Assembly: GCF_012563545.1 (NCBI RefSeq)
Contig: NZ_CP050804.1
Coordinates: forward strand, 1,843,285-1,907,284
From: Arcanobacterium buesumense
GTDB lineage: Bacteria; Actinomycetota; Actinomycetes; Actinomycetales; Actinomycetaceae
Length of the DNA stretch: 64,000 nt
Direction: 5' to 3'
Part shown: positions 1 through 64,000 of the stretch, piece by piece
Layout of the letters: every line of letters begins with the position of its first letter
How positions within the stretch are numbered: position 1 is the first letter of the stretch
Position numbers and translations under genes: made by a program
The notes under the pieces: model-generated
What the model was told of the DNA's origin: nothing
What the model saw: only the letters and a program-made list of their open reading frames with translations
Databases searched by the model: none

Positions 1-44
1 CCATAACTCGCATCCTATCGACTTTTCCTTGTTGTAGCAGCATC

Positions 45-108
45 CCACCTAAAAACAATGCAGGATACGTGATACGCCTACATATAGGTGTATCACGTAT
101 CCTGCATT
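45..108 (-). terminator. Rho-independent-like terminator 3' of the FG-GAP surface protein gene. A 19-bp perfect inverted repeat (57-75 / 90-108) is followed on the minus strand by TTGTTTTTAGG.
   Basis: Perfect palindrome aatgcaggatacgtgatac / gtatcacgtatcctgcatt read directly from the sequence. A T-tract follows on the minus strand after the stem. Confidence 0.45.
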
Positions 109-132
109 TAGTAACTCTTGAGTGTGTAGCCT

Positions 133-3100
133 TTATGAGTTTTCTGAGCGTTGTCTATTTACTGCTGCTAAACACCCCACTCCCATCAGAAGAACAGCAC
201 CTAGAGCTGCCATGATGTTCATGACGGTTAGGCCAGTGTGCGCCAGCGAGTGACGTACCACCGGGTTAACTGGCTGCGCTAGTATCTGGGACTGCTTCTT
301 GTGTTGGTTTTTATCCATCACCCCAGAATCTGCGTCTGGCTTCACGTCTGGCTTCACGTCTGGCTTCACGTCCGGAACAGTATTTTGTTCCTCATCTATT
401 GTCATAGTGAGAATGTGCGCGGCATGCGAGTACCCTTCTTCGTCGGCAACTGGATCATCAACAACACCATCAGCGCCAATAGCCAAAGTAGTAGCATCCA
501 TGTAGTCGCCAATAAATGCAACTGAACGGCCAAAGCGTGCACGGTGTGCATCAGTATCAATACGCCGAACTGCCGATCCAAGATCCCCAACAGAGGTTAC
601 TCCGGCGGGAATTTTTACCCCATCAAGTAGATAAACAGCACCGTCACCTTGGTCACCCCACGCACCTACTGCAATAAGCTTACGTTCCGGTAAAGCATCT
701 ACTGCCCACCCAAATCCATCGCCACTTCCCATTCCAGTGACAACAGATATTGTTGAATCCTGATGGGCTACATCGTTTGGCGAAATAACACGAGTGGACG
801 ACGTCGTCGATGCAAAATTCGCTCCATGGACAAGAGCGATACCTCCGTTCGTCGTATTAACTACCTGTCCACCATCAAATCCGATAACAAAATCACCAAG
901 TCCATCACCATCAATATCGCCAAGTGAAGCAATCGAATTTCCAGCACCCAACCGATACGAAGCATCCGACGGCATCACCAGAGTAAAGCCTGGAACATCG
1001 TTATCAAGATCAATATGAGTATCGGCTGACCCATACACTACCCATGCTTGACCAGGAACTGTACCGGTATCAGAAAATGAATTGAAGTCTGCTAGAACAT
1101 AATCTTGCTGACCATCACCATTAATATCGCCAACCACATTAAATGCTGATAATGTGTGTCCTTGCGGGGTTTGAGCACGCCAAATCACGCGTGGGTTATC
1201 ATAGGATTCAATAAGGTCAACGTCGTCAGATTCTTTTTGTCCACTAACAATTAACGCTGTCCCATATGATCCGCGTTCCCCACGTGACAACGGTGTATTA
1301 GCAACAATGAAACCAATATCAGCTAAACCGTCATGATCAATGTCGCCAACTTTAGCAACCTGATACCCAGCTGCCCCATATTCGTACGGCATCCGAATAG
1401 CAAAACCATGATTGCGATCTAATGCGTTCATGTCGGTATATGCGATATCTGGACCGCCGTAGAGCACCCAAACTGTACCCATCGTATGCGAACCCACAGC
1501 AATATCGTCAATCGCATCACCATTAACATCTCCTAGGCAAGCCACGGACAATCCCATAGCTGCGTCCGCTGCTGGATCTTGAGTTTCTTTCGGTCCATGA
1601 ATCGTCACAATGGAATCGTCAGGCAAAACACTTCCCGGTGTAGCATGCGGAATAATCTGCAACTGCCCAGTAACATTCAAGATCCATCCGTGAGTAGGGG
1701 TTGACAGTTCATAGTGGGGATCAAATTTCCATTCTGAGCGCATCGGTGAGGATGTCACTAAGTCAGGTTTACCATCACCAGTAACGTCACAACGCTCTCG
1801 TGCAATGGCACTACCTAGACCGTCCGAAAACTCCCCAACCCAACGTTTCTGCGCCGTTGTATCAATCGGCTTGATGGCTGGTGGTTCAATGATTTTATCT
1901 GGAGCTGGATATAGTGGTTCTACTGGATCAGTCTTTTCTGTTTGGCGGCTCATATCGACTGTCCACACGTTCACTTTTCCGTCCGAATCAGTTGTCAAAA
2001 CCGCCGAAAGATACTCAACAGTGTCTGACGATTGGACTACTCCAACGCCGAGACCACCGTCGCCTTCACCTTCTTCAGCAGCAAACCATGCCCATTGACT
2101 ACGCGGAATTGAATCAACACCTAGTCCAGAATTCCAATCCTTATTTAACGCACGTGCTGAAATCATCAGCGCTCCAGGATGTTCTTCATGATCGGGACGC
2201 CCAACAATTAATGCTCCCGGATTTTCCATTCCGTCTTGCTGTAGGTAAGCCAACGACATACCTAATCGTCCCACTGCACTTTGCCGTAAAAGGTGTCCCG
2301 ACGATGTGCCGTTTGTTTTTACTGCGTCAGCAGTTGTGGAATTAAGATCGACGGTAACCATCTTGTCGCCAGCTGATTCGGCCTGCCCGTAAATAATCGC
2401 TACCGCACCACTATTATTATTGGCACCAGGAGCTCCAATGGCATAGTCATCATAGTCATCGTCGTTAATATCGCCGATTCCCACCATTGCAGAACCAAAC
2501 TTACTTGTCCCGCTCGTATCGTGGGCAATAATCGTGGCGGCTTGACCGCTAAGGTCACCAGAATCTGCGCTAAGCGGGATAGCGTAGACGGTAGCAACGC
2601 TCGGTAAGCCAATGCCAATGACGCTTTCTTCACCATAAACACTATTCAGCGCAACAGCCCTTGCCTGATCGTCGTTAACCGGTAAATTCCAGATTTTTGT
2701 TGCATGCTCACTAGAAATATCTCCCTTTTGAGTAAGAGTGGAAAAATAGAAGACATGGTTACCAGAAACCGCTACCATCGCATGTTCTTCAAGTACTGGC
2801 GAACCAGCAGTTAAATCTATAACTGGAGCACTAAATACATATTTCGCGCGAATGGGCAGTTGAACGATATCAGCACTTACCACGTCATCAAAAATAGTCC
2901 GGTCGACAAGATAAATCATGTTGCCGTGAGCTAATGCGAGCGTCGCTTTTTCTCCGTGGTTAATTTTTACGCACGATACTTTCCATGGTCCGGCACTGGT
3001 ATCTGGCAGTTGGTAGCGACGAATATCTGGTTGCTCTGACAAATGTTTTTCGATTTGCTCAGTATCTGATCCGTAGGGAATATGCGTCAACACAGCAAGG

Positions 3101-3414
3101 ACATGTTCTTTTTCCGAAATGAAAAGCAGATCGTTTTGGATATCACCAGCGAGATCGCATGTGACCTGAGGAATTACGCCAGCTTCCTGATATGTTATGC
3201 GGTCCGTTTTCCGCACCGCGTCACCGTAACGACTACCGTCAATTCCACCCCATTGACGCCCTGTAGAATCTGCCGGAGTAGCTTGTTTTTCACTCGCTAA
3301 TGTGTCGGAATCTGCGGGCATTTCACTATCGTTAGCGTACGCTGAGAATGCAAAAGATTGTGCAAATAGCATTCCCATACACATGCCAGCCACTATGGCT
3401 CTTATATTTTTCAC
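133..3414 (-). CDS. Cell-wall-anchored surface protein with FG-GAP (integrin-alpha-like) repeats. It has an N-terminal signal peptide and a C-terminal LAHTG sortase motif followed by a TM segment and a basic tail.
   Basis: Repeated GDINGDG / GDIDGDG / GDINDDD calcium-binding FG-GAP-like motifs. Signal peptide MKNIRAIVAGMCMGMLFAQSFAFSAYA. C-terminus LAHTG + hydrophobic stretch + RQRSENS. GTG start at 3414. Confidence 0.75.
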   Translation of the reverse strand: MKNIRAIVAGMCMGMLFAQSFAFSAYANDSEMPADSDTLASEKQATPADSTGRQWGGIDGSRYGDAVRKTDRITYQEAGVIPQVTCDLAGDIQNDLLFISEKEHVLAVLTHIPYGSDTEQIEKHLSEQPDIRRYQLPDTSAGPWKVSCVKINHGEKATLALAHGNMIYLVDRTIFDDVVSADIVQLPIRAKYVFSAPVIDLTAGSPVLEEHAMVAVSGNHVFYFSTLTQKGDISSEHATKIWNLPVNDDQARAVALNSVYGEESVIGIGLPSVATVYAIPLSADSGDLSGQAATIIAHDTSGTSKFGSAMVGIGDINDDDYDDYAIGAPGANNNSGAVAIIYGQAESAGDKMVTVDLNSTTADAVKTNGTSSGHLLRQSAVGRLGMSLAYLQQDGMENPGALIVGRPDHEEHPGALMISARALNKDWNSGLGVDSIPRSQWAWFAAEEGEGDGGLGVGVVQSSDTVEYLSAVLTTDSDGKVNVWTVDMSRQTEKTDPVEPLYPAPDKIIEPPAIKPIDTTAQKRWVGEFSDGLGSAIARERCDVTGDGKPDLVTSSPMRSEWKFDPHYELSTPTHGWILNVTGQLQIIPHATPGSVLPDDSIVTIHGPKETQDPAADAAMGLSVACLGDVNGDAIDDIAVGSHTMGTVWVLYGGPDIAYTDMNALDRNHGFAIRMPYEYGAAGYQVAKVGDIDHDGLADIGFIVANTPLSRGERGSYGTALIVSGQKESDDVDLIESYDNPRVIWRAQTPQGHTLSAFNVVGDINGDGQQDYVLADFNSFSDTGTVPGQAWVVYGSADTHIDLDNDVPGFTLVMPSDASYRLGAGNSIASLGDIDGDGLGDFVIGFDGGQVVNTTNGGIALVHGANFASTTSSTRVISPNDVAHQDSTISVVTGMGSGDGFGWAVDALPERKLIAVGAWGDQGDGAVYLLDGVKIPAGVTSVGDLGSAVRRIDTDAHRARFGRSVAFIGDYMDATTLAIGADGVVDDPVADEEGYSHAAHILTMTIDEEQNTVPDVKPDVKPDVKPDADSGVMDKNQHKKQSQILAQPVNPVVRHSLAHTGLTVMNIMAALGAVLLMGVGCLAAVNRQRSENS

Positions 3415-3494
3415 AATGGATTCTTAACCTTCCTCTTAGTTCAATTAGGTAACCCTAACCTAATTAAATCGAATGGGAATTCTTTTCAGCAAGA

Positions 3495-3540
3495 GGGAAG
3501 GTCCAAAAGTGCCCCAGTAGACGTATCTACTGGGGCACTT
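3495..3540 (-). terminator. Terminator hairpin 3' of the sialidase gene. Stem aagtgccccagtag / ctactggggcactt.
   Basis: 14-bp perfect inverted repeat with a 6-nt loop directly downstream of the stop at 3554. ACTTTTGG follows on the minus strand. Confidence 0.5.
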
Positions 3541-3553
3541 GTTGGTTGATAAC

Positions 3554-6184
3554 TTAGCTGTTAGAATGCCGGCGGCTAGTCACACTTAGTGCGCCACCAA
3601 GAACCAACATGGCGAACATTGCCATAGCAACAACGCCCAGTCCAACACCAGTCTTTGCTAACACTGGCTTATGTTGCTGAACATCTGGAACAACCTGCGG
3701 CTTTTGTGGCGCGGGGTTAGCGTCTTCCTGCGCTACCTTCTTTGCCATAACATCGAAAGTAGCACTCACAGTAGCAGCAGCTCCGGACACCTTCACAGTG
3801 TGTTGGCCAGGTGCGAAATCAGCTGGAACCTTCCAGGCAAGACTGAACTTACCGTGCTCATCAGCGGTAACAGTACCCAGATCGACGACGGTGGAGTGGA
3901 CTGTCACCTGGTAATTTTCACCTGGAGTAAATCCACTTCCCGTGAAGGTATATGTTCCGCCTTGAACAATATCGCCTGCCGGGATCATGACCTTCGGTTG
4001 GGATTCTTCTTCACTTGGCGTGTCAGCTGGCTGAGCTGGAGTCAATGGAACAAGTGGAATCTCAGCCTTTGGCTTGTTTTGCACATCGGCGAGTTTCTTC
4101 TCTAGTTCTGCCTTCTCTGCCTTCAGCTTTTCTGCTTCAGCTTGAGCTTGTGCTTGAGCTTCTTTAGCAGCCTGTGCTTCAGCTTGTGCCTGAGCTAACT
4201 TCTCAGCCAAGTCCGCCTTATCCTTTTCAAGCTGGTCAATCTTCTTTCCAGCTTCTTCAGCAGCTTGCTGAGCTTGAGCTAGCTCCTCGGCATTTGCCTC
4301 ATTATCTGCCTTGATCTTTTCTAGCTCAGCCTTTAATTTTGCTAATTCGTCCTGAGCTTGAGCAAGCGCATTCTCTGCTTCTTGCTGAGCTTTCTCAGCT
4401 TGCTCCTTCTCAGCTTCCGTCTTTGCTAGTTCTGCCTTGCTATCTTCAAGATCGCCCTGAGCCTTATCTAGTTCTGCCTGCTTATCAGCAAGATCTTGTT
4501 CTGCTTTCTCGACGTCTGGCAACAATGGGAGAGCCTTATCTAGACCCAGCCACGCCAAATCAACTGTGCGATAAAGAATCTCCGAAGCTTCACCTTCGAA
4601 GAGGATGCCATACTTGCCGTCACCCAATGGTTCCATGGTCGAATACTGCATCGTCCCGTTCTTAAAGGTTTGGGTATCTTGCCACGTCTTGCCATCGTCA
4701 AAGCTGACGCTCACCATTCCATCAACCCGGCTACTATCACTATTAGCATGGGAAGACAATAAGACCTTAGCGCGCTCGCTATTCATTGGCGCGTCTGGGA
4801 AAGCGCGAATAATCGAAGCATTATTGCGCGGATCCTTCAATCGACGGTTATCAGTCTTATCCAGCGTGTAGGTCTGTCCACCATCGTCAGATAACGCATA
4901 GTGCCGGCCGAAGATAGCTTGGCCTTCATAACGTCGAGAACTGAGCAAAACTCGACCATCTGAAAGTTCAACAACTTTGTTTTCATCCATGGCACTACCC
5001 CACTCACCACCGATGGGAGTGCCGGCATGCCAGCTTTGGCCGTGATCGTCAGAGTATAGTGAAACAGCTTGATGTAAACCATAGTCCCAGCTACCTTCAT
5101 TCACGACTGTGTACTGCTGTATTAACCGTCCTTTATGTGGACCGTACTTTAGTTGAATTCCACGCCCTGAAGCAGCAAACCTTGCATACTGGTCTTGATC
5201 TTGAGAAATTTCTTTCGTCACTAATACAGGTTCCGACCAAGTTTCCCCTTTATTATCTGACTTGACATAGACCGTATGAATGATCTGTCGATTATCTGGT
5301 TCTACACCTTTTTGAGATCTAGCGATACCAGCATCAAAGCTCTTAACAAAGAATGCAAAAATAGTTCCAGTTTCTTCATCAACAATGAAAGACGGATCAG
5401 AATATCCGACTTTATCACTGCCCTGCTTGCCCTGTGCGATAGTTGAAAAATCGCTCCATGTCTCGCCGTCATCATCTGAGTATTTCATAATAATACTGTT
5501 TGGATTTGGAGCGTCGCCACAGCCTCCGGGCCGACCATCCCACGCAGCAATAAGACGTCCTTGTACCTTTGCCAAAGCCGGAATACGATGACAGTCATAC
5601 TGATACGAACCTGCCTGCGCTAATTTTGTTACCTGATAAGGATCTTTAGGCAGATTCTCTACTTCTCCTGGCTTATAGACTTTTACCGTCTTTTTTACAG
5701 TAATTGTTTGACCAGTCGGATCATGTGGTTGCCTTTTCGCAATAAAGGTAAAATCAACTGTTGCCCAACCACGCAACTGATCTTTTTCTGTCACCGTATA
5801 AACTGGCCAAGATCTGAAATTTTGTGCCCCTGGTTTACAGTCAAAACGTCCTGGCCCTTTAGCCGGAAAATTATGCCAATAACAATTTTGTGCCCCCTGT
5901 GCCGTCTCAGAAGACGCTTGGAGATCCACACCGTAAGGTAAATCAGACTCAAAACGAAGTTTAAGTTCAATTTCCTCCCCTAAGCTATACGCATTTCCTC
6001 TTTGCGGATCGGAAAAATAAAGTTTCGCAACACCTGTCTCATTCGTGACAATACTTATCGCAGTTGGTTCGGATATGGCTGGATCTGGTTCAATATCTTC
6101 ACCAGCATAGGCAGGCCAAGCCGGCACTAACATTAGCCCAACTGTTGCTAGCACACCAACCAGTTTCGAGGTCAATCTCCTCAT
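3554..6184 (-). CDS. Exo-alpha-sialidase (neuraminidase, GH33), sortase-anchored (LAKTG). It has a C-terminal Ala/Glu/Lys-rich coiled-coil stalk.
   Basis: RIP motif (YDCHRIPALA). Multiple Asp-box/BNR repeats (SDDDGETW, SDNKGETW, SDDHGQSW, SDDGGQTY, FDDGKTW). C-terminal LAKTG + TM + RRHSNS. Signal peptide begins at MRRLTSKLVGVLATVGLMLVPAWPAYA. The track's upstream GTG start (6328) lies inside a terminator hairpin, so the start is placed at about 6184. Confidence 0.85.
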   Translation of the reverse strand: MRRLTSKLVGVLATVGLMLVPAWPAYAGEDIEPDPAISEPTAISIVTNETGVAKLYFSDPQRGNAYSLGEEIELKLRFESDLPYGVDLQASSETAQGAQNCYWHNFPAKGPGRFDCKPGAQNFRSWPVYTVTEKDQLRGWATVDFTFIAKRQPHDPTGQTITVKKTVKVYKPGEVENLPKDPYQVTKLAQAGSYQYDCHRIPALAKVQGRLIAAWDGRPGGCGDAPNPNSIIMKYSDDDGETWSDFSTIAQGKQGSDKVGYSDPSFIVDEETGTIFAFFVKSFDAGIARSQKGVEPDNRQIIHTVYVKSDNKGETWSEPVLVTKEISQDQDQYARFAASGRGIQLKYGPHKGRLIQQYTVVNEGSWDYGLHQAVSLYSDDHGQSWHAGTPIGGEWGSAMDENKVVELSDGRVLLSSRRYEGQAIFGRHYALSDDGGQTYTLDKTDNRRLKDPRNNASIIRAFPDAPMNSERAKVLLSSHANSDSSRVDGMVSVSFDDGKTWQDTQTFKNGTMQYSTMEPLGDGKYGILFEGEASEILYRTVDLAWLGLDKALPLLPDVEKAEQDLADKQAELDKAQGDLEDSKAELAKTEAEKEQAEKAQQEAENALAQAQDELAKLKAELEKIKADNEANAEELAQAQQAAEEAGKKIDQLEKDKADLAEKLAQAQAEAQAAKEAQAQAQAEAEKLKAEKAELEKKLADVQNKPKAEIPLVPLTPAQPADTPSEEESQPKVMIPAGDIVQGGTYTFTGSGFTPGENYQVTVHSTVVDLGTVTADEHGKFSLAWKVPADFAPGQHTVKVSGAAATVSATFDVMAKKVAQEDANPAPQKPQVVPDVQQHKPVLAKTGVGLGVVAMAMFAMLVLGGALSVTSRRHSNS

Positions 6185-6302
6185 CACATTTTCTCCTTGA
6201 GTAGACACCATTGTCTTACCCTGCATACTACGACATTTATTCAACAGACATCTCACCAAACATCTATGCAAAGGATTTCGCAAAATTTCAACCTTTTTAC
6301 AT

Positions 6303-6341
6303 AAAAGGCCGTGAAGTGAACATGTCACTTCACGGCCTTTT
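6303..6341 (-). terminator. Terminator hairpin between the GlsB-like gene and the sialidase gene. Stem aaaaggccgtgaagtga / tcacttcacggcctttt.
   Basis: 17-bp perfect inverted repeat with a 5-nt loop. A/T runs flank both sides. Confidence 0.45.
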
Positions 6342-6352
6342 AAGCTAAATAA

Positions 6353-6616
6353 CTACTTGTTACGCATCTGCCTACCAGCATAAAAGCCAATCGCTGCCAT
6401 CGCAGTCAACGTACAAACAATCCATCGGATCCAATCAATACCTCGGGTATCAAGCGGATAGCCAAAAACAGATAGTAGAGCATTCCCAAGCACAACACCG
6501 ACCACGCCCAAAACAACCGTAGCTATGATCGAAAGATCCGCGCCCTTAAAAAACTTAGCTAAAATCCCAATAACAGCTCCAAAAACAAGCGTTCCAAGAA
6601 TATTAAACACCGACAT
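6353..6616 (-). CDS. GlsB/YeaQ/YmgE-family small membrane protein (transglycosylase-associated protein family)
   Basis: 87 aa with three hydrophobic helices rich in G/A/V/L, typical of this family (GTLVFGAVIGILAKF...). This is a family-level call made from memory. Confidence 0.55.
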   Translation of the reverse strand: MSVFNILGTLVFGAVIGILAKFFKGADLSIIATVVLGVVGVVLGNALLSVFGYPLDTRGIDWIRWIVCTLTAMAAIGFYAGRQMRNK

Positions 6617-6978
6617 CCTCCCCTAGCTAACAACTACACGCAACTCACAGCTGCGCAAATACCACGTCATATCAGTCTAACCTTCAAGAAACCGTTAATC
6701 GCTTTTGTCAGCTAACCGAGAAATATCAGCTTATACGGTCACCTGTGAAAGAATATAAGAAGTGAGTGGCTGTCCACGCAACAGCCACTCACTTCTTATG
6801 TTGGTAATTATATCTACATAGCATCAAGACTGCACTTATCTTGATACCGATTAACTACCAGATATTCACTTTCCGCATTCTTCAGGAGTTACACACTAAG
6901 AGGTTCCTTCAGATGCTTATATCTAACCAGCTCAAGCTATAAAACCAATGCGCAATAGCTGGGAATTACCTGAAAGTT

Positions 6979-9381
6979 CTACCGCCACGCCATCAACGGA
7001 TCATTACGCCATAAAACCACAGGCTCCTTTTGCCACCACTTCACAAGCCACCACAATAACTCAATCACTCCAGCACCAATCAGCCCAATCAGCACGGCTT
7101 GCCACATCATGGCCCTATTCGACGAATCAAGCATAAATACGTGCTGCGTTACCGGCCAGGTAAAAATCACTCCATAACCAACCAAGGACAAAACCACTAA
7201 ACACATCTTCCACCATGACCACGGCCGCGCAACACACGCCAACACCCACGTCGACGGAATAATCAACGCAATCAACGCCGCCGTCGAACCAGTCACATAC
7301 ATATCACCAAAGTCTCCACCTGTTGTCACCCAAAAAGTCACAAACGAACACGTACCAACAACCACTCCAGCTGGCACTGCAAACCATAAAACCCGACGGA
7401 CAAAACCCCGCCGTGCCCGCTGATTATTCGGCGGTAACGATAAAATAAAAGCCGGAATACCGATCGTAAACCACCCAGTGATCGTCACATGGATAGGTTG
7501 AAAAGGAAATGGAACTGACGAAACAATCACCAGCATCGCCAACACTGCCGAATAAATCGTCTTCGTCAAAAACAAATTCGCAACCCGCTCGATATTCCCG
7601 ATAACCCGCCGGCCTTCAGCAACCACGTGCGGCAACGTCGCAAACTTATCATCCAGCAATACAATCTTTGCCACGGAGCGAGTAGCTGGCGCACCCGAGC
7701 CCATCGCAACACCAATATCAGCATCCTTCAACGCCAACACATCATTGACACCATCACCAGTCATCGCAACCGTGTGGCCAGCCTTCTGCAAGGACGCCAC
7801 CATCGAGCGTTTCTGATCCGGTGTCACACGGCCAAATACCAAATTATCGGCCACCTGGGAATCAAAATTCTGTTCCGTCAACGTCCGCGCATCAACCGCC
7901 TGACCTGAATCCACACCCAGCTTGCGCGTCACTGCACCAACCGAAGCCGCATTATCACCAGAAATAACCTTCACAGTCACATCCTGTTGCGCAAAATACT
8001 CCAGCGTTTCAGCCGCATCCGGACGCACCTTCTGCTCAAAAACCACCAAACCAATCTGCTCAACATCACCTAAGTCAGTGTCATCATCAACCACCCGCGC
8101 AGTATGCGCCAACATCAAAACCCGCAGACCCGATGCCCCCAACTCCTCAGCAGTACGCGCATAAACAGTTCCACCAGCCAACACATCTGCCGCACCCAAC
8201 AGCCAACTGCCCCGCCCAGCAAACGTCACCCCCGACCACTTCGTTGCCGAAGTAAAGGCATGCCGACTAACCTCTTCCCAATGCTCACTCACCGCATCAA
8301 AACGCTCAGCAATCGCCCGCATCGTCGAATTCGGATCCCGATCTGCAGCCGCCAACTGTGCCAACACCTCACCCAATTGCGCCAGCCGAGCACCATCAAC
8401 AACACGCACCAACGAACCGTCATCGTCAAACAACCGCAACGACTCAAAAACCATCCGGTTCTCTGTCAACGTCCCGGTTTTATCAGCACACACCACATCA
8501 ACCCGTGCCAACCCCTCAATAGCCGGCAACTCCTGTACCAGGCACTGACGCTTACCCAGCCGGATAACTCCCAACGCAAACGCCGTCGACGTAATCAACA
8601 CCAAACCCTCAGGAACCATCGGAACCAAAGCACCCGTAATTTTCAAAATTACGTCATCCCACGCACTCGAGCCCTGCGCCACCTGAGAATAAATAATCAA
8701 AACGCCAACCGGGACTAAAACCCATGTGATATAACGCAAAATAACGTTAATACCCGCCTGTAACTCCGATTTAGCCAACGTAAAACGCGATGCCTCCGCC
8801 GTCAACCGAGCCGCATACGAATCCGCACCAACCTTCAACACCTGATAGGTGCCAGTACCGGAAACCACAAACGAACCAGACAAAATCTCATCGCCAGGCT
8901 TCTTACGCACCACATCCGATTCACCCGTGAGCATCGACTCATCAACACTCAAGCCGTCCGAATCCACAACCTGGCCATCAACCACAATCTGATTACCCGA
9001 CCCCAACGCAATCACGTCATCAAGAACCAAATCTTGTTGGCCAAGCTCAATCAGCTCCCCGTCACGCCAAACCCGCGGACGTTCCTCACCAATAAGTGTT
9101 AACGAATCCAATGTGCGCTTAGCTCGCAACTCCTGGACAATACCAATGCCCGAGTTGACAACAATCAACAAGCCAAACGCCGCATTGATAACCGATCCAG
9201 TTGTCATCACCATCACAAACAACACAAACAAAATTGCATTAATCCGTGTAAAAACATTTGACCGGACAATATCAACAACCGTCTTACCCGTTCGTGGCGG
9301 TAGCGTATTGACCCGCCCATCACGACGACGTTGCGCAACCTGAGTAGCAGTTAAACCAAGCGACATTGGATTCTCCCTCAT
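6979..9381 (-). CDS. Cation-translocating P-type ATPase (type II-like, PEGL motif)
   Basis: DKTGTLT phosphorylation motif (CADKTGTLTEN). TGDGVNDVLAL hinge motif. PEGL motif in the TM region. About 10 TM helices. Confidence 0.85.
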   Translation of the reverse strand: MRENPMSLGLTATQVAQRRRDGRVNTLPPRTGKTVVDIVRSNVFTRINAILFVLFVMVMTTGSVINAAFGLLIVVNSGIGIVQELRAKRTLDSLTLIGEERPRVWRDGELIELGQQDLVLDDVIALGSGNQIVVDGQVVDSDGLSVDESMLTGESDVVRKKPGDEILSGSFVVSGTGTYQVLKVGADSYAARLTAEASRFTLAKSELQAGINVILRYITWVLVPVGVLIIYSQVAQGSSAWDDVILKITGALVPMVPEGLVLITSTAFALGVIRLGKRQCLVQELPAIEGLARVDVVCADKTGTLTENRMVFESLRLFDDDGSLVRVVDGARLAQLGEVLAQLAAADRDPNSTMRAIAERFDAVSEHWEEVSRHAFTSATKWSGVTFAGRGSWLLGAADVLAGGTVYARTAEELGASGLRVLMLAHTARVVDDDTDLGDVEQIGLVVFEQKVRPDAAETLEYFAQQDVTVKVISGDNAASVGAVTRKLGVDSGQAVDARTLTEQNFDSQVADNLVFGRVTPDQKRSMVASLQKAGHTVAMTGDGVNDVLALKDADIGVAMGSGAPATRSVAKIVLLDDKFATLPHVVAEGRRVIGNIERVANLFLTKTIYSAVLAMLVIVSSVPFPFQPIHVTITGWFTIGIPAFILSLPPNNQRARRGFVRRVLWFAVPAGVVVGTCSFVTFWVTTGGDFGDMYVTGSTAALIALIIPSTWVLACVARPWSWWKMCLVVLSLVGYGVIFTWPVTQHVFMLDSSNRAMMWQAVLIGLIGAGVIELLWWLVKWWQKEPVVLWRNDPLMAWR

Positions 9382-9386
9382 CCCAA

Positions 9387-10880
9387 CTACTTCTTTTGAT
9401 ACAACGACTTACGCTGGAAAACTGGCTCCGTGGTCACATAAACACCGAGATTACGGAAAATAGTTTCATCAACCGAACCCAAAATGGTTGTCACATGCAC
9501 ATCACAATGCGCCAAATTCTTCAACTGAGCCATCGCATTACGCGCATCTTGACTCGTGGATGCCGACACGCTCAAAGCAATCAATACCTCATCCATGTGC
9601 AATCTAGGATTACGCGAACCTAAATGCTCCGTCTTCAACTTTTGAATCGGCTCGATAGCCTGCGGGGACAACAACAATGCATCGCGGTCAATACCCGCCA
9701 AATGCTTCAATGCATTAAGTAACATTCCCGCCGAACAACCCAATAATTCCGTCGTCTTGCCCGTGACGATTGTGCCGTCCAGAAGCTCAATAGCCGACGC
9801 CGGACCACCAGTTGCCTGCGCCCGTTTCAGTGCCGGAGCAACCACTTTACGATCCGCCGTCGTCACCCCTGCCTTACGCATAATATGGCGAACTCGATCC
9901 GATAATGTTGAATCCAACGCTTCCTTACGCTCTTCAACACGAGCCTGATAATACCGACGAATAATCTCCTGGCGCGATGCCTCCCGCACAGCTTCATCAT
10001 CACTAATACAGTAGCCAGCCATATTCACTCCCATATCAGTTGGGCTCTTATATGGCGACTCACCGGCAATCCGCTGCAACAACGTGTGCAACAACGGGAA
10101 AACATCAATATCGCGGTTATACGAAGAAACCGACTCGCCGTAAGCCTCCAAATGGAAAGGATCAATCAAATTCGCATCATCCAAATCCACAGTAGCGGCC
10201 TCATATGCCAAATTCACCGGATGCTCAAGCGGAATATTCCAAATCGGGAACGTCTCAAACTTGGCATAACCAGCCTTCACTCCACGTTTTGCCTCATGAT
10301 AAATCTGCGACAAACAGGTAGCCAACTTGCCTGAACCTGGCCCAGGCGCAGTGACAACCACTAAATCACGCGATGTTGACACAAAGTCATTCTTACCCAA
10401 GCCCTCATCGGACGCAATCACGTCAACATTAGTCGGATAACCTGGAATGATCCGATGGCGTGCCACCCGCACCCCCATCCGCTCCAAACGCTGCATAAAC
10501 GTCACCGCGAGCGCATTCGACTCCTCAAACTGGGTCATCACCACATTCTCAACCAAGAAACCACGTTCCCGGAACACGTCAATAAGCCGCAACACGTCTT
10601 CGTCGTAGGTAATACCCACATCCGAACGCATCTTCTGACGCTGTAAATCCTTGGCATTCAAACACACAATAATTTCAACATCGTCAGCAATCTGCTCCAG
10701 CATGACAATTTTGTTATCCGGGGTAAAGCCCGGCAACACCCGCGACGCGTGATTATCATCGAAAAGCTTACCGCCCATCTCTAAATACAGCTTGCCGCCG
10801 ATCTTCGCGCGGCGCTCCACAATATGCTTGGACTGCAACTCAATGTACTTCTCACGGTCAAACCCCACTTGGAAGCCCAT
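9387..10880 (-). CDS. UPF0371/DUF1846-family protein (conserved, function unknown)
   Basis: N-terminus [16 protein letters not shown]...[23 protein letters not shown] matches the conserved start of this roughly 500-aa family as recalled. Confidence 0.5.
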
Positions 10881-11146
10881 GCTCTACTCCTTACCATTCG
10901 GTGGGCAATAGTCCCTGCCTATTTCAGCGATCTCACCCCGTGCCTGTAACACGGTGCAAACTCGCCAGAATAAGGAAAAGCTCCCTAGCGAAATCTACGA
11001 GAATAAACTCGAACGACTTCTAGGGAGCCCAACAACGGAGCTTACGCGCCGATGCCTTTCCTCGTCAAACGCTCACTGATTTTTACCCAAACACAGGCGG
11101 GTGAGAACTGTGAGAGACCGTCGTCATCACTCGTAACCTATTCCGA

Positions 11147-11824
11147 TTATCCTTCGGCGGGTAAACCAAAACTAGCCCCTTTTCCAGGTTGCTTTGGTTC
11201 TTCTTTAATATCCGCAAAATACGCCGACATCTGTGCCAAATGTGCTAACTCTTCAGCGCTTGCATCATAGAGCTCATCTTCACCAGGCATCCAGACAATT
11301 CCAGGAACATTCCACTTCTCGCGTTTCATCACCTTTTCTACCTGGTGAGCTGGCTTACCAGTGAGCCGATCCACGTAAATGCGTCCCTTGAGATGGTCAT
11401 ACTCGTGTTGAAGAATACGGGCAAACCATCCAGTTGCCTCGATGTCATACCATTGGCCTTTTTCGTCTTGCGCGTGAAGAACTGCCCGCGGGGAACGCCG
11501 CAAACCATACTGGTAGCCAGGAAATGACAAGCACCCTTCCTCATCTGCAACAGTTGGCTCAAAAACATCGACTGGCTCAATAAGAAGCGTCGGGTTGATC
11601 GCCACTCCGCGTTTTGGACCAGTATGCTCCGCACCGTCATACATCCACACAAACATTGCCAAATCAAGACCGATTTGTGGGGCAGCCAAACCCACACCGG
11701 GGGCAGCTTCACACGTTTCATACATATCGGCGATGAGCGTGGCGAGTTTATCGTCAAAAATCTTTACTTCTGCACTGGTTTTATGGAGAACCGGCGAACC
11801 ATAGACATGAATGGGATAAAGCAT
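11147..11824 (-). CDS. def: Peptide deformylase (with C-terminal extension)
   Basis: Motifs GVGLAAPQIG, EGCLSFPG, HEYDHLKG (metal-binding HExxH). Confidence 0.9.
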   Translation of the reverse strand: MLYPIHVYGSPVLHKTSAEVKIFDDKLATLIADMYETCEAAPGVGLAAPQIGLDLAMFVWMYDGAEHTGPKRGVAINPTLLIEPVDVFEPTVADEEGCLSFPGYQYGLRRSPRAVLHAQDEKGQWYDIEATGWFARILQHEYDHLKGRIYVDRLTGKPAHQVEKVMKREKWNVPGIVWMPGEDELYDASAEELAHLAQMSAYFADIKEEPKQPGKGASFGLPAEG

Positions 11825-11963
11825 ACCTATAGCCTACGGGATTGCTGGCGTAGGTGTGCATTTATTCGAAGAATGCCGCGAATCTGGAGCGCTCCATATC
11901 CGCATCTTATCAACCGCCTATCAACCTCGTTGCGCGCGCCCATACCCAACCGTTATGCACTCA

Positions 11964-12029
11964 TCGGGGTTATAGCGCAAACAGCGACGTATGTGGACGA
12001 GGTTTGCACTATAACCCCATTTACTGCAG
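11964..12029. repeat. Copy 1 of a 66-bp direct repeat (ggggttatagcgcaaacagcgacgtatgtggacgaggtttgcactataaccccatttactgcag) that brackets the DUF559 gene. It contains an internal 10-bp inverted repeat.
   Basis: Identical to 13072-13137 over about 64 nt by direct comparison. Confidence 0.8.
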
Positions 12030-12195
12030 AGGCCAACCACAGCTTAGCCGCCCACCGCGCACCCAACCACCCGCTGAACTACACAACCACCCCAATTCCA
12101 CAAAAATTTTCCACACTGCATCCTTCTCCTGCAGATATCCACAGGAACCGAAAAGGAACCTCCTGAATTTGTAGGTTTACTGCAGTATTAGTTTC

Positions 12196-13083
12196 ATGGA
12201 AAAACATCTTTTTCGCCGCTGGCAGCTGCCTACACCGTTGAACACTAATCGTTACCGATTAGACAAGGCACTAGCCCGCAAAGATATCGAAAAACTCCCC
12301 CACCACTGGTATGCCGCACCTGATGCATCAAGTTTAGAGATAACAGCCGCAACTCATGGATTCCTCATCGGATGCTGCACTGCTGCCTACTTCTGGGGAT
12401 TATGGGTACCTGATGCGAGAAATCCGCATTTTATTTGCAAGAGAAATGCAGGGCGGGTGGACAATCGTGGAATGATTATCCACCGCGCACTCAATGGACG
12501 CCGCCAACTTGGAATGCACCATTCGCCGGGCAAAGCACCCCACATTATCTGTTCGCTTGTGGAGGCAGTTGAACAAGTCGTTCATTATCATGATGCAGAA
12601 ACTGGGTTGATCGTCCTCGAATCAGCATTAAATCAGCAGAAACTTGATCCGGCTACTGCTGACGAAATCATCAGTTATGCGCAAAAACGTAAACAGCCGA
12701 TTCTCAAGCGCCGCGTTAGCATGGCCCAATCTGGTAGCGAAACCCGAGTGCGAAGTTTTCTCCAGTCTTTGAGAGTTCAAGTACAACCTCAAGCACAGCT
12801 TCCGGGAGTTGGCCGGGTGGATCTCCTGGTGGGGCAGTCCCTTATTATCGAATGCGATAGCACAGCTTTTCATAGTAAATCCCTGAATGTCAACGACGAT
12901 CGGCGCCGAGACGCTCAACAAACTTGCCTCGGATATAGATTTTTACGGCTTAGCTATCACCAAGTTTGGAATGATTGGGACAATACGCGCAATTATATTC
13001 GTGCAGTACTGCGCACGAGACAGCATGTGAAACCGCCCCGGCCACTGGTTCCATGTTTCGATGTGCATCGAATGGGGTTATAG
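12196..13083 (+). CDS. DUF559-type endonuclease-domain protein (restriction-endonuclease-like fold, VSR/Mrr-like C-terminus)
   Basis: C-terminal GRVDLLVGQSLIIECDSTAFHS...RRRDAQQTCLGYRFLRLSY resembles the DUF559 core. The stop codon lies inside repeat copy 2. Confidence 0.55.
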   Translation: MEKHLFRRWQLPTPLNTNRYRLDKALARKDIEKLPHHWYAAPDASSLEITAATHGFLIGCCTAAYFWGLWVPDARNPHFICKRNAGRVDNRGMIIHRALNGRRQLGMHHSPGKAPHIICSLVEAVEQVVHYHDAETGLIVLESALNQQKLDPATADEIISYAQKRKQPILKRRVSMAQSGSETRVRSFLQSLRVQVQPQAQLPGVGRVDLLVGQSLIIECDSTAFHSKSLNVNDDRRRDAQQTCLGYRFLRLSYHQVWNDWDNTRNYIRAVLRTRQHVKPPRPLVPCFDVHRMGL

Positions 13084-13137
13084 CGCAAACAGCGACGTAT
13101 GTGGACGAGGTTTGCACTATAACCCCATTTACTGCAG
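13072..13137. repeat. Copy 2 of the 66-bp direct repeat, overlapping the 3' end of the DUF559 gene
   Basis: Same sequence as 11964-12029. Confidence 0.8.
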
Positions 13138-13164
13138 TTCTCGCCGATTAGGTAGTCTTATGCT

Positions 13165-14226
13165 GTGAATGTTTTCTTGCTTGCCCTCGTACTGGTTTCG
13201 CTGATTGGCCTGCGGATATATGCGCGCCCGGACGTTGATTCCTATATTTCCCATGCTCACACAACCCAGATTAATGGCGTATTTATTTTGATCGTGTTTT
13301 ATGCCCATGTGCGCACCTATATTCCACTTGATCCGGCGGCGGATGGCTGGATGTATGGGTTGGCGACGGGCCTGGGCCAGCTGATGGTGGCGCTGTTTTT
13401 GTTTTATTCGGGATTTGGGGTTCAGGAGTCGATCACTCGCAAGCCGGGTTATGTTGATTCGATTCCAGTCAAGCGCCTGGCGGTGACGTGGGTAAATTTT
13501 GCGGTTGCAGTGAGTGTGTATGCGGTGTTGTCTCTGTTGACGGATCGTGACATTTCGGTTTCGCAGTTTTTGTTGGCGTTGGTTGGTTGGACGAGTGTTG
13601 GTAATTCGGCGTGGTATATTTTTGCAATTTTGGTGTTGTATGGGTTGACGTTTGTGGTTCATCGGCTCTTGAGTGATGTTGCGCGCGTCCGTCCAGGCGT
13701 AGCGGTTGCCGCGATGTTTGCTGCTGGATTGTTGTTTGGGGCAGTGATGTTGTGGGCGAAGGGGGCGAGCGCGGCTTATACGTTTAATACAGTGTTGTGT
13801 TATCCGTTGGGAATGGCGTGGTCAGTGTTCCGCGCGCCGGTGGAGGCGCGCTTGCGTGGTCCCCGTAGCCGGTTGTGGTGGCTGGTTTTTCTGGTGTCGA
13901 CGACGGCGATCTTTGTTGCGTTGAAGAATGTTGCCGGAGCGCACTATTTAGTGTTTCAGTTGGCAGCGTTGGCATATTGTGCGGTGGCGATGCTGGTGTC
14001 GATGGTGGTTCATCTTAATAGCCCGATTTTGGCGTGGTGTGGCCGGAATTTGTTCTGGATCTATGTGTTGCAGCGGCTGCCAATGTTGACGTTGACTTAT
14101 GCTGGGTGGGCCGAATACCGCTACCTATTTGTGGTGGTGTCATTTGTTGTAACGATTGCATTAACGGCTGTTTTCTCACGCTTAATGGCGCCGGTTCAGC
14201 GGAGAATCGTTAGCCGCTGGGCTTGA
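13165..14226 (+). CDS. Polytopic membrane protein, probably an acyltransferase-3 (OafA-like) family O-acyltransferase
   Basis: 353 aa with about 10 predicted TM helices. The N-terminal region has conserved-looking His/Arg residues (HAHTTQINGVF..YAHVR) as in acyltransferase-3. Assignment is tentative. Confidence 0.45.
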   Translation: MNVFLLALVLVSLIGLRIYARPDVDSYISHAHTTQINGVFILIVFYAHVRTYIPLDPAADGWMYGLATGLGQLMVALFLFYSGFGVQESITRKPGYVDSIPVKRLAVTWVNFAVAVSVYAVLSLLTDRDISVSQFLLALVGWTSVGNSAWYIFAILVLYGLTFVVHRLLSDVARVRPGVAVAAMFAAGLLFGAVMLWAKGASAAYTFNTVLCYPLGMAWSVFRAPVEARLRGPRSRLWWLVFLVSTTAIFVALKNVAGAHYLVFQLAALAYCAVAMLVSMVVHLNSPILAWCGRNLFWIYVLQRLPMLTLTYAGWAEYRYLFVVVSFVVTIALTAVFSRLMAPVQRRIVSRWA

Positions 14227-14267
14227 TAGGTGTAGGTAAAAACACGGTAATAGTGCCTACGGTATGC

Positions 14268-14317
14268 AAACCCTAAAACAAAACCCCGGGAACCAACTTT
14301 TTGTTGATATCCCGGGG
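14268..14317 (-). terminator. Terminator 3' of tRNA-Ser(CGA). Stem ccccggga/tcccgggg followed by TTTTGTTTT on the minus strand.
   Basis: Inverted repeat plus U-tract read from the sequence. Confidence 0.55.
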
Positions 14318-14324
14318 ATTTATA

Positions 14325-14415
14325 TGGCGGTAGCGGAGGGATTTGAACCCTCGGTACGGGGTTACCGTACACAGCATTTCGAGTGCTGCACCTTCGGCCG
14401 CTCGGACACGCTACC
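14325..14415 (-). tRNA. tRNA-Ser (anticodon CGA), long variable arm, CCA encoded
   Basis: Acceptor GGTAGCG/CGCTACC. Anticodon loop CUCGAAA. T-arm GGTTCAAATCC. 3' end GCCA. Confidence 0.85.
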
Positions 14416-14515
14416 TCGAGTGTTAATACTAGCTTGACATGTAGGCGCCGCGCAAAATGACTCACCGTTACATCACACACAACAACACCACGGCAAGTGC
14501 GACGCTGAGAAAGCT

Positions 14516-15007
14516 TTAGCGCCGCTGGCGAAACCACTGCTGTAGCAAGTCAATATTTTCTTCTTCGCAAATCCCACCAACTACTTCTACTGTGTGGTTG
14601 AGCCGGGCGTCGCGCAGAACATCGCGCACAGATCCAGCTGCCCCGGCTTTTTCATCCCAAGCGCCGAACACCACGCGCGAGACCCGCGAGTTAACAATCG
14701 CTCCGGCACACATGGTGCACGGTTCAAGCGTTACCACGAGTGTACATCCGCTCAGATTCCAGCGCCCCATCACCTGGGCAGCCGCGCGTAAGGCGTTGAT
14801 TTCGGCATGTCCGCACGGATCTCCATCGGCTTCACGGGTGTTCCAGCCACTTCCGATGAGAGTTCCTAATTTGCTCCCATCTGCGGACCCGGAAAAGACT
14901 AAAGCGCCTACCGGCACATCGCCAGCTTCCCCGGCGCGGCGCGCCAATTCCATAGCGTGACGCATAGCACCCATCTCAGATTCAAACATGTCTCCTATTT
15001 TATGCAC
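14516..15007 (-). CDS. tadA: tRNA-specific adenosine deaminase (CMP/dCMP deaminase zinc-binding family)
   Basis: HAEINALR...PCTMCAGAI zinc-binding motifs. Adjacent to a tRNA gene, as is common for tadA. Confidence 0.85.
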   Translation of the reverse strand: MHKIGDMFESEMGAMRHAMELARRAGEAGDVPVGALVFSGSADGSKLGTLIGSGWNTREADGDPCGHAEINALRAAAQVMGRWNLSGCTLVVTLEPCTMCAGAIVNSRVSRVVFGAWDEKAGAAGSVRDVLRDARLNHTVEVVGGICEEENIDLLQQWFRQRR

Positions 15008-15039
15008 GTTCCACGCGAGAAAACCGGTAGATTAGAAGT

Positions 15040-15678
15040 ATGGAACTTCAAGTCATCAGCCACCCACTTGTGGCACATAAGCTCACTACGTTGCGTGATA
15101 AGCGCACTCCGTCTCCTGTTTTCCGCCAGTTGGTTGAAGAAATCATCATGTTGCTTTCGTATGAGGCAACTCGTGATGTTCTTACCGAACCGAAGGAAAT
15201 TGAAACTCCGGTTGCCCACATGGTAGGAACCACAATGGCACATCCACGTCCGGTGGTTGTCCCGATTTTGCGTGCTGGTTTAGGCATGCTAGAGGGCATG
15301 GTTCGGGTTATTCCGGCTGCCGAAGTTGGTTTCTTGGGGATGAAGCGCGACGAGGAAACGCTTGAGGCGATCACTTATGCGAATCGGTTACCTGATGATC
15401 TCCACGATCGGCAGTGTTTTGTTCTTGATCCGATGTTAGCTACTGGCCATACATTGATTGCGTCGATTGATTATCTGCTCGAACGTGGGGCACGTGACGT
15501 AACTGCTATTTGCATTTTGGCCGCTCCGGAGGGTTTGAAGACTCTTGAGGAGCATATTGGCGATCGTGGAAACGTGCGTATTTTGGTGGCCGCAGTTGAT
15601 GAGAAACTCAATGAGAAGGGCTTCATTGTCCCTGGTTTGGGTGATGCGGGCGATCGTTTGTACGGAATCGTAGACTGA
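15040..15678 (+). CDS. upp: Uracil phosphoribosyltransferase
   Basis: Whole-length similarity to UPRTase ([32 protein letters not shown]-binding loop). Confidence 0.9.
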
Positions 15679-15679
15679 T

Positions 15680-16678
15680 ATGCATTCGGGTCTTATTCCT
15701 ACATTTGGCCCGCGAATTCCCGATTATTTGGGAGCAGATTGGATTGCGCGGACCGCATTCTTGAACGACGTCGACGCTGGTAGTCCAGCTGGGCGTCCGG
15801 ATGTTGCGGTGCTTGTTAGTCGGGCCGACGCAGATGCTCATGTCTCGGATTCGGGTGTGGCAGCATTGTGGTTGCCTGGATTTTTAGATTCCTTCTTTCA
15901 TGTAGAGCAGGCGGACGCCTGGCGTGAGGCTGGGATCGCCTTGTATGGCTTGGATTTTCGGCGGTCGGGGCGGGCGTTACGGGTGCCAAACCGGCGTGAT
16001 GATCTGCGCGATTTGTTGATCCGTGAGGAAGAGATTTTTGCCGCGTTGACGCATCTGCGCGGGTGTGGGGCTCGGCAGATTGTACTGATTGGCCATTCGA
16101 CGGGCGGTTTGCAAGCTGCACTGTTCGCGCACCGGCATCCAGGGGAAGTTTCAGCGGTTGTGTTGAATTCACCGTGGTTGGATCATAATGGTCCGGCTTG
16201 GCAACGCACTGTTGCGACAACCGCAATTTCGCAGCTAGCACGGGTTTCACCGTTGACGCCGATTGCGCGGTTACAGCCAGCTTATGCGCGGAGTTTGCAT
16301 GTTGATTACGGTGGGGATTTTTATTTCAAGCCAATGCATAAGCCGTTGACGCCGGCTCCTGTTTTCGCTGGCTTCTTTGCGGCAGCTCGGCGGGGGCATG
16401 CCATGGTTGCTGACGGGCTCAATATTAAGGAACCTGTGTTAGTGGCCCATTCAGATGCTTCAGGTAATCCACTTAATCCATCTGCGCAAGAATTGGCTCA
16501 CACAGATGTGGTGCTTAGTGTTGAAGATATGAAGCGGTTGGCGCCAACATTGGGAAAGAATGTTGAGACTTTGGAAGTCATTGGGGGCCGTCACGATTTG
16601 TCGTTGTCTGAACTTCCGGCCCGTAGCCGCTATACTCGTGATTCGATTCACTGGGCGTTGCGTCAACTTCAACGCTGA
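15680..16678 (+). CDS. Alpha/beta-hydrolase fold protein (lysophospholipase/monoacylglycerol-lipase-like)
   Basis: Nucleophile elbow GHSTGG. Overall alpha/beta-hydrolase layout. Confidence 0.7.
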   Translation: MHSGLIPTFGPRIPDYLGADWIARTAFLNDVDAGSPAGRPDVAVLVSRADADAHVSDSGVAALWLPGFLDSFFHVEQADAWREAGIALYGLDFRRSGRALRVPNRRDDLRDLLIREEEIFAALTHLRGCGARQIVLIGHSTGGLQAALFAHRHPGEVSAVVLNSPWLDHNGPAWQRTVATTAISQLARVSPLTPIARLQPAYARSLHVDYGGDFYFKPMHKPLTPAPVFAGFFAAARRGHAMVADGLNIKEPVLVAHSDASGNPLNPSAQELAHTDVVLSVEDMKRLAPTLGKNVETLEVIGGRHDLSLSELPARSRYTRDSIHWALRQLQR

Positions 16679-16768
16679 TTCGCACCGCAGTGCGTAAGCG
16701 TTTACTCTTATATACGTATTATGTGCCGCGTAAGGCGGCGTACCCTGTTACTCAAAGGAGAAAAGCCG

Positions 16769-17626
16769 ATGGGCAAGGCAAGCCGCCGAAATAAAGAAAA
16801 GAAGCCAAAGAAGGTTCGGATTCAGTTTGTGGATCGTCCTTTTGAAGGCTTGCCATTTGAACCACAGTTGGTTGCTATGCGCGAGATTTTGCCGGCTGCA
16901 ACGTTGCCGGTTCGCACGGTAGCTGAGCATGGCGGTGAAGATGTGCTGTTGGTGACGTTGCTGCCGGGGATGGCTGCGGCGTTGCGCCGTAAGGATGGCA
17001 TGTTGCTGGTTGCTGCACAGACAGTGATGAATTCTGGCGATGTGTCGCTAGATATTGCGGATCGTGTTCTTAAGGGTTTGGAGTTGGCGCCGGGCGAGAC
17101 TTTACAGCAGGTTGATCAGCCAGTTCCCGGACCTCGGTTGCAAGACATTCTTGATCTGAGTGTTGATTCTGAGATGGTTTTGCATGAGGATTATGCCTTC
17201 TGGATTGATCCGGCTGAGTTAGAAGATCCGCAAATGCAGTCAGCTGTTGATCAGACTCGCGAGCAAATTTTGCCGACAGCTCAGGTTCCTGAGATTGCTG
17301 GGGCTTTTTGGTGCCGGATGCAACGTGAGTTTGTTCGTTGGGTTCGCCCTGAGCCAGAAGCTCACGTGTTGGATGCGTTGGCTCGGTTGCATCATGCACG
17401 CGAGCTTGGTTTCGATGGTGCTCGCTTTGTTGGTGCGTTCCGCGCGCTCGGTTTGATGATTCCAGTTTTCGAGCTGGAGGCTGGTACCGAGGCTGCGGAA
17501 TTGACGACGCCAATGGCAGATTTTGCTTCGAAGTTTGAAGCTGCGTTGGCTGTTACTGATGCGTTGACGCCGGAGGAACGTCGGGCGCGTTCCGGTATTA
17601 TTTCTCGCCAGGTAACTTTGCGTTAG
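16769..17626 (+). CDS. Conserved hypothetical protein (basic N-terminus MGKASRRNKEKKPKK)
   Basis: Long ORF with an AAAGGAG RBS before the ATG at 16769. No recognised domain. Confidence 0.5.
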   Translation: MGKASRRNKEKKPKKVRIQFVDRPFEGLPFEPQLVAMREILPAATLPVRTVAEHGGEDVLLVTLLPGMAAALRRKDGMLLVAAQTVMNSGDVSLDIADRVLKGLELAPGETLQQVDQPVPGPRLQDILDLSVDSEMVLHEDYAFWIDPAELEDPQMQSAVDQTREQILPTAQVPEIAGAFWCRMQREFVRWVRPEPEAHVLDALARLHHARELGFDGARFVGAFRALGLMIPVFELEAGTEAAELTTPMADFASKFEAALAVTDALTPEERRARSGIISRQVTLR

Positions 17627-17633
17627 TTTTTAG

Positions 17634-17690
17634 CTCGGGCGGTACAGATAACTCTACCGCCCGAGCCTTCTTATTATTTTGGTGTCCGGG
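17634..17690 (+). terminator. Terminator hairpin (gctcgggcggta...taccgcccgagc) followed by CTTCTTATTATTTT
   Basis: 12-bp inverted repeat plus T-rich tail directly after the stop at 17626. Confidence 0.55.
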
Positions 17691-17739
17691 TCTTGGTTAT
17701 TCCGGACACTAACTATATATTTACTGTGTTTTTGGAGTA

Positions 17740-18525
17740 ATGTTACGTATTGTGAATACCGAACAACGCGTAGCTGTCATTATTCCTGCAATGAACGAAG
17801 AGGATAGAATTGCTGCCACCATTCAGGCAGCAAAGTCAATCCCACATGTTGACCTGATCGTCGTCGTCGATGATGGATCAACTGATAGTACCCAAGATGT
17901 TGCTCGGGCGTCAGGCGCATCAGTAGCTCGTCACACAGTTAATCGTGGTAAGGCTGCTGCGATGGAAACGGGTGCAGCAGTTGTGGCTATGCGTGATGTT
18001 CCTGGAAAACCTCCACGGGCGCTATTGTTTTTGGATGCTGACTTGGCTGAGTCTGCAGTTGAATGTGCGCCACTTGTTTCGACGATTTTTGCCGGCGGCG
18101 TCGATTGCGCTATCGCCTATCTACCACCACAAGCTGGAGCCGGCGGTCACGGTATTGTGACGACGACGGGCCGCAAAGGTATCACTTATCTTACTGGATG
18201 GTCCCCTCAGCAACCATTGTCTGGCCAACGGTGTATCACTCGGGCCGCATTTGATGCGATCACTCCACTGGCCTCTGGCTGGGGTGTCGAAGTTGGTATG
18301 ACTGTTGATCTTCTTGTTGCCCGGTTCACGATTCAAGAAGTCCCGTGCGATCTACGGCATCGAGTGTCCACAAATGATTTTGCGGGACAGTTACATCGCG
18401 CTGCTCAGTTACGAGGCGTTATTTGTGCTCTCATGAGCCGGATTTTGCGTGGCCACCGAGTTCAGGGTGGGGCTACCCGTCCAGTTTCAATACCCGGTAA
18501 ACCTTTTAACGCCTACTCGGCATAG
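17740..18525 (+). CDS. Family-2 glycosyltransferase (polyprenol-phosphate sugar transferase-like)
   Basis: GT2 N-terminal pattern VAVIIPAMNEEDRI...VVVDDGSTD with DxD-type acidic residues. Confidence 0.8.
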   Translation: MLRIVNTEQRVAVIIPAMNEEDRIAATIQAAKSIPHVDLIVVVDDGSTDSTQDVARASGASVARHTVNRGKAAAMETGAAVVAMRDVPGKPPRALLFLDADLAESAVECAPLVSTIFAGGVDCAIAYLPPQAGAGGHGIVTTTGRKGITYLTGWSPQQPLSGQRCITRAAFDAITPLASGWGVEVGMTVDLLVARFTIQEVPCDLRHRVSTNDFAGQLHRAAQLRGVICALMSRILRGHRVQGGATRPVSIPGKPFNAYSA

Positions 18526-20707
18526 TTTCACCATTAGCAGTTGTTGCGCATACCGCTAAAAGCGGTCCGCCATAGGCCACTCCCATCAAGAGGATAACCA
18601 GTCCGGAGTCATTAATTGCGATGCCAACAATTACGAGGGTGATCATCGCCCAGATCGTCCACCGCTGATCGTTATCGATGTGGATCACTGGGGAGAATCT
18701 ATGTGTAGCGTGTTTATGCCACAGCCACACTGCTATCGCAACAACTGCAATGATGAGCCAAACAAACCAAGGCGCTGATCCGATCATGGCCATGAGCTTA
18801 CGGTAAATGACACCGAGGGCTTCGCCGTCGATCATGCTTTGGAAGAAACGTCCTAAATGCGTCCATGATTCTTCCGGACGCAACCAGTCAATGAATGCCC
18901 CACCTATTCCAGTGATCAGTGCGAGAGCTACAATCGTCACCATTGTGCGTGCAGTTAATGACCGGCCGATTACCGTAACAAAAAGCACTGCAAATGCAGC
19001 TATTAATGCGGGGACACCACCAAAGTCAGCACCTAAGGACCCCGCACCATCGAGAACAATCGCACTGGCACCTAATGCAATAACACCTGCGGGTAGTGCA
19101 ATGCGTTCGTGATGGGTACGTAAAATAAGCACTGCACGGTACGTTAAATAAATCATCGAGAGTGCGAAAACAGTAAATGGCGCATTGGATAAACCATAGA
19201 AGCGTCCGCCTTGTTGGGGTTGATCGCCTAGGACTGATGAAGAATGCAGGACTGAACCGCCGATAACATCAACGCCAATAGTTAACGCAGTTATCAGCGC
19301 AACTAACGTTGCCGGATCCCGCAGGCACATACTGAGCAGAGCAACACTAACGCTCCAGGCAATCACACATGCTAAAAACGTTACCGTTGGTATCGGGGTG
19401 TTCCACCATGCAAGGAGGTTGGCCAAGAAAGATGCGGCTGGCAACATAGCAACTGTGACGCCTAAGAAGCGTGGAAGACGCGAGATATAGAATGACCGTC
19501 CGTGCCGGGCATGCCACCAGTACTGCGCCACCCACCATATGAGGAAGATTCCAGCGCATAAGCTCAGCAAAAGGTAAAATGGCCCAACGGCTGGACGTAC
19601 CGCAATTGCTCGGGCGTCGTTATCTTGCAAGACTGAAACTACGGTGTCACCGTCGGCATAGCTGTGACCAGAAAAAGCGATTGCGGACCCAACAAAATCT
19701 TCAATGGGCCGGTGGCTAAGTAACGTCATCAATGCTTGCGGGATGTCGGTGAGCTGGACTAAGCCCGCATGCCGGGTGGAATTGGTATATGCCACTGATG
19801 CTGGCGTAACATCTGGGCCAAGGATGGTGAAGAACTGTAGGCGAGCTGTTCGCGGGTCTGAGTCGGCAACTGAGGCAACAATAACTGTTGTTTGTGGATC
19901 AATAGTGGCAAGGAGATCTCCCAGAGCAGTATCAATCTCGGCAATTTGGGTGCGAGCTTGAGGGGTGCGCGGGGCCGGCGGAGCGAATGCGGCTCGTAAA
20001 TCGTCCCACATTCCTTTGCTTTTAGTGCGCGGCGATTGGTGGGAATTCGTCACGTGGCCTAGATCGATCAGGACGAGGTTGGCGTCTGCCACTTGTTGGT
20101 AGTCTGCTCTGGCTTGAGTGGCAACTCCGTTGTGGTATTCGGTGTTGATATGGTGACGGCCAGGCAAGGCAGTATTTGCCGAGGATCGGAGCGCGAGCGC
20201 AGCACCTGAGCCTACTGTGCCAACTCGTATTCCACGCTGAGCGAGTTCATCACCGAAGGTTGTTGTTCCGGGGGTAAATGGGGATTGTTCTTCAGCTTTT
20301 ATGCGAGCAGTTTCTACTGTTGCCGGAAGGATTCCTTGCGCGGATGCCGTAACGGGTTGCGCGCAACCATCAGCGATTGGGTCAGCAGCGCGCACGCCTT
20401 GGCTTATCGTTAACCATCCAGCATTCGGGCAGGTGGTAACGCCTAAAGTTTTAACGACGAGGTTTGCTGACGCGCCTTGGTTAACAAGACGGGCAAGGGT
20501 GGGGGTGTTGTGGGCTGAGATATCCGCCCATGTCACTCCGCTGAATCCCACAAATACTGTTTTGTGGGCGGGCCCAACGGTGAGTGAACCGGCATTGTTA
20601 ATGTGCTGTCCGCGCCAGGCGGGGGCATATAGCACTCCCACTAATATGATCGCGATGGCAACGACGGTTGCCCACCATCGTCGTTTTGTCTTAGTTGGAT
20701 GGTCCAT
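18506..20707 (-). CDS. Large membrane protein with an N-terminal signal anchor, an extracytoplasmic domain of about 330 aa and a C-terminal polytopic domain of about 10 TM. It is a paralog of 24077-26338.
   Basis: Shared motifs with the paralog (TxTCPxxGW, RFYGLSN / RYYGISN, GADFGGxPxLIAxF, INDSG). Function unknown. Confidence 0.6.
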   Translation of the reverse strand: MDHPTKTKRRWWATVVAIAIILVGVLYAPAWRGQHINNAGSLTVGPAHKTVFVGFSGVTWADISAHNTPTLARLVNQGASANLVVKTLGVTTCPNAGWLTISQGVRAADPIADGCAQPVTASAQGILPATVETARIKAEEQSPFTPGTTTFGDELAQRGIRVGTVGSGAALALRSSANTALPGRHHINTEYHNGVATQARADYQQVADANLVLIDLGHVTNSHQSPRTKSKGMWDDLRAAFAPPAPRTPQARTQIAEIDTALGDLLATIDPQTTVIVASVADSDPRTARLQFFTILGPDVTPASVAYTNSTRHAGLVQLTDIPQALMTLLSHRPIEDFVGSAIAFSGHSYADGDTVVSVLQDNDARAIAVRPAVGPFYLLLSLCAGIFLIWWVAQYWWHARHGRSFYISRLPRFLGVTVAMLPAASFLANLLAWWNTPIPTVTFLACVIAWSVSVALLSMCLRDPATLVALITALTIGVDVIGGSVLHSSSVLGDQPQQGGRFYGLSNAPFTVFALSMIYLTYRAVLILRTHHERIALPAGVIALGASAIVLDGAGSLGADFGGVPALIAAFAVLFVTVIGRSLTARTMVTIVALALITGIGGAFIDWLRPEESWTHLGRFFQSMIDGEALGVIYRKLMAMIGSAPWFVWLIIAVVAIAVWLWHKHATHRFSPVIHIDNDQRWTIWAMITLVIVGIAINDSGLVILLMGVAYGGPLLAVCATTANGETMPSRR

Positions 20708-21918
20708 CAGTTACGCACCCGAACGTTGAGCGCGTTGGGAACGATTCGCGCACGGATATGATTGGCGTAGCCAAGCACGTCACCATCGACTTGGACAGGG
20801 TGGGATTGTTCGGTTTCTAAAGTGGCTTCCCGGATGCGGTGGATATCGAGATCGCCTTGGGCTGGAACTCCCGGAATATCAACTTTTTTGATCCCCATAC
20901 CGCGAAGTCCGGTACGGCGGAGGAGATCTACCCAGCCGATGATTCCGGCGCGTGTATCAACTACTGCTAGTTCCATCCAGCCGTCGTCTGTTTTGCTGGT
21001 GGAATCGAAGACGAGGCCACCAACGAGTTCGCCACAGTTGAGAAACATGACGGTTCGAGCATCTGTTGTTACTGGTGTGGTGGCACTGCCGACGCTGATG
21101 GTGGCAGTCATTTTCGGGGCTAAAATATGTGGCATGGCCGCTTTGAAATAGGCTGGCCAGCCGATGATTTCTTTAAGTTTTTTGTTCGCGTCAGCTTCTG
21201 CCATGATTGCTGCGTCTAGTCCCATTCCAGCGTTGACGACAAAAACATAACGTCCGATCGTGGCTGATTTTAGGTCCTCATGTTTGGTTGATTGTGGTGA
21301 GGGAGCGTGAGCTTTTTTAACTTCTAGAACGCCGACGTCGATTTTGCGATTTATTCCAGTGAGTGCGATGACGGCGAGTTCCCGCACGTCGTCGAGTGGC
21401 AGGTTGAGGTTTCGAGCAAGTACGTTGCCAGTTCCTACTGGTATGAGCCCTAATGGAATATTCGTGTTGGTTAGTCCTTCAGCTACTACTCGTACAGTTC
21501 CATCTCCGCCGGCGGCAATAATGACGGCGGCCTGTGCATCGATGGCAGCTTGGGTTTGACTCACTCCTGGGTCTTCCGCAGTTGTTTCTAGCCAGATTGG
21601 TTCGCCGAGAGAGGCATCGTGAGCAGTGCGGGCGATGGCTTCCCGGATTTCTTCCCAGTTGGCTTTTTTGGTGGGATTGTAAATGACGTAAGGCGGGCCT
21701 TGACGGGTTGTTGATGTATGCGGGTTCGTTTCAGTATCACGCATAGTGGTGGTACGCCGGCGTTCTATCATCATCGTTCGGATAGTACGACGATTTCGTA
21801 GCATACCCAGAAGGGCAACCACTGCGATAATGAAGGTGGCTACCCAAAGAATTAAATCCCAATCCATAGGGTTAAGTTTACTCGATGTGTGCCACTGCAT
21901 GAGCAGGCATTGTCTCAA
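20707..21918 (-). CDS. Diacylglycerol-kinase-catalytic-domain lipid kinase (YegS/DgkB-like), with an N-terminal TM helix
   Basis: DAGK_cat motifs VIIAAGGDGTV and PLGLIPVGTGNVLARNL. The start codon is uncertain (several in-frame candidates). Confidence 0.7.
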   Translation of the reverse strand: MRQCLLMQWHTSSKLNPMDWDLILWVATFIIAVVALLGMLRNRRTIRTMMIERRRTTTMRDTETNPHTSTTRQGPPYVIYNPTKKANWEEIREAIARTAHDASLGEPIWLETTAEDPGVSQTQAAIDAQAAVIIAAGGDGTVRVVAEGLTNTNIPLGLIPVGTGNVLARNLNLPLDDVRELAVIALTGINRKIDVGVLEVKKAHAPSPQSTKHEDLKSATIGRYVFVVNAGMGLDAAIMAEADANKKLKEIIGWPAYFKAAMPHILAPKMTATISVGSATTPVTTDARTVMFLNCGELVGGLVFDSTSKTDDGWMELAVVDTRAGIIGWVDLLRRTGLRGMGIKKVDIPGVPAQGDLDIHRIREATLETEQSHPVQVDGDVLGYANHIRARIVPNALNVRVRN

Positions 21919-21969
21919 TGATCAGTCACCATTAGGAAGGCTGGCCGGAAAAGCACTATTCTTATAGTC

Positions 21970-23250
21970 ATGATCGATATTCGTACCCTTCGTGAGAATC
22001 CTGAGGCCGTGCGTGCCTCCCAGCAGGCCCGTGGCGATGATCCAGCGCTTGTTGATGCTGTCCTTGCCGCAGACGAAAAGCGCCGAGCTACCCAGCAGGC
22101 CTTTGAAGATTTGCGCGCCCAACAAAAGAATCTGTCTCGTACTATTGGCAAGGCTTCTGCAGAAGAACGCCCAGCTATTCTTGCTCAGGCTAAGGAGATG
22201 TCTGAGCAAGTTAAGGCGTTAGAAGCTGAGGCTAATACGGCTGCGGAGCAGTTCCAGGCTGCTATGTATAAGATCGCTAACCCAATTTTGCCGGGCGTTC
22301 CTGCCGGTGGCGAAGATGATTATGAAGTGTTGCGTGAGGTTGGCACGATTCCGGATTTTGCGCAGCGCGGATTTGAGCCGAAGGATCATCTGGATGTGGC
22401 TGAAGGCTTGGGCGCGGTTGATATGGAGCGTGGAACGAAGGTTTCTGGTTCCCGGTTCTACTATTTGAAGGGTATCGGCGCTCGCTTGGAGTTGGCGTTG
22501 CTTACGATGGCTGCTGATCAGGCGGAAGCTCATGGTTTCACCTTGATGAATACGCCAACATTAGTTCGTCCAGAAGTCATGGGTGGCACTGGTTTCTTGG
22601 GTGCTCACTCGGATGAGATTTACTATTTGCCTGCTGACGATCTTTACTTGACGGGAACATCTGAAGTAGCTTTGGCTGGTTATCATTCGAATGAGATTGT
22701 GGATTTGAGTGCTGGCCCGAAGCGGTATGCTGGCTGGTCTACCTGTTACCGGCGTGAAGCTGGCTCGTATGGTCGTGATACTCGTGGAATTATTCGTGTT
22801 CACCAGTTCAACAAGGTTGAAATGTTTTCTTTCTGTGCTGAAGAGGATGCTGTGGAAGAACATCAGCGGTTCTTAGCATGGGAAGAGGAGATGATTAATA
22901 AGGTGGAATTACCGTATCGGGTAATTAACACTGCGGCTGGGGATCTTGGTTCATCAGCGGCTCAAAAGTTTGATTGTGAAGCTTGGTTGCCGACGCAGAA
23001 TCGTTATATGGAAGTGACGTCGACGTCGAATTGTACGACCTTCCAAGCCCGCCGTCTTGGTATCCGGGAACGTTTTGCGGGTGCTACCCGGGCAGTTGCT
23101 ACGTTAAATGGTACGTTGGCAACGACTCGGTGGTTGGTGGCTATGTTAGAAAACCACCAGCAGCCTGATGGTTCTCTTTATATTCCTGCGGCGTTGCGTC
23201 CATATTTGGGTGGCCGGGAATTAGTAAGCCCGATTGGTTCTGGTCAGTAA
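21970..23250 (+). CDS. serS: Seryl-tRNA synthetase
   Basis: N-terminal coiled-coil arm ([12 protein letters not shown]...). Class II motifs (FRRE.GS, GR..RVHQF, G...A..R). Confidence 0.95.
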
Positions 23251-23359
23251 CGTGACTGGTGTGGATTTTGCGCGGTCCGGGAGTAGTGCTCCCGGACCGC
23301 TACCCTATTTTACTGAGGCATTAGCGCAACGGCAGTTACCTTCAGCTGGCCCACAGTTA

Positions 23360-24190
23360 ATGGTTGCCCTAGATATTGATGGCACAACGATTCGTCATGA
23401 TACGTCTCTTTCGCCGCGGGTTCGGGATGCGATTCATGCTCATCTTGATGCTGGGACACATCTCGTGTTCGCTACCGGCCGGGGTATTACTGGCACTCAG
23501 ATTGCGCTGGCCGATGTTGGTTTTAATCGTGGGATTACGGTGATGTGCAATGGGGCAGTGACTGCCTCAGTTGGGGGCGAATTACCAGATTCGGTCACTA
23601 CCGCGTTGCCTGATTTTTTAGACGATGACGGGCCAGTGTATCGGCTAGTCGAAGCGCATACGTTTAATCCGCGGCGCGAGATTGAGGTTCTGTCTGCCGG
23701 ATTACCAGATGACGTGTGGTATGCGTTAGAGACGCTAGATGAACCGACCCGTGTGACGTATCCATTTCCCGCAGATGAGCTATCGGGGCCGAGCCGGCTT
23801 GTCTCGATTGACGAATTAGCCTCTGATCAAGCTACTCGACTAACCGTGCGGGCAGCCAAAATGAGTGCTCATGAACTGTTAGAGGCAGTTAACCAGCTAG
23901 GTTTGCGTGGTGTGGAGTATGCCGTTGGCTGGTCTGCCTGGATGGATATTACTCCGGAAGGGGTTTCGAAGGCATCCGCGTTGGAGTCAGTTCGCCGGCG
24001 TTGGGGTATCGATCTGGCGCACACCGTGTGTGTTGGCGATTCTGGTAACGATGTGGACATGTTGGCGTGGGCTGGCTTAGGAATTGCGATGGGTAACGCG
24101 CCGGATTACGTTCGCGATTATGCTGACGCGTTCACTGATCACGTTGACGACGACGGGTGCGCTGCTGTCCTTGAGTCTCTCTTGCCGTGA
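23360..24190 (+). CDS. Cof-type HAD-IIB family phosphatase
   Basis: Motif I LDIDGTT, motif II FATGRG, motif IV GDSGNDVDML. The start is placed at MVALDIDG. The longer GTG-initiated ORF from 23234 overlaps serS. Confidence 0.7.
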   Translation: MVALDIDGTTIRHDTSLSPRVRDAIHAHLDAGTHLVFATGRGITGTQIALADVGFNRGITVMCNGAVTASVGGELPDSVTTALPDFLDDDGPVYRLVEAHTFNPRREIEVLSAGLPDDVWYALETLDEPTRVTYPFPADELSGPSRLVSIDELASDQATRLTVRAAKMSAHELLEAVNQLGLRGVEYAVGWSAWMDITPEGVSKASALESVRRRWGIDLAHTVCVGDSGNDVDMLAWAGLGIAMGNAPDYVRDYADAFTDHVDDDGCAAVLESLLP

Positions 24191-26338
24191 GGGACGCTGG
24201 GCAGCTTGCCCGGCGATCATGGCTGATAGGGCCGGCAAGGCGATATATAGGCCTTCTTTGATCATTATTGCGCCCGAATCGTTAATCGGTACGGCAACAA
24301 GAATACCTACTGCAATCCCGATAGCTACCGGAATGAAACCATATCCAGAGGTTAGGGTGTGTAGTGAAGAAAGATGGATACCTGAGACGTTATTCAAGTA
24401 GCGGGTGGCATAGATGGCAAGCACACCAGCGATCAGGAATAACGCGATAAGGATAAGCAGATCTGGCCGGCCTACAAAAGAGCGGGTCACGTCACGGATT
24501 TTTCCACCGATAATCGCCCAGCTTTCTGCGGTTCCAAACTTTGCCCAGAAACGACCGATATGTGATTCGCCGCCACGGCGAGCATCAACAAAACCGACTG
24601 CTCCCATCACAGCTACCGTGCTAGCAACCCACACAAGCAGATGCCACCATCGTAATTTTTTCCGTGTGATCACAAGGATCGCAACACCAAAACCGGCGAT
24701 AAGTCCAGGTGGGCCACCAAAATCGGCACCCCATAGCGGGATAGCGTCGATGGCAACTGCAATAACCCCGATAGTGGCGAATACCCAGGTGGAAACGCGG
24801 GTATCGTCGTCGATTGCACGCCGTAACTGAAGCCAGTTAATGATCAATAACGAGCCTACTAAGCCGCCCACAACCAAAATCAAGTAGGTACGGTTAGAGA
24901 TGCCGTAGTAGCGCCGGGAAGTCAAAATGAGTGACCCCATAAATCCATTGCGTTGATGTGGCGAACCGGCAATAATATCGATGCTGAGCACACTGAACGC
25001 TACAAGGGCTATAAATCCGGCGCGATGCACACTCAGGTGTGAGATAGCAACAAGAGCCACGGCAATCAAAGATGTTATGCCGATTGCCCATGCCTGCATT
25101 GCGCCAGGCCCGCCAGGCAAATCCCACCACGGTAAGAAGTTCAGGATGAAGGCGGCAGGCACCCAAGCAAAAGCCCACAAGTTAACCTGTTCAAGAACAG
25201 ACCAGATTTTGCGTGGCGCGCCCCAGCGGTGTCCTTGCGGGCCGGGTTGGGCGAGGAAGCACAGGAGCACTCCGGCGATTCCGATAAGAACTACCATGTT
25301 GAAGAATTGATACCATTTGGCCGACGATGACGCCGCCGTGTAGGCGTGGTGTGCCACATCAAGAACTGGAACCATTGCGGCAGTTAACGATGGCTTACTT
25401 TCAGTGCGTAGCCCCGAATAGTTGCCGGTGATGAGGTTTCGTACGTCGGCAATGGTGATGAACCCGGTGGCGCGCGTAAGGTCGGAATGGATTGTGGCGG
25501 GGCCGCTAGCGCCGTCGATATCTATATTGGTGGCGAAGAAGTGCAGGTGGGCACGGCGCCATTGGTCTCCGAGGGAGGCGATAATAACTTTTCGTGGATG
25601 GTCACTATGCTTGTTTGCGGTGAGGATGTTGATAAGTTTTTGTTCCACGAAGGTGTGCTGGGTGGCAACATCGAGGTTTCGTGGGGCTCCGCGGATGGAG
25701 CCGATATCAACAACGACGTCGGCCGGAACTGTATCTAATATCCGGGTAAGTTCTGTTTGGGATTTTTCTTGGTTTTCGGCAAAACCGGCGTCAGGTAGCG
25801 GGTACCAGTGATCCACTGTGCCGTCTTTGCTGGCCACTGGAATTACTGCGTTGCGTCCAATAGCTGTGACGTTCTCGGAAAATAGTGGTTTATCAGGCCA
25901 TTGAGTTTGTCCCAAGCGCCCCGCAAAGTTACGAATATGTACTGGGGCGTGGTCAGCATCTATCGATGCTGGATCTTCAATAATGCTCGCCGGGTAGCAT
26001 TCGTCACCGGAGGAGACAACGAAGGATTCTGGCAGACGGTCAGAAACATCACGTGAGGTACGTAACTGCATCCATCCTTCGGAAGGACACGTGAGAGTGG
26101 ACACTGATCGGGGGGTTAAAGCCGCTACCGAGTAATCGTCTAGCAATCTGGAAAGAGCTGGATTGCTCAGGTCGATATCGGCTGGTTTAACTCCTGCCAT
26201 ACCGATGAAAAGTACGGAATCACGGGAAGAAGTCGGCGCCGTCGTTGATAAAGCTGAAGCTAAAACACCAGTACTGACTATGCCAATAACGCCTAGTATC
26301 CCAACTAGTATGGCAATCAAACGAGCACGCACGTCCAC
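24077..26338 (-). CDS. Large membrane protein, paralog of 18506-20707 (signal anchor + extracytoplasmic domain + polytopic C-terminal domain)
   Basis: Same architecture and shared motifs as the paralog (see that entry). Confidence 0.6.
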   Translation of the reverse strand: MDVRARLIAILVGILGVIGIVSTGVLASALSTTAPTSSRDSVLFIGMAGVKPADIDLSNPALSRLLDDYSVAALTPRSVSTLTCPSEGWMQLRTSRDVSDRLPESFVVSSGDECYPASIIEDPASIDADHAPVHIRNFAGRLGQTQWPDKPLFSENVTAIGRNAVIPVASKDGTVDHWYPLPDAGFAENQEKSQTELTRILDTVPADVVVDIGSIRGAPRNLDVATQHTFVEQKLINILTANKHSDHPRKVIIASLGDQWRRAHLHFFATNIDIDGASGPATIHSDLTRATGFITIADVRNLITGNYSGLRTESKPSLTAAMVPVLDVAHHAYTAASSSAKWYQFFNMVVLIGIAGVLLCFLAQPGPQGHRWGAPRKIWSVLEQVNLWAFAWVPAAFILNFLPWWDLPGGPGAMQAWAIGITSLIAVALVAISHLSVHRAGFIALVAFSVLSIDIIAGSPHQRNGFMGSLILTSRRYYGISNRTYLILVVGGLVGSLLIINWLQLRRAIDDDTRVSTWVFATIGVIAVAIDAIPLWGADFGGPPGLIAGFGVAILVITRKKLRWWHLLVWVASTVAVMGAVGFVDARRGGESHIGRFWAKFGTAESWAIIGGKIRDVTRSFVGRPDLLILIALFLIAGVLAIYATRYLNNVSGIHLSSLHTLTSGYGFIPVAIGIAVGILVAVPINDSGAIMIKEGLYIALPALSAMIAGQAAQRPSRQERLKDSSAPVVVNVISERVSIIANVIRRVTHRNS

Positions 26339-26459
26339 CCCTTCAAACGGTTCCTTATTCCATACTAGAGCAAAATTCTTCCGTACCAGTTTTTACTTGA
26401 GAGACAATTCCCTTACAATAATGAGAGCGTTAAGTTTCCTGCAGGTTTCTTGAGGCTAA

Positions 26460-26547
26460 GGAGAGTTGTCAGAGCGGCCGAATGAGCTGGTCTTGAAAAC
26501 CAGTATGCAGTAACCCTGCATCAAGGGTTCGAATCCCTTACTCTCCG
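26460..26547 (+). tRNA. tRNA-Ser (anticodon TGA), CCA not encoded
   Basis: Acceptor GGAGAGT/ACTCTCC. Anticodon loop CUUGAAA. Long variable arm. T-arm GGTTCGAATCC. Confidence 0.85.
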
Positions 26548-26612
26548 CTGGTTATCACGGTACACACTCTGAATTGGTGAAAACTTTTTCAGACCGGTAT
26601 GGTGGACAACCT

Positions 26613-26704
26613 GGAGACATGGCTGAGTGGTCGAAAGCGCTCCCCTGCTAAGGGAGTAGTCGCCTAAAAGCGGCTCGAGGGTTCAAATCCCTCTGTCTCC
26701 GCCA
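26613..26704 (+). tRNA. tRNA-Ser (anticodon GCT), CCA encoded
   Basis: Acceptor GGAGACA/TGTCTCC + GCCA. Anticodon loop CUGCUAA. Long variable arm. Confidence 0.85.
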
Positions 26705-26742
26705 AAACCCCGGCAGAAGTATCTGCCGGGGTTTTATTATTT
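26705..26742 (+). terminator. Terminator after the tRNA-Ser pair (ccccggcag..ctgccgggg + TTTTATTATTT)
   Basis: 9-bp stem, 6-nt loop, T-tract. Confidence 0.65.
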
Positions 26743-26770
26743 GCTAGGCCCACAACCCCAGTCTACCGAT

Positions 26771-26890
26771 CCGATTAGCCCGGTTAGTGTGAACCGTCAT
26801 CCCCTGCCAGCAGGGAACCCTACACAAAATCTCGCCAGACGGGACAGCAGTACTCTATATGATACTGCTGTGCCGAATCCCGAGATTTTG
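26771..26890. repeat. Copy A of a dispersed palindromic repeat family. The core runs 26824-26890 (aaaatctcg ... nested hairpin ... cgagattttg). Its upstream arm shares cccgattagcccggttag with copy D.
   Basis: Direct comparison with copies at 46605, 48795 and 51153. Confidence 0.7.
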
Positions 26891-27017
26891 CGCGCGTCAA
26901 ATTACTGGATTTAGCTCACAGCTTGGTAGGGATGCATTCTCTACCACGCTGTGTCTATATTTAGCAATGGCGACGATACGCGTGTATCACTTAAGCGAGA
27001 CTATGAAGGAGCTAGCT

Positions 27018-27515
27018 ATGACTGAGCAGACCTCAAACCCAGTAACCCCTGTTAAGCCTCCCTATATCGACCAGGTTCTTCCGGATGTTTATAACGCGAT
27101 GGAGGGTGTCGCGGTGGCATTAGGTAAGGCCTATGATGATGTCGACCTTCCGCGCACTCTTGTTGAGCTTGCTTATTTGCGGGCTTCGCAGCTCAATGGG
27201 TGCGCAACGTGCTTGTCTGTTCATGTACCGCGGGCATTGCAGGCCGGAGTTTCGCAGTGTCAGATCGACATGTTGCCGGCATGGCGTCACTCTCAGCGGG
27301 TATTTTCTGATCAGGAGATCATGGCGATCCGGTTAGCGGAAACAATTACTCGGCTTCCGGAAGATGCTGATTACAGTGCGCTAATCGGTGAAGCACTATC
27401 GGTTTTCACTAAAGAACAGCTTGTCGCTTTGGAGTGGGGAATTATCTCCATTAATGCTTTTAACCGGGTGTCAGTGGTGTCCCAACACCCAACTCGGAAG
27501 TACCCAAAGAACTAG
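27018..27515 (+). CDS. Carboxymuconolactone-decarboxylase-family protein (AhpD-like alkylhydroperoxidase core)
   Basis: CxxxH-type motif in LNGCATCLSVH. Size and layout typical of CMD/AhpD. GAAGGAG RBS before the ATG at 27018. Confidence 0.7.
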   Translation: MTEQTSNPVTPVKPPYIDQVLPDVYNAMEGVAVALGKAYDDVDLPRTLVELAYLRASQLNGCATCLSVHVPRALQAGVSQCQIDMLPAWRHSQRVFSDQEIMAIRLAETITRLPEDADYSALIGEALSVFTKEQLVALEWGIISINAFNRVSVVSQHPTRKYPKN

Positions 27516-27774
27516 TCGTTCCTTTTTGGTCCTGCGAGGGCGTACCGTTTTCACTTGTGAAATACGGTACGCCTTTTTATTTGTATCTACTTATTTGTCT
27601 TTATTTTCAATAGGACGTATATTTTCGAGGAAATGACCACAAGATGTTGAATAAACATTCTTTTCGATAATTGACTAATATCTACTATGTTCCTGTATTA
27701 GCAAAAAATTCATTATATTTTAGCGATATATATAGTAACATTTACGCATTTTCCATAAATATAGGGAGTCTGTA

Positions 27775-30484
27775 TGAAATGCAATAAACGCCTCGTTGGC
27801 ACGGCTTTGGGGCTGTGTCTTTTAACGTCATCGTTGCAGACTGGAATAATTGATGTTTTTCGGAACACAATTGACTGCTCATGCGGCTGTTGTTCAAGAT
27901 GATAGTCAACAACAAGTTGTCCCACAAGAAGTGAAAGATTATCTAGCCCAAAAGATCAATTGGAGAACTCAACACTTGCCCCCAAGAGGAAAATTGATGT
28001 CGCAACAGTGCAAGAGTACCTCGTAAAAGGCATTTCTGAGATGCAAGGTGCCATCGTTTTTATGGTGACTGCGATCTTTCCGATAAAGCAATCGCTCCCC
28101 TTATTTATAGCTATCCCTATGGTTCGCTGATTAAGCATGTTGCTGGCGAATGGAAAGTTGACAAAGAAGAAACCTCTTTCGAAAAGGGGTTATATAAGCA
28201 TACTGTGCGGTTTGCTTACCTTGTGAAGAAAGACGATGCGATCCGCGCCGATCAGCGTATTGATGAAATCGCTCAGTATTTGACTGCTAAGCTCAAGGAC
28301 CAAAAGGACGCATCTAAATCAGGTGACAGCGAGGATTATCGCAAAGCTCGACTCATCCATGATTACATCATTAAAAACGTTGAACCAGAAGCAGACGATA
28401 AGACCTCTAGCGGACAGTATTATGTTGACTCTGCTGAGGGCGACGGCAAGAAGTATGAAATCCACTCCCTCGAAGCTGGATTGTTCGCCCATAAAGGCGT
28501 CTGCCAAACGTATGCCATCATGTTTGATCGTATTGCTTCTCGAATGGGGCTAGACACTCGTTACATTCGTGGCAAGAAGACCTTTGGTTACTATGCCGAA
28601 GACGATACTCGAGCAAAGGAACGCATTGAGAAGCAGATTGAAGCCGGTAGGAAGATCGCGGCTAAAGGCGGACGCTGGCCAGATGCTAACCATTCATGGA
28701 ACCAAGTAAAAATTGATGGGCAGTGGTACCACCTCGATCTGACGGTTGACGCTGTTGCTGCACGTGTAGCCTATAAGTACACGTATGGCGGATTCTTGCT
28801 CACAGATGAGGAGTTTGGAAAGCCTGCGTCGTGGTGGCTTGGCGTTTTCAACAATAAGAGCTACTACACATACGTAGACGTTATGTGGAACCAGAGCGAG
28901 GCTCAACCAGCAACCACGCCAATGAACTTCGGTTCATTATTCAACGCGAAACATTTTTCACGCCCGATATTGCCTCACCTAGACGGAAAATACCATCCAT
29001 TAGGTAGCTTTAACGATTTGACTCAAGGCACCATTTCTACTCATACCACTTCTGAGCAAGCACAACCAGTGACCCAGATTGTCTCTGCGTACGGGGCTGA
29101 CGAAAAGGCGGAGATAGCTGCTGGCACATCAGCAGATGAGTTACTAAAGCTTCTCAAGGTACAGGGAATCACTACCCAGACTCAAGCAGAATATGTTCTT
29201 GGCACGATTGAAGATTCTCCAGTGTCACTCGAAACACCCGATGAATGGACTGCGGTCAAGGATACAATTGACTCACAGGTCGATCTTCATTCAGTAGCTG
29301 AAAATGGCGCCAAACTTACAATCCCAGTAGCTGTTGTTAAACCGGGAACGGAATCTCACGCGCTAGCCCGTATCCAGGCGAAGAATGGCAGCGCACATAT
29401 CGATCAGATTCATCCACAAGGCGAGAGCTATGACGAACGAGTGGATAAAGATGCCTATGAGGCACAGCGTAAAGTTGCCGAGGCAACAATCCTTTCTGAT
29501 ATTACATCTTCTTATACAGACGGTGACACCAACACATCAACCATTCACGTCTCTGTTCAAGGACTAGATACCATCAAGCTCGATACTCCTGGCGAATACC
29601 CGGTAGTCGTGGTTGCTCAGGGTAAAGATGGCTTGTGGACGAAGCTTGATTACCAGGTCGTCGTCGACGAAAAACAACGCCCAAGTAGCGTAACGATTAC
29701 CACCAAGGATAATGCGGACGTGTTGAACGTTGCCTCGGATACCAAATATTATGTTGATCCGTCATCGTTCCATAGCTTCTTAGGTAAACGCGAAGGCGTT
29801 AACTTAATTGCCAAGCGCACCAATTCATTCGGGCTAACGTCCCAGGTCGACGAAACTATCTCTTTCGTTGATTCCGCCGGCAAAGAGTGGCCACACAACG
29901 AAAGCGAAGATATATTTATCGACGCTGATGGCAACCGGTTGTTTAACGACATAAAGATGGTTGACCTGGTTCGTAAAGCAGGTTCATACCGGATTAAAGT
30001 AACCGCTCAGTACGCTCAAGAAGCCCCGAAGGTTCGTTACATCACCGTCAATATTACGAATGGCGACGATCAGGCATCTGAGGCAGCACAGCATGAGGCT
30101 ATTATGACCGTTGACCGGCTTGAGAATCTTTCGATGACGTCGAAGATCAAGTATGAGAATGAAATTCGGGAGCTTTCTTCGGCAAGCGCTATTGCTGATG
30201 TTGTTAAGCGAGCTACGAATGATCTCTCAGAAAAGACGTCTGTTTCATACATTGTGGAACACGTTGACAAGGAAACTGGTCAAGCTCTCACTTACCCAGT
30301 GAAGAAAATCGACTTCGTTGGGGCTACGGTAAAAGAGCAGGCCGACAGCTATCTTTTGAGCAAGGGACACCTGGTTGATCTGACAGAACAAGAGCTGCGG
30401 TTAACTGGCGGAGGTCAAAAGATTACTTTCACGTATTCGCGTCAGGCTGATCCGGCAAACCAGACCGATACTGTAGCAGAATAA
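27775..30484 (+). pseudogene. Secreted transglutaminase-like cysteine-protease-domain protein with C-terminal repeat/Ig-like region. The 5' 430 bp is broken by at least three frameshifts. The intact distal ORF is 28205-30484.
   Basis: RBS-preceded ATG at 27775 encodes a signal peptide (MKCNKRLVGTALGLCLLTSSLQTG) but stops at 27900. Protein-like sequence continues in two other frames and then in the 28205 ORF frame from about 28040 with no start codon. TGase-like core motifs GVCQTYAIMF...HSWNQVKIDGQWYHLDLT (Cys-His-Asp). Confidence 0.55.
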
Positions 30485-30746
30485 GCCAACTATAATCACA
30501 AATATCACGGTGGGGAGCAGGCCGATTTTACAGTACTATAGGAATGTATTTCCTCGCAAATGAGAAACGACAACCTATTATGATAACTTTCGCTATTTTA
30601 GCCATTATCGGTACCGCAATTATTCTTCTTTCAGTGATTTTGATGGCGTCTTTGACCTCATTATTCCTGATGATTTCTTAGGTTTTCCGCTTCTGCTATC
30701 TGCTGGTTTAGCATTCACGCTGATTGGGTGTTCTGGCGCCATCGCT

Positions 30747-31157
30747 ATGGGTAGTGGAGCACGTGGCGGTACGGTTTATGCCGTTATTTGCGTTGTGACG
30801 ATTATTGGACTATTAATTTTTGCCAGGTTTTACCGGCTGTTAGCTTCTGCGGCGAAAAAGTCCGAGATTGAAGAATCAGTTGTTGGAAAAGAATTTATTG
30901 TTGTTTCGACGATGGACAACATTGTTCGTGGCACAGTACGTTTTCGTGGATCCGACGTTGAATTCTTAGCTCATGCACCGCACGATGAAACTAGTATCGC
31001 ACCTGGCGATAAGTTCACTGTTTTATCTGATGTTCGCCCCTACATTACAATTACCCGCATTGACGAATGCCTAAAGAAGACACTGTCACTGTTTGAAAAG
31101 AAAGACTATGGACATTATGGAAGCTATTTTACTTCTACCCCGTTTTTGTTGCGCTAG
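30747..31157 (+). CDS. NfeD-like membrane protein with C-terminal OB-fold (partner of SPFH/flotillin proteins). It is probably frameshifted: the upstream TM segment (ATG at about 30580) is in the -1 frame.
   Basis: TM + charged linker + beta-rich C-terminal domain typical of short NfeD. Upstream in-frame codons encode hydrophobic GFPLLLSAGLAFTLIGCSGAIA without a start. A 34-aa hydrophobic ORF (MITFAILAIIGTAIILLSVILMASLTSLFLMIS) in the other frame looks like the original N-terminus. Confidence 0.55.
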   Translation: MGSGARGGTVYAVICVVTIIGLLIFARFYRLLASAAKKSEIEESVVGKEFIVVSTMDNIVRGTVRFRGSDVEFLAHAPHDETSIAPGDKFTVLSDVRPYITITRIDECLKKTLSLFEKKDYGHYGSYFTSTPFLLR

Positions 31158-31168
31158 CAATTATCGCC

Positions 31169-32465
31169 GTGCTAGCTGCACTCCACCTTCTTGTTTCTCG
31201 CCTACGAATCGCTGGCCCTGATGAGGCTCTTGTTATTTCCGGTGCTGGGGAATCTGGGGCGATGAAAATTGTTCCTCCGGGTGGCAAAGTTTTTGTTGTG
31301 CCGATTTTGCAGAGCACTTCTAAGATTTCGTTGGAAGCCTACAAGATTCCGTTGTGATTGACTGCCTTGACCGGTCCACAATTCCACTCGATATTGAAGC
31401 AGTGGCAATGGTCAAGATTGGTCGTCGAACTCATCGATTCGGGCTGCATCAGAACGTTTCAATGGCCGTCAAGAAACACTGCCAGACTCCGTCGTCGAAG
31501 TTCTTTCCGGAACTCTACGTTCGGTCGCTGGCCGATTGTCTGTATCGGAACTTATTTCTGATCGTGAAACGTTCTCCAGCCAGGTCGCGCAAGGCGCCGA
31601 AGAAGATCTCGCACGTATGGGCATCCCTGTTGATACGCTACAAATCAAAGATATCTCGGATAAAAACGACTACATCATGGCGTTAAGTGCCCCAGAAGCA
31701 CAACGAGTCTCACGTATTGCGCGCGTAGCAACGGCAGAAAATGAGACGCAGGCAAACGAAGCTGAAGCTGAATCAAAGCGTAAGATCGCTGAACAGAACA
31801 AGGATCTGGAAGTCTACCAGGCCGAAATGAAGCGCATGACGATGGAAGCCCGGGCGATTGCGGATGCGGCTGAGCCGATCGAACGCGCGAAGCAAGAAAA
31901 GCTGATTACGTTGCGCGAGCAGGAAGTCGCCGAGCAAAAGGCTGTTTTGAAGGAACGCGAACTGGAAGCCAGCGTTCGCAAACCGGCTGATGCGGAACGT
32001 TACCGCGTTGAGGTTCAAACTGAGGCTCGCAAGGTTGAGGCCGTGTTGAAGGCAGAAGCCGATGCGGAAGCAATCAAGAAGACCGGTAATGCTCAAGCAG
32101 AAGCAAGCAAGGCTCTTGGTTTGGCGCAGGCAGAAGCAGACAAGGCTCAAGGTTTGGCACGTGCTGAGGCCGACAAGGCTCAAGGTTTGGCAGAAGCAAC
32201 TGCGATGGACGCCAAGGCGTACGAATGCATCGATAAGATGACCGTCATTTCAACCGATGGCACAACCGCCCTCACCCGTGGAGTGACCAACAACGTCAGC
32301 CAGCTCAACGAAGTTATCAACGATCTGTTAGGCATCAACTTGGGAACGCTCACCAGCGGAATCTTGCAATCCACCAAGCTATTCCAAACAGAAGATCATC
32401 AGGCCGAGACAGAGGGCCATGATGCTGAGCTATCCGCCCCGAAAACCGGGCTGGATGAGGAGTAA
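31169..32465 (+). pseudogene. Flotillin-like SPFH (band-7) protein gene disrupted by at least two internal frameshifts plus a probable one at the 5' end
   Basis: Pieces in three frames: LAALHLLVSRLRIAGPDEALVISG..KISLEAYKIPL (frame 2), VIDCLDRSTIPLDIEAVAMVKIG (frame 1), ASERFNGRQETLPDSVVEVLSGTLRSVAGRLSVSELISDRETF... and a long Ala/Glu/Lys coiled coil (frame 0). Together they reconstitute a flotillin (FloT/YuaG-like) layout. Confidence 0.6.
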
Positions 32466-32499
32466 CTTTCTGTTTCTGCTAGACCATCTGGAGAAAAGG

Positions 32500-32528
32500 A
32501 TTGACAGTTGACATACGCCAAAATATGA
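32500..32528 (+). promoter_or_regulatory. Sigma-70-like promoter for the putative tracrRNA. -35 TTGACA (32500-32505), 17-bp spacer, -10 TATGAT (32523-32528).
   Basis: Consensus hexamers with canonical spacing, read directly from the sequence. Confidence 0.4.
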
Positions 32529-32534
32529 TGGGTG

Positions 32535-32640
32535 TGTAACTGATTTCTCAGTAAGCTCTACCATGTTTGTAGAGTTGAATGCTCCACCGGTTTCCGGTTT
32601 TATATTCGGGCTGTGTTTTTCAACACGGCCCGAATATTTT
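32535..32640 (+). ncRNA. tracrRNA: Putative tracrRNA of the type II-C system: 5' anti-repeat, nexus-like hairpin, two further hairpins, intrinsic terminator ending in TTTTT
   Basis: GUGUAACUGAUUUCUCAGU is complementary (one bulge, a few G:U pairs) to the 5' half of the repeat as transcribed from the minus strand (GCUGGGAGUCAGUUACAUAAC). Hairpins ctctac..gtagag and ccgg..ccgg, terminator attcgggc..gcccgaat + ATATTTTT, directly upstream of cas9. Confidence 0.55.
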
Positions 32641-32655
32641 TGCCATAATAGTGTC

Positions 32656-35600
32656 ATGTCTGATGTTATTAATTTTCGTGTAGGTATTGATGTTGGCACT
32701 AATTCAGTGGGTTTAGCCGCTATAGAAATTGGGCCAGATAATTTGCCGTCGAAAATCCTTAATTCTGTAGTTTTTACGCATGATGGTGGCGTGGATCCAC
32801 AAAATCGCAAAACAGCAGCGACTCGGTTAGCTGTCTCGGGAGTGGCCCGTCGAACACGTAGACTCATTCGACGGAGAAAACAACGTCTCCGTGCTCTTGA
32901 TGTTTTCCTACAATCCCATGGATATCCTTGCCCAAACCTTGAAGAGTTCGACGATCCTCACTTTCCGTGGCATGCTCGCGCTCAACTGGTTTCTGAGCCT
33001 GTTGCACAAGAAGAACTACCTGAACTTTTTTCCGTTGCGATACGGCATATAGCCCGCCATCGGGGATGGCGTAATCCTTATTCACGAGTAGAATCACTGC
33101 ATCTGCCAACACCGCCTTCAGAGGAATTGAATAACCTCAAAAATAGACTGATTGAAGAAACCGGAGTCGTACTAGATGAAGATGCGACACCTGCAGAAAT
33201 AATCACTGAAGTTATCTCAGATATGCGAAAGATACGTGGTCCTGAAGGAATCCTCGGTGGAAAACTTCGCCAGTCAGATAACGCAAATGAGATTCGTAAA
33301 ATTGGCGAAGTTCAAGGATTGGATTCCTCTTTTATTAATGACGTTATTGATCATGTGTTCGCTGCCGAATCTCCTAAAGGAAGTTCCGCAAAACGTGCCG
33401 GGAAGGATGAACTTCCAGGCCAGCACGACAAGTTCCGTGCCGAAAAGGCGCATCCTGCATTCCAGGAGTTCCGAATTGTTTCAGTAGTAGCAAATCTACG
33501 TATCAAAGATCTTGAGACAGGAAGTATCCGTAAGCTTACCCGCGATGAGATGGATACAGTTGTTACATATTTAATGAATGCTTCTGCTGAAGATTCTGTT
33601 ACATGGGATGACGTTGCTACCAAATTAGAGATTTCTAGAGATTGTTTATCTGGAACAGCTTCACCTGGCCCAGATGGTGATCGCCCTTATTTGATCCCAC
33701 CAACTAACACAACAAATCAACGCATACTTGAGTCTAAGCTAAAACCGCTTATTGCTTTTTGGAAGAATGCAGATCTAGATACTCGGTCTACACTGATTAA
33801 CGAGATGTCGAATTCATCAGAGATTACCGATGATTCCCCAGGAGCAGAAGAAGTTCATGACTTCTTGACTTCTTTAGCAGACACAGAATTAGAAAAACTA
33901 TCAACAATTAGTCTTCCCGCCGGAAGAGCGGCTTATTCGGTAGATTCACTTCAACGCTTGTCTCGGCGGATGCTTAACGATGGCGTTGATCTTTTCACCG
34001 CACGCAAATTAGAGTTTGATGTGCCTGATGATTGGCGCCCATCAGCTGCCCCTATAGGCGATCCAGTTGGCAATCCTGGAGTTGATAGAGTTCTTAAAAT
34101 TGTTAACCGCTGGTTAATGAATGTTACCGACAAATGGGGAGTTCCAGCCACAGTAAATATCGAGCATATTCGCGGTGGATTTGGTTCCGAAGCTATGGCT
34201 CGTGAATATGAACGTGAAGTTGGACAGCGCTTCAAGCGCAATCAAATGATTATCGCCAAAATACAAAAAGATAATGACATTAGTGGACCTGTCCGTTCCG
34301 CAGATATTACCCGCTACTTGGCCGTTAAGCGCCAAAATGGGGCATGCGCGTATTGTGGTACAACTATTTCTCTGGGAACTTGCGAAATGGATCATATTGT
34401 TCCACGAAAGGGACAAGGCTCTACAAATAGTCGATCCAATTTATTGGCTACCTGCCGTTCTTGTAACCATAGCAAGGGAAATAGGTTGTTTAACTTATGG
34501 GCTAAAGAACAGAACAACCCTAATATCTCATTTGAAAAAGCAAAGGATAGAATCACGTTCTGGATTAAGGATGACGGCTTATCACCAAAACAATGGAACC
34601 AGTTTAAGCGTGATATCATTATGCGACTTGGTCGAGTTACCGAAGATGACGAACTTGATTCACGCTCTATCGAATCAGTTGCTTGGATGGCGAGAGAGCT
34701 TCGCCATCGTATTGAGTCTCATTATTTGTCTACAGGTTCCGATACAAAAGTTAACGTTTTTAAGGGAATGATAACGTCAGAAGCTCGCAAGGCTTCTGGC
34801 TTTGAAATGCAAGTAGAGATGATAGGCGATCGTGGAAAAACACGATTGGATCGACGTCATCATGCTATGGATGCTTGCACTATCGCACTAATGTCTCCTT
34901 ATGTTGCACAGGTGTTGGCTGAGCGCATTAATTTACGAGAGTACCAGCAACTTACTCGTGAACGATTCACCTGGAAAGAGTACCGAGGAAAGGATGAAAC
35001 TCATCGTATTTCCTATGGTAAGTGGCTTAACTCTATGAATCGTCTGTTAGTTCTGTTCAACGAGGCACTGCGCTCTGATTCGATTCCAATTATGGAAGAT
35101 CTTCGTTTACGTCTTGGAAATGGTACTGCTCATGATGCCACTATCCATAAGTTTGGCAAGAAACGCCTTGGTGACGCATGGTCATTCGAAGATATCGACA
35201 AGGCTTCAACCCCACAAATGTGGCTAGCATTAACTCGTTGTTCTGATTTTGACCAAAAGGATGGTCTTCCAGAAAATCCTGAGCGAACTATACGAGTCAA
35301 AGATGTCTACTATACTGCTGATGATGAACTGGAGTTGTTCCGAACTAAGGCAGCACTACTTTCGGTACGCGGAGGTTATGCAGAAATTGGTAATACTATT
35401 CACCATGCTCGCATTTACCGTATCAACGGAAAGAAGATCTCCTATGCGATGGTACGAGTTTTCGCAGTAGATCTTCATAAACACCGCCATGAGGATTTAT
35501 TTAATGTTGTCCTTCCTCCGGAATCTATTTCAATAAGAACTGCTGCGCCAAAAATTAAGCAGGCATTGGCTGATGGAACTGCTGAGTATCTTGGTTGGGT

Positions 35601-35940
35601 TGTTGCTGGGGATGAAATTGAAATCATTCCGTCAGATCCTAAGGCCTTCGCCAAAGGCGCTATAGGTGAATTATTTGAGGATTTCCCTGGGTTGACACGT
35701 TTTAAGCTAGTTGGATTCGACTCTCCTTCAAAACTACGTTTGCGACCAGTCAAGCTTTCTAGCGAAGGCCTCAATGACAACTTTACTTCAGGTAGCCACG
35801 ACATTATTGCTAAAGCTGGGTGGCGTCCAGAAATCAATGTCGTATTTAGCAAAGCTCAAGTACGCGTCATCCGAAGAACTACTTTAGGAAACATTCGGAA
35901 TACCAGTAGTTCACATCTTCCATCATCATGGCAGGTCTAA
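32656..35940 (+). CDS. cas9: Type II-C CRISPR-associated endonuclease Cas9 (compact, about 1094 aa)
   Basis: RuvC-I GIDVGTNSVGLA, RuvC-II NIEHIRGG, HNH DHIVPRKGQGSTNSRSNLLATCRSCNHSKGN, RuvC-III HHAMDACTIAL. Followed by cas1-cas2. Start placed at MSDVINF. The longer ORF from 32563 would overlap the tracrRNA. Confidence 0.95.
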   Translation: MSDVINFRVGIDVGTNSVGLAAIEIGPDNLPSKILNSVVFTHDGGVDPQNRKTAATRLAVSGVARRTRRLIRRRKQRLRALDVFLQSHGYPCPNLEEFDDPHFPWHARAQLVSEPVAQEELPELFSVAIRHIARHRGWRNPYSRVESLHLPTPPSEELNNLKNRLIEETGVVLDEDATPAEIITEVISDMRKIRGPEGILGGKLRQSDNANEIRKIGEVQGLDSSFINDVIDHVFAAESPKGSSAKRAGKDELPGQHDKFRAEKAHPAFQEFRIVSVVANLRIKDLETGSIRKLTRDEMDTVVTYLMNASAEDSVTWDDVATKLEISRDCLSGTASPGPDGDRPYLIPPTNTTNQRILESKLKPLIAFWKNADLDTRSTLINEMSNSSEITDDSPGAEEVHDFLTSLADTELEKLSTISLPAGRAAYSVDSLQRLSRRMLNDGVDLFTARKLEFDVPDDWRPSAAPIGDPVGNPGVDRVLKIVNRWLMNVTDKWGVPATVNIEHIRGGFGSEAMAREYEREVGQRFKRNQMIIAKIQKDNDISGPVRSADITRYLAVKRQNGACAYCGTTISLGTCEMDHIVPRKGQGSTNSRSNLLATCRSCNHSKGNRLFNLWAKEQNNPNISFEKAKDRITFWIKDDGLSPKQWNQFKRDIIMRLGRVTEDDELDSRSIESVAWMARELRHRIESHYLSTGSDTKVNVFKGMITSEARKASGFEMQVEMIGDRGKTRLDRRHHAMDACTIALMSPYVAQVLAERINLREYQQLTRERFTWKEYRGKDETHRISYGKWLNSMNRLLVLFNEALRSDSIPIMEDLRLRLGNGTAHDATIHKFGKKRLGDAWSFEDIDKASTPQMWLALTRCSDFDQKDGLPENPERTIRVKDVYYTADDELELFRTKAALLSVRGGYAEIGNTIHHARIYRINGKKISYAMVRVFAVDLHKHRHEDLFNVVLPPESISIRTAAPKIKQALADGTAEYLGWVVAGDEIEIIPSDPKAFAKGAIGELFEDFPGLTRFKLVGFDSPSKLRLRPVKLSSEGLNDNFTSGSHDIIAKAGWRPEINVVFSKAQVRVIRRTTLGNIRNTSSSHLPSSWQV

Positions 35941-36863
35941 CTACTGAAAGATGGAGGTCCTTGGACTTTAGTCAGTTCAGGGGCTCTATCTCAGCTGTTC
36001 GTGGAGCGTTGTCGGTTAAAAATGATGAATTAGATCTGACTGTCCCAACAGCTGATGTTAGTGTCGTTCTTATTGGCGTTGGCACAAAACTATCTGCCGG
36101 AGCTATGCACCGTCTCTTAGAAGATGATGTTGCAGTTATTTTTTGTGATTGGAAGGGCGTTCCCTATGGTGGTTCTTTTGGATGGAGCGATCATAGCCGA
36201 GTAGGTGCTCGCCATCGTGCCCAAGCTTCTCTCTCGGAGCCAAAAAGAAAATCGACCTGGGCTCGTATCGTAAAGGCAAAAATTTTAGGTCAAGCGGCCG
36301 TGCTTGACTACTGTTCACGTCCCGGGGGCTCCTTACTGCGTAACCTATCAAAAAATGTACGATCTGGTGATACTTCTAATGTTGAAGGTCAAGCGGCAAG
36401 ATCTTATTGGCAATATTTGTGGGGTGATGAAGGATTTAAACGGCAGCCGGGAATACGGGATCAAGTTCTTCCAAGTAACTCAATGCTTGACTACGGTTAT
36501 ACAATTCTTAGAGGTCACGCGATACGGGCGGTTTTTAGCGCAGGTTTATCGCCAACTATTGGGTTGTTTCATCATGGGCGTTCCAATTATTTTGCACTTG
36601 CAGATGACATTATTGAGCCATTTCGCCCTGCGATAGATGCGTGTATCGCATCAGAGTTTTCCGGTGAATCAATTGAAAGTCCTGACATTCGCAGAGCTAT
36701 CGTTGAGGTTGCACATTCCACTTTCGGACAGACTGGGAATTCCATTCCAACTGAAATGACAGCTCTTGCTCAACGTTTAGGACAATTAATCGAAGGGGAT
36801 CCACAGAAGCTATTGGTTAATGTGTGGTCGCCTATTATGACCTTAGGCATCACAGATGAGTAG
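35928..36863 (+). CDS. cas1: CRISPR-associated endonuclease Cas1 (type II)
   Basis: Conserved Cas1 blocks (..LDYGYTILRG.., acidic C-terminal region). Start overlaps the cas9 stop. Confidence 0.9.
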   Translation: MAGLTTERWRSLDFSQFRGSISAVRGALSVKNDELDLTVPTADVSVVLIGVGTKLSAGAMHRLLEDDVAVIFCDWKGVPYGGSFGWSDHSRVGARHRAQASLSEPKRKSTWARIVKAKILGQAAVLDYCSRPGGSLLRNLSKNVRSGDTSNVEGQAARSYWQYLWGDEGFKRQPGIRDQVLPSNSMLDYGYTILRGHAIRAVFSAGLSPTIGLFHHGRSNYFALADDIIEPFRPAIDACIASEFSGESIESPDIRRAIVEVAHSTFGQTGNSIPTEMTALAQRLGQLIEGDPQKLLVNVWSPIMTLGITDE

Positions 36864-37176
36864 TGATCCCATGTGGTGTCTTGTAATGTTTGACTTACCA
36901 ACGAAAACAGCTTCACAAAAACGTGAGTATTCGTCATTTCGAAATTATTTGTTAGATATTGGTTTTTCTCGTGTGCAATATAGTGTTTACGTACACTACT
37001 CCCCCACAGGGCTTATTGGTACTCGTCTAGTCAAGGGAATCAAAGCTAATCTTCCGCCTGGTGGCGAGGTTAGGATTGTTCACATCAGCGATAGACAATG
37101 GTCCAAAGCATTTCGTTTTGCTAATGCAATTGAAGAAAAACCAGAAGAAGCTCCCCAGCAATTAATGATTTTTTAG
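36856..37176 (+). CDS. cas2: CRISPR-associated endoribonuclease Cas2
   Basis: About 100 aa. N-terminal LVMFDLP pattern typical of Cas2. Overlaps the cas1 stop. Confidence 0.85.
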   Translation: MSSDPMWCLVMFDLPTKTASQKREYSSFRNYLLDIGFSRVQYSVYVHYSPTGLIGTRLVKGIKANLPPGGEVRIVHISDRQWSKAFRFANAIEEKPEEAPQQLMIF

Positions 37177-37226
37177 TGTTTGGGGCACCATTTTTTGTTG
37201 AAATAGTGCCCCAAACACTAACTCCT

Positions 37227-38030
37227 TAAGTCTATCAAGGAGTTATGTAACTGACTCCCAGCCCTCGATTTTAGCTGCTCTGGCATCGTCTAAGTCTATC
37301 AAGGAGTTATGTAACTGACTCCCAGCCCTGAACAGCTCCATGCGAATACTCGATTAAGTCTATCAAGGAGTTATGTAACTGACTCCCAGCACGCCACCCT
37401 GGCTTACTGAACGTGCCGTAAGTCTATCAAGGAGTTATGTAACTGACTCCCAGCGCTGCGGCGCGAACCAGAAGCAGAAGCTTAAGTCTATCAAGGAGTT
37501 ATGTAACTGACTCCCAGCCTGGCCTTGCACTTGTTGCATTTCGATCTAAGTCTATCAAGGAGTTATGTAACTGACTCCCAGCCGCGGTATCTGGGAAATC
37601 CCGGACGTTGTAAGTCTATCAAGGAGTTATGTAACTGACTCCCAGCCTAACGATAACAGGATCGGCAAAGCCCATAAGTCTATCAAGGAGTTATGTAACT
37701 GACTCCCAGCCACTCTTTCAGGCATCGCACAAAAGTTCTAAGTCTATCAAGGAGTTATGTAACTGACTCCCAGCTAGAAGAAGCTATCGAACAGATTGGC
37801 GCTAAGTCTATCAAGGAGTTATGTAACTGACTCCCAGCGGCGAAAATAGTTAGGTTTACAGCGTCTTAAGTCTATCAAGGAGTTATGTAACTGACTCCCA
37901 GCCTATTCTAGGGGTTCCACGCGTGATACTTAAGTCTATCAAGGAGTTATGTAACTGACTCCCAGCAACCGCAACAAATCAACGAAAAGGCGCGTAAGCC
38001 CCTTAAGGAATTACGCAGCCAGATCCCAAC
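37227..38030. CRISPR. CRISPR array: 12 identical 36-nt repeats (taagtctatcaaggagttatgtaactgactcccagc) plus one degenerate terminal repeat (37995-38030), 12 spacers of 28 nt, period 64. It is probably transcribed on the minus strand.
   Basis: Repeat positions counted directly: 37227, 37291, 37355, 37419, 37483, 37547, 37611, 37675, 37739, 37803, 37867, 37931, and degenerate at 37995. Confidence 0.95.
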
Positions 38031-38621
38031 ACTAGCGAAGATACATTCTTGGAACGCCCCAACCAAATCGCTCCTATTTTCAAGCACAATCATCTTCTTT
38101 TCAAGCGCAATTATCTTCGCGCTTGGTGTAAATTTTATTTGGAACTCATATACGTTCCGAGCAATTGTAGCTCGGCTGACGGTATGAGTTTTCTGTTTTC
38201 TAAATTAACTCCAAGTGAACGCCCTTAACCCCAAGCAAACACCGCCTTTGGTCTTAGTTTACTTTCTCAATGTTCCCGATTCTAATACGATCATCACGCC
38301 TACCCACCCTGCCGACATAGTGGATACCGGTTTCTCAATGCGGCACTCTTCCTTTGTGCATTATTAAATGCGTTATGGATTTATATTCTCTTTCAAAGGC
38401 TTCACTACAAGGAGACAAATCGCTTCCCGCTACATTGCGGGAGCAGCTGAGTCGCATCTTGTTGATGTAGAATCGTTGCAAAATTACTCAAGGTTTGAAC
38501 AATCAATTGGTTTATTTAATGCTTGACCAGTCAGCCAGATAAAGGGGCTAAGAGCCATGTCAAATAGGTCATTTTTATGCGATGCAGAGCAACAGCCTTT
38601 GCCAGACGGTGAAAACGGCAA

Positions 38622-38807
38622 GTGTGGCAGGTGTCGTTTATTGATGACGATGGCATGCTGTTGTTTGACAATGGCGGTGTCACTTTCGATAAGAAAACAG
38701 CGTTCTCATTGTTCCGTTCTTTTCCCCATGATTTTACGCAAGAACAGATAGAAATTATTAAAAGGCAGTTGCCGCACTGGTATGACTTCTTTTCTGATCG
38801 CTTATAA
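38622..38807 (+). CDS. Hypothetical small protein (61 aa) in the AT-rich region downstream of the array
   Basis: Protein-like composition (MWQVSFIDDDGMLLFDNGGVTFDKKTAFSLFRSF...). Weak start context. It overlaps alternative ORFs on both strands. Confidence 0.2.
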   Translation: MWQVSFIDDDGMLLFDNGGVTFDKKTAFSLFRSFPHDFTQEQIEIIKRQLPHWYDFFSDRL

Positions 38808-38983
38808 AACGCCTTAACATCCCCCACAGCAAGCCGAGATATCGATCAATACACGAAGACCATACCGATACCCGAGCTACGATTGCTCGGCTCAGTATGG
38901 GCTTCATTTCTAACAGTAGCAGGGAAACTCACCGTCGTCGAAAAATCGTTCTTGATTGACGACGACGGCCTGCCACTTTCGTT

Positions 38984-40057
38984 CTACTTCCTCTCCGCCC
39001 CGTCGTAGACCCGATCAGCTATCGCACACATCTGTTCATATTTGCGTTCAATATCTGCAACCAAAGCGATCTGGTTACGGGCACGGACTAGATTGTGTTC
39101 CGGATAGTCAGTAGCAAAGTAAATATCGCCGTCGAGGTAATCGGTTAAGAACCGCATACCACATTCCGCCGTCATCAACTTCGCCGAAAAAGCAAACAAG
39201 TCGAGTTCAGCGGGAGTGAGAGTTTCCCGCAAAGCCGGGATGAAACCTTCGCAGTATGCGGTGTAAAGATCGAGGCTGAAACCTACTTTCGAACGATCTT
39301 TTTCGTCTTCATCGGCAAGGGCAGCGCCGGTACGTAGCGCATCGCCGAAATCGTAGAGTAAGGAACCGGGCATGACGGTGTCAAGATCGATCACTGCTCG
39401 GGCTTCGCCGGTATCTGCATCAAGCAAGATGTTGTTGATCTTGGTGTCATTATGGGTGACGCGAGAGGGAATCTCCCCGCTAGCCATCAGGTCTGTCACA
39501 CGCGAATACTCAGCGGCCCGCTCCATAAAGAACGCGATCTCGTCTGGCACATCAGCCACTCGCCCAGCCGTATCTTTTTCGATCGACGTCAACAAGTTCT
39601 GGTATCGAGTCGGAGTGTGGTGGAAGAACGGAATCGTTTCAGTCAACATAGTAGCATCGAAATCCGCCAAATCGCGCTGGAATTGACCAAACGTAGCAGC
39701 AACTGAACGAACCATATCTGGCGAGGTTGCCAAACTGTAGGAGCGCGAATTATCGATATACCGATACATTCGGAAGAACTCATCGCCATGCTTTAAGTAA
39801 AGCGCGCCATCGAGCGTCGGAATAATCTCCAACGTCTCTTTGCCTTTTTTCACCAAATGTTCCGTAACAAGTTTGATGTTATTCATCAAACTATCGACGT
39901 CGGTAAACACTGTCGTATTAATCTGCTGAACAATATAGTCAGCACTATCGGTTGTTACTCGATAGGTGCGGTTAATATGACCATCACCCCAGCGATCACA
40001 CGATGTAATATCCCCAGAAATACGGAACTGACGTGCAATATCTATAACGTCATTCAT
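38984..40057 (-). CDS. nahK: N-acetylhexosamine 1-kinase (aminoglycoside-phosphotransferase-fold), GNB/LNB pathway
   Basis: APH-fold motifs (HNDTKINNILLD, DLDTVMPG). Lies immediately downstream of the GH112 phosphorylase, as in lnpA-lnpB operons. Confidence 0.7.
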   Translation of the reverse strand: MNDVIDIARQFRISGDITSCDRWGDGHINRTYRVTTDSADYIVQQINTTVFTDVDSLMNNIKLVTEHLVKKGKETLEIIPTLDGALYLKHGDEFFRMYRYIDNSRSYSLATSPDMVRSVAATFGQFQRDLADFDATMLTETIPFFHHTPTRYQNLLTSIEKDTAGRVADVPDEIAFFMERAAEYSRVTDLMASGEIPSRVTHNDTKINNILLDADTGEARAVIDLDTVMPGSLLYDFGDALRTGAALADEDEKDRSKVGFSLDLYTAYCEGFIPALRETLTPAELDLFAFSAKLMTAECGMRFLTDYLDGDIYFATDYPEHNLVRARNQIALVADIERKYEQMCAIADRVYDGAERK

Positions 40058-42216
40058 GCCAATTCCTTCCATACGATTGCCGAAGGCGCCAAATCAAAGT
40101 TCTCACTCTGACCCCTTGGCAAGCTGACCACGGTTTGTTGTGGCTTCTCGGAATTATTCATTACAGCATAGATGTTCTTATCCGCAAAATAGGCGACTTC
40201 ACATTCGGGGTTTGATGAGCCCCAAACAGCATACTGGTCTTCCTTATGTGCCGCATAGAACAAGGCGCGCTCTAGCAACCGTGCATTCAGCGCCGAATAT
40301 GGCAGACCAGAAAGATAGACGCCTCGCCCGTCGTCGTACGTATTAACTGCGAGCTGAACCTGCCCGTCAAGCCCAGAAATCACGGTTGTTTCCTCCGAAA
40401 TTGGGAAGGTGTTTATTACCGCTTCACCAAAATCGAGGCTTTCGCGCGGAATATCTTGGATAACAAAATGATCTTCCGTCAGGTCAGGCCAGTATTTGTC
40501 GACGTTGAGGCTACGGTAGATTTCTTGATCGACGCCGAGGATATCCGCAAGTTGGAAATAACGTCCACCATGTTCGACGGCGCTCGGCTGGCCAACTCCC
40601 ACAAATCCCTTGCCGGAGCTTACCCACGAACGGATAAGCGAAACCAGTTGCGGATTCTTCCAGGCTTGCGCACCCGAGTATGCGGTTCCTTGCGGACCGG
40701 CGTTAATAATAACGTCAATCTCCGGGTCAATACCGTTGGCGAGGACGTCGTCGAAACTCAAGAAACGTACGTTGACTCGCATACCAGAAAGAGCTTCAAG
40801 AATACCGTAGAACGAACGGTTGTACTTGTTCGGCAATGCGTGGGCGACTGTAAACTCTTGCCAGGATCGGCGAGCACCCCACGCATCCAACAGCGCCACG
40901 GTCAATTGTGTTTGCGCACCCTTGCCACTACACTTGTCATAAATATCGCGGAATTCGTTCGCAATTGTTGCTACGTCGTCGACGAACTTCGGGAACTTCG
41001 CTGCCAAAGACAGGTAGCCACCGTACCCCATGCGCTCAAGTGGCGAACGTAAAATAGCACGCCGGGCTTTGCGCCAATTATCCCACGCTTCGATAGACGG
41101 ATCAGCACCCTCATAGAACGAATCCGGGAAGAAGTACGGCAAGAAACGACCCTCGTGATACTTAACGCCCTTAATGTCAGCGATCATGCGGGTGGTGGTG
41201 CCGTCACCTACCGAACCTACGATCGCATCCATACCCACATTCGGGAATGTTGAACTGTATGGTTCTGTGCCGATCCACTGGTCGCCGAGGAACATCATGG
41301 CTTCTTTGCCAGCGGCTTGAACTCGCTCAACCATTTGTTTCATTAATGAGTGGACGAAATTGGCGGTGAAATCAAGCCAGTCGCGTTGTTCTTTGCTGGG
41401 GTAGACGAAGGAGGAACCGTAGGAGCCGCCGTCGACGAAGTGTTCTGGACGCATCCGATAACCATACTCACGTTCGAACTCATCGAGCGCACGCGGCGAA
41501 ACCGTCACCGCAAAACCAGTCCAGTCCACGATCTTTTCTTTGCGTTCGTTGTTGAAAATCAGCATGAACTGGTAGAAGAACGTAGTGAAGCGAACGACGT
41601 CGACATGCGGGTTATCCACCAACCACTTATCCAAGGTGTTCAGCATAAAATCTTGGATTTCCGGGTGACGTGGATCGAACGCGATTTCGTGTTCCTTATC
41701 GCCCCAATCGTTGGTGATGTGGTTGTACATCTGCACCGGATCCCAAATGACGTACGCCAAGAATGTCACGGTGTATTCGTGCATCGGATGAGCGTTGTGA
41801 ATATGAACGACGTCGGTGTGCGGATCGAGCTCCCACTGGTCGATGGGCAGGACTTCACCGGAAGTACGGTCAATAACTTCCCAGAAACGTTGCGGCGCAG
41901 CGTCCCGGTTAATGGTGAGCTGCTCGGCAAAATAGGTGACCATCAACGGCACATCAACCGTGGTGTCCGTGGCGCGGGTACGTTCCGACATCAGGTAGAC
42001 CATGGGCACGCAGTCCATATGATCTTTCATAAAATAGTTGTGACCGCGGTTAGGGAAATATGCCGAATATATACGTTTGCCCATGTTGATGACGTCGTCA
42101 TCGAGGTGGGTGCCGTCTGAATTACGGATAGCATCCGCACCCCATTTTTCGGCTAACTCAGTGGACTGCTGAATAAAGTTTTCTTCGGTAGGTATAGTAA
42201 AGCGACCAACGCTCAT
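40054..42216 (-). CDS. lnpA: 1,3-beta-galactosyl-N-acetylhexosamine phosphorylase (lacto-N-biose / galacto-N-biose phosphorylase, GH112)
   Basis: Full-length match to the remembered GH112 sequence pattern (GRFTIPTEENF..., WGADAIRNSDGTHLD, GDKEHEI, RFTTFFYQF, GDQWIGTEPY, RSPLERMGYGGYLSLAAKFPKFVD, NPECEV). GAGGGAG RBS before the ATG at 42216. Confidence 0.9.
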   Translation of the reverse strand: MSVGRFTIPTEENFIQQSTELAEKWGADAIRNSDGTHLDDDVINMGKRIYSAYFPNRGHNYFMKDHMDCVPMVYLMSERTRATDTTVDVPLMVTYFAEQLTINRDAAPQRFWEVIDRTSGEVLPIDQWELDPHTDVVHIHNAHPMHEYTVTFLAYVIWDPVQMYNHITNDWGDKEHEIAFDPRHPEIQDFMLNTLDKWLVDNPHVDVVRFTTFFYQFMLIFNNERKEKIVDWTGFAVTVSPRALDEFEREYGYRMRPEHFVDGGSYGSSFVYPSKEQRDWLDFTANFVHSLMKQMVERVQAAGKEAMMFLGDQWIGTEPYSSTFPNVGMDAIVGSVGDGTTTRMIADIKGVKYHEGRFLPYFFPDSFYEGADPSIEAWDNWRKARRAILRSPLERMGYGGYLSLAAKFPKFVDDVATIANEFRDIYDKCSGKGAQTQLTVALLDAWGARRSWQEFTVAHALPNKYNRSFYGILEALSGMRVNVRFLSFDDVLANGIDPEIDVIINAGPQGTAYSGAQAWKNPQLVSLIRSWVSSGKGFVGVGQPSAVEHGGRYFQLADILGVDQEIYRSLNVDKYWPDLTEDHFVIQDIPRESLDFGEAVINTFPISEETTVISGLDGQVQLAVNTYDDGRGVYLSGLPYSALNARLLERALFYAAHKEDQYAVWGSSNPECEVAYFADKNIYAVMNNSEKPQQTVVSLPRGQSENFDLAPSAIVWKELA

Positions 42217-42350
42217 ATTTACTCCCTCATAACAGGTACTCACGGCAAGGTATAAGCATCCCTCAGCTGTGCCAGTGGAACGATCAGCGACTGGCTTGGA
42301 GAGTCCACGATGACACTCCACAACTGCAAAAATCGTAGCACAAAATAAAC

Positions 42351-43103
42351 CTATGCTTCGTCGTCGAAATCAGCCTCTTCGCTATCAACTTTCACATGTA
42401 ACGGATCGTCAAGGTTGTCCGGAGGAGGAAGAACACACTGCCGAATCCCATCCACATGTTCACTTAGACTTGGAGCGATTTTGGCCCACATCGGATCAAG
42501 AATAAAGTCTATTCCCGACCGTCGAGCATGCTTAGCAGCAGGCACAAAATCAGAATCTCCCGAAATCATAATAATTTGATTGGCAAACTGTCGTTCAGCA
42601 AGAGAGGCAATATCAAGTCCAATTCTCATATCAACATCCTTTTGCACAATATCAAGCTCGAAATCTCTCTCAGATAAGTCTTCGATAGCTATTCTGCCTG
42701 CAAGTAACTTTTTTAGGATTACAGGTCTTAGTCGATAACCACTCTGTGTTTCCAGCTCTTCCCCTAGACGAAGAGCTACTTTTCGTTTCTTCGTAAGTTC
42801 TTCGAAAAAGTTTGTACTCCATCGGTACTTGTCAGTTTTGCGAAGATCAACTTGTTTCTTTAAAAGCGGATGATAAAAAACTTTATCCGACGGCGGGCAG
42901 TCATAGTAAAAAATTCGGTAAAGACTGCTACGAGATTTGGATATGTGCCGGTGGCAATATTTCAAAAGTTCATCTGCACGATCTTTTTCCGTCTTATCGC
43001 CAAAAAGCGAATAAGCCCTTCTTCGATAAAAGCCACCATCGACCAATATTGCAGTCACGATTGGCCGGGTAGCATGAGTTAACGTTCGCCGTTGTAACCC
43101 CAT
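42351..43103 (-). CDS. NYN-domain (LabA-like) putative ribonuclease
   Basis: N-terminal TAILVDGGFY and a GDSDFVP-type motif (IMISGDSDFVPAAK) characteristic of NYN/PIN-like nucleases. Visibly AT-rich gene. Confidence 0.6.
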   Translation of the reverse strand: MGLQRRTLTHATRPIVTAILVDGGFYRRRAYSLFGDKTEKDRADELLKYCHRHISKSRSSLYRIFYYDCPPSDKVFYHPLLKKQVDLRKTDKYRWSTNFFEELTKKRKVALRLGEELETQSGYRLRPVILKKLLAGRIAIEDLSERDFELDIVQKDVDMRIGLDIASLAERQFANQIIMISGDSDFVPAAKHARRSGIDFILDPMWAKIAPSLSEHVDGIRQCVLPPPDNLDDPLHVKVDSEEADFDDEA

Positions 43104-43244
43104 TGTTACTATCCCATTTCATCAAAGATATGCTCCTGTCATCGGCACTATCCTTATAGGTGGATGGTCAACGGCAGGAGCTCCTTATGCAAATAAGCTA
43201 CTTTATTTCCGCCCCAAAAGCAAGTATTAAGTCCATCTGGTCAA

Positions 43245-44027
43245 CTATTGATTACTCATCCATCGATCCACTGCGTCATAGAACTTTTCCGGCTGATCGC
43301 GGCGCACACAATGGCTCGCCCCAGCGATACGTTCCACAGTAATTGCCGGATTAGTGATACTCGCAAGCCGTTCGACGTCGAACAAAATATTGTCCCTATC
43401 CCCGGCTACAAGCAACGTCGGTACGGATAGTTTGTCAAACAAACTCTCGTCCGTTGTCCCAACCACACCACTTTCAACCAGGCGCATATCCACTTGGGTT
43501 TTCCCCTGCACCCATCCAGCACACTCACACGCCGACCACGCCGGATGCGCGACGCGAATATCCGTCAACGCCTGCCCTGGATCAGCACACAACCCACGCA
43601 CCCCAGCAGCTAACTCCGGCGCAGCTTCCCGATAATGGTCTGCCTGGCAGGCGGTCAAAATCGCCGGATCTTCTAACACCACCCCAGCCACCAAATCCGG
43701 GTAATTCACTGCCACCCACGCGGCAATCGCGCCACCCATCGAATGGCCGATCATCACCACTCGTCCGCTTTCAGCTTGCGCCGCGTATCGTTTGACGACG
43801 GCACTGGCAGCTTCACATGAGGCAGTGAACGGATCGCGCAGATCGTCGTCGGAAAACCGCTCAGAAAAACCGTGCCCTAGAGAATCAACTAATACCACCT
43901 GCCATGTGTCCCCAAAATAAATGGTCAGATCAGCAAGGGATGCTCCGCTATCAGTAACGCCGTGAAAAGCAACAATAATGCCGGTTACGTTCTGTCCAGT
44001 TTCCGTCACAGATAAACGCACGATCAA
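43245..44027 (-). CDS. Alpha/beta-hydrolase fold protein
   Basis: Nucleophile elbow GHSMGG. Typical length. Confidence 0.7.
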   Translation of the reverse strand: MIVRLSVTETGQNVTGIIVAFHGVTDSGASLADLTIYFGDTWQVVLVDSLGHGFSERFSDDDLRDPFTASCEAASAVVKRYAAQAESGRVVMIGHSMGGAIAAWVAVNYPDLVAGVVLEDPAILTACQADHYREAAPELAAGVRGLCADPGQALTDIRVAHPAWSACECAGWVQGKTQVDMRLVESGVVGTTDESLFDKLSVPTLLVAGDRDNILFDVERLASITNPAITVERIAGASHCVRRDQPEKFYDAVDRWMSNQ

Positions 44028-44075
44028 TCCTTAAATACCAGCACGACTTACGCCGCACATATTACTCGCCCCCGA

Positions 44076-44501
44076 TTACCCGTGCCAGGCATACGTGAGC
44101 AGTTCGCGCAAAACCGCACGATCGACGTCGGCAAGCGAAGCAAATGAAATACACGCTCGGCCACAATGAACATTGCCTAGACGGGTCGAAAATTCTTCAT
44201 AATAGCTCGCATAGTGTCGCAAATATAGAAAGAGACGATCGGGACGTGCCGCGAAGCCGATTTCTAGACCGTCGCACAGGCAGTCGGGTTTTGCACCGGG
44301 ATTCGTTTCCCCATAGCCGACGATAGCCGGCCCCCACATGATGGGTTCGTGGCCGGTAACGTCGCAAAAAATATGGGCGAGTTCGGCGGCATCAGGGGCG
44401 ATTGTTTCGGGGAGTCGGGCAAGAAATTCGGGGACGGTAACCGGCTTGCCAAATGAGCAAGCTGGTCCGATTCGCATCCACTCCCCCTTGCCATACGTCA
44501 T
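44076..44501 (-). CDS. DUF1801 (YdhG-like) domain protein
   Basis: Small cytosolic protein with a pattern reminiscent of DUF1801. Start placed at MTYGKGEW. Weak assignment. Confidence 0.4.
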   Translation of the reverse strand: MTYGKGEWMRIGPACSFGKPVTVPEFLARLPETIAPDAAELAHIFCDVTGHEPIMWGPAIVGYGETNPGAKPDCLCDGLEIGFAARPDRLFLYLRHYASYYEEFSTRLGNVHCGRACISFASLADVDRAVLRELLTYAWHG

Positions 44502-44709
44502 TGAATGATCGCCAGATACCTTCCATCGTTTCATAGGTAGCCCTAATTTGCTCGTTCTCAACAATAGTCACGTTATAGCATTTTGCAACTAATCAGATGT
44601 ATGACCTTTAATAACTTTCCTAAAATCAGTACCAAAGTCCTATGATGTGGGTTACAGTTTTCCTATGACGACCTGCTAGCACTCCTTAAGACAAAAACTG
44701 GAGGACCCC

Positions 44710-46266
44710 ATGCGCACCCCAATCACCCACAAAAGCACCGCCATTTCCGCAGGCTCACAAGCCCAACCCGAAATTGGAAATACGCTCATCCGCCACTTCC
44801 TTCCCGTGGTCGGCGGACTCCTCCTAGGAGCACTCATCTACTTCATCTTCCCAGACGCCATCTCCGACCAGCTACGCGAAACATTCGCCGCCAAAGACAT
44901 GACTGTTACCCGGCACGATCTCGCCATCACCGCCGCGATCGCCGTCGTCATGGGCCTGTGGTGGATGACCGAAGCAATACCCCTGCCCGCAACCGCACTC
45001 CTCCCACTTATTGCGTTCCCGGCGTTCGACGTCGTCCCCATCAAAGCCGCGGCCGCGCCCTACGCTTCAGACACCATCTTCCTCTTCATGGGTGGATTCT
45101 TCCTCGCACTCACCATGCAACGTTGGAACCTGCAACGCCGCATCGCCCTTATCACGGTACTACTCGTTGGCACCCGCCCAAAGCGCCTCATCCTCGGCTT
45201 CATGATCGCCACCGGCTTCCTCTCCATGTGGGTATCAAACACCGCCACCGCCGTGATGATGCTGCCGATCGGCCTGTCAATCTTGAACACAGTTGGGAAC
45301 GTTTCCGACGACGGCGCCAACCCCACCTTGCGCTACCCGAAATTCGCGACCGCTCTCATGCTCGGAATCGCCTACTCAGCTTCAATTGCTTCTCTATCCA
45401 CCCTGATCGGAACCCCGCCGAACGTTCTCCTACGCGCCTACCTCCAAGAAACCCACGGAATTACCTTGAGTTTTGGACAGTGGATGCTCTTCGCTGCGCC
45501 AATGGCATGGACGTTCCTACTTGTCGCATGGGCAGTGCTGGTTCGCATCTACAAGCCAGAAATTGACGAGATTCCTGGCGGAAAAGCAATTATTCAGCGC
45601 GAACTTGCTGCGATGGGCAAGATGACAGTGCAAGAAATAATGGTAGGTGTGATTTTTGTTGGCGCCGGATTGGCGTGGATTTTCCTGCCGGTCATCTGGC
45701 CTGAAACTCCGATTAACGATTCCGGCATCGCCATGATCGTTTCCCTACTGCTCTTCGTGACGCCAGCTAAGCCGAAACAAGGCATCGCATTACTGGATTG
45801 GGATACTGCGAAAGATATTCCATGGGACATCCTAATTCTGTTCGGTGGCGGGTTATCGCTTTCCGCCGCGTTCGGCTCATCCGGCCTGTCACTGTGGATC
45901 GGCGATCACGCCCAAATCCTCGCCGGCCTGCCGTTGGTAGTTATCGTGGCGATCGTTACCGCGCTCGTCATCGGCCTGACCGAAATGACCTCCAACACTG
46001 CCACCGCGGCCGCCTTTTTACCGATCATCGGCGCGGTAGCAATCGGTATGGGCGCACCTGTTGAAGCACTCGTCATTCCAGTGGCATTGGCGGCGACATG
46101 CGCCTTCATGTTGCCGGTAGCCACCCCGCCAAACGCAATTGCCTACGGTTCTGGATTCATCAAGATCCGCCAGATGATGAAGGCCGGTATGCGGCTGAAC
46201 ATCATCGGCATCGCCTTAATCACCGTGTTCACAGTATGGGTTGGATCGCTGATTTTCGGCTACTAA
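44710..46266 (+). CDS. DASS/SLC13-family sodium-coupled anion (di/tricarboxylate or sulfate) symporter
   Basis: Duplicated hairpin-loop motifs GTPPNVLL and ATPPNAIAYGSG. About 14 TM helices. Confidence 0.8.
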   Translation: MRTPITHKSTAISAGSQAQPEIGNTLIRHFLPVVGGLLLGALIYFIFPDAISDQLRETFAAKDMTVTRHDLAITAAIAVVMGLWWMTEAIPLPATALLPLIAFPAFDVVPIKAAAAPYASDTIFLFMGGFFLALTMQRWNLQRRIALITVLLVGTRPKRLILGFMIATGFLSMWVSNTATAVMMLPIGLSILNTVGNVSDDGANPTLRYPKFATALMLGIAYSASIASLSTLIGTPPNVLLRAYLQETHGITLSFGQWMLFAAPMAWTFLLVAWAVLVRIYKPEIDEIPGGKAIIQRELAAMGKMTVQEIMVGVIFVGAGLAWIFLPVIWPETPINDSGIAMIVSLLLFVTPAKPKQGIALLDWDTAKDIPWDILILFGGGLSLSAAFGSSGLSLWIGDHAQILAGLPLVVIVAIVTALVIGLTEMTSNTATAAAFLPIIGAVAIGMGAPVEALVIPVALAATCAFMLPVATPPNAIAYGSGFIKIRQMMKAGMRLNIIGIALITVFTVWVGSLIFGY

Positions 46267-46394
46267 TAGCGGTTTGGGCAGCGGCCGCGGGTCGCTGCCC
46301 ACCGGACACCTAACTAAGTGTTTCCTACACCACGTTTTTTAGTTAGCATCTTGGCGAAAATCGTTGTAAGCTAGAGGGCGTTCCAACGAACACT

Positions 46395-46467
<73 letters not shown>

Positions 46468-46604
46468 CTCTTCGGCCCAGTGGTGAATTATCCTGCTGGG
46501 TCGATTTTTATGCCGGTTGTACCCAGCCGGTTGCTAGTTGATTGCCTGCTAGTTGCGGTTGCCGCCAGCCGGGTGTAGCCACTGGGCCTAGTTGGTTGCC
46601 CGGC

Positions 46605-46671
46605 AAAAAATCTCGGGATTCGGCACAGCAGTGCTCTATATGGCACTGCTGTGCCGCTGGGCGAGATTTTG
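46605..46671. repeat. Copy B of the dispersed palindromic repeat family
   Basis: caaaaaatctcgggattcggcacagcagtgctctatatggcactgctgtgccgctgggcgagattttg. Confidence 0.7.
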
Positions 46672-46736
46672 TACGAGTACCTATGATCAGGTCTAGGTAG
46701 ATGGATAGGTTTGCTACTTTAATGAGAAGAAACTAG

Positions 46737-48530
46737 CTATTCCGTATTATCTTCAACCACATAATACTTGGTATCTCGGACACCCCAGCCACCAACCTGA
46801 GTAATTAGCCCAGCCTCTCGCATAAGTTTTATCGCATACCTTACTTGACCTTCTGATAAGCCTGTCTGCTGTACTAATTCCTCGAAAGTCATTCCCTTAC
46901 TGACACTACGTAAAGCCCGCACAATAACTGGGCCATTCTTTGTAACCCGGCGACTATTAGCAACTATGTCTGGCATATCTGCATTTAGTCCACTGTGTAC
47001 CGAACTCACTGAGGCCACCTTATCCTGCGAATGAAGGTTAACAATCAACTGCTCCACTAGGCCATATACAGCAGTTTTCCCTCCGTCATCAGCTAGAACA
47101 ATCATGTTAAATTCAATTAGACGGCGCAGTACACGATCTACTTCGGCTAGAGAGATGGGTGCAAATTCTTTCAATATCTGCATACGCGATATTTTTTGAC
47201 CGTGTCGCATTTTCACAAGTAACAATTTCTCAGTGGCAGTCAAAGTTTCATTTCCAGCCACCTCAGCTAACCATTCCGCTTCTTCTGACGAAAATACTGA
47301 CTTAGCGTACAAAATTGCAGTAAATTGAACTCCCGTATCTTGTAGAGATGGCTTGGGAAGCAGTGCTTGCCTAGTTACACGGAATACTTCTTGGACTCCC
47401 GAGCCTTCTCCTTCAATGACATTATTGCCAGATTCAGAGTGAATTTTCTTAGCCAGATCATAAAGCCTAGGGTTCACCGCATTTTTTGCTAAAGTATAGC
47501 TTTGAAGTTGTTCCACTGAAACTCCACGTAAACCACCCGGGTTAGAAATAACCAACCTGTCCTCACGTAGCCGTATTTCAACCCACTTACCTTCTGTGTT
47601 TGGACTTAGATCTCGATGAACTAAAGCGTTGGCAATGAGCTCACGAACTGCAACTAGTGGATAAACACATTCATCACGCATATTTCCATCAGAAGAATAG
47701 CGACTTTGCCGTGGCGCATTTGCCTCAACCCACGCTAACGCATCTTCAAGCAAATCCGGCAAAGCACCATCAAAATCCCGCCTATTTCGCGAGCGCACAC
47801 CAGCTTCACGCGACGACAAAGTTACAGCAGCAGTTATCCGCAATTGTGGAGCTTTAGCTTGTGGGAAAACACCCAAAGCATAAAGTCCTGCCAATGTTAA
47901 TTGGCCTTCTTCTGTAACAATGTTAAGCATATGCAATAAAGTTTGATCATCCCCAACTTTAGCTAAGCGAGCACTAGACGCACGAATTTCAGAAAGAAAA
48001 TTCTTGATTCTGCCAGAGTCTAAATCCTTCACATTCGAATTCGTAACCGGAGCTACATCAAATCGATACTGATCGGTAAGCGATAGCTTTTGAATTTCAA
48101 TGAGAGCTAGATCTGATTCATTCATTCGGAAATCACCGTCTGACTGCCGTAAATATGCAATACCACTAGCCTTAACCGGCCGACACTTTAGCGCAACTGG
48201 AACAACCTCAACAATCAACACGTCTTTGTCATCCACAGTTAATATTTGGTGCTCTAATTGTGGCGCCGGTACAACACGATTTCGTGTCTGCTGAACAACT
48301 TGATCAAAGAGTTCCTGCGCATTTTCCACACCAGTAATAGCAAAATCTTGATTTTCCGCAACACCAAGAATAATGGTGCCACCTTCAGGCATATTTGCGA
48401 AGGCACACACTGTGTTAGAAAGATTATCTGGCAACTCGCTGGCTTGTTTTACTTCAATATCCGTCGTATCTCGACTATATTTCCTAAAGTCATTGAGACG
48501 ATTTTCTAACTCTTGCACTGTCCATCTCAT
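46737..48530 (-). CDS. Schlafen-like AlbA_2 (divergent AAA_4) + HATPase_c_4 + winged-helix protein (putative ATP-dependent DNA-binding regulator, often annotated RecG-like)
   Basis: N-terminal AlbA_2-like block (IEVKQASELPDNLSNTVCAFANMPEGGTIILGV). Central HATPase_c_4-like block (RELIANALVHRDL...LVISNPGGL). C-terminal HTH-like segments. Confidence 0.6.
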   Translation of the reverse strand: MRWTVQELENRLNDFRKYSRDTTDIEVKQASELPDNLSNTVCAFANMPEGGTIILGVAENQDFAITGVENAQELFDQVVQQTRNRVVPAPQLEHQILTVDDKDVLIVEVVPVALKCRPVKASGIAYLRQSDGDFRMNESDLALIEIQKLSLTDQYRFDVAPVTNSNVKDLDSGRIKNFLSEIRASSARLAKVGDDQTLLHMLNIVTEEGQLTLAGLYALGVFPQAKAPQLRITAAVTLSSREAGVRSRNRRDFDGALPDLLEDALAWVEANAPRQSRYSSDGNMRDECVYPLVAVRELIANALVHRDLSPNTEGKWVEIRLREDRLVISNPGGLRGVSVEQLQSYTLAKNAVNPRLYDLAKKIHSESGNNVIEGEGSGVQEVFRVTRQALLPKPSLQDTGVQFTAILYAKSVFSSEEAEWLAEVAGNETLTATEKLLLVKMRHGQKISRMQILKEFAPISLAEVDRVLRRLIEFNMIVLADDGGKTAVYGLVEQLIVNLHSQDKVASVSSVHSGLNADMPDIVANSRRVTKNGPVIVRALRSVSKGMTFEELVQQTGLSEGQVRYAIKLMREAGLITQVGGWGVRDTKYYVVEDNTE

Positions 48531-48794
48531 GCCTTAAGGATATATTTTTCAACTCTAGAGTGCAAGAGCAAAACACTTGCAATATCAGGAAAAAGTGGCG
48601 GTATTGTAGGGCCGTGATGTTTCAGAGTGTAATTACAAAGTAAAATTATCACTCTAGAGTGCGATAGTAGAAATCCACAGTGTAAACTATTGACGCTAAA
48701 GTATAAAAGTTTAAATCTCCTACGTGTCCACACTAGCAGTCTGCGCTCGCCACCAATCTGCGCAAACTAGCCCACACTCACCGGCTGCCCCGTC

Positions 48795-48860
48795 AAAAAT
48801 CTCGGGATTCGGCACAGCAGTGCCGTATAGAGCACTACCCTGCCGCTGGGCGAGATTTTG
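48795..48860. repeat. Copy C of the dispersed palindromic repeat family, 24 nt upstream of murT
   Basis: caaaaatctcgggattcggcacagcagtgccgtatagagcactaccctgccgctgggcgagattttg. Confidence 0.7.
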
Positions 48861-48883
48861 TGCGCGTACAGTAGAATTGCCTC

Positions 48884-50245
48884 ATGACTTTTCTTGGTTT
48901 ACGCAATACTGCTGGCATGATTGCCGGGCATCTTGCTACTACCGCGTCGCGCACGCTAGGCCGTGGCTCGGGCGGCATGATCGGCGGCCGGGTAGCTTCC
49001 CGGATCGCCCCGAATCTCCTGCGCGATTTAACCCAGCGCATGAAAGTAGTCGTCATTACAGGTACGAACGGTAAATCCACCACCACGCGAATGATCGCGG
49101 AGGCAGTCACCGCCGATGGCCTGAATGTGGCAACCAATCGTGGCGGGGACAATATGCTCCCCGGCGTTTTAGCTGCCGTCCTGCAGGATCCGAAAGCTGA
49201 TGTCGCCGTCCTCGAAGTGGATGAAATGTGGGTGGCGCGCGTAGCTCAAGAAGTTAACCCAGACGTTTTCGTTTTCCTTAATCTGAGCCGGGACCAGCTG
49301 GATCGCGTTGGCGAAATCGCCTCGATCGAACGCCGGTTACGCAGCGCCATCGACGCTCACCCGAACGCTACCGTGATCGCCAACATCGACGATCCACTCA
49401 TGACCTCCGCCGCCTGGGATTCTCATAATCCAGTATGGGTGGCTGCCGGCCAAGGCTGGTCAGGCGATTCGCTCACCTCGCCGCGCACCGGCGGCATCAT
49501 TGTTTATGGCGACGACGAACGAGCCCACACCTCCGATTCACAGGTTCCGCCAGCTTCGGGTCAAGATTCACAGGTTTGGTGGCGGGCCGTTGGTCTTGAT
49601 GCAGACCTCGGCACATCCGAGGCGTCAACCTTTGCGCGCCCCTACCCGGACTGGTCGTGGAGCGTGGCAGAGTCCAACTATCAGCCTGGTGTTCCCATGC
49701 AGGTGCATGGACCAGATGGAACCACGGACGTCGTCGTCAATCTTCCGGGCCGCGCAAATCGTTCCAATGCGAGCCAAGCACTCGCCGCAGCCCATGCGCT
49801 CGGCGTGAACCCGGAGGTCGCCGCTCGCTGTATTGCCGGCGTTTCGTCGGTGGCTGGGCGGTACGCGAACGTGAACATCGATGGGCGAAACGTGCGGTTA
49901 TTGCTGGCGAAAAACCCGGCCGGCTGGCAAGAATCATTAACTATGCTTCGCCCCGGCGCGGCCCTCGTGGTGGGAATCAACGGGCAAGTGGCCGACGGCG
50001 TCGACCTGTCCTGGCTTTGGGATGTCAAATTCTCTCAACTCGCCTCTCGGCAGGTCTGGGCGTGCGGCGAACGCGGCGCCGATCTCAACGTGCGCCTCCA
50101 CTATGCCGGCGTAGCAGCCGATTTCATCGCCGACCCGGTGGACGCCATCCAGGCCACCCCGCCTGGCGATGTTGATGTTCTGCTGAACTACACGTCATTC
50201 CGCGACACCCGCGCAGCATTAAGGAAACGAGGCTATGAGGTATGA
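48884..50245 (+). CDS. murT: Lipid II isoglutaminyl synthase, Mur-ligase-like subunit MurT
   Basis: Mur ligase P-loop GTNGKSTTT. C-terminal DUF1727-like region. Immediately followed by gatD. Confidence 0.8.
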   Translation: MTFLGLRNTAGMIAGHLATTASRTLGRGSGGMIGGRVASRIAPNLLRDLTQRMKVVVITGTNGKSTTTRMIAEAVTADGLNVATNRGGDNMLPGVLAAVLQDPKADVAVLEVDEMWVARVAQEVNPDVFVFLNLSRDQLDRVGEIASIERRLRSAIDAHPNATVIANIDDPLMTSAAWDSHNPVWVAAGQGWSGDSLTSPRTGGIIVYGDDERAHTSDSQVPPASGQDSQVWWRAVGLDADLGTSEASTFARPYPDWSWSVAESNYQPGVPMQVHGPDGTTDVVVNLPGRANRSNASQALAAAHALGVNPEVAARCIAGVSSVAGRYANVNIDGRNVRLLLAKNPAGWQESLTMLRPGAALVVGINGQVADGVDLSWLWDVKFSQLASRQVWACGERGADLNVRLHYAGVAADFIADPVDAIQATPPGDVDVLLNYTSFRDTRAALRKRGYEV

Positions 50246-51060
50246 GTTTACGTATTGGAGTGCTTCTGCCAGAAGTGTTAGGCACATACGGCGATTCGGG
50301 AAACGCTGAGATTTTGGCGTTTCGGGCGCAGGCTCGCGGAATCGATACGCAAATCGTTCACGTAGGTATCGACGAAGCCATCCCGGACTCGCTCGATATT
50401 TACACCCTCGGCGGGGGCGAAGACATTGCCCAAACCATTGCATCTCGCAAACTCGCATCCGATTCTGGGCTAGCCCGCGCGGTGGCTGCTGGCCGGCCAG
50501 TGCTGGCGATTTGTGCCGCCTTGCAGGTGCTCGGCACTTACTATACTGACGCAGACGGCAAGAAAACTGCCGGGGCTGGCCTGCTCGACGTCGTCACTCT
50601 CCCCCAAGGATTGCGCGCGATTGGCGAATTGCGGAGCGAACCTGGGCCGGGGCTGGCTGCCCGCGGGGTAACCGACACGCTGTATGGTTTTGAGAATCAT
50701 GGTGGCGGTACGGCGCTCGGGCCGGATGCTTCGCCTTTTGGGCTGGTCACGTTCGGTACTGGTAATGGCGTTCCGGGTGTGGCACCGGCGCGTACTAACG
50801 ATTCGCGCACGCCCGATCCGAAACTAGTTTTGGCTGGCACGCCTGATGGTTATGTGACTGAGGTTGATGGTCGGCGGATTGACGGCGCAGTGCAAGGATC
50901 GGTTTTTGCTACCTACATGCACGGCCCGGTCTTGGCACGTAACCCGCAGCTGGCAGATATGCTCATTGCCATGGCTACCGGGGATGCACTTGCGCCACTG
51001 GACGTGCCGGGGGTGGCTGATTTGCGCGCCGAGCGCGAGCGGTTTATCGCCGGTCAGTAG
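50242..51060 (+). CDS. gatD: Lipid II isoglutaminyl synthase glutaminase subunit GatD (CobB/CobQ-like glutamine amidotransferase)
   Basis: GATase1-like layout with a conserved Cys in VLAICAALQVLG and a C-terminal His. Translationally coupled to murT. Confidence 0.8.
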   Translation: MSLRIGVLLPEVLGTYGDSGNAEILAFRAQARGIDTQIVHVGIDEAIPDSLDIYTLGGGEDIAQTIASRKLASDSGLARAVAAGRPVLAICAALQVLGTYYTDADGKKTAGAGLLDVVTLPQGLRAIGELRSEPGPGLAARGVTDTLYGFENHGGGTALGPDASPFGLVTFGTGNGVPGVAPARTNDSRTPDPKLVLAGTPDGYVTEVDGRRIDGAVQGSVFATYMHGPVLARNPQLADMLIAMATGDALAPLDVPGVADLRAERERFIAGQ

Positions 51061-51097
51061 CCGGCGTTGGCCCGGGCCCATCACCCCGGTTAACTAG

Positions 51098-51218
51098 CCC
51101 GATTAGCCCGGTTAGCCAGTCCGATTTCCCTGGCCCGCCGGGGATCCCTGCACAAAATCTCGAAATCCAGCACGGTAGCCCGCCATAGACCGCTACCGTT
51201 TCGCTGGGCGAGATTTTG
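51098..51218. repeat. Copy D of the dispersed palindromic repeat family (core 51153-51218). It overlaps the last about 9 codons of the minus-strand methyltransferase gene.
   Basis: cacaaaatctcgaaatccagcacggtagcccgccatagaccgctaccgtttcgctgggcgagattttg, with upstream cccgattagcccggttag as in copy A. Confidence 0.7.
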
Positions 51219-52419
51219 TGCGGGACACTAACAACACGATTACCTCGCAGTGCTTCGTATGCGGGAACATGTCCACAACCTGCCCGCGCGTCACCTCATA
51301 TTCCGGCATCCGCGCTATATCTCGCGCTAGCGTTTCCGGGTTGCACGATGAGTACACCACTTGTGGTATACCAGAATCGTTGAGCCACTGGCACAGTTCT
51401 GCGCTTAGCCCGCGTCGTGGCGGATTGACGACGACGGCGTCCGGCATCTCGCCTTCGGCACGAGCCGCCCAGGCGGTAGCATCGCCAGCAATAAACTGCA
51501 CCCGATCGGCACACCCCATCTGCTCGGCAGTCTGGGATGCCGCCTGAACTGCTTGTTCGGAGGTTTCCACGCCAACAATGTGTCCGTGAGTGCGCGCGGC
51601 AGCCAACGCGAGCGCAAACCCGCCAACTCCGCAATATAGATCCCACACATTATCCGCGTCTGCTAGCCAGGTGACAGCATTATGGTAGAGCGCGGTGGCG
51701 GCATCGGTGTTTGTTTGGAAGAAAGATTGCGGACGCAGGTTTAACGTCAACGGTTCTGCCAGTGCAGGAATGTCTAAGACCATCGGCAAGACGTCGGTTT
51801 CGGTGATCAAAATTTCTTCGGCGCCTTCAATAATTGCTTTATGTTCGGGTTGCACATTGAGTGAGATAACCCGAATATTGGGTAGCATTACCCGCAGTTC
51901 GGCTTGGCGTTTGAACAGGATACCTTGTACTCCGCGCCGGCGAGCCACGAATCGAACCATGAGTTCGCCATCGTCAGACTCGGTGATGATAACGTATTTG
52001 AGCACCCCGACGTTAGTCGCCGGCGAATACGGTTCTAACCGGCAGGCGGTAATAAATTGTGCGATTGAGGGGATTGCGCCACGGATACCGGGGGTTGGCA
52101 GTGGGCAGTCACGCAGGTCGACTCCGCGTCCATCGTCACCTAAAATCCCCAACTTCGGGCGCCCTACCGTTCCGGTAACAACAAGCTTGACTTTGTTGCG
52201 GAAAGCTTGTGGACGCGATGTGAATGGATCTTCCCAGTGCCCGACGTCGATCAGCTCGCAGACGCGCTTGTTTTTGGCGTGAATCTGGCGTGGGTAGGGA
52301 GTTAACAGGTCGGTGCATGACCGGCATTGTCCGGCTTGAAAATAGTGACAGTCGAGGATCTGAGGGTTGACTGGACGGTGACGCATTGCGCGGTGGATAT
52401 TACGTGCGGTTTTAAACAT
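51193..52419 (-). CDS. TrmA/RumA-family SAM-dependent RNA (uracil-5)-methyltransferase (RlmC/RlmD-like)
   Basis: N-terminal Cys cluster (CHYFQAGQCRSC). Class-I MTase motifs (VWDLYCGVGGFAL). C-terminal nucleophile motif VVYSSCNP. Confidence 0.75.
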   Translation of the reverse strand: MFKTARNIHRAMRHRPVNPQILDCHYFQAGQCRSCTDLLTPYPRQIHAKNKRVCELIDVGHWEDPFTSRPQAFRNKVKLVVTGTVGRPKLGILGDDGRGVDLRDCPLPTPGIRGAIPSIAQFITACRLEPYSPATNVGVLKYVIITESDDGELMVRFVARRRGVQGILFKRQAELRVMLPNIRVISLNVQPEHKAIIEGAEEILITETDVLPMVLDIPALAEPLTLNLRPQSFFQTNTDAATALYHNAVTWLADADNVWDLYCGVGGFALALAAARTHGHIVGVETSEQAVQAASQTAEQMGCADRVQFIAGDATAWAARAEGEMPDAVVVNPPRRGLSAELCQWLNDSGIPQVVYSSCNPETLARDIARMPEYEVTRGQVVDMFPHTKHCEVIVLLVSRTKSRPAKR

Positions 52420-53594
52420 TAGAGAGTTTTCTTCCAGTCCTCGAATATTGCTTTGTGTAAGATTCCGGGTACGTGTTTTTGGTTGACTTCAGCAAAGGCG
52501 CACGCCTCTGAAAAACTGTCAGCGCATATCGCCACCATCTCCGAAATCATTGCCATTGCGTCCTTTTCTCTGATTCCGTAGTTAGGTGCCTGGTTTGCCA
52601 CAGTCTTCAGGTTATGGGAGCGTTCGCCATTTCTTCCGTACACCATAGCACTATTTGCATCCCACCCAGATCCTCGTGTGGTTTCAAGATCAAAAACTGG
52701 AGCTAACTGGTAGTGGGATCCGTCCCAGATAAAAGCATGGTTTCGCGCATGGTCATCTGTGTTCCCTATGAGGATATTGGTGACGATACGTTTAAACACT
52801 TCGTGTGGATTCCCTGATTTTTCTGCTAGATCTAGATATGACACCCGCGGAATCAATGCGTTTTCTTCATTGAAGAGTGTCACGAGTGAGCGTGTGTGAA
52901 AACGCAATTGTCCGTCCCGGTCGAAGCGGTCAATAATCAGCGCATCACGACCGTTGATTCTACGCACCGAAAATCCCGGTACGGCTAATCCCATTTTCTG
53001 AGCTAAATATAATGCGCAGGCTTCAGTTCTTATTAGTGGTCTTGCTTCACTTGAGGTTGACAACTTGACAATTTTAGAGTCGATAATAATTTTTGGACGT
53101 GACCCGCCAATTGATGTGCCGTGGTTAAGAGCGATATGGATCTCCGCGTCAAGGTGTTTGTGTGCTAAAAGGTCCTGGATCGATTCTTCTAGTTCATCGA
53201 GTGAGATATTGCTATTTTCGCGTGGTTCGTAGCGTGTGGGTGAGTCTTGGAAATCTAATGCACCAAATCTGTTGGAACCTGATTCTAGCAAGTAGGTTTT
53301 GGTGGTTTGCTCGACGTTTCCGTGATGGTAGTCGATAACCATTTTCCCCCAACCATCTGGCAACCCATCGGTAAAGACGCCGTGGAGAGATAATCCTGCC
53401 GGTGGTGAGAAAATGTTGCGGTTAAGCGGGAGATCTTCAGCGAGTGGTATGGCTTGTTCCCGAGACAAATAGGATTTAGCGTAGGCGAAATCGAATCTGG
53501 TATCGACACGATGTAAAACACCAGCAACTACTGGAGTTGTGTTGCCTGCCAGCCATGTCCACACATAAATGTCATCTGGTTTAGAAGTCGACAT
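52419..53594 (-). CDS. hipA: HipA-family serine/threonine kinase toxin (type II TA)
   Basis: HipA N-terminal coupling region and C-terminal kinase core with GNTDDHARN catalytic motif. Overlaps the upstream HTH gene by 14 nt. Confidence 0.8.
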   Translation of the reverse strand: MSTSKPDDIYVWTWLAGNTTPVVAGVLHRVDTRFDFAYAKSYLSREQAIPLAEDLPLNRNIFSPPAGLSLHGVFTDGLPDGWGKMVIDYHHGNVEQTTKTYLLESGSNRFGALDFQDSPTRYEPRENSNISLDELEESIQDLLAHKHLDAEIHIALNHGTSIGGSRPKIIIDSKIVKLSTSSEARPLIRTEACALYLAQKMGLAVPGFSVRRINGRDALIIDRFDRDGQLRFHTRSLVTLFNEENALIPRVSYLDLAEKSGNPHEVFKRIVTNILIGNTDDHARNHAFIWDGSHYQLAPVFDLETTRGSGWDANSAMVYGRNGERSHNLKTVANQAPNYGIREKDAMAMISEMVAICADSFSEACAFAEVNQKHVPGILHKAIFEDWKKTL

Positions 53595-53916
53595 TGATTG
53601 GTTCCACCCGTCGTATTCGTTCAGGCAGAAGTGCTACATGTTCCCCTGAGCGTGCTCTCATTTCCGCGATTTTTTGAGGCAAGTCTTCTCCGAATATCGG
53701 TATTCTCAAGACTTGTAGTACACGTAAAACTATTGCGATTGCTGTGGTGGGGGAACCGGCTTCAATGGATGCTATTGTTCGTGTTGAGCAGTGCGCTCGC
53801 TCAGCGAGTTCTGTTTGTGTCCATTGGTTGTTTGCGCGCGCGATACGTACATTATGTCCGACGATGACGAGTGCGTCCTCAACGTATGTGTTTGGTTCAA
53901 TGCGTGTTCGCCCCAC
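53581..53916 (-). CDS. hipB: XRE-family helix-turn-helix antitoxin/regulator (HipB-like)
   Basis: HTH signature QTELAERAHCSTRTIASIEAG. Position upstream of and overlapping hipA. Confidence 0.65.
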   Translation of the reverse strand: MGRTRIEPNTYVEDALVIVGHNVRIARANNQWTQTELAERAHCSTRTIASIEAGSPTTAIAIVLRVLQVLRIPIFGEDLPQKIAEMRARSGEHVALLPERIRRVEPINVDF

Positions 53917-53979
53917 AATTCCTCCTTATGCAATAGTTTAACACTTAAACTATTTAATAGTTATACTATTGCATATTTC

Positions 53980-54618
53980 CTAACCAATTTCTTCGCCGGC
54001 AAGGAATGCTTCTGCGTCTCGTTGTGCCTGTGCTAGTCCGGTGAAGTGGACGGCTCGCAGGCCAGCTTCGCGAGCGCTGACGACGTTGGCGTACGTGTCA
54101 TCAAAGAAGAGAATGTCATCTCCGTGCCCGCCAAGCGCATCGATTGCCGCCTGATAGATGGCCGGGTCTGGTTTGGCGAGGCCGAGGTCGCAGGAGAATA
54201 GCGCCGGGTCAAAGAGTGCCAGCCAGGGTTTGTTTTCTTTGAGCCACGCCAAATGGGTGTGTGGAACGTTTGATAGGACGGCAGGTTTTTTGCCTTGGGC
54301 GTGGAGTTGTTCGAGCCAGGAAACCATATCGTTGTGATGGTCTGCCCACGATTCGACGTCGGCCTGCTCAGTTGCGTCTATCAGTCCTGGGATTGCATGG
54401 AAATCGACGTTGAGTTCTTGGCCTATGGCGTTGAGGTATTGCGCATAGTTGTGGGTTCCGGCGTCGAGCGGGCCACGCAGTTGCCGGTAGAGGATATCGA
54501 AGCGTTTGGCGTCCACCCCGAGTTCGTCAAGATGTGCAGCGCGGTGGATACCCGCCACGCCATCGTCGTTTTGAATTTTCATAAATAGACCGAATAGATC
54601 AAATAAAAGTTTGCGCAT
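53980..54618 (-). CDS. HAD-IA family hydrolase
   Basis: Motif I-like FDLFGL at the N-terminus. Motif IV FFDDTYANV. Size typical of HAD-IA. Confidence 0.65.
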   Translation of the reverse strand: MRKLLFDLFGLFMKIQNDDGVAGIHRAAHLDELGVDAKRFDILYRQLRGPLDAGTHNYAQYLNAIGQELNVDFHAIPGLIDATEQADVESWADHHNDMVSWLEQLHAQGKKPAVLSNVPHTHLAWLKENKPWLALFDPALFSCDLGLAKPDPAIYQAAIDALGGHGDDILFFDDTYANVVSAREAGLRAVHFTGLAQAQRDAEAFLAGEEIG

Positions 54619-54697
54619 GGTCTTATTGTGTCATTTTTATGACGACGAAGATACCCCCGGTTTTTCGGCGCCGGGCACGGCTAGGCGCCAGGCGTGC

Positions 54698-54994
54698 TTA
54701 CCTGCCGGGCACGAGCAATAGGTAGGCGGCGAGGCTTCCTAATACGATACCGTAACCTGCTATGACTAAAAGCCACGACGTCGGCAGAGCGGTTTTTGAT
54801 GTGGTGGCCGCATACAACACGGCGCCGACCATGAAAACAGCGGAAACAATGGCAATAAAACCGGCATAGTTCCGCAGGAGAATCATCGCAGTGAAACATA
54901 AAGCTCCCACGATAAGGAAGACGATTGCTATTTTGGTATCTCGAGTTACTGCGCATCGCTTGCCGGAATACTGACAATTTTTTCGATGCTGCAT
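54698..54994 (-). CDS. Small hypothetical membrane protein (3 predicted TM)
   Basis: Hydrophobic periodicity only. Overlaps another minus-strand ORF. Confidence 0.3.
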   Translation of the reverse strand: MQHRKNCQYSGKRCAVTRDTKIAIVFLIVGALCFTAMILLRNYAGFIAIVSAVFMVGAVLYAATTSKTALPTSWLLVIAGYGIVLGSLAAYLLLVPGR

Positions 54995-55091
54995 TACTGT
55001 TCTCCTCTTGACGACACCGTCATTCCACCTACATATAAGAGTACGTGTTACATCTGTCTTTTGTCTAGAAAATCAGAAAAGTCGTAATGTC

Positions 55092-57515
55092 TCATTTCCG
55101 CTTCTTCGCCCGTCTTGTGGGTTCGGCATGAGCCGGGTCTTCTGGCCAGGGGTGACGCGGGTATCGCCCGCGCATATCGGCGCGCACGCCCGCATACGGT
55201 CCGGCCCAGAATGAGGCGAGGTCGTCGGTGATGGCGAGCGGGCGCTGGGCTGGCGAGAGCAATTCTAGAGTAACTGGCACACCACAAATCTCCGGGGTGG
55301 CCTGCCAACCAAATGCTTCTTGGATCCGCATGCGCACTCGCGGACGTTCTCCGGCGTAGTCCACGCGCGCGCTACCTAGCGGAGTGTCGATGCGTTCGGG
55401 TGCAAGATCGTCGAATTGATGGGCATATTCCCACGGGATGAGTGCCGCGAGCGCACCGGCTAGATCTATTTCACGCGCTGTCACAAACGGTATCAGCCAG
55501 GTGCCTATAGTGCGGTTGAGTTCAGTGTCCGAAACATCGGGCCAGGGTTCGCCGAGGGCTTGATGAAGGAAGGCGAGGCGGTCGCGAGTTTCGCGCAGTG
55601 CTGGCGTCCACGTCAAGCCGGCTACTCCGGTTGCCTGAATACGTTGTGCATACACGTGGACTTTGTCTGCGTCCGTTAAGGTCACCGGGTGGCGGGCAAT
55701 CTCGATGGCTCCTAGGCGAGTGACGCGATATCCGCGCATTTTCTCTGCGTCAATCTCGGTTTCGGTGGTAACGAGGTGGCGTGCTACATCCTGCACAATA
55801 TCCGCATCGATCGGCGCCGCTGCATAGATCATGGCGTCAGCTCGGCCTTGTGCTTGTCCCGTATCGGCTATCGCCAACCATTCTTCGCCGGCTAACGAAG
55901 AGCCGAGTGGGAGTTGTGCACCTCGCCCGTTTGCTAATACGTATCCTTGCCCGCGAGCGCGTGCCACCCAATATGGGTGTGCTAGGCCGACGACGACGCC
56001 TACCGCATCGTCCCACGTCCAGTCACCTGTTTGCTCAGGAGCGTCCGGGATGAGCTGTGTGAGCATGCTTCGTAACCGGCGTATTTCTCTGGTGAGTTCG
56101 TTGGTTGTGCGTTTGCTTCGGATCCCGGTTGCAATATCGGCGTGTGACATTCGCATATTGATCGATAAGAACGCAACAATGTCTGTAGCCTTATTTGAGC
56201 CGACGAGGGCGCTGGCGTCTATCAGTGCTCGAGCTAAGTGTGCGCCGAGGGGGAGTTGCGAGACAAGTCGCCCACGAGTAGTGATCACCCCGTCGTCGTC
56301 GATCAATCCTAGGCCATGTAACTGGCGTTGGGCGTAGGCAAGATTATCTGGGTTGGGTTCGTCAAGAAGTTGTAAACCGGCCATATTTGGCGCACCCCAA
56401 GCGGCGCATTGTAAGAGTGCATCGGTTAAGTCAGCAGTACGGATTTCTGGCGGTGAATATTGCGGTGCCCGTGCCATCGCTATACACCGGTATCCCACTC
56501 CAGGGCCTTCTCGTCCGGCACGCCCGGAGCGTTGAATCATCGAGGCTTGGGAGGCATAGACGCTCACCAGTCCCCCAATTCCACCATCTACCCGAGCCTG
56601 GCGTGCTAACCCGCTATCAACAACTACCCGAACTCCTGGAACTGTTAGTGATGATTCTGCGAGGGCGGTAGCAACAATTATTCGATCGTGACTGGCATCC
56701 AATACGCGATCTTGTTCGACAGAACTCAACTGACCGTGAAGGGCCATAACTGGAAGATCTATTCCGTTTAGCCGGCCCATGACTGCATCTATGTCACGCA
56801 CTCCGGGGACAAACACGAGAATTGATCCGTCACATTCGCTACGTGCTTGGAAAACTACCCGGGCAATGTGTTGCACAAATTCATTGGCTACGACGATTGC
56901 CCCGGCAGCAGTGGATGTTAATGCTTGTGGCCCTGGGACGTCTCGAATCTCAACAGGATGAATATCCCCGGGAACACTAATAATTTCCGCATTCAATAAA
57001 TGCGCTGTTTGTTCTAATGCAATCGTGGCAGACATGGCAATAATACGTATGTCTGGGCGTAAAGCAGACTGCACATCAAGAACAAAGGCACAGGCGATAT
57101 CGGTGTCGAGGTCGCGTTCGTGGATTTCGTCGATGATAACGCAGCCGACGCCGGGCAGTTCCGGGTCACTGTGTAGCATGCGTAGCAGCACCCCGGGCGT
57201 GATCATTTCAATAGCACGCCCAGGCTGAGTTTCGCCACGAACTCGATAACCTATCTGTTTGCCAACTGGCTCACCAAGAAGGGAGGCTATTCGCCGTGCG
57301 GCTGCCCGGGCGGCCACTCGGCGCGGTTGTACAACGAGGACTTTTGGATGCCCGGTTTTTTCTAATTGATGGGCGAGAACTACTGGAACGAGTGTTGTTT
57401 TTCCACTACCTGGGGGCGCGGCAATAACAACATTGCCACGCGAAGTGGCAATGTCTGCAATCGCGCTGGCAACTGGCAGCCCCACATCGGTTGCTAGAAT
57501 CTTGGTAAGATTCAC
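55092..57515 (-). CDS. hrpB: ATP-dependent RNA helicase HrpB (DEAH-box)
   Basis: Walker A APPGSGKTT. DEIHER motif. Helicase C-terminal and HrpB-C-like region. Length about 807 aa. Confidence 0.85.
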   Translation of the reverse strand: MNLTKILATDVGLPVASAIADIATSRGNVVIAAPPGSGKTTLVPVVLAHQLEKTGHPKVLVVQPRRVAARAAARRIASLLGEPVGKQIGYRVRGETQPGRAIEMITPGVLLRMLHSDPELPGVGCVIIDEIHERDLDTDIACAFVLDVQSALRPDIRIIAMSATIALEQTAHLLNAEIISVPGDIHPVEIRDVPGPQALTSTAAGAIVVANEFVQHIARVVFQARSECDGSILVFVPGVRDIDAVMGRLNGIDLPVMALHGQLSSVEQDRVLDASHDRIIVATALAESSLTVPGVRVVVDSGLARQARVDGGIGGLVSVYASQASMIQRSGRAGREGPGVGYRCIAMARAPQYSPPEIRTADLTDALLQCAAWGAPNMAGLQLLDEPNPDNLAYAQRQLHGLGLIDDDGVITTRGRLVSQLPLGAHLARALIDASALVGSNKATDIVAFLSINMRMSHADIATGIRSKRTTNELTREIRRLRSMLTQLIPDAPEQTGDWTWDDAVGVVVGLAHPYWVARARGQGYVLANGRGAQLPLGSSLAGEEWLAIADTGQAQGRADAMIYAAAPIDADIVQDVARHLVTTETEIDAEKMRGYRVTRLGAIEIARHPVTLTDADKVHVYAQRIQATGVAGLTWTPALRETRDRLAFLHQALGEPWPDVSDTELNRTIGTWLIPFVTAREIDLAGALAALIPWEYAHQFDDLAPERIDTPLGSARVDYAGERPRVRMRIQEAFGWQATPEICGVPVTLELLSPAQRPLAITDDLASFWAGPYAGVRADMRGRYPRHPWPEDPAHAEPTRRAKKRK

Positions 57516-58129
57516 GCTTTAATAAGGGACTGAACCGCACCCAACACTGAGGTACGCACATCGGATAATGCCAACCCGTCGTCTAAAGCCCGCAGGCCGC
57601 AATCCATCAACGAACGGGTAATACGAGCACTCATTTGGGCAGAAGCCGGATCAATCTCTTGCCATAAATGACCGATCGTCATCGCCAATTCCCGGTGAAA
57701 GTTCACCACCGACGGCGGCAGGTTCTCCATTGATTCAAACGCTTCGGGGGAAATCTTCGCCGTCTTCAATACGTTAATCAGCCACTGATGCCCAGTTTCC
57801 GCGCCCAACTCTAATGACACATCAACAAGCGCAATGAGTTTATCTGACGGGGTTTGTGCACTGTCCATCGCCGCCGTCGCTCGCTCTTTCCACAACGGTA
57901 AATACCGTTCTAAAACAAGCAACCGCAAGTGATCAACCGAAGGAACATAACGATAAATCGAATTACGTGCAATACCTGAGCGTTTTGCCACTGCTCCAGC
58001 AGTGAAGGAAACTTTTTCCGTGGACCGTAATATTTCTTCGGCGGAATTAATCAATTTTTCGAACACAATATCGTGATGTTCTTTAACAGTAGGAGCTGAA
58101 ATCCGCGGCACAGCAAATCCTTCCTTCAT
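57512..58129 (-). CDS. TetR-family transcriptional regulator
   Basis: N-terminal HTH (FTAGAVAKRSGIARNSIYRY). Size about 200 aa. Confidence 0.7.
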   Translation of the reverse strand: MKEGFAVPRISAPTVKEHHDIVFEKLINSAEEILRSTEKVSFTAGAVAKRSGIARNSIYRYVPSVDHLRLLVLERYLPLWKERATAAMDSAQTPSDKLIALVDVSLELGAETGHQWLINVLKTAKISPEAFESMENLPPSVVNFHRELAMTIGHLWQEIDPASAQMSARITRSLMDCGLRALDDGLALSDVRTSVLGAVQSLIKA

Positions 58130-58250
58130 ATCATCACAACAATATGCCTCTGGGTGAAGCTACCCCTAAGCCTACCTTGATTTTTCTTTTACTGTTATCC
58201 CACAGCTCCGCGTCTTTGGGGCTGGCGGAAGTTCGTGGGAGAATAGAACT

Positions 58251-59591
58251 ATGGATTTCGTGATGTGGGCACAACGGGTAGCATCTGCTCACCCTCAGTT
58301 ACGTGATGCGGTTATTACCGTACATGATGAATGGCTTGATATTTTGTTAGCTGATGGCCGTTCGTTTCGTTTCCGGCCAGGGGCGTTAATCAATCCAGAT
58401 TCAGATGAAGATAAGCGTACCGATATCCTCAATCGTTTGTTGAGTATCGGGATTGCGGAAGCTCCACCTCCACCGGTTGACGAACAGAGACCAGATACCT
58501 CTCACCTATCAGCAGATGTTCCTGCTGTTTCGCCGCATCCAAGCTTGTTAAATACTGAGCATGGTACTGATGTTTTATCTACACCTGATACTATTCCTGC
58601 GGATGACGACGGCGATACGCCAGCACCTTTGTTACCACTTGTGGATTCGGCACCCTATTTTTTGAATTCACATCACGATGGCGATTCGATTGTTTATGTG
58701 CCGTTGACGGACTTCGTCGCCGTTGGTCTGGTACGTGAAAATGAACAGGGCGATTATCCCGTTTTTTATTCTCAACTAGCAGACAGCATGCGTGATGTTG
58801 GTGAGGTCATGAGTGAGGCCGTGATGAATCTACGTGCCTATGGCCACTCGTCTCATCCGTCAATTGAAGTGGGTGTTGCCGCGCTCGGTCAAGCACATAT
58901 GCTTTCTATTTTGAAACCTGAGGGTTTTCAGCTTTCCTGGTGGTGTGACGTTGAGTTAATGCACAGTATTGCGGAGCATGTCACGGCTGATCGTCCCGGC
59001 GATATTCCATTATTTATTCCAGTTGCTCAAGATCAGCTCTTTATTGTTTTCGCTGACGATCCGCATCTGATTGATGTGGTACGTGCGCTGATCTTCACGT
59101 CGAATCCGCCAACGATGGTCTATCCATTACCGCACACGTTAGCTGCCGATGGTTGGGCTGAGTGGGTTCCCCTGCCCGGGGATGAACTATCTCAAGCATT
59201 GAGCCAGCTACGTACCGAATACCGGCAATATATCTATCAGGCACAGGCCGATATTATGAACCGTTGGGGAGACCTCGGGAATGTGAAGGAATACCGGACT
59301 ATCAAAACCCAGTCCGGCGAGTTTGTTGGTAGTACAACCTGGGAAGCTACTGACGGTCACGGATCTGTACCTGATACGGAAATGATCACCTTTATCAGAG
59401 AAGAATCACCACACCCCTGGGATACTGAGCCAGCCGTTAACGTCACCTTGCGGGCACGGGTTGCCCGTGAGATATGGCCTGAAGGTTTCGAACAAGACAA
59501 AGATGCTTGGCCACCGCGGTGGAAAGTCACCGGATTCCCGGACGCCGAAACAATCGAACGATTACAACAAGCAGTAAACCGCGATTTTTAA
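58251..59591 (+). CDS. Hypothetical protein (446 aa, Pro-rich linker, no recognised domain)
   Basis: Long ORF with protein-like composition. Divergent from the TetR gene. Confidence 0.5.
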   Translation: MDFVMWAQRVASAHPQLRDAVITVHDEWLDILLADGRSFRFRPGALINPDSDEDKRTDILNRLLSIGIAEAPPPPVDEQRPDTSHLSADVPAVSPHPSLLNTEHGTDVLSTPDTIPADDDGDTPAPLLPLVDSAPYFLNSHHDGDSIVYVPLTDFVAVGLVRENEQGDYPVFYSQLADSMRDVGEVMSEAVMNLRAYGHSSHPSIEVGVAALGQAHMLSILKPEGFQLSWWCDVELMHSIAEHVTADRPGDIPLFIPVAQDQLFIVFADDPHLIDVVRALIFTSNPPTMVYPLPHTLAADGWAEWVPLPGDELSQALSQLRTEYRQYIYQAQADIMNRWGDLGNVKEYRTIKTQSGEFVGSTTWEATDGHGSVPDTEMITFIREESPHPWDTEPAVNVTLRARVAREIWPEGFEQDKDAWPPRWKVTGFPDAETIERLQQAVNRDF

Positions 59592-59608
59592 TCCACCGCA
59601 GAATAAGC

Positions 59609-60835
59609 CTAGAACTTCTTGCCAGAATTCGCGTAGAAACGTCCCAATGTTTCTTCTTTGAATTCCCAATAAGTTCCTTCATTTATATGATGGCGAATAT
59701 CATCAACAAGTTTGATCGTGAAATACTCATTGTGGATAGTCGTCAACGTATTGACAACCATTTCCTTAGCTTTGAACAAATGATGGATATATGCCTTCGT
59801 GTAATGCGTACACGTATAGCATTGACACCCCTCAACAAGTGGAGTGAAATCCCGCTTGTGCCGGGCACGATTGACGTTAAAGCGTCCATCAGGAGAATAA
59901 ATCGCCGCATTGCGCGCCACTCGAGACGGATTAACACAATCGAAGGTATCTATCCCGTTTTCCACACCAGCAAATAAATCATCTGGTTCCGAAATGCCTA
60001 ATAAATGACGGGCCCGATCCTCGGGCAATTCTTCGTTCACCCAGCCAACAATAGTTCCTAGGTTTTCTTTTTCGAGTGCTCCACCAACACCAAAACCATC
60101 AAAGCGTTGGCCGTCAATTTCCATATTCCCTAAATCGCGGGCCGCTTTGCGCCGTAAATCCTCATATTGAGCACCCTGAATAACACCAAAAAGTTGCTGA
60201 TATGGTTTGGTATCACGCTCGTGGGTCAACTCCTTATGCGCACGCAAACACCGTTGCGCCCACAGCCGGGTACGCTCCAAAGCTTCTTCTTGATATCCGC
60301 GCGAATTAAGCAACGTCGTCAATTCATCAAACGCAAAAATAATATCTGCACCAAGTTCATGTTGAATCCGCATCGACACCTCGGGAGTAAACCGATGGCG
60401 TGATCCATCCAGGTGGGAACGAAACCATACTCCGTCGTCGTCAACGTTAGCTAACCGTTCCTTCTTACCAGCAACCTGCCCATCAACATGAGCCTTGCCG
60501 TTAAACTCCTCAGATAAAACTTTCTTAAAGCCTGATCCCAAGCTAAGTACCTGAAAACCGCCAGAATCGGTGAACGTCGGACCATGCCAATTTTCAAATG
60601 CCGCCACGCCACCAGCTTCGTCAACAATATCCGAACCTGGTTGAAGATAAAGATGATACGCATTAGAAAGCAATGCTTGGGCGCCAATTTCCCGCATAGT
60701 TTCCGGCAAAACAGCTTTCACTGTTGCTTTTGTTGCAACTGGAATAAACGCCGGTGTTTGAATATCGCCATGCGGGGTGTGAATCGTACCGGTACGGCCA
60801 AGATGATCGTCAAGCCGAGTATTAATCTCAAACAT
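59609..60835 (-). CDS. tgt: Queuine tRNA-ribosyltransferase (tRNA-guanine transglycosylase)
   Basis: DSGGFQ motif, catalytic Asp region, zinc site CQCYTCTHYTKAYIHHL. Confidence 0.9.
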   Translation of the reverse strand: MFEINTRLDDHLGRTGTIHTPHGDIQTPAFIPVATKATVKAVLPETMREIGAQALLSNAYHLYLQPGSDIVDEAGGVAAFENWHGPTFTDSGGFQVLSLGSGFKKVLSEEFNGKAHVDGQVAGKKERLANVDDDGVWFRSHLDGSRHRFTPEVSMRIQHELGADIIFAFDELTTLLNSRGYQEEALERTRLWAQRCLRAHKELTHERDTKPYQQLFGVIQGAQYEDLRRKAARDLGNMEIDGQRFDGFGVGGALEKENLGTIVGWVNEELPEDRARHLLGISEPDDLFAGVENGIDTFDCVNPSRVARNAAIYSPDGRFNVNRARHKRDFTPLVEGCQCYTCTHYTKAYIHHLFKAKEMVVNTLTTIHNEYFTIKLVDDIRHHINEGTYWEFKEETLGRFYANSGKKF

Positions 60836-60872
60836 ATTTTCTTCCCTTTAAGACACTATCCAAGACAGGTCT

Positions 60873-61700
60873 TTAATAATCTATATGGATAACAGTTGAA
60901 CCGTCGGCAACTGAGATTTCCTGAGAAACCGGATAGCTTCCGCCATCATGTGCCCCCACAGTTTGACTAGGCAATAAATAACTATCACCCATCACAATAT
61001 AGTTCGCGGTGGCTTCAACAAAGGCCCCAGTTTCATCCATCGTTCGGCCCTGACCTGTTACTTCAAGATCAAGATGACCAAAAAGTGGAAGCCCTAATGT
61101 GCGTGCCCGTACCGACGGCTCATCAGCTAATCGGATATTAATCCACAGCGGCAATGGGGCCGTGCCTTCAGTGAGGAAATGAGCAAGACTCGTCACCATT
61201 TCCGGCGGATGGATAACTCCTAGCTCGTGGCGATACACACCAATAGCTGCTTCTTCACGCATCAACGCATCTGCTACCTGGGTATACGCAATATGGGCTG
61301 AAACCATCCGCCGCCGGCGCATAAGCTCTGCCGCATTTTCGCCATGCAACTGTTGTTCTCCAGCGATTTTCCCTTCAGTGAATCCCGCCTGTGGAGCGTA
61401 GAACGTCATGGCAATATACGTATGGTGTGGTGGCAACTGGCCCTTATCCAACACAAGTTCCCCGGTAACTGGAGTGAGCATGATATGTATGCCGTGCATA
61501 TCAAAAGTGAGGATTTCTCCACTTAGCCCGCCAGCTTTTTCAGCTTCCACGTTCACCCATTTCGGGTCAATGTTTTCTCCCCACAGTTGGCTAATGCGTT
61601 GCATAGCAGCGCCGACGTCGATCGGAGCGTTTAACAGCGCAGCTGCCGTGAGATAATCGGGGGCGGTAGGGTGGATTGCGTTGATTCCTAGTTGATCCAT
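60873..61700 (-). CDS. Conserved hypothetical protein
   Basis: Long ORF, no recognised motifs. Confidence 0.45.
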   Translation of the reverse strand: MDQLGINAIHPTAPDYLTAAALLNAPIDVGAAMQRISQLWGENIDPKWVNVEAEKAGGLSGEILTFDMHGIHIMLTPVTGELVLDKGQLPPHHTYIAMTFYAPQAGFTEGKIAGEQQLHGENAAELMRRRRMVSAHIAYTQVADALMREEAAIGVYRHELGVIHPPEMVTSLAHFLTEGTAPLPLWINIRLADEPSVRARTLGLPLFGHLDLEVTGQGRTMDETGAFVEATANYIVMGDSYLLPSQTVGAHDGGSYPVSQEISVADGSTVIHIDY

Positions 61701-61721
61701 GTCATTAAGTCTACGGGAGCT

Positions 61722-62306
61722 TTAGGATGATGGCTCTTTGAAGGCGGTTGGGAGTTTACGCACCGCAATGATTTGCGGGACAGCTTCGGGTATGGAGCGG
61801 CGCACCTGGTCCCATTTTTGCTGGTTGAGGGTAGTCAAGGCGCCTTCAGGTATGAAGGATTCGACGTCGTAGCGGGTCACCTCAATACGTGCCAAATTGC
61901 TTTGATATGCCACGTATTTAGCGTCTTTGATTGTTGCCATCACAACAGATGCCGAATAGAGAATATCGCGTTGGATACTATCTTCGTTTAGGTTGATTTC
62001 ATGTAGGTTGATCACAACACCCTGATCGATGATACCAATTTGGGTAATTTTTTCGTTTAACGGCAAAGTTTTCATCAGGGAGAAAGTATTACCTTGATCG
62101 CCAACATAGTCTGAGGCATAGATCAGGGAATCGCTAATATTGTGGGTGCGATAGGTTAACAGGGATTCACCGTCATAGCTGATGCGGAGTTGGTTTGAGA
62201 CCACAAGCCGATAAACTCCCCAAAATCCGGCTGAGACGATGATGATAACAATAAGTGCGCTAATGATTGTGCGCCAATGCGAGATACCTACCCTCATAGT
62301 TGTCAA
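61722..62306 (-). CDS. Hypothetical membrane-anchored protein (single N-terminal TM)
   Basis: N-terminal hydrophobic segment ALIVIIIVSAGFWGVYRLVV followed by a soluble domain. Confidence 0.45.
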   Translation of the reverse strand: MTTMRVGISHWRTIISALIVIIIVSAGFWGVYRLVVSNQLRISYDGESLLTYRTHNISDSLIYASDYVGDQGNTFSLMKTLPLNEKITQIGIIDQGVVINLHEINLNEDSIQRDILYSASVVMATIKDAKYVAYQSNLARIEVTRYDVESFIPEGALTTLNQQKWDQVRRSIPEAVPQIIAVRKLPTAFKEPSS

Positions 62307-62441
62307 AATATCATTTTTTAGCTCAGTGCGTTAACTGTAGCGTGCGCGGGCAGTGGTGCTGGATGCCGGCGTCTACTAGGCTAGTGGTAGTTCGTCATAA
62401 TCGGGTGGCGTTGTCTCATGTTGTCTCAGATAGGCTAGGTT

Positions 62442-63212
62442 ATGAACCACCGTAAAGTTATTATTTCTCTCATTGCGTTACTAACAGCTGCCGCATTAGT
62501 TATCGGTTTGATTGTTTCTGGGTTTTTCCTTGGTGGTGGGAAAACACCGGCGGCACACAACACTTCGGCATCGCAATCTGCGCAAGATTCACCATCAGCA
62601 CAACCGTCTAACGAAGAAAATGGTGCTGCGGAGCAAAAACTATCTCCGGAGGTTATACAAGTTATTGACAATCAACATCGGTTGATTGCTGATGATCCGC
62701 GAGCGCTGGGAAACCTCGATGCCCCGGTTATTATTGAAATGTATTCTGATTACCGTTGTGGTCATTGCCGGGATTGGACTCTTCATACTTTGCCGGAGTT
62801 ACAGTCGTTACTCGATGAGGGCAAGATCCGTATTGAATACAATTCCATGCCGGTTCTTGGGGATGATTCAGTCCTCATTGCGCAGGCTTCACATGCGGCC
62901 GCATCGCAACATAAGTTTTGGGAGTTCCATAAGGAGTTATTCGCTAACCCACCCCAGCCAACTAAGGAAGCTTTGACTGCACTAGCTGGTTCGTTGGGGA
63001 TGGATGAGGATGCGTTTGCTGCTGAGATGGTTGCCGAGCAGACGGTGAAGGATGTGACTGGCGAACGTGAGCATGGAGTTGCGCTTGGTATTACTGGGAC
63101 GCCGTCGTTCCTTATCGGTTATTCGTTTGTTCCGGGGGCGTTGCCGGCCGATAAGTTTATTGACGTTATCAATAAAGAATTAGTTCGCCCTGATCCGCAT
63201 ACTGAAAATTAA
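62442..63212 (+). CDS. DsbA-family thiol:disulfide oxidoreductase (membrane-anchored thioredoxin fold)
   Basis: N-terminal TM. CxxC active site CGHCRDW in a thioredoxin-like context. Confidence 0.75.
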   Translation: MNHRKVIISLIALLTAAALVIGLIVSGFFLGGGKTPAAHNTSASQSAQDSPSAQPSNEENGAAEQKLSPEVIQVIDNQHRLIADDPRALGNLDAPVIIEMYSDYRCGHCRDWTLHTLPELQSLLDEGKIRIEYNSMPVLGDDSVLIAQASHAAASQHKFWEFHKELFANPPQPTKEALTALAGSLGMDEDAFAAEMVAEQTVKDVTGEREHGVALGITGTPSFLIGYSFVPGALPADKFIDVINKELVRPDPHTEN

Positions 63213-63220
63213 GGATTGTC

Positions 63221-63790
63221 ATGTCTGTTAAGCGTTTTATTTCACGTACCTTTCAACGGTTTTCGCGTTGGACGTTAGTAACTGAGCCGTTGCCCGAAAA
63301 GGCGGTTGTTATTGGTGCACCGCATACATCTAATTGGGATGCGATGTATATGTTGGTGGCTTTTTGGGACACTGGCCGGGACTTGCGCTTTTTAGTGAAG
63401 GATTCGATTATTCACGGCCCGTTGGGTCCTCTTGCACGGGCCGTTGGCGGTGTTGGTGTTGATCGGGGTGCTGCCCATGGCCTGGTTCATAGTATTGCTC
63501 AGCAATCGCGGGAAACTGACGATTTTACGTTGTGTATTGCACCTAAGGGGACGCGTTCACATCGGGATACGTGGCGTTCTGGGTTTTACCATATTGCGTT
63601 AGAGGCTGGCATTCCGGTGGTTTTTGGTTTTATTGATTCGACGACGAAGACCTACGGGTGGTGCGGTTCGATCATGCTCACGGGTGACGTGGCTGCCGAT
63701 ATGGCGAAGATTCGTGAATTTTATGCGGATAAGAAGGGAATTCGTCCGCAGTTGACATCGGTGCCCCGGTTGCGGGCAGAAAATGAGTGA
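63221..63790 (+). CDS. PlsC-family lysophospholipid acyltransferase
   Basis: HX4D acyltransferase motif (HTSNWD) and downstream CIAPKGTRS block. Confidence 0.7.
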   Translation: MSVKRFISRTFQRFSRWTLVTEPLPEKAVVIGAPHTSNWDAMYMLVAFWDTGRDLRFLVKDSIIHGPLGPLARAVGGVGVDRGAAHGLVHSIAQQSRETDDFTLCIAPKGTRSHRDTWRSGFYHIALEAGIPVVFGFIDSTTKTYGWCGSIMLTGDVAADMAKIREFYADKKGIRPQLTSVPRLRAENE

Positions 63791-63804
63791 GGAAAGTGAT
63801 TGAC

Positions 63805-64000
63805 GTGCAAAAGATGCTACATTCGGGTTTTGGTATTCCACTGCTAGGGTTTGGCACATATAAGGTTGATCCTGCTGAGACTGCTCATGTTGTTCAACAG
63901 GCTTTTGCGGTGGGATATCGCCATATTGATACGGCGCAGATGTATGGTAATGAGGATGGGGTTGGCCAGGCGCTGGTGGAGTCTGGGTTGCCTCGTCAGC
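63805..64000 (+). CDS. Aldo/keto reductase (2,5-diketo-D-gluconate-reductase-like), 5' partial, runs off the window
   Basis: N-terminal AKR signature GFGTYKV...GYRHIDTAQMYGNE. GAGGAAAG RBS upstream. Confidence 0.65.
   Translation, partial: MQKMLHSGFGIPLLGFGTYKVDPAETAHVVQQAFAVGYRHIDTAQMYGNEDGVGQALVESGLPRQ

Follow-up and report, generated by a model that had tools for sequence, protein, structure and literature searches.

A ~78-bp imperfect palindromic repeat family in intergenic DNA of Arcanobacterium buesumense and Arcanobacterium phocae

Palindromic intergenic repeats of the REP, ERIC and MITE kinds are well known in bacteria. REP sequences and REPINs, which are associated with RAYT transposases, are palindromes tagged by GTAG (PMC3733652; PMC3116915). 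A GTAG REP is a short stem-loop in which an unpaired GTAG tetranucleotide marks one end, and such elements have not been reported from Actinobacteria (PMC3733652). The repeat described here resembles REPs and REPINs in being palindromic and extragenic, in its GTAG/CTAC motifs, in its likeness to an inverted dimer folding into a single hairpin, in its species-specific variants, and in the side roles as terminator or mRNA stabiliser proposed for it. It is not a classical GTAG REP, as its GTAG (CACGGTAG) is base-paired to CTAC within the inner stem of most copies and a CAGCAG subfamily has no GTAG. While REPs number in the tens to hundreds per genome, about nine copies of this repeat occur in A. 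phocae and four in the DNA analysed here, and no RAYT (Y1 transposase) gene lies among the annotated neighbours in these ~64 kb and the fetched loci. Low copy number (~10) and a GTAG that is paired in the stem, not an unpaired tag, both count against a REP/MITE assignment.

The 127-bp ERIC or IRU elements and the RU elements offer a second comparison. Like the present repeat, they are imperfect palindromes of ~80-130 bp that lie between genes, are often transcribed and form a long hairpin; they are also of low to moderate copy number, kept at orthologous sites, and have no known transposase of their own. The present repeat differs in having no sequence similarity to them, an Actinomycetota host, a length of 78 bp, terminator-like A/T-tract termini and ~10 copies. 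With the Correia (NEMIS) elements of Neisseria and other MITEs, it shares terminal inverted repeats, four combinations of end subtypes, a location near gene starts and ends and beside variable regions, and a transcript hairpin that can terminate or be processed. However, neither a target-site duplication nor a related IS was found, and its copies are tens of times fewer. Two stems parted by an unpaired central loop and topped by a variable apex recall integron attC and the att sites of cis-mobilisable islets, as do direct copies around alternative inserts and tRNA genes close by; unlike at those sites, no integrase is close by, the duplication can extend past the element, and the housekeeping genes murT-gatD are also bracketed. 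An integron attC site was rejected, with the RYYYAAC/GTTRRRY cores absent, termini of AAAATCTCG / CGAGATTTT, and no integrase in the annotated window or loci.

The window, which is the whole stretch of 64,000 nt of A. buesumense DNA that was analysed, contains exactly four copies (A to D; Table 1) of a ~78-nt imperfect palindrome according to sequence reading and a repeat scan. The species is identified through a protein with 100% identity to one from A. buesumense. The initial annotation had located the same four, and both pattern and model searches recover them. The pattern AAATCTCG-N(35-60)-CGAGATTT matches four times, each match spanning 62 nt, against 0.00 expected from 100 shuffles. A covariance model of the family, run with filters off, scores copies A-D at 78.6-95.5 bits and detects no other copy in the window, where the best non-member reaches 16.8 bits (E 0.05). 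The unit is taken as ~78 nt long because the terminal inverted repeat reaches out to CCCGCACAAAATCTCG / CGAGATTTTGTGCGGG.

From left to right, the element consists of CACAAAATCTCG, an asymmetric internal loop, the inner stem, a self-complementary CTATAG centre, and CGAGATTTTGTG. The terminal inverted repeats CACAAAATCTCG ... CGAGATTTTGTG are near-invariant, are set within an A-tract and a T-tract, and, as in MITEs, measure 13-16 nt ((CC)CGCACAAAATCTCG / CGAGATTTTGTGCG(GG)); AAATCTCG / CGAGATTT is exact in 14 of the 15 family copies, and the terminal half-sites keep a fixed 46-nt spacing. The internal loop, RRATYC on the left and GCTGGG on the right, gives the element its polarity. The inner stem is either CAGCAG/CTGCTG or CGGTAG/CTACCG, two versions that are mutually compensated. 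The end subtypes form four combinations (X...Y, rcY...rcX, X...rcX and rcY...Y), the last two being symmetrised variants.

Table 1. Positions of the repeat copies and adjoining features in the window.
Feature	Position	Strand	Remarks
tRNA-Ser(GCT) and its own terminator	26613..26735	+	Hairpin 26704-26735, 14 pairs, then T-rich tail; upstream of A
Block upstream of A	26747..26818	+	Direct-orientation counterpart of the block at D; has CCGATTAGCCCGGTTAG and hairpin CCCTGC-CA-GCAGGG
Copy A	26819..26896	-	Model R1, 80.5 bits on - versus 59.5 on +
tRNA-Arg(ACG) and its own hairpin	46395..46510	+	Then T5 tract (GGCCCAG...CTGGGTCGATTTTT); upstream of B
Copy B	46600..46677	+	Model 86.7 bits; fold -43.7 kcal/mol
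Schlafen/AlbA_2 + HATPase_c_4 + HTH gene	46737..48530	-	Domains from Pfam; strain-variable cargo between direct copies B and C
Copy C	48789..48866	+	Model 78.6 bits
murT-gatD operon	48884..51060	+	Flanked by copies C and D
Block upstream of D	51075..51146	+	22-nt tandem repeat; hairpin CCCTGGC-CC-GCCGGGG
Copy D	51147..51224	+	Model 95.5 bits; fold -46.2 kcal/mol
RNA (uracil-5) methyltransferase-family ORF	51193..52419	-	C-terminus (...VLLVSRTKSRPAKR*) encoded by copy D

tRNA-Ser(GCT) precedes copy A by 115 nt, a CMD-family gene (26967-27515) follows it after 70 nt, and the RNA fold of the copy reaches -39.1 kcal/mol (z -6.9). The core of A runs opposite to those of B, C and D, and its upstream flank is direct with that of D. 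Copy B has a convergent setting, with tRNA-Arg(ACG) (+) on one side and the 3′ end of the Schlafen/AlbA_2 ATPase gene (-) on the other; the arrangement of tRNA-Arg, hairpin and T5 tract is also present in A. phocae. Copy C occupies an intergenic region between divergent genes, and 23 nt separate its end from the murT ATG (48884). The copy is a chimera with the same left half as B and a right half of the CTACC type. As a CAGCAG-type left arm thus faces a CTACC-type right arm, three of its seven inner pairs are broken and it is not self-complementary on the + strand (-29.1 kcal/mol, versus -38.9 on -). Copy D lies between the convergent gatD (+) and methyltransferase (-) genes and supplies the last ~8-10 codons and the stop of the latter, whose product in A. 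phocae 20171 ends in ...VLLTRF*. The 22-nt tandem repeat by D comprises 1.9 units (51085-51126), and three units in A. phocae L083.

Most of what the initial annotation had read from these copies agrees with the sequence. The inner arms are gcacagcagtgc/gcactgctgtgc in B and cacggtagc/gctaccgt in D, the right arm of A is the exact complement of the left arm of B over 26 nt, one copy (C) stands just upstream of murT, another (D) overlaps the last codons of the methyltransferase ORF, and the upstream block CCGATTAGCCCGGTTAG is common to A and D and found beside those two only. Two generalisations need an exception for copy C: the stems stay self-complementary in A, B and D but not in C on the + strand, and the copies sit at gene ends or near tRNAs apart from C, which is at a gene start.

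The family is restricted to A. buesumense and A. phocae, both of them seal bacteria, and related Arcanobacterium species have sister versions. In an exact-termini scan of 185,579 species-representative genomes, A. phocae is the sole genuine carrier, and the window's own genome, apparently absent from that collection, is not among the matches. The A. phocae representative genome has about nine copies (eight exact-termini matches and one near match), genome-wide counts here being those of an exact-termini scan of this one A. phocae genome together with loci picked for holding copies. The covariance model finds 11 copies in A. phocae loci and three further in another strain, and the repeat is thus a dispersed family as first proposed. 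Copies B (L064:2077-2154, L083:9906-9983), C (L020:1057-1135) and D (L020:3388-3465, L083:12286-12363, L172:3357-3434) are at orthologous sites in A. phocae. The many matches in Collinsella do not belong to the family, since they have only the 9-10-nt termini in common with it and represent one conserved single-copy hairpin; the remaining matches outside A. phocae and Collinsella are attributable to chance.

Within 21 kb of a relative, a sister family of identical architecture and different sequence is represented by three copies, two at the positions of B and D, together with a relic CAGCAG-type copy. In Arcanobacterium pinnipediorum, a 76-nt analogue again has the same architecture and a different sequence. 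The murT locus of three more distant relatives (L167, L168 and L169; murT 59-62% identical) lacks the family. Rfam, to which the initial annotation had pointed as a check, gives no family match: the whole window yields tRNAs only at the gathering score, and positions 46300-51400 at E <=10 yield only generic miRNA-hairpin models (18-22 bits versus gathering scores of 50-53). Phage and plasmid collections gave no BLAST match to copy D, and none of 82 stretches obtained from metagenome contigs by the exact-termini scan is of the family. Searches of the literature on Arcanobacterium repeats or actinobacterial MITE/REPIN elements returned nothing relevant, and a comparative genomic study of 42 A. 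phocae strains does not mention the family (PMC8235330), which is previously undescribed.

At 19 of its 26 pairs, the element keeps its pairing through changes on both sides. Paired cells amount to 84%, versus 33-51% with slid partners as controls, and the covariation score of 0.327 (0.03-0.12 in controls) was reached by none of 500 shuffles. The covariation noticed at the outset is therefore beyond chance, but it had been taken to mean that the structure itself is under selection, which for an RNA structure does not follow. On a copy's own strand, G·U mismatches (26) are as common as A·C mismatches (23), so that no strand is favoured, and the terminus sequence itself is invariant in nearly all of the 15 copies, beyond mere pairing, with a far less conserved middle. 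Folds are stable on both strands, for RNA and DNA alike (z -3 to -10). Covariation within a DNA palindrome does not demonstrate selection on RNA structure, and a strand-specific RNA was rejected on the mismatch counts and the folding of both strands. Most orthologous copy pairs share 92-100% identity at the termini; in the middle, identity to orthologues is 65-70% for B and C and 87-91% for D, against 88-93% in the flanking DNA.

Copies A-D belong to a small family of intergenic repeats, imperfect palindromes of ~78 bp, which on balance is probably a DNA-level repeat of the REP/ERIC/MITE kind and not a strand-specific RNA gene. Of the two labels first offered, REP/MITE-like is the best available; the other, a structured RNA acting as terminator or stabiliser, is possible, and a simple terminator scan leaves the copies unflagged. 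The repeat would be kept up through duplication, gene conversion and arm-to-arm inversion. Copies stay at orthologous sites, and the middle turns over fast with its self-complementarity kept; arms are swapped between copies, C being a chimera of a B-type left and a GGTAG-type right arm, and cores invert between the inverted termini (A versus D). Because a hairpin forms from either strand (-29 to -46 kcal/mol) and is followed by a AUUUUGUG tail, the element most probably serves as a weak bidirectional terminator, insulator or 3′-end-protecting hairpin between transcription units. We infer that it spread by transposition or recombination, mobility being a matter of inference as target-site duplication, a clean empty site and a partner transposase were all not found. 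The flanks of 13 copies, inspected by eye, have no consistent direct repeat outside the palindrome, the loci compared contain neither an empty site nor an IS with the same ends, and no transposase is present among the annotated neighbours, which are ordinary housekeeping genes. The sole polymorphism seen in those loci is one versus two copies around an insert.

A more specific reading, in which the copies are duplicated dedicated bidirectional intrinsic terminators at gene boundaries and their repetitiveness is incidental, is unlikely. The order of A-tract, hairpin and T-tract, symmetric on both strands and often in a convergent setting, is that of bidirectional Rho-independent terminators, and the AAAA...TTTT frame is also that of ordinary terminators of the genome (AAAACCCCGGCAG...CTGCCGGGGTTTT after tRNA-Ser; AAAATCCCGCGATATATATCGCGGGATTTT in the relative L168). 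The 8 nt after the CUCG...CGAG helix include five T, a stop codon is within 75 nt of nine of the 13 copies, an ordinary 17-bp hairpin occupies the position of copy D in A. pinnipediorum, and the sister family has a T6 tract. However, a scan with canonical consensus terminators and promoters leaves the copies unflagged and places no promoter inside them. The hairpin is much longer than a Rho-independent terminator, and its strong inner stem is parted from the T-tract by an internal loop of 5-6 nt and a 4-bp closing helix, which weakens its base. Furthermore, copies also occur where no terminator is needed: A, B and p1 come directly after terminators already belonging to tRNA genes, and C, p2 and p9 lie between divergent genes. 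The stem and terminus sequences are conserved, which terminators do not require, and the settings of the 13 copies (five convergent, five tandem, three divergent) are as random intergenic placement predicts. Given the lack of strand bias, the invariant termini, the unflagged scan, the pre-existing tRNA terminators and the random-like placement, a dedicated structured-RNA or terminator role is possible at most.

Homology of A. phocae to the window ends at element ends, and it is improbable, though in keeping with this, that the copies are att-like crossover sites at which alternative segments are inserted or exchanged, one copy being left at each end of an insert. The tRNA-Arg/murT site exists in three alternative states. 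A lone copy, which aligns with both B and C, is present in one A. phocae strain, and the Schlafen/AlbA gene is absent from L083; the window and A. phocae L172 have this gene between two copies; strain 20171 has in its place a 7-kb sugar-utilisation segment, again between two copies. Right of D, three genomes differ, with a fused methyltransferase, an LPXTG gene or a kinase/FtsK block. Copies p1 and p2 flank an ABC-transporter operon, copies of one cluster point the same way, and three of about 10 independent loci are just downstream of tRNA genes. Against crossover sites stand the lack of any integrase or recombinase in or beside an insert in the annotated window and loci, the missing attC core motifs, and the 116-nt duplication in L172, which takes in 40 nt of non-element spacer and so does not have the element as its left limit. 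Direct repeats can give the same pattern through deletion or Campbell-type homologous recombination, and identity between lineages is mosaic across the whole region. The genome has another palindromic family, which flanks a REase_MTES_1575 gene. That the two families are sites of an undescribed hairpin-directed gene-insertion system in the Actinomycetaceae is doubtful. Such a system would bring cargo (the Schlafen/AlbA gene, the 7-kb sugar-utilisation operon, the LPXTG protein gene, the kinase/FtsK block) in directly right of a copy, duplicating the copy meanwhile, by means of a recombinase encoded elsewhere or of replication template-switching at the hairpin, and would be a functional analogue of integron attC recombination, unrelated to it.

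A strand-specific structured non-coding or cis-regulatory RNA, such as a murT 5′-leader, is very improbable. The strong folds with z down to -10, the compensatory changes and the place of copy C before murT would suit it, but both strands fold equally, G·U and A·C mismatches are balanced, Rfam has no match at E <=10 beyond generic hairpin models, and copies are found in both orientations, in every gene context and beside genes of unrelated function. In addition, the murT ATG has a TAGAAT box 6 nt ahead of it, so that the murT transcript is probably leaderless, which would put the element upstream of the start site. It is equally far-fetched that the copies are operators of a dimeric DNA-binding regulator whose arms co-vary through the same bound protein, since the invariant half-sites at fixed spacing, about ten sites per genome and termini that differ co-ordinately in sister species are set against a 78-bp site whose fast-evolving self-complementary middle is unlike known operators, neighbours without a common function (gyrA, nrdF-like, murT, transporters) and many copies at gene 3′ ends.

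As a family of palindromic intergenic DNA repeats, these elements are new to the Actinomycetaceae, in which literature searches found no REP/MITE-type element. They have a bearing on individual genes, as copy D rewrote the C-terminus of a methyltransferase and copy C lies directly upstream of the essential murT-gatD operon. They also show by example that a palindromic DNA repeat can undergo compensatory change without this being evidence for a selected RNA structure. The insertion-site reading, on thin evidence, would if true amount to a new route of gene acquisition. Direct copies of the repeat may act as recombination substrates and landmarks at the edges of strain-variable segments, and, as the copies mark the boundaries of such segments in a veterinary pathogen, they may be of use in typing and pan-genome analysis.

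The four copies of the repeat in the window, A to D, share a common frame, AAAATCTCG ... CGAGATTTTG, and inspection of the sequence shows another hairpin nested inside it. Searched with AAATCTCG-N(35-60)-CGAGATTT, the window gives four matches, each spanning 62 nt, against an expectation of 0.00 (100 dinucleotide shuffles), and a repeat scan joins the four copies into one 87-nt family, listing them as inverted pairs as well. Since the inverted repeat extends to about CCCGCACAAAATCTCG / CGAGATTTTGTGCGGG, the unit measures about 78 nt. With filters off, a covariance model trained on 15 copies scores A to D at 78.6-95.5 bits and the rest of the window at no more than 16.8 bits. Pattern, repeat scan and model thus bear out the four-copy palindromic family of the initial annotation, and re-reading confirmed its arm sequences, the overlap with a methyltransferase stop and an extra block beside A and D. 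This shared upstream block has the same orientation at A and D, but A's core is inverted relative to B-D, which corrects the earlier description. Immediately before D comes a tandem repeat with a 22-nt unit (CCCGGTTAGCCAGTCCGATTAG), and a single unit is found upstream of A; unit number varies, from 1.9 in the window to about 3 in an A. phocae locus (L083, 12200-12265).

Coordinates of the repeat copies, aligned blocks, variable sites and other features
Feature	Window position	Counterpart or genome	Remarks
Copy A	26819-26896		core inverted relative to B-D
Copy B	46600-46677		
Copy C	48789-48866		
Copy D	51147-51224		
Aligned block	44520-46675	A. phocae 20171, L064 3-2152	87.8% identity; stops at right end of B
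Aligned block	48796-51223	A. phocae 20171, L020 1064-3464	92.6% identity; from C's left end to D's right end
tRNA-Arg/murT site, state 1		A. phocae GCA_018913425.1 (L083)	single copy
tRNA-Arg/murT site, state 2		window and A. phocae GCA_018913325.1 (L172)	copy - 2.1-kb Schlafen/AlbA gene - copy
tRNA-Arg/murT site, state 3		A. phocae 20171	copy - ~7 kb sugar ABC transporter and glycosidase genes - copy
22-nt tandem repeat	51085-51126		upstream of D
22-nt single unit	26771-26787		upstream of A
murT TAGAAT box and start	48861-48886		box 6 nt before ATG
End of RNA methyltransferase ORF	51193-51225		inside D
hipA-like kinase gene and HTH partner	52419-53990		kinase 391 aa
Type II CRISPR-Cas locus	32563-38030		
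cas9	32563-35940		1125 aa
cas1	35928-36863		
cas2	36856-37176		
CRISPR array	37227-38030		12 copies of 36-nt repeat, 28-nt spacers; last repeat degenerate
33-nt tandem repeat	32097-32192		2.9 copies, in frame, in ORF 31536-32465
79-nt palindromic repeat	11951-12029 and 13059-13137	A. phocae L170 3770-3841 and 4796-4867	window copies direct, 91% identical
REase_MTES_1575-domain gene	12196-13083	orthologue in A. phocae	295 aa

On balance, we favour reading the element as an intergenic palindrome of REP/ERIC/MITE type, small, old and clade-specific, with palindromy maintained and copies homogenised at the DNA level, which would be a recombination landmark and probably an incidental, weak bidirectional terminator or insulator. 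Membership in named families was rejected for GTAG-REPs on the unpaired tag and the copy number, for MITEs on the lack of target duplication, and for attC sites on the core motifs; the element is therefore filed in the general class.

The genomic setting bears on whether the element is a dedicated terminator, which we consider unlikely. Of 13 copies, where an orthologous pair from the window and A. phocae 20171 counts as two, five have convergent, five tandem and three divergent neighbours, as expected if intergenic placement were random, and a stop codon lies within 75 nt of nine. The placement at gene ends noted initially does not extend to C, which sits at the start of a gene, between divergent genes. 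Of about ten independent loci, three closely follow tRNA genes (A, tRNA-Ser; B, tRNA-Arg; and p1, a copy in A. phocae 20171, tRNA-Ala), where the tRNA's own hairpin and T-tract terminator already precedes the element. Real terminators of this genome have the same AAAA...TTTT frame, and the tail AUUUUGUG carries five U in 8 nt, but a consensus terminator scan does not call the copies, because an internal loop and a 4-bp helix part the strong inner stem from the T-tract. None of the neighbouring genes is unusual (gyrA, ribonucleotide reductase small subunit, ABC transporters, alanine symporter, murT-gatD), and no transposase or integrase was found among the annotated neighbours. The TAGAAT box before murT, kept in A. 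phocae and A. pinnipediorum, suggests a leaderless murT transcript, which would place C directly upstream of, or across, the -35 position.

Alignment blocks with A. phocae 20171 (see table) give B, C and D the orthologues p8, p3 and p4, which are also present in two more A. phocae strains. The termini are 92-100% identical in most orthologous pairs; in the middle of B and C identity drops to 65-70%, below that of the flanking DNA, because the B stem CAGCAG/CTGCTG is replaced by CGGTAG/CTACCG in its orthologue. The left half of C is that of B (29 identical nt) and its right half is of the CTACC type; this chimera is a signature of exchange between copies. RNA folding of the + strand shows C's inner stem to be interrupted, an exception to the self-complementary inner stems first described. 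Some variants carry one internal-loop box on both sides (p6, X...rcX; p5, rcY...Y; rc, reverse complement).

The segments beside the copies also vary, and an att-like insertion site might be considered here, although we regard it as improbable. The tRNA-Arg/murT site exists in three states; for the third, the two 8-kb loci L064 and L020 of strain 20171 join in frame and are taken as contiguous. The single copy of L083 aligns with B as well as with C. To the right of D three genomes differ, with an element-fused methyltransferase, an LPXTG gene followed by the methyltransferase, or a kinase/FtsK block. In the window the RNA methyltransferase ORF ends in ...VLLVSRTKSRPAKR*, the fusion having given it the tail VSRTKSRPAKR* instead of TRF*; A. 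phocae 20171 has the shorter end ...VLLTRF* and a 352-aa LPXTG surface-protein gene between element and methyltransferase. The duplicated stretch in L172 measures 116 nt, 40 nt of it spacer left of the element, and nucleotide identity between A. buesumense and the various A. phocae strains forms a strong mosaic, ranging over 80-99% per kb (L083, L020/L064 and L172 versus window 38985-54635); ordinary homologous recombination between direct repeats can therefore account for the pattern. The mosaic identity itself points to recombination between A. buesumense and A. phocae lineages. The murT-gatD genes of one A. phocae strain are 95.2% identical to the window versus 92.8% to another A. phocae strain. 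The hipA-like kinase gene and its HTH partner, missing from the otherwise collinear L172, are a putative strain-variable toxin-antitoxin-like module.

The initial annotation took compensatory stem changes as selection on structure. In an 18-sequence alignment with a fully symmetric structure, 84% of cells pair, versus 33-51% with partners slid by 1-3 columns; two-sided changes occur at 19 of 26 pairs; and the covariation score is 0.327, versus 0.03-0.12 for slid partners, a value reached by none of 500 shuffles. Self-complementarity is therefore maintained, and that part of the claim stands. A strand-specific RNA, which we consider very improbable, does not fit the conservation pattern: G·U mismatches (26) are as common as A·C mismatches (23) on the element's own strand, and as RNA both strands fold about equally well (-29 to -46 kcal/mol, z -3 to -10). 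DNA folding, tested on the + strand, is stable as well, and the best-conserved feature is the sequence of the termini, above their pairing. This pattern fits a DNA palindrome or an element working on both strands. That it is an operator for a regulator seems just as improbable as the RNA.

Elsewhere in the window lie a type II CRISPR-Cas locus and, just upstream of cas9, an ORF with a 33-nt tandem repeat. Another palindromic repeat, 79 nt long and unrelated to the first (GGGGTTATAGCGCAAAC...GTTTGCACTATAACCCC), flanks a REase_MTES_1575-domain gene on both sides, as does its counterpart in A. phocae, where the pair shows compensatory arm changes and a core inverted between copies (97% complementary versus 82% direct).

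One acyltransferase from the window matches, at 100% identity, a protein assigned by NCBI to A. buesumense, presumably the harbour-seal strain 2701 (CP050804), of which A. phocae is the closest relative (PMC7498426). When 185,579 species-representative genomes were scanned for the exact termini, A. phocae strain 20171 alone carried the family (eight exact matches and one near match, seven of these copies on a single 342-kb contig), so further copies do exist beyond the window. Many Collinsella matches were rejected, having only the termini in common and a different, single-copy hairpin. Searches of Rfam, proposed initially, and of phage and plasmid collections gave no match to the element, metagenome contigs yielded no copy, and a comparative paper on 42 A. 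phocae strains leaves the repeats unmentioned (PMC8235330). A relative with murT 73% identical (L081) carries a sister family of three 77-nt copies within 21 kb, with the frame ACGAAAAAATCACCCA-CAC-CGGAGATAGG-ATATAT-CCTATCTCCGG-AAAT-TGGGTGATTTTTTCGT; one follows tRNA-Arg, as B does, and another is located between gatD and methyltransferase, where D lies in the window, adjoined by a relic CAGCAG-type copy. A. pinnipediorum has a 76-nt palindrome of the same build (GCAAAACCGGGGTATATGGGG...CCCCATATACCCCGGTTTTGT) and, at the D position, a plain 17-bp hairpin; in more distant relatives the family was not found at the murT locus. Further long palindromes of differing sequence occur in other Arcanobacterium genomes (L168 6004-6094, 91 nt; L079 8317-8392, 76 nt), the former beginning about 200 nt past tRNA-Ser(GCT), in the intergenic setting that copy A also has. 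The presence of long palindromes next to tRNA genes may be a recurrent feature of the genus Arcanobacterium.

What the first reader, a model, noticed from the sequence alone, without database searches (positions are those of the whole stretch)
27550..32500. AT-rich islet abutting the CRISPR locus in which all three larger genes (TGase-like secreted protein, NfeD, flotillin) are frameshifted
Three neighbouring genes in a visibly AT-richer segment each show protein-like sequence continuing across frame changes. The TGase-like gene has a signal-peptide ORF that stops at 27900, and its coding frame resumes without a start codon. NfeD's hydrophobic N-terminus sits in a -1 frame, with a T5 run nearby. 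Flotillin is split over three frames. Either this horizontally acquired islet is decaying while the adjacent CRISPR-Cas is kept, or the assembly has systematic indel errors in AT-rich or homopolymer sequence. The two readings lead to very different annotations.
Basis: seen in the sequence. Interest (0 to 1): 0.55.

Follow-up and report, generated by a model that had tools for sequence, protein, structure and literature searches.

The report
Three decaying genes beside CRISPR-Cas9
Three neighbouring accessory genes of Arcanobacterium buesumense (a secreted transglutaminase-like protein, an NfeD-like protein and a flotillin) are real pseudogenes broken by nine single-base indels, not assembly errors; this is ordinary gene decay in a variable genome hot spot, with an oddly clustered pattern of mutations.

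Summary
The window comes from Arcanobacterium buesumense strain 2701. Aligned with the intact syntenic genes of A. phocae, it shows nine single-base indels: three in the TGase-like gene, two in the NfeD-like gene and four in flotillin. Flotillin also carries three in-frame deletions, one of which removes its conserved C-terminal Flot domain.

The lesions are not assembly artefacts. An independent Logan assembly of a second read set matches the window exactly over 19,050 bp, covering every lesion. A contig from the other, ONT-like run agrees at all six NfeD and flotillin sites. The other 51 kb of long ORFs, including the more AT-rich cas9, hold 119 A/T runs of five or more and no frameshift.

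The roughly 5 kb segment is accessory. It is absent from two uncultured relatives, replaced by other genes in two sister species, and separately broken or deleted in a second A. phocae strain. Low dN/dS, saturated dS and no nonsense codons point to recent decay.

The kind of thing is already known. The one oddity is that the indels are mostly T deletions and fall in two patches.

The parts
26460..26704 (+). Two tRNA-Ser genes (tga 26460-26548, gct 26613-26704) at the left edge of the variable region
   Evidence: ARAGORN and Rfam
27018..27515 (+). Intact CMD (carboxymuconolactone decarboxylase family) gene, the conserved left anchor of the islet
   Evidence: 93% aa identity to A. phocae. dN/dS 0.025. 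Orthologues served as anchors.
27516..27773 (.). AT-rich leader (31.8% GC) holding the CMD terminator hairpin (about 27538-27580) and the likely promoter region of the TGase-like gene. The islet starts here.
   Evidence: Homology to the islet-less relatives L008-L010 stops at 27509 and that to L007 at 27527.
27774..30484 (+). Pseudogene of a secreted transglutaminase-like protein (about 903 codons when repaired). It has a signal peptide, a PF01841 core with the Cys/His/Asp motifs, and Ig-like C-terminal domains.
   Evidence: The intact A. phocae orthologue is 900 aa. GenBank annotates it as a 753-aa CDS, QJC22562.
27856..27860 (+). Lesion 1: +1 in a T5 run (codon about 29). The frame then hits stops at 27900.
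   Evidence: DNA alignment with A. phocae and three-frame translation
27964..27965 (+). Lesion 2: -1 (TGGAG-AAC here, TGGAGTAAA in A. phocae), codon about 64
28057..28061 (+). Lesion 3: -1 in a T run (T6 in A. phocae, T5 here), codon about 96
30580..31157 (+). Pseudogene of an NfeD-like membrane protein (163 codons in A. phocae)
   Evidence: tblastn split over two frames. Weak PF01957 hit. Fold hit to the NfeD C-terminal domain 2EXD. GenBank annotates a 136-aa fragment as QJC22563.
30638..30641 (+). Lesion 4: -1 in a T run (T5 in A. phocae, T4 here), NfeD codon 21, inside the first transmembrane segment
31068..31074 (+). Lesion 5: probable +1 just before the ancestral stop. TAA 31072-31074 is now out of frame, so the ORF runs on 27-28 codons to TAG 31155-31157.
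   Evidence: Read from the sequence and the A. phocae alignment. Placement is ambiguous by 1-3 nt.
31117..32465 (+). Pseudogene of a FloT-type flotillin (499 aa in A. phocae, about 450 codons here when repaired)
   Evidence: tblastn over three frames. The repaired protein gives a full-length Band_7 match but has lost the PF15975 Flot match. GenBank and RefSeq annotate fragments of 62, 309 and 342 aa.
31123..31124 (+). Lesion 6: -1 right after ATG GAA (codon 3). There are 28 nt between the ATG and GTTGC here, against 30 nt in A. phocae.
   Evidence: Counted. Frame 0 then reads YFTSTPF.
31143..31147 (+). Lesion 7: -1 in a T run (T6 in A. phocae, T5 here), codon 11, inside the membrane hairpin
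31355..31355 (+). Lesion 8: -1 (GTTGTTG becomes GTTGTG), codon 81, which creates TGA
   Evidence: The same sequence is in the ONT-like contig.
31422..31422 (+). Lesion 9: -1 (GGTTCG becomes GGTCG), codon 104
32049..32209 (+). Three in-frame deletions relative to A. phocae (33 bp at 32049, 33 bp at 32193, 87 bp at 32209). The last removes 29 conserved residues (EALEKYGQAAIIETLVKALPQIAGEYAKA) of the Flot domain.
   Evidence: The segment is conserved in the 53%-identical outgroup P0006. The PF15975 match is lost.
32499..32655 (+). Right boundary of the islet: a strong promoter (TTGACA-17-TATGAT, 32501-32529) and a tracrRNA-like element with an anti-repeat at about 32524-32551, upstream of the true cas9 start
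   Evidence: Homology to the islet-less relatives resumes at 32537.
32656..38030 (+). Intact type II-C CRISPR-Cas: cas9 32656-35940, cas1 35928-36863, cas2 36886-37176, and an array of 13 repeats (the last degenerate) with 12 spacers at 37227-38030

Best explanation
The segment from about 27516 to 32495 is an accessory three-gene module. It holds a secreted transglutaminase-like protein followed by an NfeD-like/flotillin membrane-scaffold pair. It sits in a hypervariable slot between the CMD gene, which follows two tRNA-Ser genes, and the CRISPR-Cas locus. The common ancestor of A. buesumense and A. phocae already carried it.

In A. buesumense strain 2701 all three genes have recently become pseudogenes. 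Nine single-base indels, mostly loss of one T in short T runs, break the reading frames near the gene starts. As a result:
- the signal peptide is cut off from the TGase body;
- the first transmembrane segment is cut off from NfeD;
- the membrane hairpin and half of the SPFH domain are cut off from flotillin.

Flotillin has also lost its C-terminal Flot domain through an 87-bp deletion.

Shown here: the lesions, their presence in independent read sets, the synteny, and the accessory nature of the segment.

Inferred: loss of function, relaxed selection as the cause, and replication slippage as the source of most indels.

The neighbouring type II-C CRISPR-Cas is intact and presumably still under selection.
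For: - Identity of the genome: a 100% match to the A. buesumense protein on a 1,941,174-bp contig. That genome was assembled with Unicycler from Illumina and MinION reads and polished with Pilon (PMC7498426).
- Intact orthologues lie in the same order in A. phocae DSM 10002. tblastn and DNA alignments place each frameshift.
- The Logan contig SRR11560446_28 is 100% identical to window 18205-37254.
- The Logan contig SRR11559465_58 is 99.45% identical. Its 14 differences sit mostly in or beside GGCC motifs, and it agrees at all six NfeD and flotillin lesions. The published sequence differs from it at 31216 and 31376, that is 21-73 nt from lesions 7-9, so the published sequence there is not a copy of this error-bearing ONT-like consensus; that it is Illumina-backed is inferred from the exact match of L006, taken to be the Illumina run.
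- Internal control: 51,164 nt of other long ORFs hold 119 A/T runs of five or more and no frameshift. The AT-richer cas9 and cas1 hold 16 such runs and are intact. Adjacent ORF pairs elsewhere give separate, full-length Pfam domains.
- Lesions that no homopolymer error could produce: the 87-bp deletion of a conserved flotillin segment and the resulting loss of the PF15975 match.
- Accessory status: the module is absent between CMD and cas9 in L008-L013 and between CMD and the type I-E genes in L007. Sugar genes take its place in A. phocisimile and A. pinnipediorum. In a second A. phocae strain the TGase gene is separately frameshifted and the NfeD/flotillin pair is missing.
- Recency: dN/dS is 0.05-0.09, like the neighbours (0.03-0.12), with dS of 1 or more, and the repaired genes contain no nonsense codon.
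Against: - I could not inspect raw reads. Assigning SRR11560446 to Illumina and SRR11559465 to MinION is inferred from error patterns and accession order, not looked up.
- Only one strain of the species is available, so I cannot show that the lesions are fixed in the species.
- The lesion pattern does not fit uniform neutral decay. There are nine indels, no nonsense codons and very few extra amino-acid changes, and the lesions fall in two patches.
- A 759-codon TGase ORF stays open, and GenBank and RefSeq treat the fragments as genes. Residual function of the fragments is therefore not excluded.
Confidence: 0.9

Rival explanations
1. Assembly or sequencing artefact. The indels would be homopolymer or AT-context errors of the hybrid assembly, for example an unpolished Nanopore bridge, and the genes would be intact in the cell.
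For: - The genome used MinION R9 reads.
- Four of the nine lesions lie in T4-T6 runs.
- Deletions dominate, as they do in Nanopore errors.
Against: - An independent k-mer assembly of a second read set is identical over 19 kb, including all nine sites.
- The error-prone, ONT-like contig shows its own errors in and beside GGCC motifs, which the published sequence lacks. Both still agree at the six lesion sites they share.
- Five lesions are not in homopolymers of four or more.
- 119 A/T runs of five or more in 51 kb of other ORFs are clean.
- The 33- and 87-bp deletions are not errors of that type.
Confidence: 0.03
2. The frameshifts are functional: programmed recoding, transcriptional slippage or phase variation that still yields full-length proteins. 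Alternatively, the truncated ORFs (753-aa TGase, 136-aa NfeD, 309-342-aa flotillin) are the working products.
For: - Several lesions lie in T runs.
- The long TGase ORF keeps the PF01841 core and the Cys/His/Asp motifs.
- GenBank and RefSeq annotate the fragments as proteins.
Against: - The T runs are only 4-5 nt long, far shorter than known slippage or phase-variation tracts.
- Five sites have no run at all.
- Up to four separate corrections per gene would be needed, and each out-of-frame stretch meets a stop quickly.
- The fragments lack the signal peptide or the membrane anchor.
- Flotillin also lacks its Flot domain.
- The same module is being lost in a second A. phocae strain and is absent from relatives.
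Confidence: 0.05
3. The genes are real pseudogenes, but the lesions did not build up one by one under neutral drift. Either a few error-prone repair tracts made them, as DinB-type polymerases produce -1 frameshifts near DNA breaks and perhaps in connection with recombination that swapped the adjacent CRISPR-Cas module. Or selection favoured ever earlier truncation of costly secreted or membrane junk peptides.
For: - The lesions fall in two patches, 27856-28061 and 30638-31423. The gene-blind clustering test gives P = 0.002-0.008.
- The bias towards gene 5' ends gives P = 2.6e-6 under a uniform model and 1e-4 to 1e-3 when weighted by T-run targets.
- Six of the seven deletions look like loss of a T.
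- There are no nonsense codons.
- Flotillin codons 1-104 carry four frameshifts yet stay 95% identical in protein to A. phocae, with dN 0.033.
Against: - The numbers are small.
- The thresholds were chosen after seeing the data.
- The hydrophobic N-terminal coding regions are T-rich, which accounts for part of the bias.
- No closer relative is available to count substitutions since inactivation.
- I have no direct evidence for a break or for a DinB-type polymerase.
- CRISPR self-targeting was tested and not supported.
Confidence: 0.2

Closest known systems
NfeD-flotillin operons of Firmicutes and Actinobacteria (Bacillus subtilis yuaF-floT/yuaG, recalled from my own knowledge)
   Same: - A small NfeD-like membrane protein is encoded directly upstream of a FloT-type flotillin.
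- The flotillin has an N-terminal hydrophobic hairpin, an SPFH/Band_7 domain and EA-rich coiled coils.
- The A. phocae orthologue matches the NCBIfam FloT model (E 6e-77) and PF01145 plus PF15975.
   Different: - Both genes are inactivated here, with two and four frameshifts.
- The Flot domain is deleted.
- The FloT equivalog cutoff is not reached even by the intact A. phocae protein (260 bits against 700).
- The pair is accessory within Arcanobacterium: the closest hits outside A. phocae are 53% identical or less.
Bacterial pseudogene formation in accessory or host-restricted genomes (small frameshifting indels, later removed by deletion)
   Same: - Orthologues are intact in a sister species.
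- Frames are disrupted without compensation.
- Sister lineages show later stages: complete absence, or a frameshifted TGase with NfeD and flotillin deleted.
   Different: - There are several hits per gene, clustered near the 5' ends.
- The spectrum is indel-only.
- Decay was assessed in one 64-kb window only, and no other gene there is affected.
Transglutaminase-like (PF01841) secreted or surface proteins of Gram-positive bacteria
   Same: - The PF01841 core scores above the gathering threshold (37 bits against 23).
- The motifs GVCQTYA, NHSWNQV and WYHLD carry the Cys/His/Asp triad.
- A Sec-type signal peptide is present.
- The C-terminal domains are Ig-like, with a sub-threshold match to InlK_D3.
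   Different: - The family is very narrow. Only A. phocae proteins (two alleles, 63-68% identical) and one Logan protein at 31% were found among 5.8 billion sequences.
- The function is unknown.
- The signal peptide is disconnected here.
tRNA-adjacent genomic islands and defence-system hot spots
   Same: - Gene content varies between conserved flanks.
- GC is lower (44-47% against 50.6-51.4% in the window flanks on either side).
- The region lies next to two tRNA-Ser genes.
- Different CRISPR-Cas types (II-C or I-E) occupy the same neighbourhood in relatives.
   Different: - No integrase, transposase or flanking direct repeat was seen in the islet.
- The islet is as diverged from its A. phocae counterpart as the core flanks are, so it is not a recent arrival.

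Membership tests
Pseudogene (disrupted orthologue) | Reading frame broken relative to an intact orthologue in the same genomic position | tested here: met
   Nine frameshifting indels were placed against the A. phocae genes in the syntenic locus L001.
Pseudogene (disrupted orthologue) | Lesions are present in the DNA and not produced by assembly | tested here: met
   The Logan contig of SRR11560446 is 100% identical over 19,050 bp. The contig of SRR11559465 agrees at six sites. Raw reads were not inspected.
Pseudogene (disrupted orthologue) | No compensation or recoding restores the product | tested here: met
   The net shifts are -1 (TGase), 0 with the first shift at codon 21 and the second at the stop (NfeD), and -4 (flotillin). 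Every out-of-frame stretch meets a stop. No long slippery tract is present.
Flotillin / FloT (SPFH superfamily) | SPFH/Band_7 domain (PF01145) | tested here: met
   The repaired protein matches profile positions 2-175 of 176 at 79.7 bits. The largest real ORF keeps only positions 106-175.
Flotillin / FloT (SPFH superfamily) | C-terminal Flot domain (PF15975) | tested here: not met
   The A. phocae orthologue has it at 42.3 bits. The repaired A. buesumense protein has no match, because the 87-bp and 33-bp deletions removed it.
Flotillin / FloT (SPFH superfamily) | NCBIfam FloT equivalog NF058507 above its cutoff | tested here: not met
   The A. phocae orthologue scores 259.7 bits against a cutoff of 700. 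It is a family-level relative, not an equivalog.
NfeD family | C-terminal NfeD OB-fold domain (PF01957) | tested here: inconclusive
   Pfam gives 18.3-18.7 bits against a cutoff of 29.1, and the A. phocae orthologue gives no hit. NCBIfam and PDB sequence searches give none. A low-confidence AF2 model (pLDDT 59.8) shows a helix followed by five strands, and its top Foldseek hit in the PDB is 2EXD, an NfeD C-terminal domain, at E 0.015 and TM 0.61.
NfeD family | Membrane protein encoded next to an SPFH gene | tested here: met
   Hydrophobic segments are visible in the sequence. The gene lies directly upstream of flotillin in both species.
Transglutaminase-like superfamily | PF01841 core above the gathering score, with a Cys/His/Asp triad | tested here: met
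   36.8-37.1 bits against a cutoff of 23. The triad motifs were read directly from the translation. Activity was not tested.
Horizontally acquired genomic island | Absent from related genomes between conserved flanks | tested here: met
   In L008-L010, homology jumps from window 27509 to 32537. L007, L014 and L016 lack the module.
Horizontally acquired genomic island | Deviant composition | tested here: inconclusive
   The segment is 46.9% GC, against 49% for the genome and 50% for the window. The flotillin 3' half is 53%.
Horizontally acquired genomic island | Mobility genes or flanking direct repeats | tested here: not met
   All ORFs of the segment are accounted for by the three genes. No repeat was seen at the boundaries by eye.
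Phase-variable or programmed-frameshift gene | Long homopolymer or repeat tract (about 7 or more) or a slippery heptamer with a stimulator at the shift site | tested here: not met
   The longest run in the three genes is 5 nt. Five of the nine sites are not in runs.

The most novel reading that the evidence does not exclude
The nine lesions may be the footprint of a localised, indel-specific process rather than slow neutral decay. One version is one or two tracts of error-prone repair synthesis producing -1 frameshifts, possibly tied to the recombination that exchanged the adjacent CRISPR-Cas module. The other is positive selection for progressively earlier truncation of costly secreted or membrane peptide stubs. 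Either would explain several hits per gene, the two tight patches near gene starts, the T-deletion bias, the absence of nonsense codons and the near-absence of accompanying substitutions.
Probability: 0.2. Interest if true: 0.5.

Novelty: already known. Interest (0 to 1): 0.2.

Why it matters
- **Annotation.** GenBank and RefSeq list five fragments as ordinary proteins: QJC22562-QJC22565 and WP_256367969, named 'transglutaminase domain-containing', 'NfeD family', 'hypothetical' and 'flotillin family'. They should be three pseudogenes. Those fragments have also entered UniRef clusters.
- **Biology.** A. buesumense probably lacks flotillin-based membrane scaffolding and this secreted TGase-like protein, both of which its sister species A. 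phocae DSM 10002 keeps.
- **Genome dynamics.** The slot between CMD and CRISPR-Cas turns over quickly in seal-associated Arcanobacterium. The module is present, decaying or gone, and the CRISPR-Cas beside it is type II-C or type I-E.
- **Mutation pattern.** The clustered, T-deletion-biased lesions are a small curiosity that may deserve a genome-wide look.

Tried and rejected
- **Genome-contig scan.** Searching with the A. phocae flotillin returned only two distant loci (a Planctomycete and a Lacrimispora) and no Arcanobacterium.
- **Exact-protein look-ups.** The NCBI 753-aa TGase and my CMD start choice were not on record. Looking up the 759-aa ORF did work.
- **CRISPR self-targeting followed by end-joining as the indel source.** None of the 12 spacers matches a lesion site. 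The best in-window hit is a 14-nt chance match at 28382-28395. Rejected.
- **Compensating frameshift pairs or ON/OFF toggling.** Every out-of-frame stretch contains stops, and the net shifts are not multiples of three. Rejected.
- **dN/dS as a sign of relaxed selection.** The test is uninformative because dS between the two species is saturated (1.0-4.7). It only shows that the decay is recent.
- **NfeD identity by sequence.** Pfam is sub-threshold, and NCBIfam and the PDB sequence search give nothing. Only a weak fold match supports it.
- **Remnant of the A. phocae 171-aa minus-strand gene between TGase and NfeD.** No tblastn hit in the window.

Full report
**Source of the window.** The 759-codon ORF at 28205-30484 is 100% identical to a protein of Arcanobacterium buesumense carried on a 1,941,174-bp contig. 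That is the closed chromosome of strain 2701 (NZ_CP050804.1), isolated from a harbour seal. It was assembled with Unicycler from Illumina NextSeq 2x151 and MinION R9 reads, with Pilon polishing, and its genome G+C is 49% (PMC7498426).

**Checking the observation.** ORF listing and three-frame translation show protein-like sequence jumping between frames in all three genes. A. phocae DSM 10002 has the same locus with intact genes, in this order: CMD, a TGase-like protein of 900 aa, a small minus-strand gene, an NfeD-like protein of 163 aa and a flotillin of 499 aa. tblastn of those proteins against the window splits each over several frames. DNA alignments place the lesions.

| Gene | Lesion | Window position | Note |
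|---|---|---|---|
| TGase-like | +1 | 27856-27860 | in a T5 run |
| TGase-like | -1 | 27964/65 | |
| TGase-like | -1 | 28057-28061 | T6 to T5 |
| NfeD-like | -1 | 30638-30641 | T5 to T4 |
| NfeD-like | probable +1 | 31068-31071 | old TAA now out of frame; ORF 27-28 codons longer |
| Flotillin | -1 | about 31123 | |
| Flotillin | -1 | 31143-31147 | T6 to T5 |
| Flotillin | -1 | 31355 | |
| Flotillin | -1 | 31422 | |

Flotillin also has in-frame deletions of 33, 33 and 87 bp. Pfam supports the gene identities: Transglut_core scores above threshold, Band_7 is full-length once the protein is repaired, and NfeD is only sub-threshold. A low-confidence model of the NfeD C-terminal part has the P. horikoshii NfeD C-terminal domain 2EXD as its best PDB fold match.

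- A Logan assembly of run SRR11560446 yields a 24-kb contig. The 19,050 bp of it that I could fetch match window 18205-37254 exactly, so it reproduces every lesion.
- A Logan contig of run SRR11559465 covers 30332-32898 at 99.45% identity. Its 14 differences lie mostly in or beside GGCC motifs, which is the pattern expected of methylation-related Nanopore errors. It agrees with the window at all six NfeD and flotillin lesions. The published sequence differs from it at 31216 and 31376, that is 21-73 nt from lesions 7-9. So the published sequence there is not a copy of the ONT-like consensus; that it is Illumina-backed is inferred from L006.
- The accession order of the two runs matches the MinION and Illumina experiments named in the paper. 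The platform assignment is my inference.
- As an internal control, 51,164 nt of other long ORFs in the window hold 119 A/T runs of five or more and 304 runs of four, with no frameshift. cas9 and cas1, at 44-46% GC, are more AT-rich than the islet and intact. Adjacent same-strand ORF pairs elsewhere are separate genes with full-length Pfam domains.

In addition, five of the nine lesions are not in runs of four or more. The 87-bp deletion of a conserved flotillin segment removes the PF15975 match that the A. phocae protein has, and homopolymer error cannot produce that. The same segment is conserved in the 53%-identical outgroup P0006. I conclude that the lesions are in the DNA.

**Is it an islet?** I used the CMD gene as an anchor.
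- Two uncultured relatives place CRISPR-Cas directly after CMD: type II-C in L008-L013 and type I-E in L007.
- In L008-L010, homology to the window jumps from 27509 to 32537. This defines a segment of about 5 kb.
- A. phocisimile and A. pinnipediorum carry a galactose/lacto-N-biose gene set at that position, followed by type I-E genes.
- A second A. phocae strain (GCA_018912905) has flanks 94.7% identical to DSM 10002. Its TGase allele is very divergent (59-70% aa) and is itself split by a frameshift into 506 and 403 aa. It has no NfeD or flotillin.
- Close flotillin homologues were found only in A. phocae. The next best hits are 53% identical or less. TGase homologues are rarer still.

The module is therefore accessory and repeatedly lost. 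It is not a recent arrival, however. Its divergence from the A. phocae copy (dS of 1 or more) matches that of the flanking core genes. Its GC is only slightly low, at 46.9%. No mobility gene is present.

**Timing and mode of decay.** Pairwise dN/dS of the repaired genes is 0.05-0.09, within the range of the neighbours (0.03-0.12). Purifying selection therefore acted for nearly all of the time since the two species split, and inactivation is recent.

**What remains odd.**
- Seven of the nine indels are deletions, and six of those look like loss of a T.
- The lesions fall in two patches, 27856-28061 and 30638-31423. The 2.58 kb of TGase ORF between the patches and the 1.04-kb flotillin 3' part carry no frameshift. 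The gene-blind clustering test gives P = 0.002-0.008.
- The bias towards gene starts gives P = 2.6e-6 under a uniform model and 1e-4 to 1e-3 after weighting by T-run targets.
- Flotillin codons 1-104 carry four frameshifts yet remain 95% identical to A. phocae.

CRISPR self-targeting does not explain this pattern. Error-prone repair tracts, selection for earlier truncation, or chance acting on T-rich hydrophobic coding sequence all remain possible.

**Verdict.** The "decaying accessory islet beside a retained CRISPR-Cas" reading is supported, and the "assembly error" reading is refuted as far as is possible without raw reads. This is a known kind of event. Its main practical consequence is that five database "proteins" are fragments of three pseudogenes.

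Noticed in passing
window 32563-38030; L001 15519-22703; L007; L008-L013; L014; L016: Different CRISPR-Cas types occupy the same neighbourhood downstream of CMD in close relatives. Type II-C is in A. buesumense and in one uncultured lineage. Type I-E is in A. phocae DSM 10002, A. phocisimile, A. pinnipediorum and another uncultured lineage. A. phocae GCA_018912905 has none at this position. The locus looks like a defence-system exchange hot spot.
   Followed up: partly
window 32499-32655: A near-consensus promoter (TTGACA-17-TATGAT, 32501-32529) is followed by a tracrRNA-like element. This has an anti-repeat resembling the plus-strand CRISPR repeat at about 32524-32551, then hairpins and a T-rich terminator. 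It is conserved in L008-L010. It lies inside the 1125-codon 'cas9' ORF, so the true cas9 start is probably the ATG at 32656, giving 1094 aa.
   Followed up: partly
L005 (Logan SRR11559465_58) against window 31216, 31376, 32414, 32627-32629, 32733-32735, 32840-32846: Most of the 14 differences between the ONT-like contig and the finished sequence fall in or beside GGCC motifs (GGCCC, GGTCC, GAGGGCC, ACGGCCCG, GGCCAG, GTGGCCCG); at least one (C to T at about 32425, in a GATGCTGAG context) does not. This suggests that the strain methylates GGCC and that the modification misleads R9 base-calling.
   Followed up: no
L018 8001-10681 (A. phocae GCA_018912905): Within A. phocae, the TGase-like gene exists as two alleles only 59-70% identical in protein, while the flanks are 94.7% identical in DNA. 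This allele is itself frameshifted near codon 500. That points to diversifying selection or allele replacement of a surface protein, plus independent decay.
   Followed up: partly
window 38984-42342: The kinase-like gene (APH) and the lacto-N-biose phosphorylase gene to the right of the CRISPR array are 85-86% identical in DNA to A. phocisimile and A. phocae GCA_018912905. The core genes on the left flank are only 70-74% identical. The epimerase and GalT genes that accompany them in those species were not matched in the window by blastn. This could reflect recent transfer or strong conservation of this sugar module.
   Followed up: no
window 26460-26704: Two tRNA-Ser genes (anticodons TGA and GCT) lie just upstream of CMD, at the left edge of the variable region.
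   Followed up: no
window 27774-32465 (database records): GenBank and RefSeq annotate the fragments as ordinary CDSs: QJC22562 (753 aa), QJC22563 (136 aa), QJC22564 (62 aa), QJC22565 (309 aa) and WP_256367969 (342 aa). By my arithmetic, 342 aa ahead of the stop at 32465 would begin at 31437, where the codon is ATT; the record's own start was not looked up. These fragments are members of UniRef clusters.
   Followed up: yes
window 46737-48530 and 52419-53594: The right part of the window holds other genes typical of defence or toxin systems. One is a Schlafen/AlbA_2 protein with HATPase_c_4 and HTH domains. The other is a HipA-like kinase.
   Followed up: no

Follow-up and report, generated by a model that had tools for sequence, protein, structure and literature searches.

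The window analysed here, a 64,000-nucleotide stretch of the Arcanobacterium buesumense chromosome, contains a complete, apparently working and ordinary type II-C CRISPR-Cas9 locus. The one unusual feature of the locus, which is also new, is that spacer 6 perfectly matches a siphovirus-like prophage on the same 1.94-Mb chromosome. Sequence comparisons taken jointly make it highly probable that we are dealing with chromosomal, vertically inherited and functional II-C adaptive immunity, in which spacer 6 is most likely tolerated through a non-permissive PAM. The tracrRNA, cas9, cas1, cas2 and the 12-spacer array together span 32501–38030, and all of these parts were found where the original prediction had placed them:

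32501–32529, plus strand: tracrRNA promoter (TTGACA, 17-nt spacer, TATGAT)
about 32536–32641, plus strand: tracrRNA of about 106 nt with predicted 5' end, between promoter and cas9
32536–32552, plus strand: tracrRNA anti-repeat
32554–32576, plus strand: tracrRNA stem-loop 1
32577–32585, plus strand: tracrRNA single-stranded linker GAAUGCUCC
32586–32598, plus strand: tracrRNA stem-loop 2
32602–32637, plus strand: tracrRNA terminator hairpin, with a U-run reaching 32641
32641–32649, plus strand: extended -10 box TGcCATAAT, ending 6 nt before the cas9 start codon
32656–35940, plus strand: cas9, 1094 aa, type II-C, actinobacterial clade
35928–36863, plus strand: cas1, 311 aa (TIGR03639 type II Cas1, 224 bits, cut-off 120; PF01867)
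36856–37176, plus strand: cas2, 106 aa (TIGR01573, 60 bits, cut-off 24.5; PF09827)
37177–37226, no strand: cas2–array junction, putative spacer-integration (leader) side
37227–38030, minus strand: CRISPR array, 12 identical 36-nt repeats and one degenerate repeat, 12 spacers of 28 nt
37583–37610, minus strand: spacer 6, self-targeting, guide sense CAACGUCCGGGAUUUCCCAGAUACCGCG, 28/28 match to the prophage
37995–38030, minus strand: degenerate 13th repeat, 23/36 identical, first in the transcription direction and adjoining the oldest spacer

Gene content and the Cas9 protein

The genes cas9, cas1 and cas2 would be transcribed from the plus strand; cas1 overlaps cas9 by 13 nt and cas2 overlaps cas1 by 8 nt. 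The II-C assignment and gene order proposed earlier are supported, with cas1 and cas2 as the sole adaptation genes. There is indeed neither csn2 (II-A) nor cas4 (II-B): the array follows cas2 after 50 nt, and the genes around the locus are unrelated (transglutaminase-like, SPFH/flotillin, APH-family phosphotransferase and lacto-N-biose phosphorylase). Of these, the flotillin gene is disrupted.

The locus does form a lower-GC block as first described (GC 0.437–0.457 over 33–39 kb versus about 0.49–0.53 in the flanks). Despite this, recent horizontal transfer was rejected, because the locus is syntenic with that of the closest relative at ~79% nucleotide identity and is therefore old in the lineage. 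The comparison set used here and below consisted of 80 related loci.

The cas9 open reading frame covers 32563–35940, and its real start is the ATG at 32656, from which the protein begins MSDVINFRVGIDVGT and has the length of the GenBank protein. The A. buesumense Cas9 was previously deposited in GenBank, already under the name Cas9 (QJC22566.1/WP_168918488.1), and the protein of the locus is 100% identical to QJC22566.1. It matches TIGR01865 (207 bits) and contains the Pfam domains Cas9_a, RuvC_III, HNH, Cas9_b_hairpin, Cas9_Topo and Cas9_C. The RuvC-I/II/III and HNH motifs are intact, as had been claimed, with D12, E503, H580, N604, H735/H736 and D739 invariant in an 18-sequence alignment; loss of the catalytic Asp or His, named in the original prediction as a refuting condition, was not seen, and the residues align with the conserved motifs of AnaCas9. 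Across 119 clade members, 209 columns show conservation of 95% or more, and this Cas9 deviates at none of them, compared with a median of 2 and a maximum of 9 deviations per sequence.

The best relatives of solved structure are AnaCas9 (4ogc, 956 bits), CdCas9 (6joo, 845 bits) and 8d2k (488 bits). Full-length similarity and the same domain set place the protein, by sequence, in the actinobacterial II-C clade of AnaCas9 and CdCas9. Its nearest homologues come from Arcanobacterium, Trueperella, Actinomyces, Corynebacterium and related genera, the Cas9 of the Actinomyces relatives being ~44–50% identical in the searches made.

No Shine-Dalgarno sequence is present ahead of cas9. Scanning for promoters upstream of the gene gave TCAACA-18-CATAAT with a TG preceding the second hexamer, and TAnnnT is found 5–8 nt (mostly exactly 6) ahead of the cas9 start codon in 18 of 62 related loci. 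These features suggest that cas9 is probably translated from a leaderless mRNA.

Guide RNAs and the array

The tracrRNA position given in the original prediction is borne out by its location between a near-consensus promoter and cas9. This promoter agrees with the consensus at 11 of 12 positions, and no other site within 32300–38400 looks as much like a promoter; the tracrRNA would thus have its own strong promoter just upstream of cas9. Its predicted fold reaches -43.1 kcal/mol (z = -7.4), and the duplex between the anti-repeat and the minus-strand repeat is predicted at -27.6 kcal/mol with one bulge. A search of Rfam gave no family matching the tracrRNA. Among the related loci a homologous element was identified in 58 of 80, in 53 of them on the cas9 strand, typically about 100–290 nt upstream of the cas9 match (about 1.5 kb in L024). 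By these comparisons the tracrRNA is conserved among related loci, and stem-loop 1 covaries strongly (93.7% paired, with 113 double-compensatory cells, a level that none of 500 shuffles attained). The mean energy of cognate repeat:tracr duplexes is -25.3 kcal/mol versus -16.9 kcal/mol for non-cognate pairs, which points to co-evolution of repeat and anti-repeat.

The strand of the guides, which matters for any sgRNA design, was absent from the original prediction. The sequence indicates that crRNA transcription uses the minus strand and thus runs antisense to cas9: since the anti-repeat is a plus-strand element similar to the repeat on that strand, a minus-strand transcript is the only one with which it can pair. 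This orientation agrees with the CdCas9 guide scaffold, which in its experimentally used form begins ACTGGGG (PMC6488586).

The array repeat is TAAGTCTATCAAGGAGTTATGTAACTGACTCCCAGC on the plus strand and GCUGGGAGUCAGUUACAUAACUCCUUGAUAGACUUA in crRNA sense. Read in the latter sense, each repeat ends with TGATAGACT, an extended -10 box located 2 nt ahead of where the repeat ends. Such a box is shared widely: of 53 distinct clade repeats, 49 contain TGnTAnnnT and every one contains TAnnnT. The final 11 nt of the repeat are conserved at 1.22 bits per position despite falling outside the duplex, compared with an average of 0.69 bits in the middle. The box is probably a promoter, a function we infer from sequence; the same arrangement is established for II-C systems in Neisseria and Campylobacter (PMC12080349). 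The conservation of the repeat 3' end could instead reflect recognition by the Cas1–Cas2 integrase. If the box is a promoter, the array would be transcribed towards cas2 from the 3' end of every repeat, and because of this placement each crRNA transcript would start about 4–5 nt inside the spacer, giving a guide of ~23–24 nt followed by the repeat. The first 17–23 nt of the repeat would then pair with the tracrRNA anti-repeat.

An exact 64-nt period from 37227 confirms the 12-spacer array with 36-nt repeats and 28-nt spacers. The uniform spacer length, which had been singled out as short for II-C, is real and yet not peculiar, since 1426 of 1502 spacers (95%) of related arrays are 28 nt long; this length is the norm across the actinobacterial II-C clade. 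The 12 array repeats are identical, and there is therefore no array decay. Mutated or degenerate repeats are located at the cas-distal end in this array and in most related arrays, and a minus-strand terminator-like hairpin is present here at 38004–37985. At the other end, a 13-bp hairpin extends over 37176–37218 at the cas2–array junction. According to PMC12080349, type II-C arrays gain spacers at the repeat that is last in the transcription direction, and the first repeat is a source of extraneous crRNA, which II-C systems counteract. In A. buesumense, Cas1–Cas2 would insert new 28-nt spacers at the cas2-proximal repeat; five spacers separate spacer 6 from that end of the array. We take a mutated first repeat to be one way of countering extraneous crRNA, a reading of our own that goes beyond the cited text.

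The self-targeting spacer and its prophage

The spacer search suggested by the original prediction yielded one protospacer, that of spacer 6 in the same genome, and no target for the other spacers in the collections searched. When the complete array was compared by BLAST with 50,697 phage records and 72,556 plasmids, the only matches were partial ones of 26–29 nt at chance level (E 3–9), and neither the rest of the window nor the 80 related loci contained a target. When exact 20–22-nt cores of spacers 1–7 were scanned in IMG/VR, spacer 6 alone matched; it is an exact match to positions 837–864 of IMGVR_UViG_2884129782_000001. The repeat and the prophage terminase were each used in one metagenome scan, and neither scan gave a match. 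The arrays of the two closest relatives match the same phage group as spacer 6.

The 35.8-kb siphovirus-like prophage carries endolysin, tail fibre and tape-measure genes. Both its tape-measure protein (QJC22004.1) and the product of the protospacer gene (P0242) are proteins of A. buesumense (chromosome 1,941,174 bp). The basis for placing Cas9 and prophage in one genome includes species names, the GenBank accession series and the shared sequencing run SRR11560446, in which the CRISPR locus and the prophage are on contigs 17 and 28.

Spacer 6 matches within an Aca2-like gene that belongs to a small operon at the end of the prophage. The 135-aa product matches the Pfam family Aca2_YdiL with E = 2.9e-4 and 21.4 bits, which is below the cut-off of 23.8. 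It has only one homologue among 5.8 billion proteins, and its AlphaFold model (pLDDT 74.8) is therefore built on only two sequences. The best PDB fold matches of this model are the Aca2 structures 7ezy, 7vjp and 7b5j (E 4e-4 to 1.5e-3), aligned over the full length with TM-scores of 0.42–0.49 and 16–19% sequence identity. The protein had no tblastn match among phages, and a PDB sequence search returned designed pentatricopeptide repeats only, which were rejected as spurious. The gene belongs to a four-gene minus-strand operon of small ORFs with a 120-aa first gene and an acidic 86-aa last gene; the ORFs upstream of it (120 aa and 111 aa) have no family assignment. The operon adjoins sequence that we read as resembling a tRNA 3' end, where ARAGORN calls no tRNA.

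Guide-loaded Cas9 would cut PAM-flanked phage DNA with its HNH and RuvC domains. By analogy with related Cas9 proteins, our analysis suggests that the self-match is most likely tolerated because its flank is a non-permissive PAM. The single known protospacer is flanked by 5'-CTCCCAC-3'. Protospacers of the two closest orthologues gave the inferred motifs NNANCC and NNGCC (the latter for the A. haemolyticum orthologue), which are consistent and lie on the 3' side, where the PAM is predicted. CTCCCAC fits neither of them: both have a purine at position 3, where the self-target has C, and R1017, with which CdCas9 reads the purine at this position, is conserved in A. buesumense Cas9 as R1028. In a survey of >100,000 genomes, a consensus PAM accompanied only ~1.5% of the self-targeting spacers of type II systems, II-C being left out of that PAM analysis (PMC7708048). 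The flank CTCCCA is also found in a related A. phocae prophage, and there is thus no sign of a PAM-escape mutation. How a spacer came to be acquired beside a non-PAM would have to be explained separately, for example by sloppy or flipped integration.

Transfer of the PAM from either relative (L083, 84% identical; L084, 72% identical) was rejected, as the motifs of the two disagree. Divergence within Cas9 is greatest in the PAM-contact loops, which are hypervariable among orthologues and unlike those of both relatives; the PI domain is 78% identical to that of L083. A preference for C at PAM position 1, seen when the first four flanks were pooled, did not hold with more data.

A doubtful alternative is that the system is active and the self-PAM usable, with autoimmunity prevented by an anti-CRISPR from the targeted prophage. 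The perfect self-match beside a Cas9 without degeneration and the lack of an escape mutation in the flank would fit such a situation, as would the Aca2 fold matches and sub-threshold Aca2_YdiL match of the protospacer gene and its position within a four-gene operon of small unassigned ORFs. Acr proteins are moreover 36-fold enriched in genomes with self-targeting spacers (PMC7708048). The 120-aa first and acidic 86-aa last genes of the operon are the candidates. The related A. phocae prophage has another first gene (189 instead of 120 aa) between a conserved promoter region and conserved downstream genes, a pattern that we take to be typical of acr–aca loci. Aca2 itself (Pectobacterium phage ZF40; PDB 7VJO, 7B5J, 7EZY) is similar in size to the protospacer gene product, which is likewise encoded downstream of small uncharacterised genes at a prophage end; in contrast to Aca2, the prophage gene has no validated acr gene beside it. 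To our knowledge, Aca2 loci have been described in Proteobacteria and not in Actinomycetota. The Aca2/YdiL fold also occurs outside anti-CRISPR loci, and the TM-scores and the Pfam match are low. In the part of the prophage that was read (all but ~14 of its 35.8 kb), no candidate resembles a known Acr, and Pfam, NCBIfam and PHROGs are empty for the candidates. The 120-aa protein has only weak N-terminal matches to hypothetical phage proteins, and the sole Pfam matches of its 111-aa neighbour are weak, sub-threshold and of HTH type, so that the latter may be a DNA-binding protein and not an inhibitor. The base rate for type II also favours a PAM mismatch. We consider it unlikely that the Aca2-like operon encodes an anti-CRISPR that blocks A. 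buesumense Cas9, and that only by this means does the lysogen survive a PAM-competent self-target.

It is still less probable that the locus is a silent or decaying relic, with genes unexpressed or a complex too weak, for which self-targeting would be without consequence. The perfect self-target in the middle of the array and the 11 other spacers without targets in the collections searched could be read in this way; the disrupted flotillin neighbour means that local decay does occur, and the related CdCas9 cuts slower than SpCas9 in vitro (PMC6488586). The locus itself carries no such marks: Cas9 lacks any deviation at the clade-conserved columns, the full-length cas1 and cas2 score strongly against their families, the 12 repeats are identical, the tracrRNA has a near-consensus promoter and every conserved element, and five spacers follow spacer 6 on the integration side. 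Missing targets are expected for a seal-associated species with almost no sequenced phages.

Plus-strand guides running in the direction of cas9, as in type II-A, would give the usual leader-driven picture (an array that continues from cas2 on its strand and has its degenerate repeat farthest away) and would move the PAM to the other flank of the self-target, TCGCCGA, which reads as the NNGCC of the A. haemolyticum orthologue, but this is very improbable, as minus-strand pairing reaches -27.6 to -28.6 kcal/mol versus about -19 for other combinations, the minus-strand repeat/anti-repeat relation holds in 48 loci and is kept in L010 and L015, where the array is inverted and the tracrRNA is not, the validated CdCas9 scaffold has the corresponding start, and 10 independent protospacers of two relatives show a motif only on the flank predicted from minus-strand guides.

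Relation to known systems and editing value

AnaCas9 from Actinomyces naeslundii (PDB 4OGC/4OGE) is the best solved relative over its full length, sharing the RuvC-I, RuvC-II, HNH and RuvC-III motifs in a chain of 1101 residues versus 1094 aa. In the related A. naeslundii locus (L040), too, a tracrRNA lies upstream and the array has 36+28 geometry. A. buesumense Cas9 and AnaCas9 differ in the loops aligned with the PAM-contacting region of CdCas9 (GFDSPSKLRLRP in A. buesumense versus GYDTNSKLTLKP in AnaCas9), and AnaCas9 has Thr at the position equivalent to CdCas9 R1017. The AnaCas9 structure was solved without RNA (PMC6488586) and therefore provides no guide or PAM information.

CdCas9 from Corynebacterium diphtheriae (PDB 6JOO; PMC6488586) belongs to the same clade and, with 1084 aa, is about the size of A. 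buesumense Cas9. The guide scaffolds resemble each other in the [A/G]CUGGG repeat start, the repeat:anti-repeat duplex, stem-loop 1, the linker and stem-loop 2; in the CdCas9 sgRNA the linker G-C-U-C-C is recognised base-specifically (PMC6488586). The optimal CdCas9 guide of 22 nt (21–24 work) fits the predicted 23–24 nt. Of the six PAM-contact residues, K1015 and R1017 are kept (as K1026 and R1028) and four differ (F1011->D, R1042->K, P1043->A, L1046->R), so that the CdCas9 PAM NNRHHHY is not transferable; the self-target flank violates it at position 3.

Like the II-C systems of Neisseria meningitidis and Campylobacter jejuni, the A. buesumense locus lacks csn2 and cas4 and has an array antisense to cas9 with an extended -10 box at the repeat 3' end, a degenerate first repeat and a probable integration end downstream in the transcription direction (PMC12080349). 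It differs from them in its 28-nt instead of 30-nt spacers and in the tracrRNA upstream of cas9. NmeCas9-type chains represent a different branch, matching with about 56–62 bits in the RuvC-II/HNH region only (about residues 468–762).

The novelty and editing value claimed in the original prediction were overstated, given a protein already deposited and named and a clade with solved structures. CdCas9 gave no indels when vector-expressed in human cells, and its RNPs edited mouse zygotes at low efficiency only (PMC6488586). As an editing nuclease, A. buesumense Cas9 is a routine orthologue that adds little. An intact Cas9 and a perfect protospacer in an Aca2-like operon on one chromosome are a classic entry point for anti-CRISPR discovery. 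We know of no anti-CRISPR for the actinobacterial (AnaCas9/CdCas9) branch of II-C, and a prophage anti-CRISPR would, if true, be the first inhibitor for this branch as far as known.

The analysis also provides a usable guide design, with a minus-strand crRNA, tracrRNA boundaries and a guide of likely 23–24 nt. The 28-nt spacers, the upstream tracrRNA and the -10 box in every repeat are clade-wide rules that extend over 60 or more loci, and NNANCC and NNGCC are first PAM estimates for two neighbouring orthologues.

Gene content of the locus and its Cas9

The locus is a routine, already annotated member of the clade of Actinomyces naeslundii Cas9 (AnaCas9) and Corynebacterium diphtheriae Cas9 (CdCas9), and its seemingly odd features are norms of that clade. 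The present analysis adds which strand encodes the guides and how their scaffold is built, sequence-based evidence that repeats throughout the clade each carry a putative promoter, PAM estimates for two neighbouring orthologues and a self-targeting spacer pointing to a candidate anti-CRISPR locus. An ORF map, a tandem-repeat scan and a repeat finder reproduced the predicted genes and array exactly. The features of the locus are:

32501–32529, plus strand: near-consensus tracrRNA promoter (TTGACA-17-TATGAT, 11 of 12 positions), between the flotillin gene and cas9
32656–35940 (ATG at 32656), plus strand: cas9, 1094 aa; TIGR01865; Pfam Cas9_a, RuvC_III, HNH, Cas9_b_hairpin, Cas9_Topo and Cas9_C
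35928–36863, plus strand: cas1, 311 aa, overlapping cas9; type II Cas1 model TIGR03639 (224 bits)
36856–37176, plus strand: cas2, 106 aa, overlapping cas1; TIGR01573
37227–38030: CRISPR array, 12 identical 36-nt repeats (TAAGTCTATCAAGGAGTTATGTAACTGACTCCCAGC) with a strict 64-nt period and 12 spacers of 28 nt each
37995–38030: degenerate 13th repeat (23/36 identical), closing the array

The gap between cas2 and the array is 50 nt according to the ORF map and the repeat finder. GC content is 0.437–0.457 over 33–39 kb against ≈0.49–0.53 on either flank, which bears out the predicted lower-GC block. Nothing resembling csn2 or cas4 was found among the genes of the locus, again as predicted, and the type II-C assignment is supported.

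The neighbouring genes encode a transglutaminase-like protein, a disrupted SPFH/flotillin protein, an APH-family phosphotransferase and lacto-N-biose phosphorylase. The flotillin gene (31214–32447), which directly precedes the tracrRNA promoter, is spread across three frames, owing to either pseudogenisation or an error in sequencing; its orthologue in the closest Arcanobacterium relative (L083) is intact (499 aa). A 33-nt tandem repeat at 32097–32192 falls inside this gene. A perfect 13-bp hairpin at 37176–37218 (GTGTTTGGGGCAC ... GTGCCCCAAACAC) occupies the short stretch from the cas2 stop codon to the first repeat and may be a terminator of the cas operon or a block to antisense read-through from the array. 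Away from the locus, 49000–52000 forms a block with a GC content of 0.58–0.61 (window mean ≈0.50).

The 1094-aa Cas9 is 100% identical to A. buesumense QJC22566.1/WP_168918488.1, and the locus has thus already been deposited under the correct name; a literature search found no publications on the A. buesumense Cas9 locus. Its nearest relatives are the Cas9 proteins of L083 (84% identical) and A. haemolyticum (L084, 72%), with further relatives (45–63%) in other Arcanobacterium, Trueperella, Actinomyces, Gleimia and Corynebacterium species. The best solved-structure matches are AnaCas9 (4OGC, 956 bits) and CdCas9 (6JOO, 845 bits), whereas NmeCas9-type chains score just ≈56–62 bits, confined to the RuvC-II/HNH region. 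An 18-sequence alignment shows no variation at D12, E503, H580, N604, H735/H736 and D739, and these residues line up with the matching conserved motifs of AnaCas9, so the catalytic motifs are intact, as the original prediction held. Aligning 119 clade members gives 209 columns with conservation of 95% or more, and the window Cas9 deviates at none of these (clade median 2, worst 9). The L083 locus lies in the same chromosomal context and is collinear over the whole stretch between tracrRNA promoter and array (≈79% nucleotide identity), which argues that the locus is old in the lineage, its lower GC notwithstanding.

The protein was also put forward as being of direct interest as an editing nuclease. 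Its size is similar to that of CdCas9 and AnaCas9, and CdCas9 gave no indels by vector expression in human cells and weak editing as RNPs in mouse zygotes (PMC6488586). With the protein already deposited as well, its value as a new genome editor is modest.

A 1125-codon ORF (32563–35940) extends cas9 by 31 codons upstream, across the tracrRNA (32563–32655), and automatic gene calls adopt this 1125-aa form both for a Logan assembly (P0241) and for the closest relative (P0002). We rejected it as a gene-calling artefact, since its start runs through the tracrRNA and the 1094-aa RefSeq form fits the alignment. Within 32641–32658, an extended −10 box (TGcCATAAT) lies exactly 6 nt 5′ of the cas9 ATG, overlapping the end of the tracrRNA terminator, and there is no Shine-Dalgarno sequence; cas9 is therefore probably translated from a leaderless mRNA. 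TAnnnT is found 5–8 nt (mostly exactly 6) 5′ of the start codon in 18 of 62 related loci.

tracrRNA, guide strand and putative repeat promoters

The tracrRNA promoter is followed by the anti-repeat GUAACUGAUUUCUCAGU, whose resemblance to the 3′ portion of the plus-strand repeat lets it pair with the minus-strand repeat transcript. This duplex has a predicted energy of −27.6 kcal/mol with one bulge, compared to ≈−18 to −20 kcal/mol for the remaining strand combinations. A plus-strand anti-repeat means that the guides come from the minus strand, in which sense the crRNA repeat reads GCUGGGAGUCAGUUACAUAACUCCUUGAUAGACUUA; the CdCas9 guide scaffold begins with ACTGGGG (PMC6488586), which fixes the strand. 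The anti-repeat leads into a first stem-loop, which the single-stranded GAAUGCUCC separates from a second one, and the RNA closes with a long terminator hairpin whose U-run reaches 32641 (fold −43.1 kcal/mol, z = −7.4). This is the layout of the CdCas9 sgRNA, where the crystal structure shows the duplex, SL1, an 8-nt linker with base-specifically read G-C-U-C-C, and SL2 (PMC6488586). The predicted guide scaffold is made up of the repeat part GCUGGGAGUCAGUUAC and the anti-repeat, then SL1-linker-SL2.

No Rfam model matches this tracrRNA. An HMM identified the element in 58 of 80 related loci, typically ≈100–290 nt upstream of cas9; its strand is that of cas9 in 53 of them and the opposite one in five (L079, L050, L048, L013 and L052). 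All six pairs of stem-loop 1 covary, with 93.7% of cells paired and 113 cells showing double changes, a signal matched by none of 500 shuffles; slid registers are 29–51% paired. Mean repeat:anti-repeat duplex energies are −25.3 kcal/mol for cognate and −16.9 kcal/mol for non-cognate combinations.

Across the clade, the last 11 nt of the crRNA repeat, which lie outside the duplex, carry 1.22 bits/position against 0.69 mid-repeat, and the conserved end spells an extended −10 box (TGATAGACT in the window repeat, TGATATAAT in that of Gardnerella). TGnTAnnnT ending 2 nt short of the repeat end is seen in 49 of 53 distinct repeats, and TAnnnT in all 53. From this we infer a promoter in every repeat, while the same conservation might alternatively serve integrase recognition. 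A promoter in every repeat would start transcripts ≈7 nt past the −10 box and give guides of 23–24 nt, in agreement with the 21–24 nt needed by CdCas9 (PMC6488586). In the window array and most related arrays the mutated repeats are cas-distal. For the II-C systems of Campylobacter and Neisseria, PMC12080349 describes a promoter per repeat, acquisition at the transcriptionally last repeat and an "extraneous" first repeat that is counteracted, and the arrangement predicted for the window array is the one established there. Two Actinomyces loci (L010 and L015, arrays at ≈10.5 kb) have the entire array turned round with respect to cas9-cas1-cas2, which puts the degenerate repeat at the cas-proximal end; array and tracrRNA can evidently flip independently as modules in this clade.

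The 36-nt repeats and uniform 28-nt spacers are as originally described, but a spacer length of 28 nt is not unusual: it is the clade norm, found for 1426 of 1502 spacers in related arrays (27 nt, n = 19; 29 nt, n = 56; 30 nt, n = 1), where nearly all repeats are 36 nt. The locus of Actinomycetaceae bacterium L2_0104 (L009, 997–14638) also has an array adjoining the II-C genes with a 29-nt repeat (GTGCTCCCCGCGCATGCGGGGATGATCCC) that looks like a type I-E repeat.

A self-targeting spacer and PAM estimates

The suggested spacer search was partly productive. No targets were found within the window, and phage and plasmid collections gave matches at chance level only, but an IMG/VR scan covering seven spacers matched spacer 6 (37583–37610) at 28/28 positions to the prophage contig IMGVR_UViG_2884129782_000001 (837–864; 20585–20612 in the prophage copy L085). 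This siphovirus-like prophage carries endolysin, tail fibre and tape-measure genes. The tape-measure protein matches A. buesumense QJC22004.1 at 100% identity, as the protospacer gene product does A. buesumense P0242; both are encoded on a 1,941,174-bp contig, equal in length to the one that carries cas9. The CRISPR locus and the prophage are also both found in sequencing run SRR11560446 (contigs 17 and 28). Spacer 6 thus targets, without a mismatch, a prophage resident on its own chromosome, with the protospacer gene ≈560 genes from cas9 by GenBank numbering (QJC22004 vs. QJC22566).

The L083 and L084 arrays target the same phage group (targets L085, L086 and the A. phocae prophage L088). For L083, seven independent protospacers gave 5′-NNANCC (6/7 fit), and for L084 5′-NNGCC was seen in 3/3. 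Both motifs occur solely on the side where a minus-strand reading would place the PAM, and provide an initial PAM estimate for each of these uncharacterised orthologues.

The 3′ flank of the self-target is CTCCCACCGT in guide sense; as CTCCCAC it fits neither motif and has C at position 3, where R1017 of CdCas9 reads a purine. This arginine is kept in the window Cas9 as R1028, whereas other CdCas9 PAM contacts differ (F1011 to D, R1042 to K, P1043 to A and L1046 to R); among the orthologues, no part of the protein varies more than the PAM-contact loops. The A. phocae prophage has the same flank (CTCCCAG), thus giving no sign of an escape mutation. On the opposite side the self-protospacer is flanked by TCGCCGA, which fits NNGCC, so spacer 6 may have entered by flipped integration, with TCGCCGA then on the PAM side.

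Tolerance of the self-target

About one in five CRISPR-bearing genomes has self-targeting spacers, most of them directed at prophages, and only ≈1.5% of those of type II have a consensus PAM, a count that leaves out II-C (PMC7708048). Because of this low rate and the position-3 argument, our first choice, at close to even probability, is that the self-target is tolerated through a non-permissive PAM.

That a prophage anti-CRISPR prevents self-cutting is rather unlikely, yet of real interest. The protospacer lies in a gene of 135 aa with a sub-threshold Aca2_YdiL match (E = 2.9e-4, 21.4 vs. 23.8 bits), and a search of the PDB with its model (pLDDT 74.8) ranks Aca2 structures highest, aligned over the full length (E 4e-4 to 1.5e-3, TM 0.42–0.49). 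It belongs to an operon of four small ORFs (120, 111, 135 and 86 aa) without family matches, the last product being acidic (pI 4.1), and the operon is found at the prophage end (L085 19953–21448, minus strand; L088 248–1999) beside a sequence like a tRNA 3′-end, where ARAGORN calls no tRNA. The A. phocae prophage keeps the remaining operon but has an unrelated gene of 189 aa in place of the first one, and two spacers of L083 match this 189-aa gene perfectly. We regard this operon as a candidate anti-CRISPR locus. Most of the remaining probability goes to a silent or very weak CRISPR system, against which stand the perfectly conserved Cas9, the lack of differences between repeats and the strength of the tracrRNA promoter.

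Follow-up and report, generated by a model that had tools for sequence, protein, structure and literature searches.

The 64-kb stretch of Arcanobacterium buesumense DNA analysed here, referred to below as the window, holds a minimal type II-C CRISPR-Cas9 locus in the order cas9-cas1-cas2-array, without a fourth cas gene. All three genes lie on the plus strand: cas9 (32656-35940) encodes a type II-C protein of 1094 aa that belongs to the Actinomycetaceae clade (TIGR01865, 207 bits), and is followed by cas1 (35928-36863; TIGR03639 cas1_NMENI, 224 bits) and cas2 (36856-37176; TIGR01573 cas2, 60 bits). The array (37227-37966) comprises 12 identical 36-nt repeats and 11 spacers of 28 nt, and its functional sense would be that of the minus strand (GCUGGGAGUCAGUUACAUAACUCCUUGAUAGACUUA). 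At the cas-distal end of the array lies a degenerate 13th repeat (37995-38030, minus strand), which reads TAAGCCCCTTAAGGAATTACGCAGCCAGATCCCAAC on the plus strand and continues the 64-nt register of the array, the unit of repeat, spacer and repeat showing 66% identity. At the other end of the locus, upstream of the region discussed below, a flotillin-like gene ends at 32465.

The start of cas9 is the ATG at 32656, the protein being annotated with 1094 aa in A. buesumense, and the encoded Cas9 is 100% identical to the annotated one. Its closest solved structures are those of AnaCas9 from Actinomyces naeslundii (4OGC, E = 2e-286) and CdCas9 (6JOO, E = 1e-252), with AceCas9 from Acidothermus cellulolyticus (8D2K, E = 6e-145) also among them, and the matches to 4OGC and 6JOO place the protein in the AnaCas9/CdCas9 clade. 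Precomputed Pfam matches include Cas9_a, Cas9_b_hairpin, Cas9_Topo and Cas9_C. In an alignment of 19 Cas9 proteins (A1), the invariant columns include D12, E503, D579/H580, N604, H735/H736 and D739, which we take to be the catalytic residues of the RuvC and HNH domains.

Upstream of cas9, and on the same strand, a sigma-70-type promoter is found at 32501-32529, with a -35 element TTGACA (32501-32506), a spacer of 17 nt and a -10 element TATGAT (32524-32529). With 11 of 12 consensus positions matched, it outranks every other promoter-like site in the 7.3 kb between 31500 and 38800, and it agrees with an earlier note on this DNA, which had claimed such a promoter before cas9. From here, a primary transcript of about 107 nt (32536-32642) is predicted, with the start placed 6-8 nt past the -10 box and the 3' end probably falling inside the T-run after the terminator, at about 32640-32642. 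The predicted RNA begins with a 17-nt anti-repeat, GUAACUGAUUUCUCAGU (32536-32552), which is connected by an AA dinucleotide (32553-32554) to a nexus-like stem-loop 1 (32555-32575) with a 7-bp stem, GCUCUAC and GUAGAGU, around the loop CAUGUUU. A single-stranded linker, UGAAUGCUCC (32576-32585), contains a motif, GAAUGCUCC, that hardly varies in alignments A2 and A4. Next come a small 5-bp hairpin, ACCGG-UUU-CCGGU (32586-32598), as the first 3' hairpin, and an intrinsic terminator (32602-32641), in which a 16-bp stem (32602-32617 and 32622-32637) closes a UUUC loop and is followed by a T-run to 32641. The nexus-like, ccgg and terminator hairpins with the U-tract thus lie where the earlier note had seen them, and the tracrRNA layout that it had proposed between promoter and cas9 is borne out, with anti-repeat, AA, stem-loop 1, linker, hairpin and terminator all falling within 32536-32642. 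Folded over its full length, the RNA reaches -43.1 kcal/mol (z = -6.7 relative to shuffled sequences). Searching the window with Rfam release 15 at the gathering threshold returned only tRNAs and no family for the tracrRNA region, where relaxing the threshold to E values of up to 10 added only spurious matches to snoRNA, lncRNA and miRNA families.

The segment complementary to the repeat extends over 32534-32552 (GUGUAACUGAUUUCUCAGU). It includes a 9-bp core, TGTAACTGA, which is perfectly complementary to nt 9-17 of the minus-strand repeat (GCUGGGAGUCAGUUACA...). Past the core follow one bulged U and then 8 pairs, including 3 G:U, that reach the first base of the repeat. Folding the two RNAs together with RNAcofold and RNAduplex yielded, as expected from the earlier note, a duplex between the region and the crRNA repeat: nt 1-16 of the repeat (GCUGGGAGUCAGUUAC) pair with 32536-32552 through 16 pairs and one bulge, at -22 kcal/mol. 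The core, the bulge and the G:U pairs are therefore as had been described, but not the extent of the pairing, which had been put at 21 nt of the repeat and comes to about 16, because the transcript is predicted to start near 32536. A small self-hairpin within the anti-repeat (ACUGA/UCAGU) was considered as a conserved element and rejected, since it is not maintained in two related loci (L014 and L016).

We compared the region across 82 loci, comprising 80 related cas9 loci from GTDB species genomes and the two closest relatives, retrieved by exact protein look-up. The CRISPR repeats of these loci are homologous. The repeat of each locus served as query against that locus, in either orientation and for either strand, in a Smith-Waterman search that tolerates G:U pairs. 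In most loci, a match between a minus-strand crRNA and a partner on the plus strand, 80 to 250 nt upstream of cas9, was among the best; in the A. buesumense locus, the match upstream of cas9 was the top one. The upstream regions share ...ACUGAUUCUCAGUAAG, followed by a hairpin and then UUGAAUGCUCC... In the closest relative (L081, with an 84% identical Cas9), the repeat is identical and the anti-repeat has the same U bulge. The anti-repeats of A. haemolyticum and A. hippocoleae do without the bulge, and position 8 of their repeat is A instead of G.

For a test of covariation, nt 1-20 of the repeat, a GAAA tetraloop and the upstream RNA of 37 loci were joined into artificial single guides, and pairs were counted for a specified structure. 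The loci of this first alignment had been chosen by a regular expression in which the linker and the final 6-7 nt of the anti-repeat were fixed; having been used for selection, these nucleotides are not independent evidence, whereas the other columns are. Taking the repeat:anti-repeat duplex and stem-loop 1 together, 93.5% of the cells were paired, as compared to 75.2% in shuffles and 23-43% with a slid partner. Compensatory changes occurred in 16 of the 22 pairs, and the covariation score was reached by none of 500 shuffles. The duplex had 92.9% of its cells paired, with 10 of 16 pairs changed on both sides, and the stem of stem-loop 1 showed compensatory changes at all 6 of the pairs tested out of its 7. 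Extending the latter analysis to 74 distinct sequences gave 93.4% paired cells and compensatory changes at 7 of 7 pairs. Examples are ACUAAUU in L006, UACUAAAAC in L014 and AACAGUUUC in L064, each present in both the repeat and the anti-repeat of its locus. Wobble pairs are likewise kept: G:U is conserved at duplex position 1 in 36 of 37 loci and at position 5 in 30 of 37.

A covariance model built from the 54-nt core of the RNA (R1) had a single match in the 64 kb, at 32537-32591 on the plus strand (62.5 bits, E = 1.2e-12). It also found one match each in 78 of the 82 related loci, about 35 of which lay outside the training set, mostly 100-300 nt upstream of cas9 and on the same strand. The same RNA is carried by Corynebacterium loci (L016, L023, L035, L045 and L067), and the Bifidobacterium loci of the set match the model. 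In more distant species of Arcanobacterium, the hairpins persist although their sequences differ. L081, L082 and L001 all have the terminator hairpin despite quite different sequences, and the small ACCGG hairpin occurs in some relatives and is merged into a single long stem-loop 2 in others.

The promoter, too, has a fixed place with regard to the anti-repeat. A TANNNT box, accompanied by a TTGNNN-like -35 element, precedes the last base of the anti-repeat by 20-24 nt in 42 of 46 related loci, so that a primary transcript would begin 13-17 nt before that base. The retention of base pairs fits such a start: pairs 1-14 of the duplex are well kept, whereas 12 of 37 loci do not form pairs 15 and 16. 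We predict that the tracrRNA forms a transcription unit of its own, with a promoter whose position is conserved across these 42 loci.

Alternatively, the region might act in cis, as a 5' leader or attenuator of a cas9 mRNA transcribed from the promoter at 32501, and not encode a trans-acting RNA. Being on the cas9 strand and ending, together with its terminator, only 14 nt before the ATG, the RNA invites such a reading, and some read-through into cas9 is plausible. However, the same RNA lies opposite to the cas9 strand in L079, L050, L013, L043, L048, L052 and L078, after the array in L073 and L075, and 1.45 kb upstream in L024, and therefore need not belong to the cas9 mRNA. Moreover, the 5' end of the RNA covaries with the repeat, and cas9 has a conserved extended -10 box of its own. 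This box, TGcCATAAT (32641-32649, plus strand), abuts the tracrRNA terminator, ends 6 nt before the ATG, and is conserved in A. buesumense, L081, L082 and L001; the promoter scan also lists TCAACA-18-CATAAT with TG at cas9. Across the related loci, a -10-like hexamer stands 5-7 nt before the cas9 ATG in 40 of 80 cases, as compared to 5.4% of control start-like codons. With only 6 nt between the box and the ATG, cas9 would be transcribed as a leaderless mRNA, from a promoter that directly adjoins the tracrRNA terminator. Given these data, we consider a mere cas9 leader very unlikely.

Another reading would look for the true anti-repeat at the far end of the array. The degenerate element at 37995-38030 would then serve as anti-repeat on the minus strand, with a tracrRNA downstream of the array, crRNAs made from the plus strand, and the RNA upstream of cas9 being something else. 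In fact, this element is the strongest RNAduplex partner of the plus-strand repeat in the window (-35.3 kcal/mol), and there is a weak terminator-like site on the minus strand at 38004-37985. Yet the element keeps exactly to the 64-nt register of the array and is oriented like the repeats, which identifies it as a decayed terminal repeat. As the next repeat follows within 28 nt on the minus strand, neither a nexus nor 3' hairpins would fit in between; the covariance model had no match there, and it is the RNA upstream of cas9 that covaries with the repeat in 37 loci. We therefore regard this possibility as extremely improbable. The expectation that no better anti-repeat would turn up elsewhere accordingly held, since the only stronger match is this in-register repeat without a tracrRNA body.

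The orientation of the crRNAs follows the same logic. The tracrRNA has the same sense as the plus-strand repeat and can therefore pair only with minus-strand transcripts; crRNAs, if they are to pair with it as predicted, must come from the minus strand of the array. Minus-strand crRNAs had already been proposed from the A. buesumense sequence, and the proposal holds when loci with other arrangements are considered. L010 and L015 have an array that points the other way with respect to cas9, and there the partner of the upstream RNA is the plus-strand transcript; in L050, L052, L073, L075 and L078, it is the tracrRNA that is placed differently, on the opposite strand or after the array. In all of these rearranged loci, the pairing is with the GYUGRR... 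strand of the repeat. A check of the strand from the PAM side of protospacers gave nothing to build on: 186 spacers from six Arcanobacterium arrays matched only intra-array duplicates when searched against the locus set, and 75 spacers (from A. buesumense, L081 and L082) had no match among 50,697 phage records. Experiments have demonstrated that the array is transcribed opposite to the cas operon in two type II-C systems, those of N. meningitidis and C. jejuni, as well as in F. novicida (PMC3737331).

We also weighed whether an ordinary promoter and terminator merely happen to flank a chance complementarity, with the true tracrRNA located outside the window or missing. Complementarity to the repeat, taken by itself within the 64-kb window, is no better than chance. 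The Smith-Waterman score of the anti-repeat, 33, is tied by a match in a DsbA-like gene at about 62923, which we rejected as an anti-repeat, judging it a chance match in a coding gene, and a window-wide score of at least 33 was reached in 48 of 100 trials with shuffled repeats. Restricting the search to the 300 nt upstream of cas9 lowered this number to 2 of 1000. Scanning the window with RNAduplex in both repeat orientations was non-discriminating, as the anti-repeat site ranked about seventh and chance matches in coding genes at 62920, 41059, 56296 and 58963 were as good as the candidate. What decides the matter beyond chance is the comparative evidence from related sequences, namely the covariation across the family, the single match of the covariance model and the conserved position, which together leave a coincidence only a minute probability. 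The least tenable reading, that the stretch is coding and cas9 starts at ATG 32563 to give 1125 aa, can practically be dismissed: there is an open frame from 32563 into cas9, and the 84%-identical P0002 of the closest relative is annotated with 1125 aa (GCA_018913425.1), exactly 31 residues more, but this ATG is part of the stem-loop 1 loop and has no counterpart in A. haemolyticum (CCAAGCTTG), indels across the region are not multiples of three and break the frame in other species, the A. buesumense protein is annotated with 1094 aa and its homologues align from residue ~5, and substitutions in the region track base-pairing, not codons. The start that the ORF finder had placed at 32563 was accordingly rejected as an unconserved in-frame extension over the RNA.

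Taken together, the region 32536-32642 is very probably the tracrRNA gene of the A. buesumense type II-C CRISPR-Cas9 system. It carries an anti-repeat that is complementary to the repeat of its own locus and covaries with it across 37 loci, it is encoded beside cas9, cas1, cas2 and the array, and it has a structured 3' body ending in a terminator, as reflected by the fold, the covariation of stem-loop 1 and the retained terminator hairpin. We propose that the sigma-70-type promoter would start transcription at ~32536, directly at the anti-repeat, and that the strong intrinsic terminator would stop the RNA at ~32640, giving a product of ~107 nt. Its 5'-terminal 17 nt would pair with the first 16 nt of each minus-strand repeat transcribed from 37227-37966. 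As in the CdCas9 and AceCas9 complexes, Cas9 would then bind the duplex together with the AA connector, stem-loop 1, the GAAUGCUCC linker and the 3' hairpins, and the spacer part of the crRNA would direct cleavage of matching DNA. By homology to these guide complexes, the tracrRNA should bind Cas9 and support crRNA-guided DNA cleavage.

How the crRNAs arise may be read from the repeats. The 3' end of the minus-strand repeat carries TGATAGACT at nt 26-34, which resembles an extended -10 element; of the 44 distinct repeats in the family, 41 have TGnTAnnnT at this position, with the motif ending at nt 34-35. By analogy, this motif suggests repeat-embedded promoters of the Neisseria type; its conservation could instead serve spacer integration by Cas1-Cas2. 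If the Neisseria and Campylobacter analogy applies, each repeat would drive a crRNA starting ~5 nt into the next 28-nt spacer, leaving a guide of ~23 nt. Moreover, the short duplex may make processing by RNase III unnecessary, or such processing may be absent. A joint reading of these features, which we put forward only tentatively and think somewhat doubtful, combines the start-delimited anti-repeat of ~14-17 nt and the -10 boxes of the repeats into an RNase III-free pathway, and couples the leaderless cas9 to the tracrRNA. Both ends of the duplex would then be set by transcription start sites and trimming, and transcription of tracrRNA and cas9 would be coupled physically, via promoter occlusion or read-through.

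The assignment supplies the missing RNA component of the A. buesumense Cas9 locus and indicates that the 1125-aa gene call of the closest relative wrongly overruns the tracrRNA. For this compact Cas9 of 1094 aa, a single guide could be designed from nt 1-16 of the repeat, a tetraloop and then 32536-32641, and the covariance model finds the RNA wherever it has been relocated. The A. buesumense tracrRNA leaves the understanding of type II systems unchanged. In the literature that we searched, no paper was found that names Arcanobacterium together with a tracrRNA, and these genera go unmentioned in the preprint by Dooley et al. In an earlier survey, C. diphtheriae, A. cellulolyticus, B. longum and B. 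dentium were reported as lacking a detectable anti-repeat (Chylinski et al., 2013). Plausibly, anti-repeats were missed there because they are short (~14-17 nt), delimited by the promoter and contain G:U pairs.

Among known systems, the type II-C locus of Bifidobacterium bombi has a predicted tracrRNA upstream of the 5' end of cas9 and on the same strand (Briner et al., 2015; PMC4521832). The A. buesumense RNA has the same placement, but B. bombi belongs to another genus, and the anti-repeat there corresponds to the repeat variant of that system (of the GCUAAUUCCCAG type). The organization of the array is reminiscent of Neisseria and Campylobacter, for which promoters within the repeats have been described (Zhang 2013; Dugar 2013; reviewed in PMC5965381). 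[quoted passage not shown] In contrast, the A. buesumense tracrRNA lies upstream of cas9, and its anti-repeat is much shorter and begins at the 5' end of the transcript.

The closest parallels are found among Actinomycetota, where the order of modules in II-C guides (duplex, AA, stem-loop 1, GCUCC linker, stem-loop 2) is the one followed by 32536-32598. The AceCas9 sgRNA (PDB 6WBR/8D2K) has a 12-bp duplex, a 2-nt AA connector, stem-loop 1, a connecting loop of ~9 nt and stem-loop 2 (PMC7733487). It shares with the A. buesumense RNA the layout, the position of stem-loop 1 and a related Cas9, whereas the sequences of the stems differ and the protein is more distant than CdCas9. In the CdCas9 sgRNA of Corynebacterium diphtheriae (PDB 6JOO; Hirano et al., 2019), a 12-bp duplex is followed by stem-loop 1, a linker and stem-loop 2, and recognition of G77, C78, U79 and C80/C81 in the linker is base-specific (PMC6488586). 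Both RNAs have a short duplex with stem-loop 1 directly after it, a single-stranded GCUCC linker and 3' stem-loop(s), and both belong to close Cas9 proteins. They differ in the 1-nt U bulge of the A. buesumense duplex and in the 3' part, which in A. buesumense consists of two hairpins (the small ACCGG hairpin and the terminator) as compared to one long stem-loop 2 in CdCas9; the linker, GAAUGCUCC in A. buesumense, reads GAUUGCUCC in the Corynebacterium loci L045 and L067. The CdCas9 sgRNA and the A. buesumense RNA are probably also similar when compared letter by letter. Scaffold, position and function are thus already established for close relatives of the A. buesumense tracrRNA, and what it would add is modestly new, namely the predicted short anti-repeat delimited by its promoter, the predicted -10 boxes in the repeats and the predicted leaderless cas9 promoter abutting the terminator.

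The predicted tracrRNA is followed at once by the start of cas9, and the short interval between them appears to carry a promoter for the nuclease gene. At 32641-32658 of the window lies an extended -10 box, TGcCATAAT, which abuts the T-run of the tracrRNA terminator and leaves exactly 6 nt between its end and the cas9 ATG. No Shine-Dalgarno sequence was seen before the ATG in this segment, and together with the 6-nt spacing of the box this predicts, from sequence, a leaderless cas9 mRNA. The TGcCATAAT box before cas9 is kept in the four closest species, and a -10-like hexamer stands 5-7 nt 5' of the cas9 ATG in 40 of 80 related loci, as compared to 5.4% at control codons. In the closest relative (L081; GCA_018913425.1, JABAPL010000014.1), cas9 is annotated at 5001-8378 with 1125 aa, 31 residues more than in A. 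buesumense. Because the annotated start falls inside the loop of tracrRNA stem-loop 1, this gene call probably overruns the tracrRNA.

Across the family of related type II-C loci, tracrRNA position and array orientation differ. The array is inverted in two Actinomyces loci (L010, 9598-10979; L015, 9535-12514), two Gardnerella loci among those in the set (L073, 10396-10449; L075, 10780-10833) carry the tracrRNA just past the array on the minus strand, and in A. pluranimalium (L024, 3497-3550) it is found about 1.45 kb away from cas9. Within the A. buesumense window, a 36-nt CRISPR-repeat-like stretch, TTCCATAAGGAGTTATTCGCTAACCCACCCCAGC (62923-62958), scored equal to the true anti-repeat. It was judged a chance match, since it is coding, lying within a DsbA/thioredoxin-like gene (62442-63212), and the covariance model built from the tracrRNA core found no match there. 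Just 5' of the tracrRNA promoter is a flotillin-like gene, whose 3' part contains a 33-nt tandem repeat (32097-32192; 2.9 copies, 84% matches).

At its cas-distal end, which is the upstream side for minus-strand transcription, the array is followed in register by a decayed 13th repeat (37995-38030). Should repeat decay be a sign of the oldest end, spacer acquisition would take place beside cas2, on the transcriptionally downstream side. On that side, GTGTTTGGGGCAC...GTGCCCCAAACAC (37166-37208) forms a perfect 13-bp inverted repeat that spans the cas2 stop codon and immediately precedes the first repeat of the array. It was rejected as a canonical terminator because no T-run follows on either strand; it may serve as a leader element or halt read-through from the array.

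Spacer lengths were taken from the A. buesumense array (37263-37930) and those of five further loci (L081, L082 and L001-L003), and several Arcanobacterium arrays contain internally duplicated spacers. Of 186 Arcanobacterium spacers, 169 are 28 nt and the remainder 29 nt long; type II spacers usually measure about 30 nt, relative to which these would be short. Every repeat of the array (37227-37966) ends, on the minus strand, in an extended -10-like motif, TGATAGACT, at nt 26-34, and among the 44 distinct repeats of the family, 41 have TGnTAnnnT at the equivalent position, with its last base at nt 34-35. Judged by sequence, this conservation suggests that crRNA promoters may be embedded in the repeats, similar to the arrangement in Neisseria.
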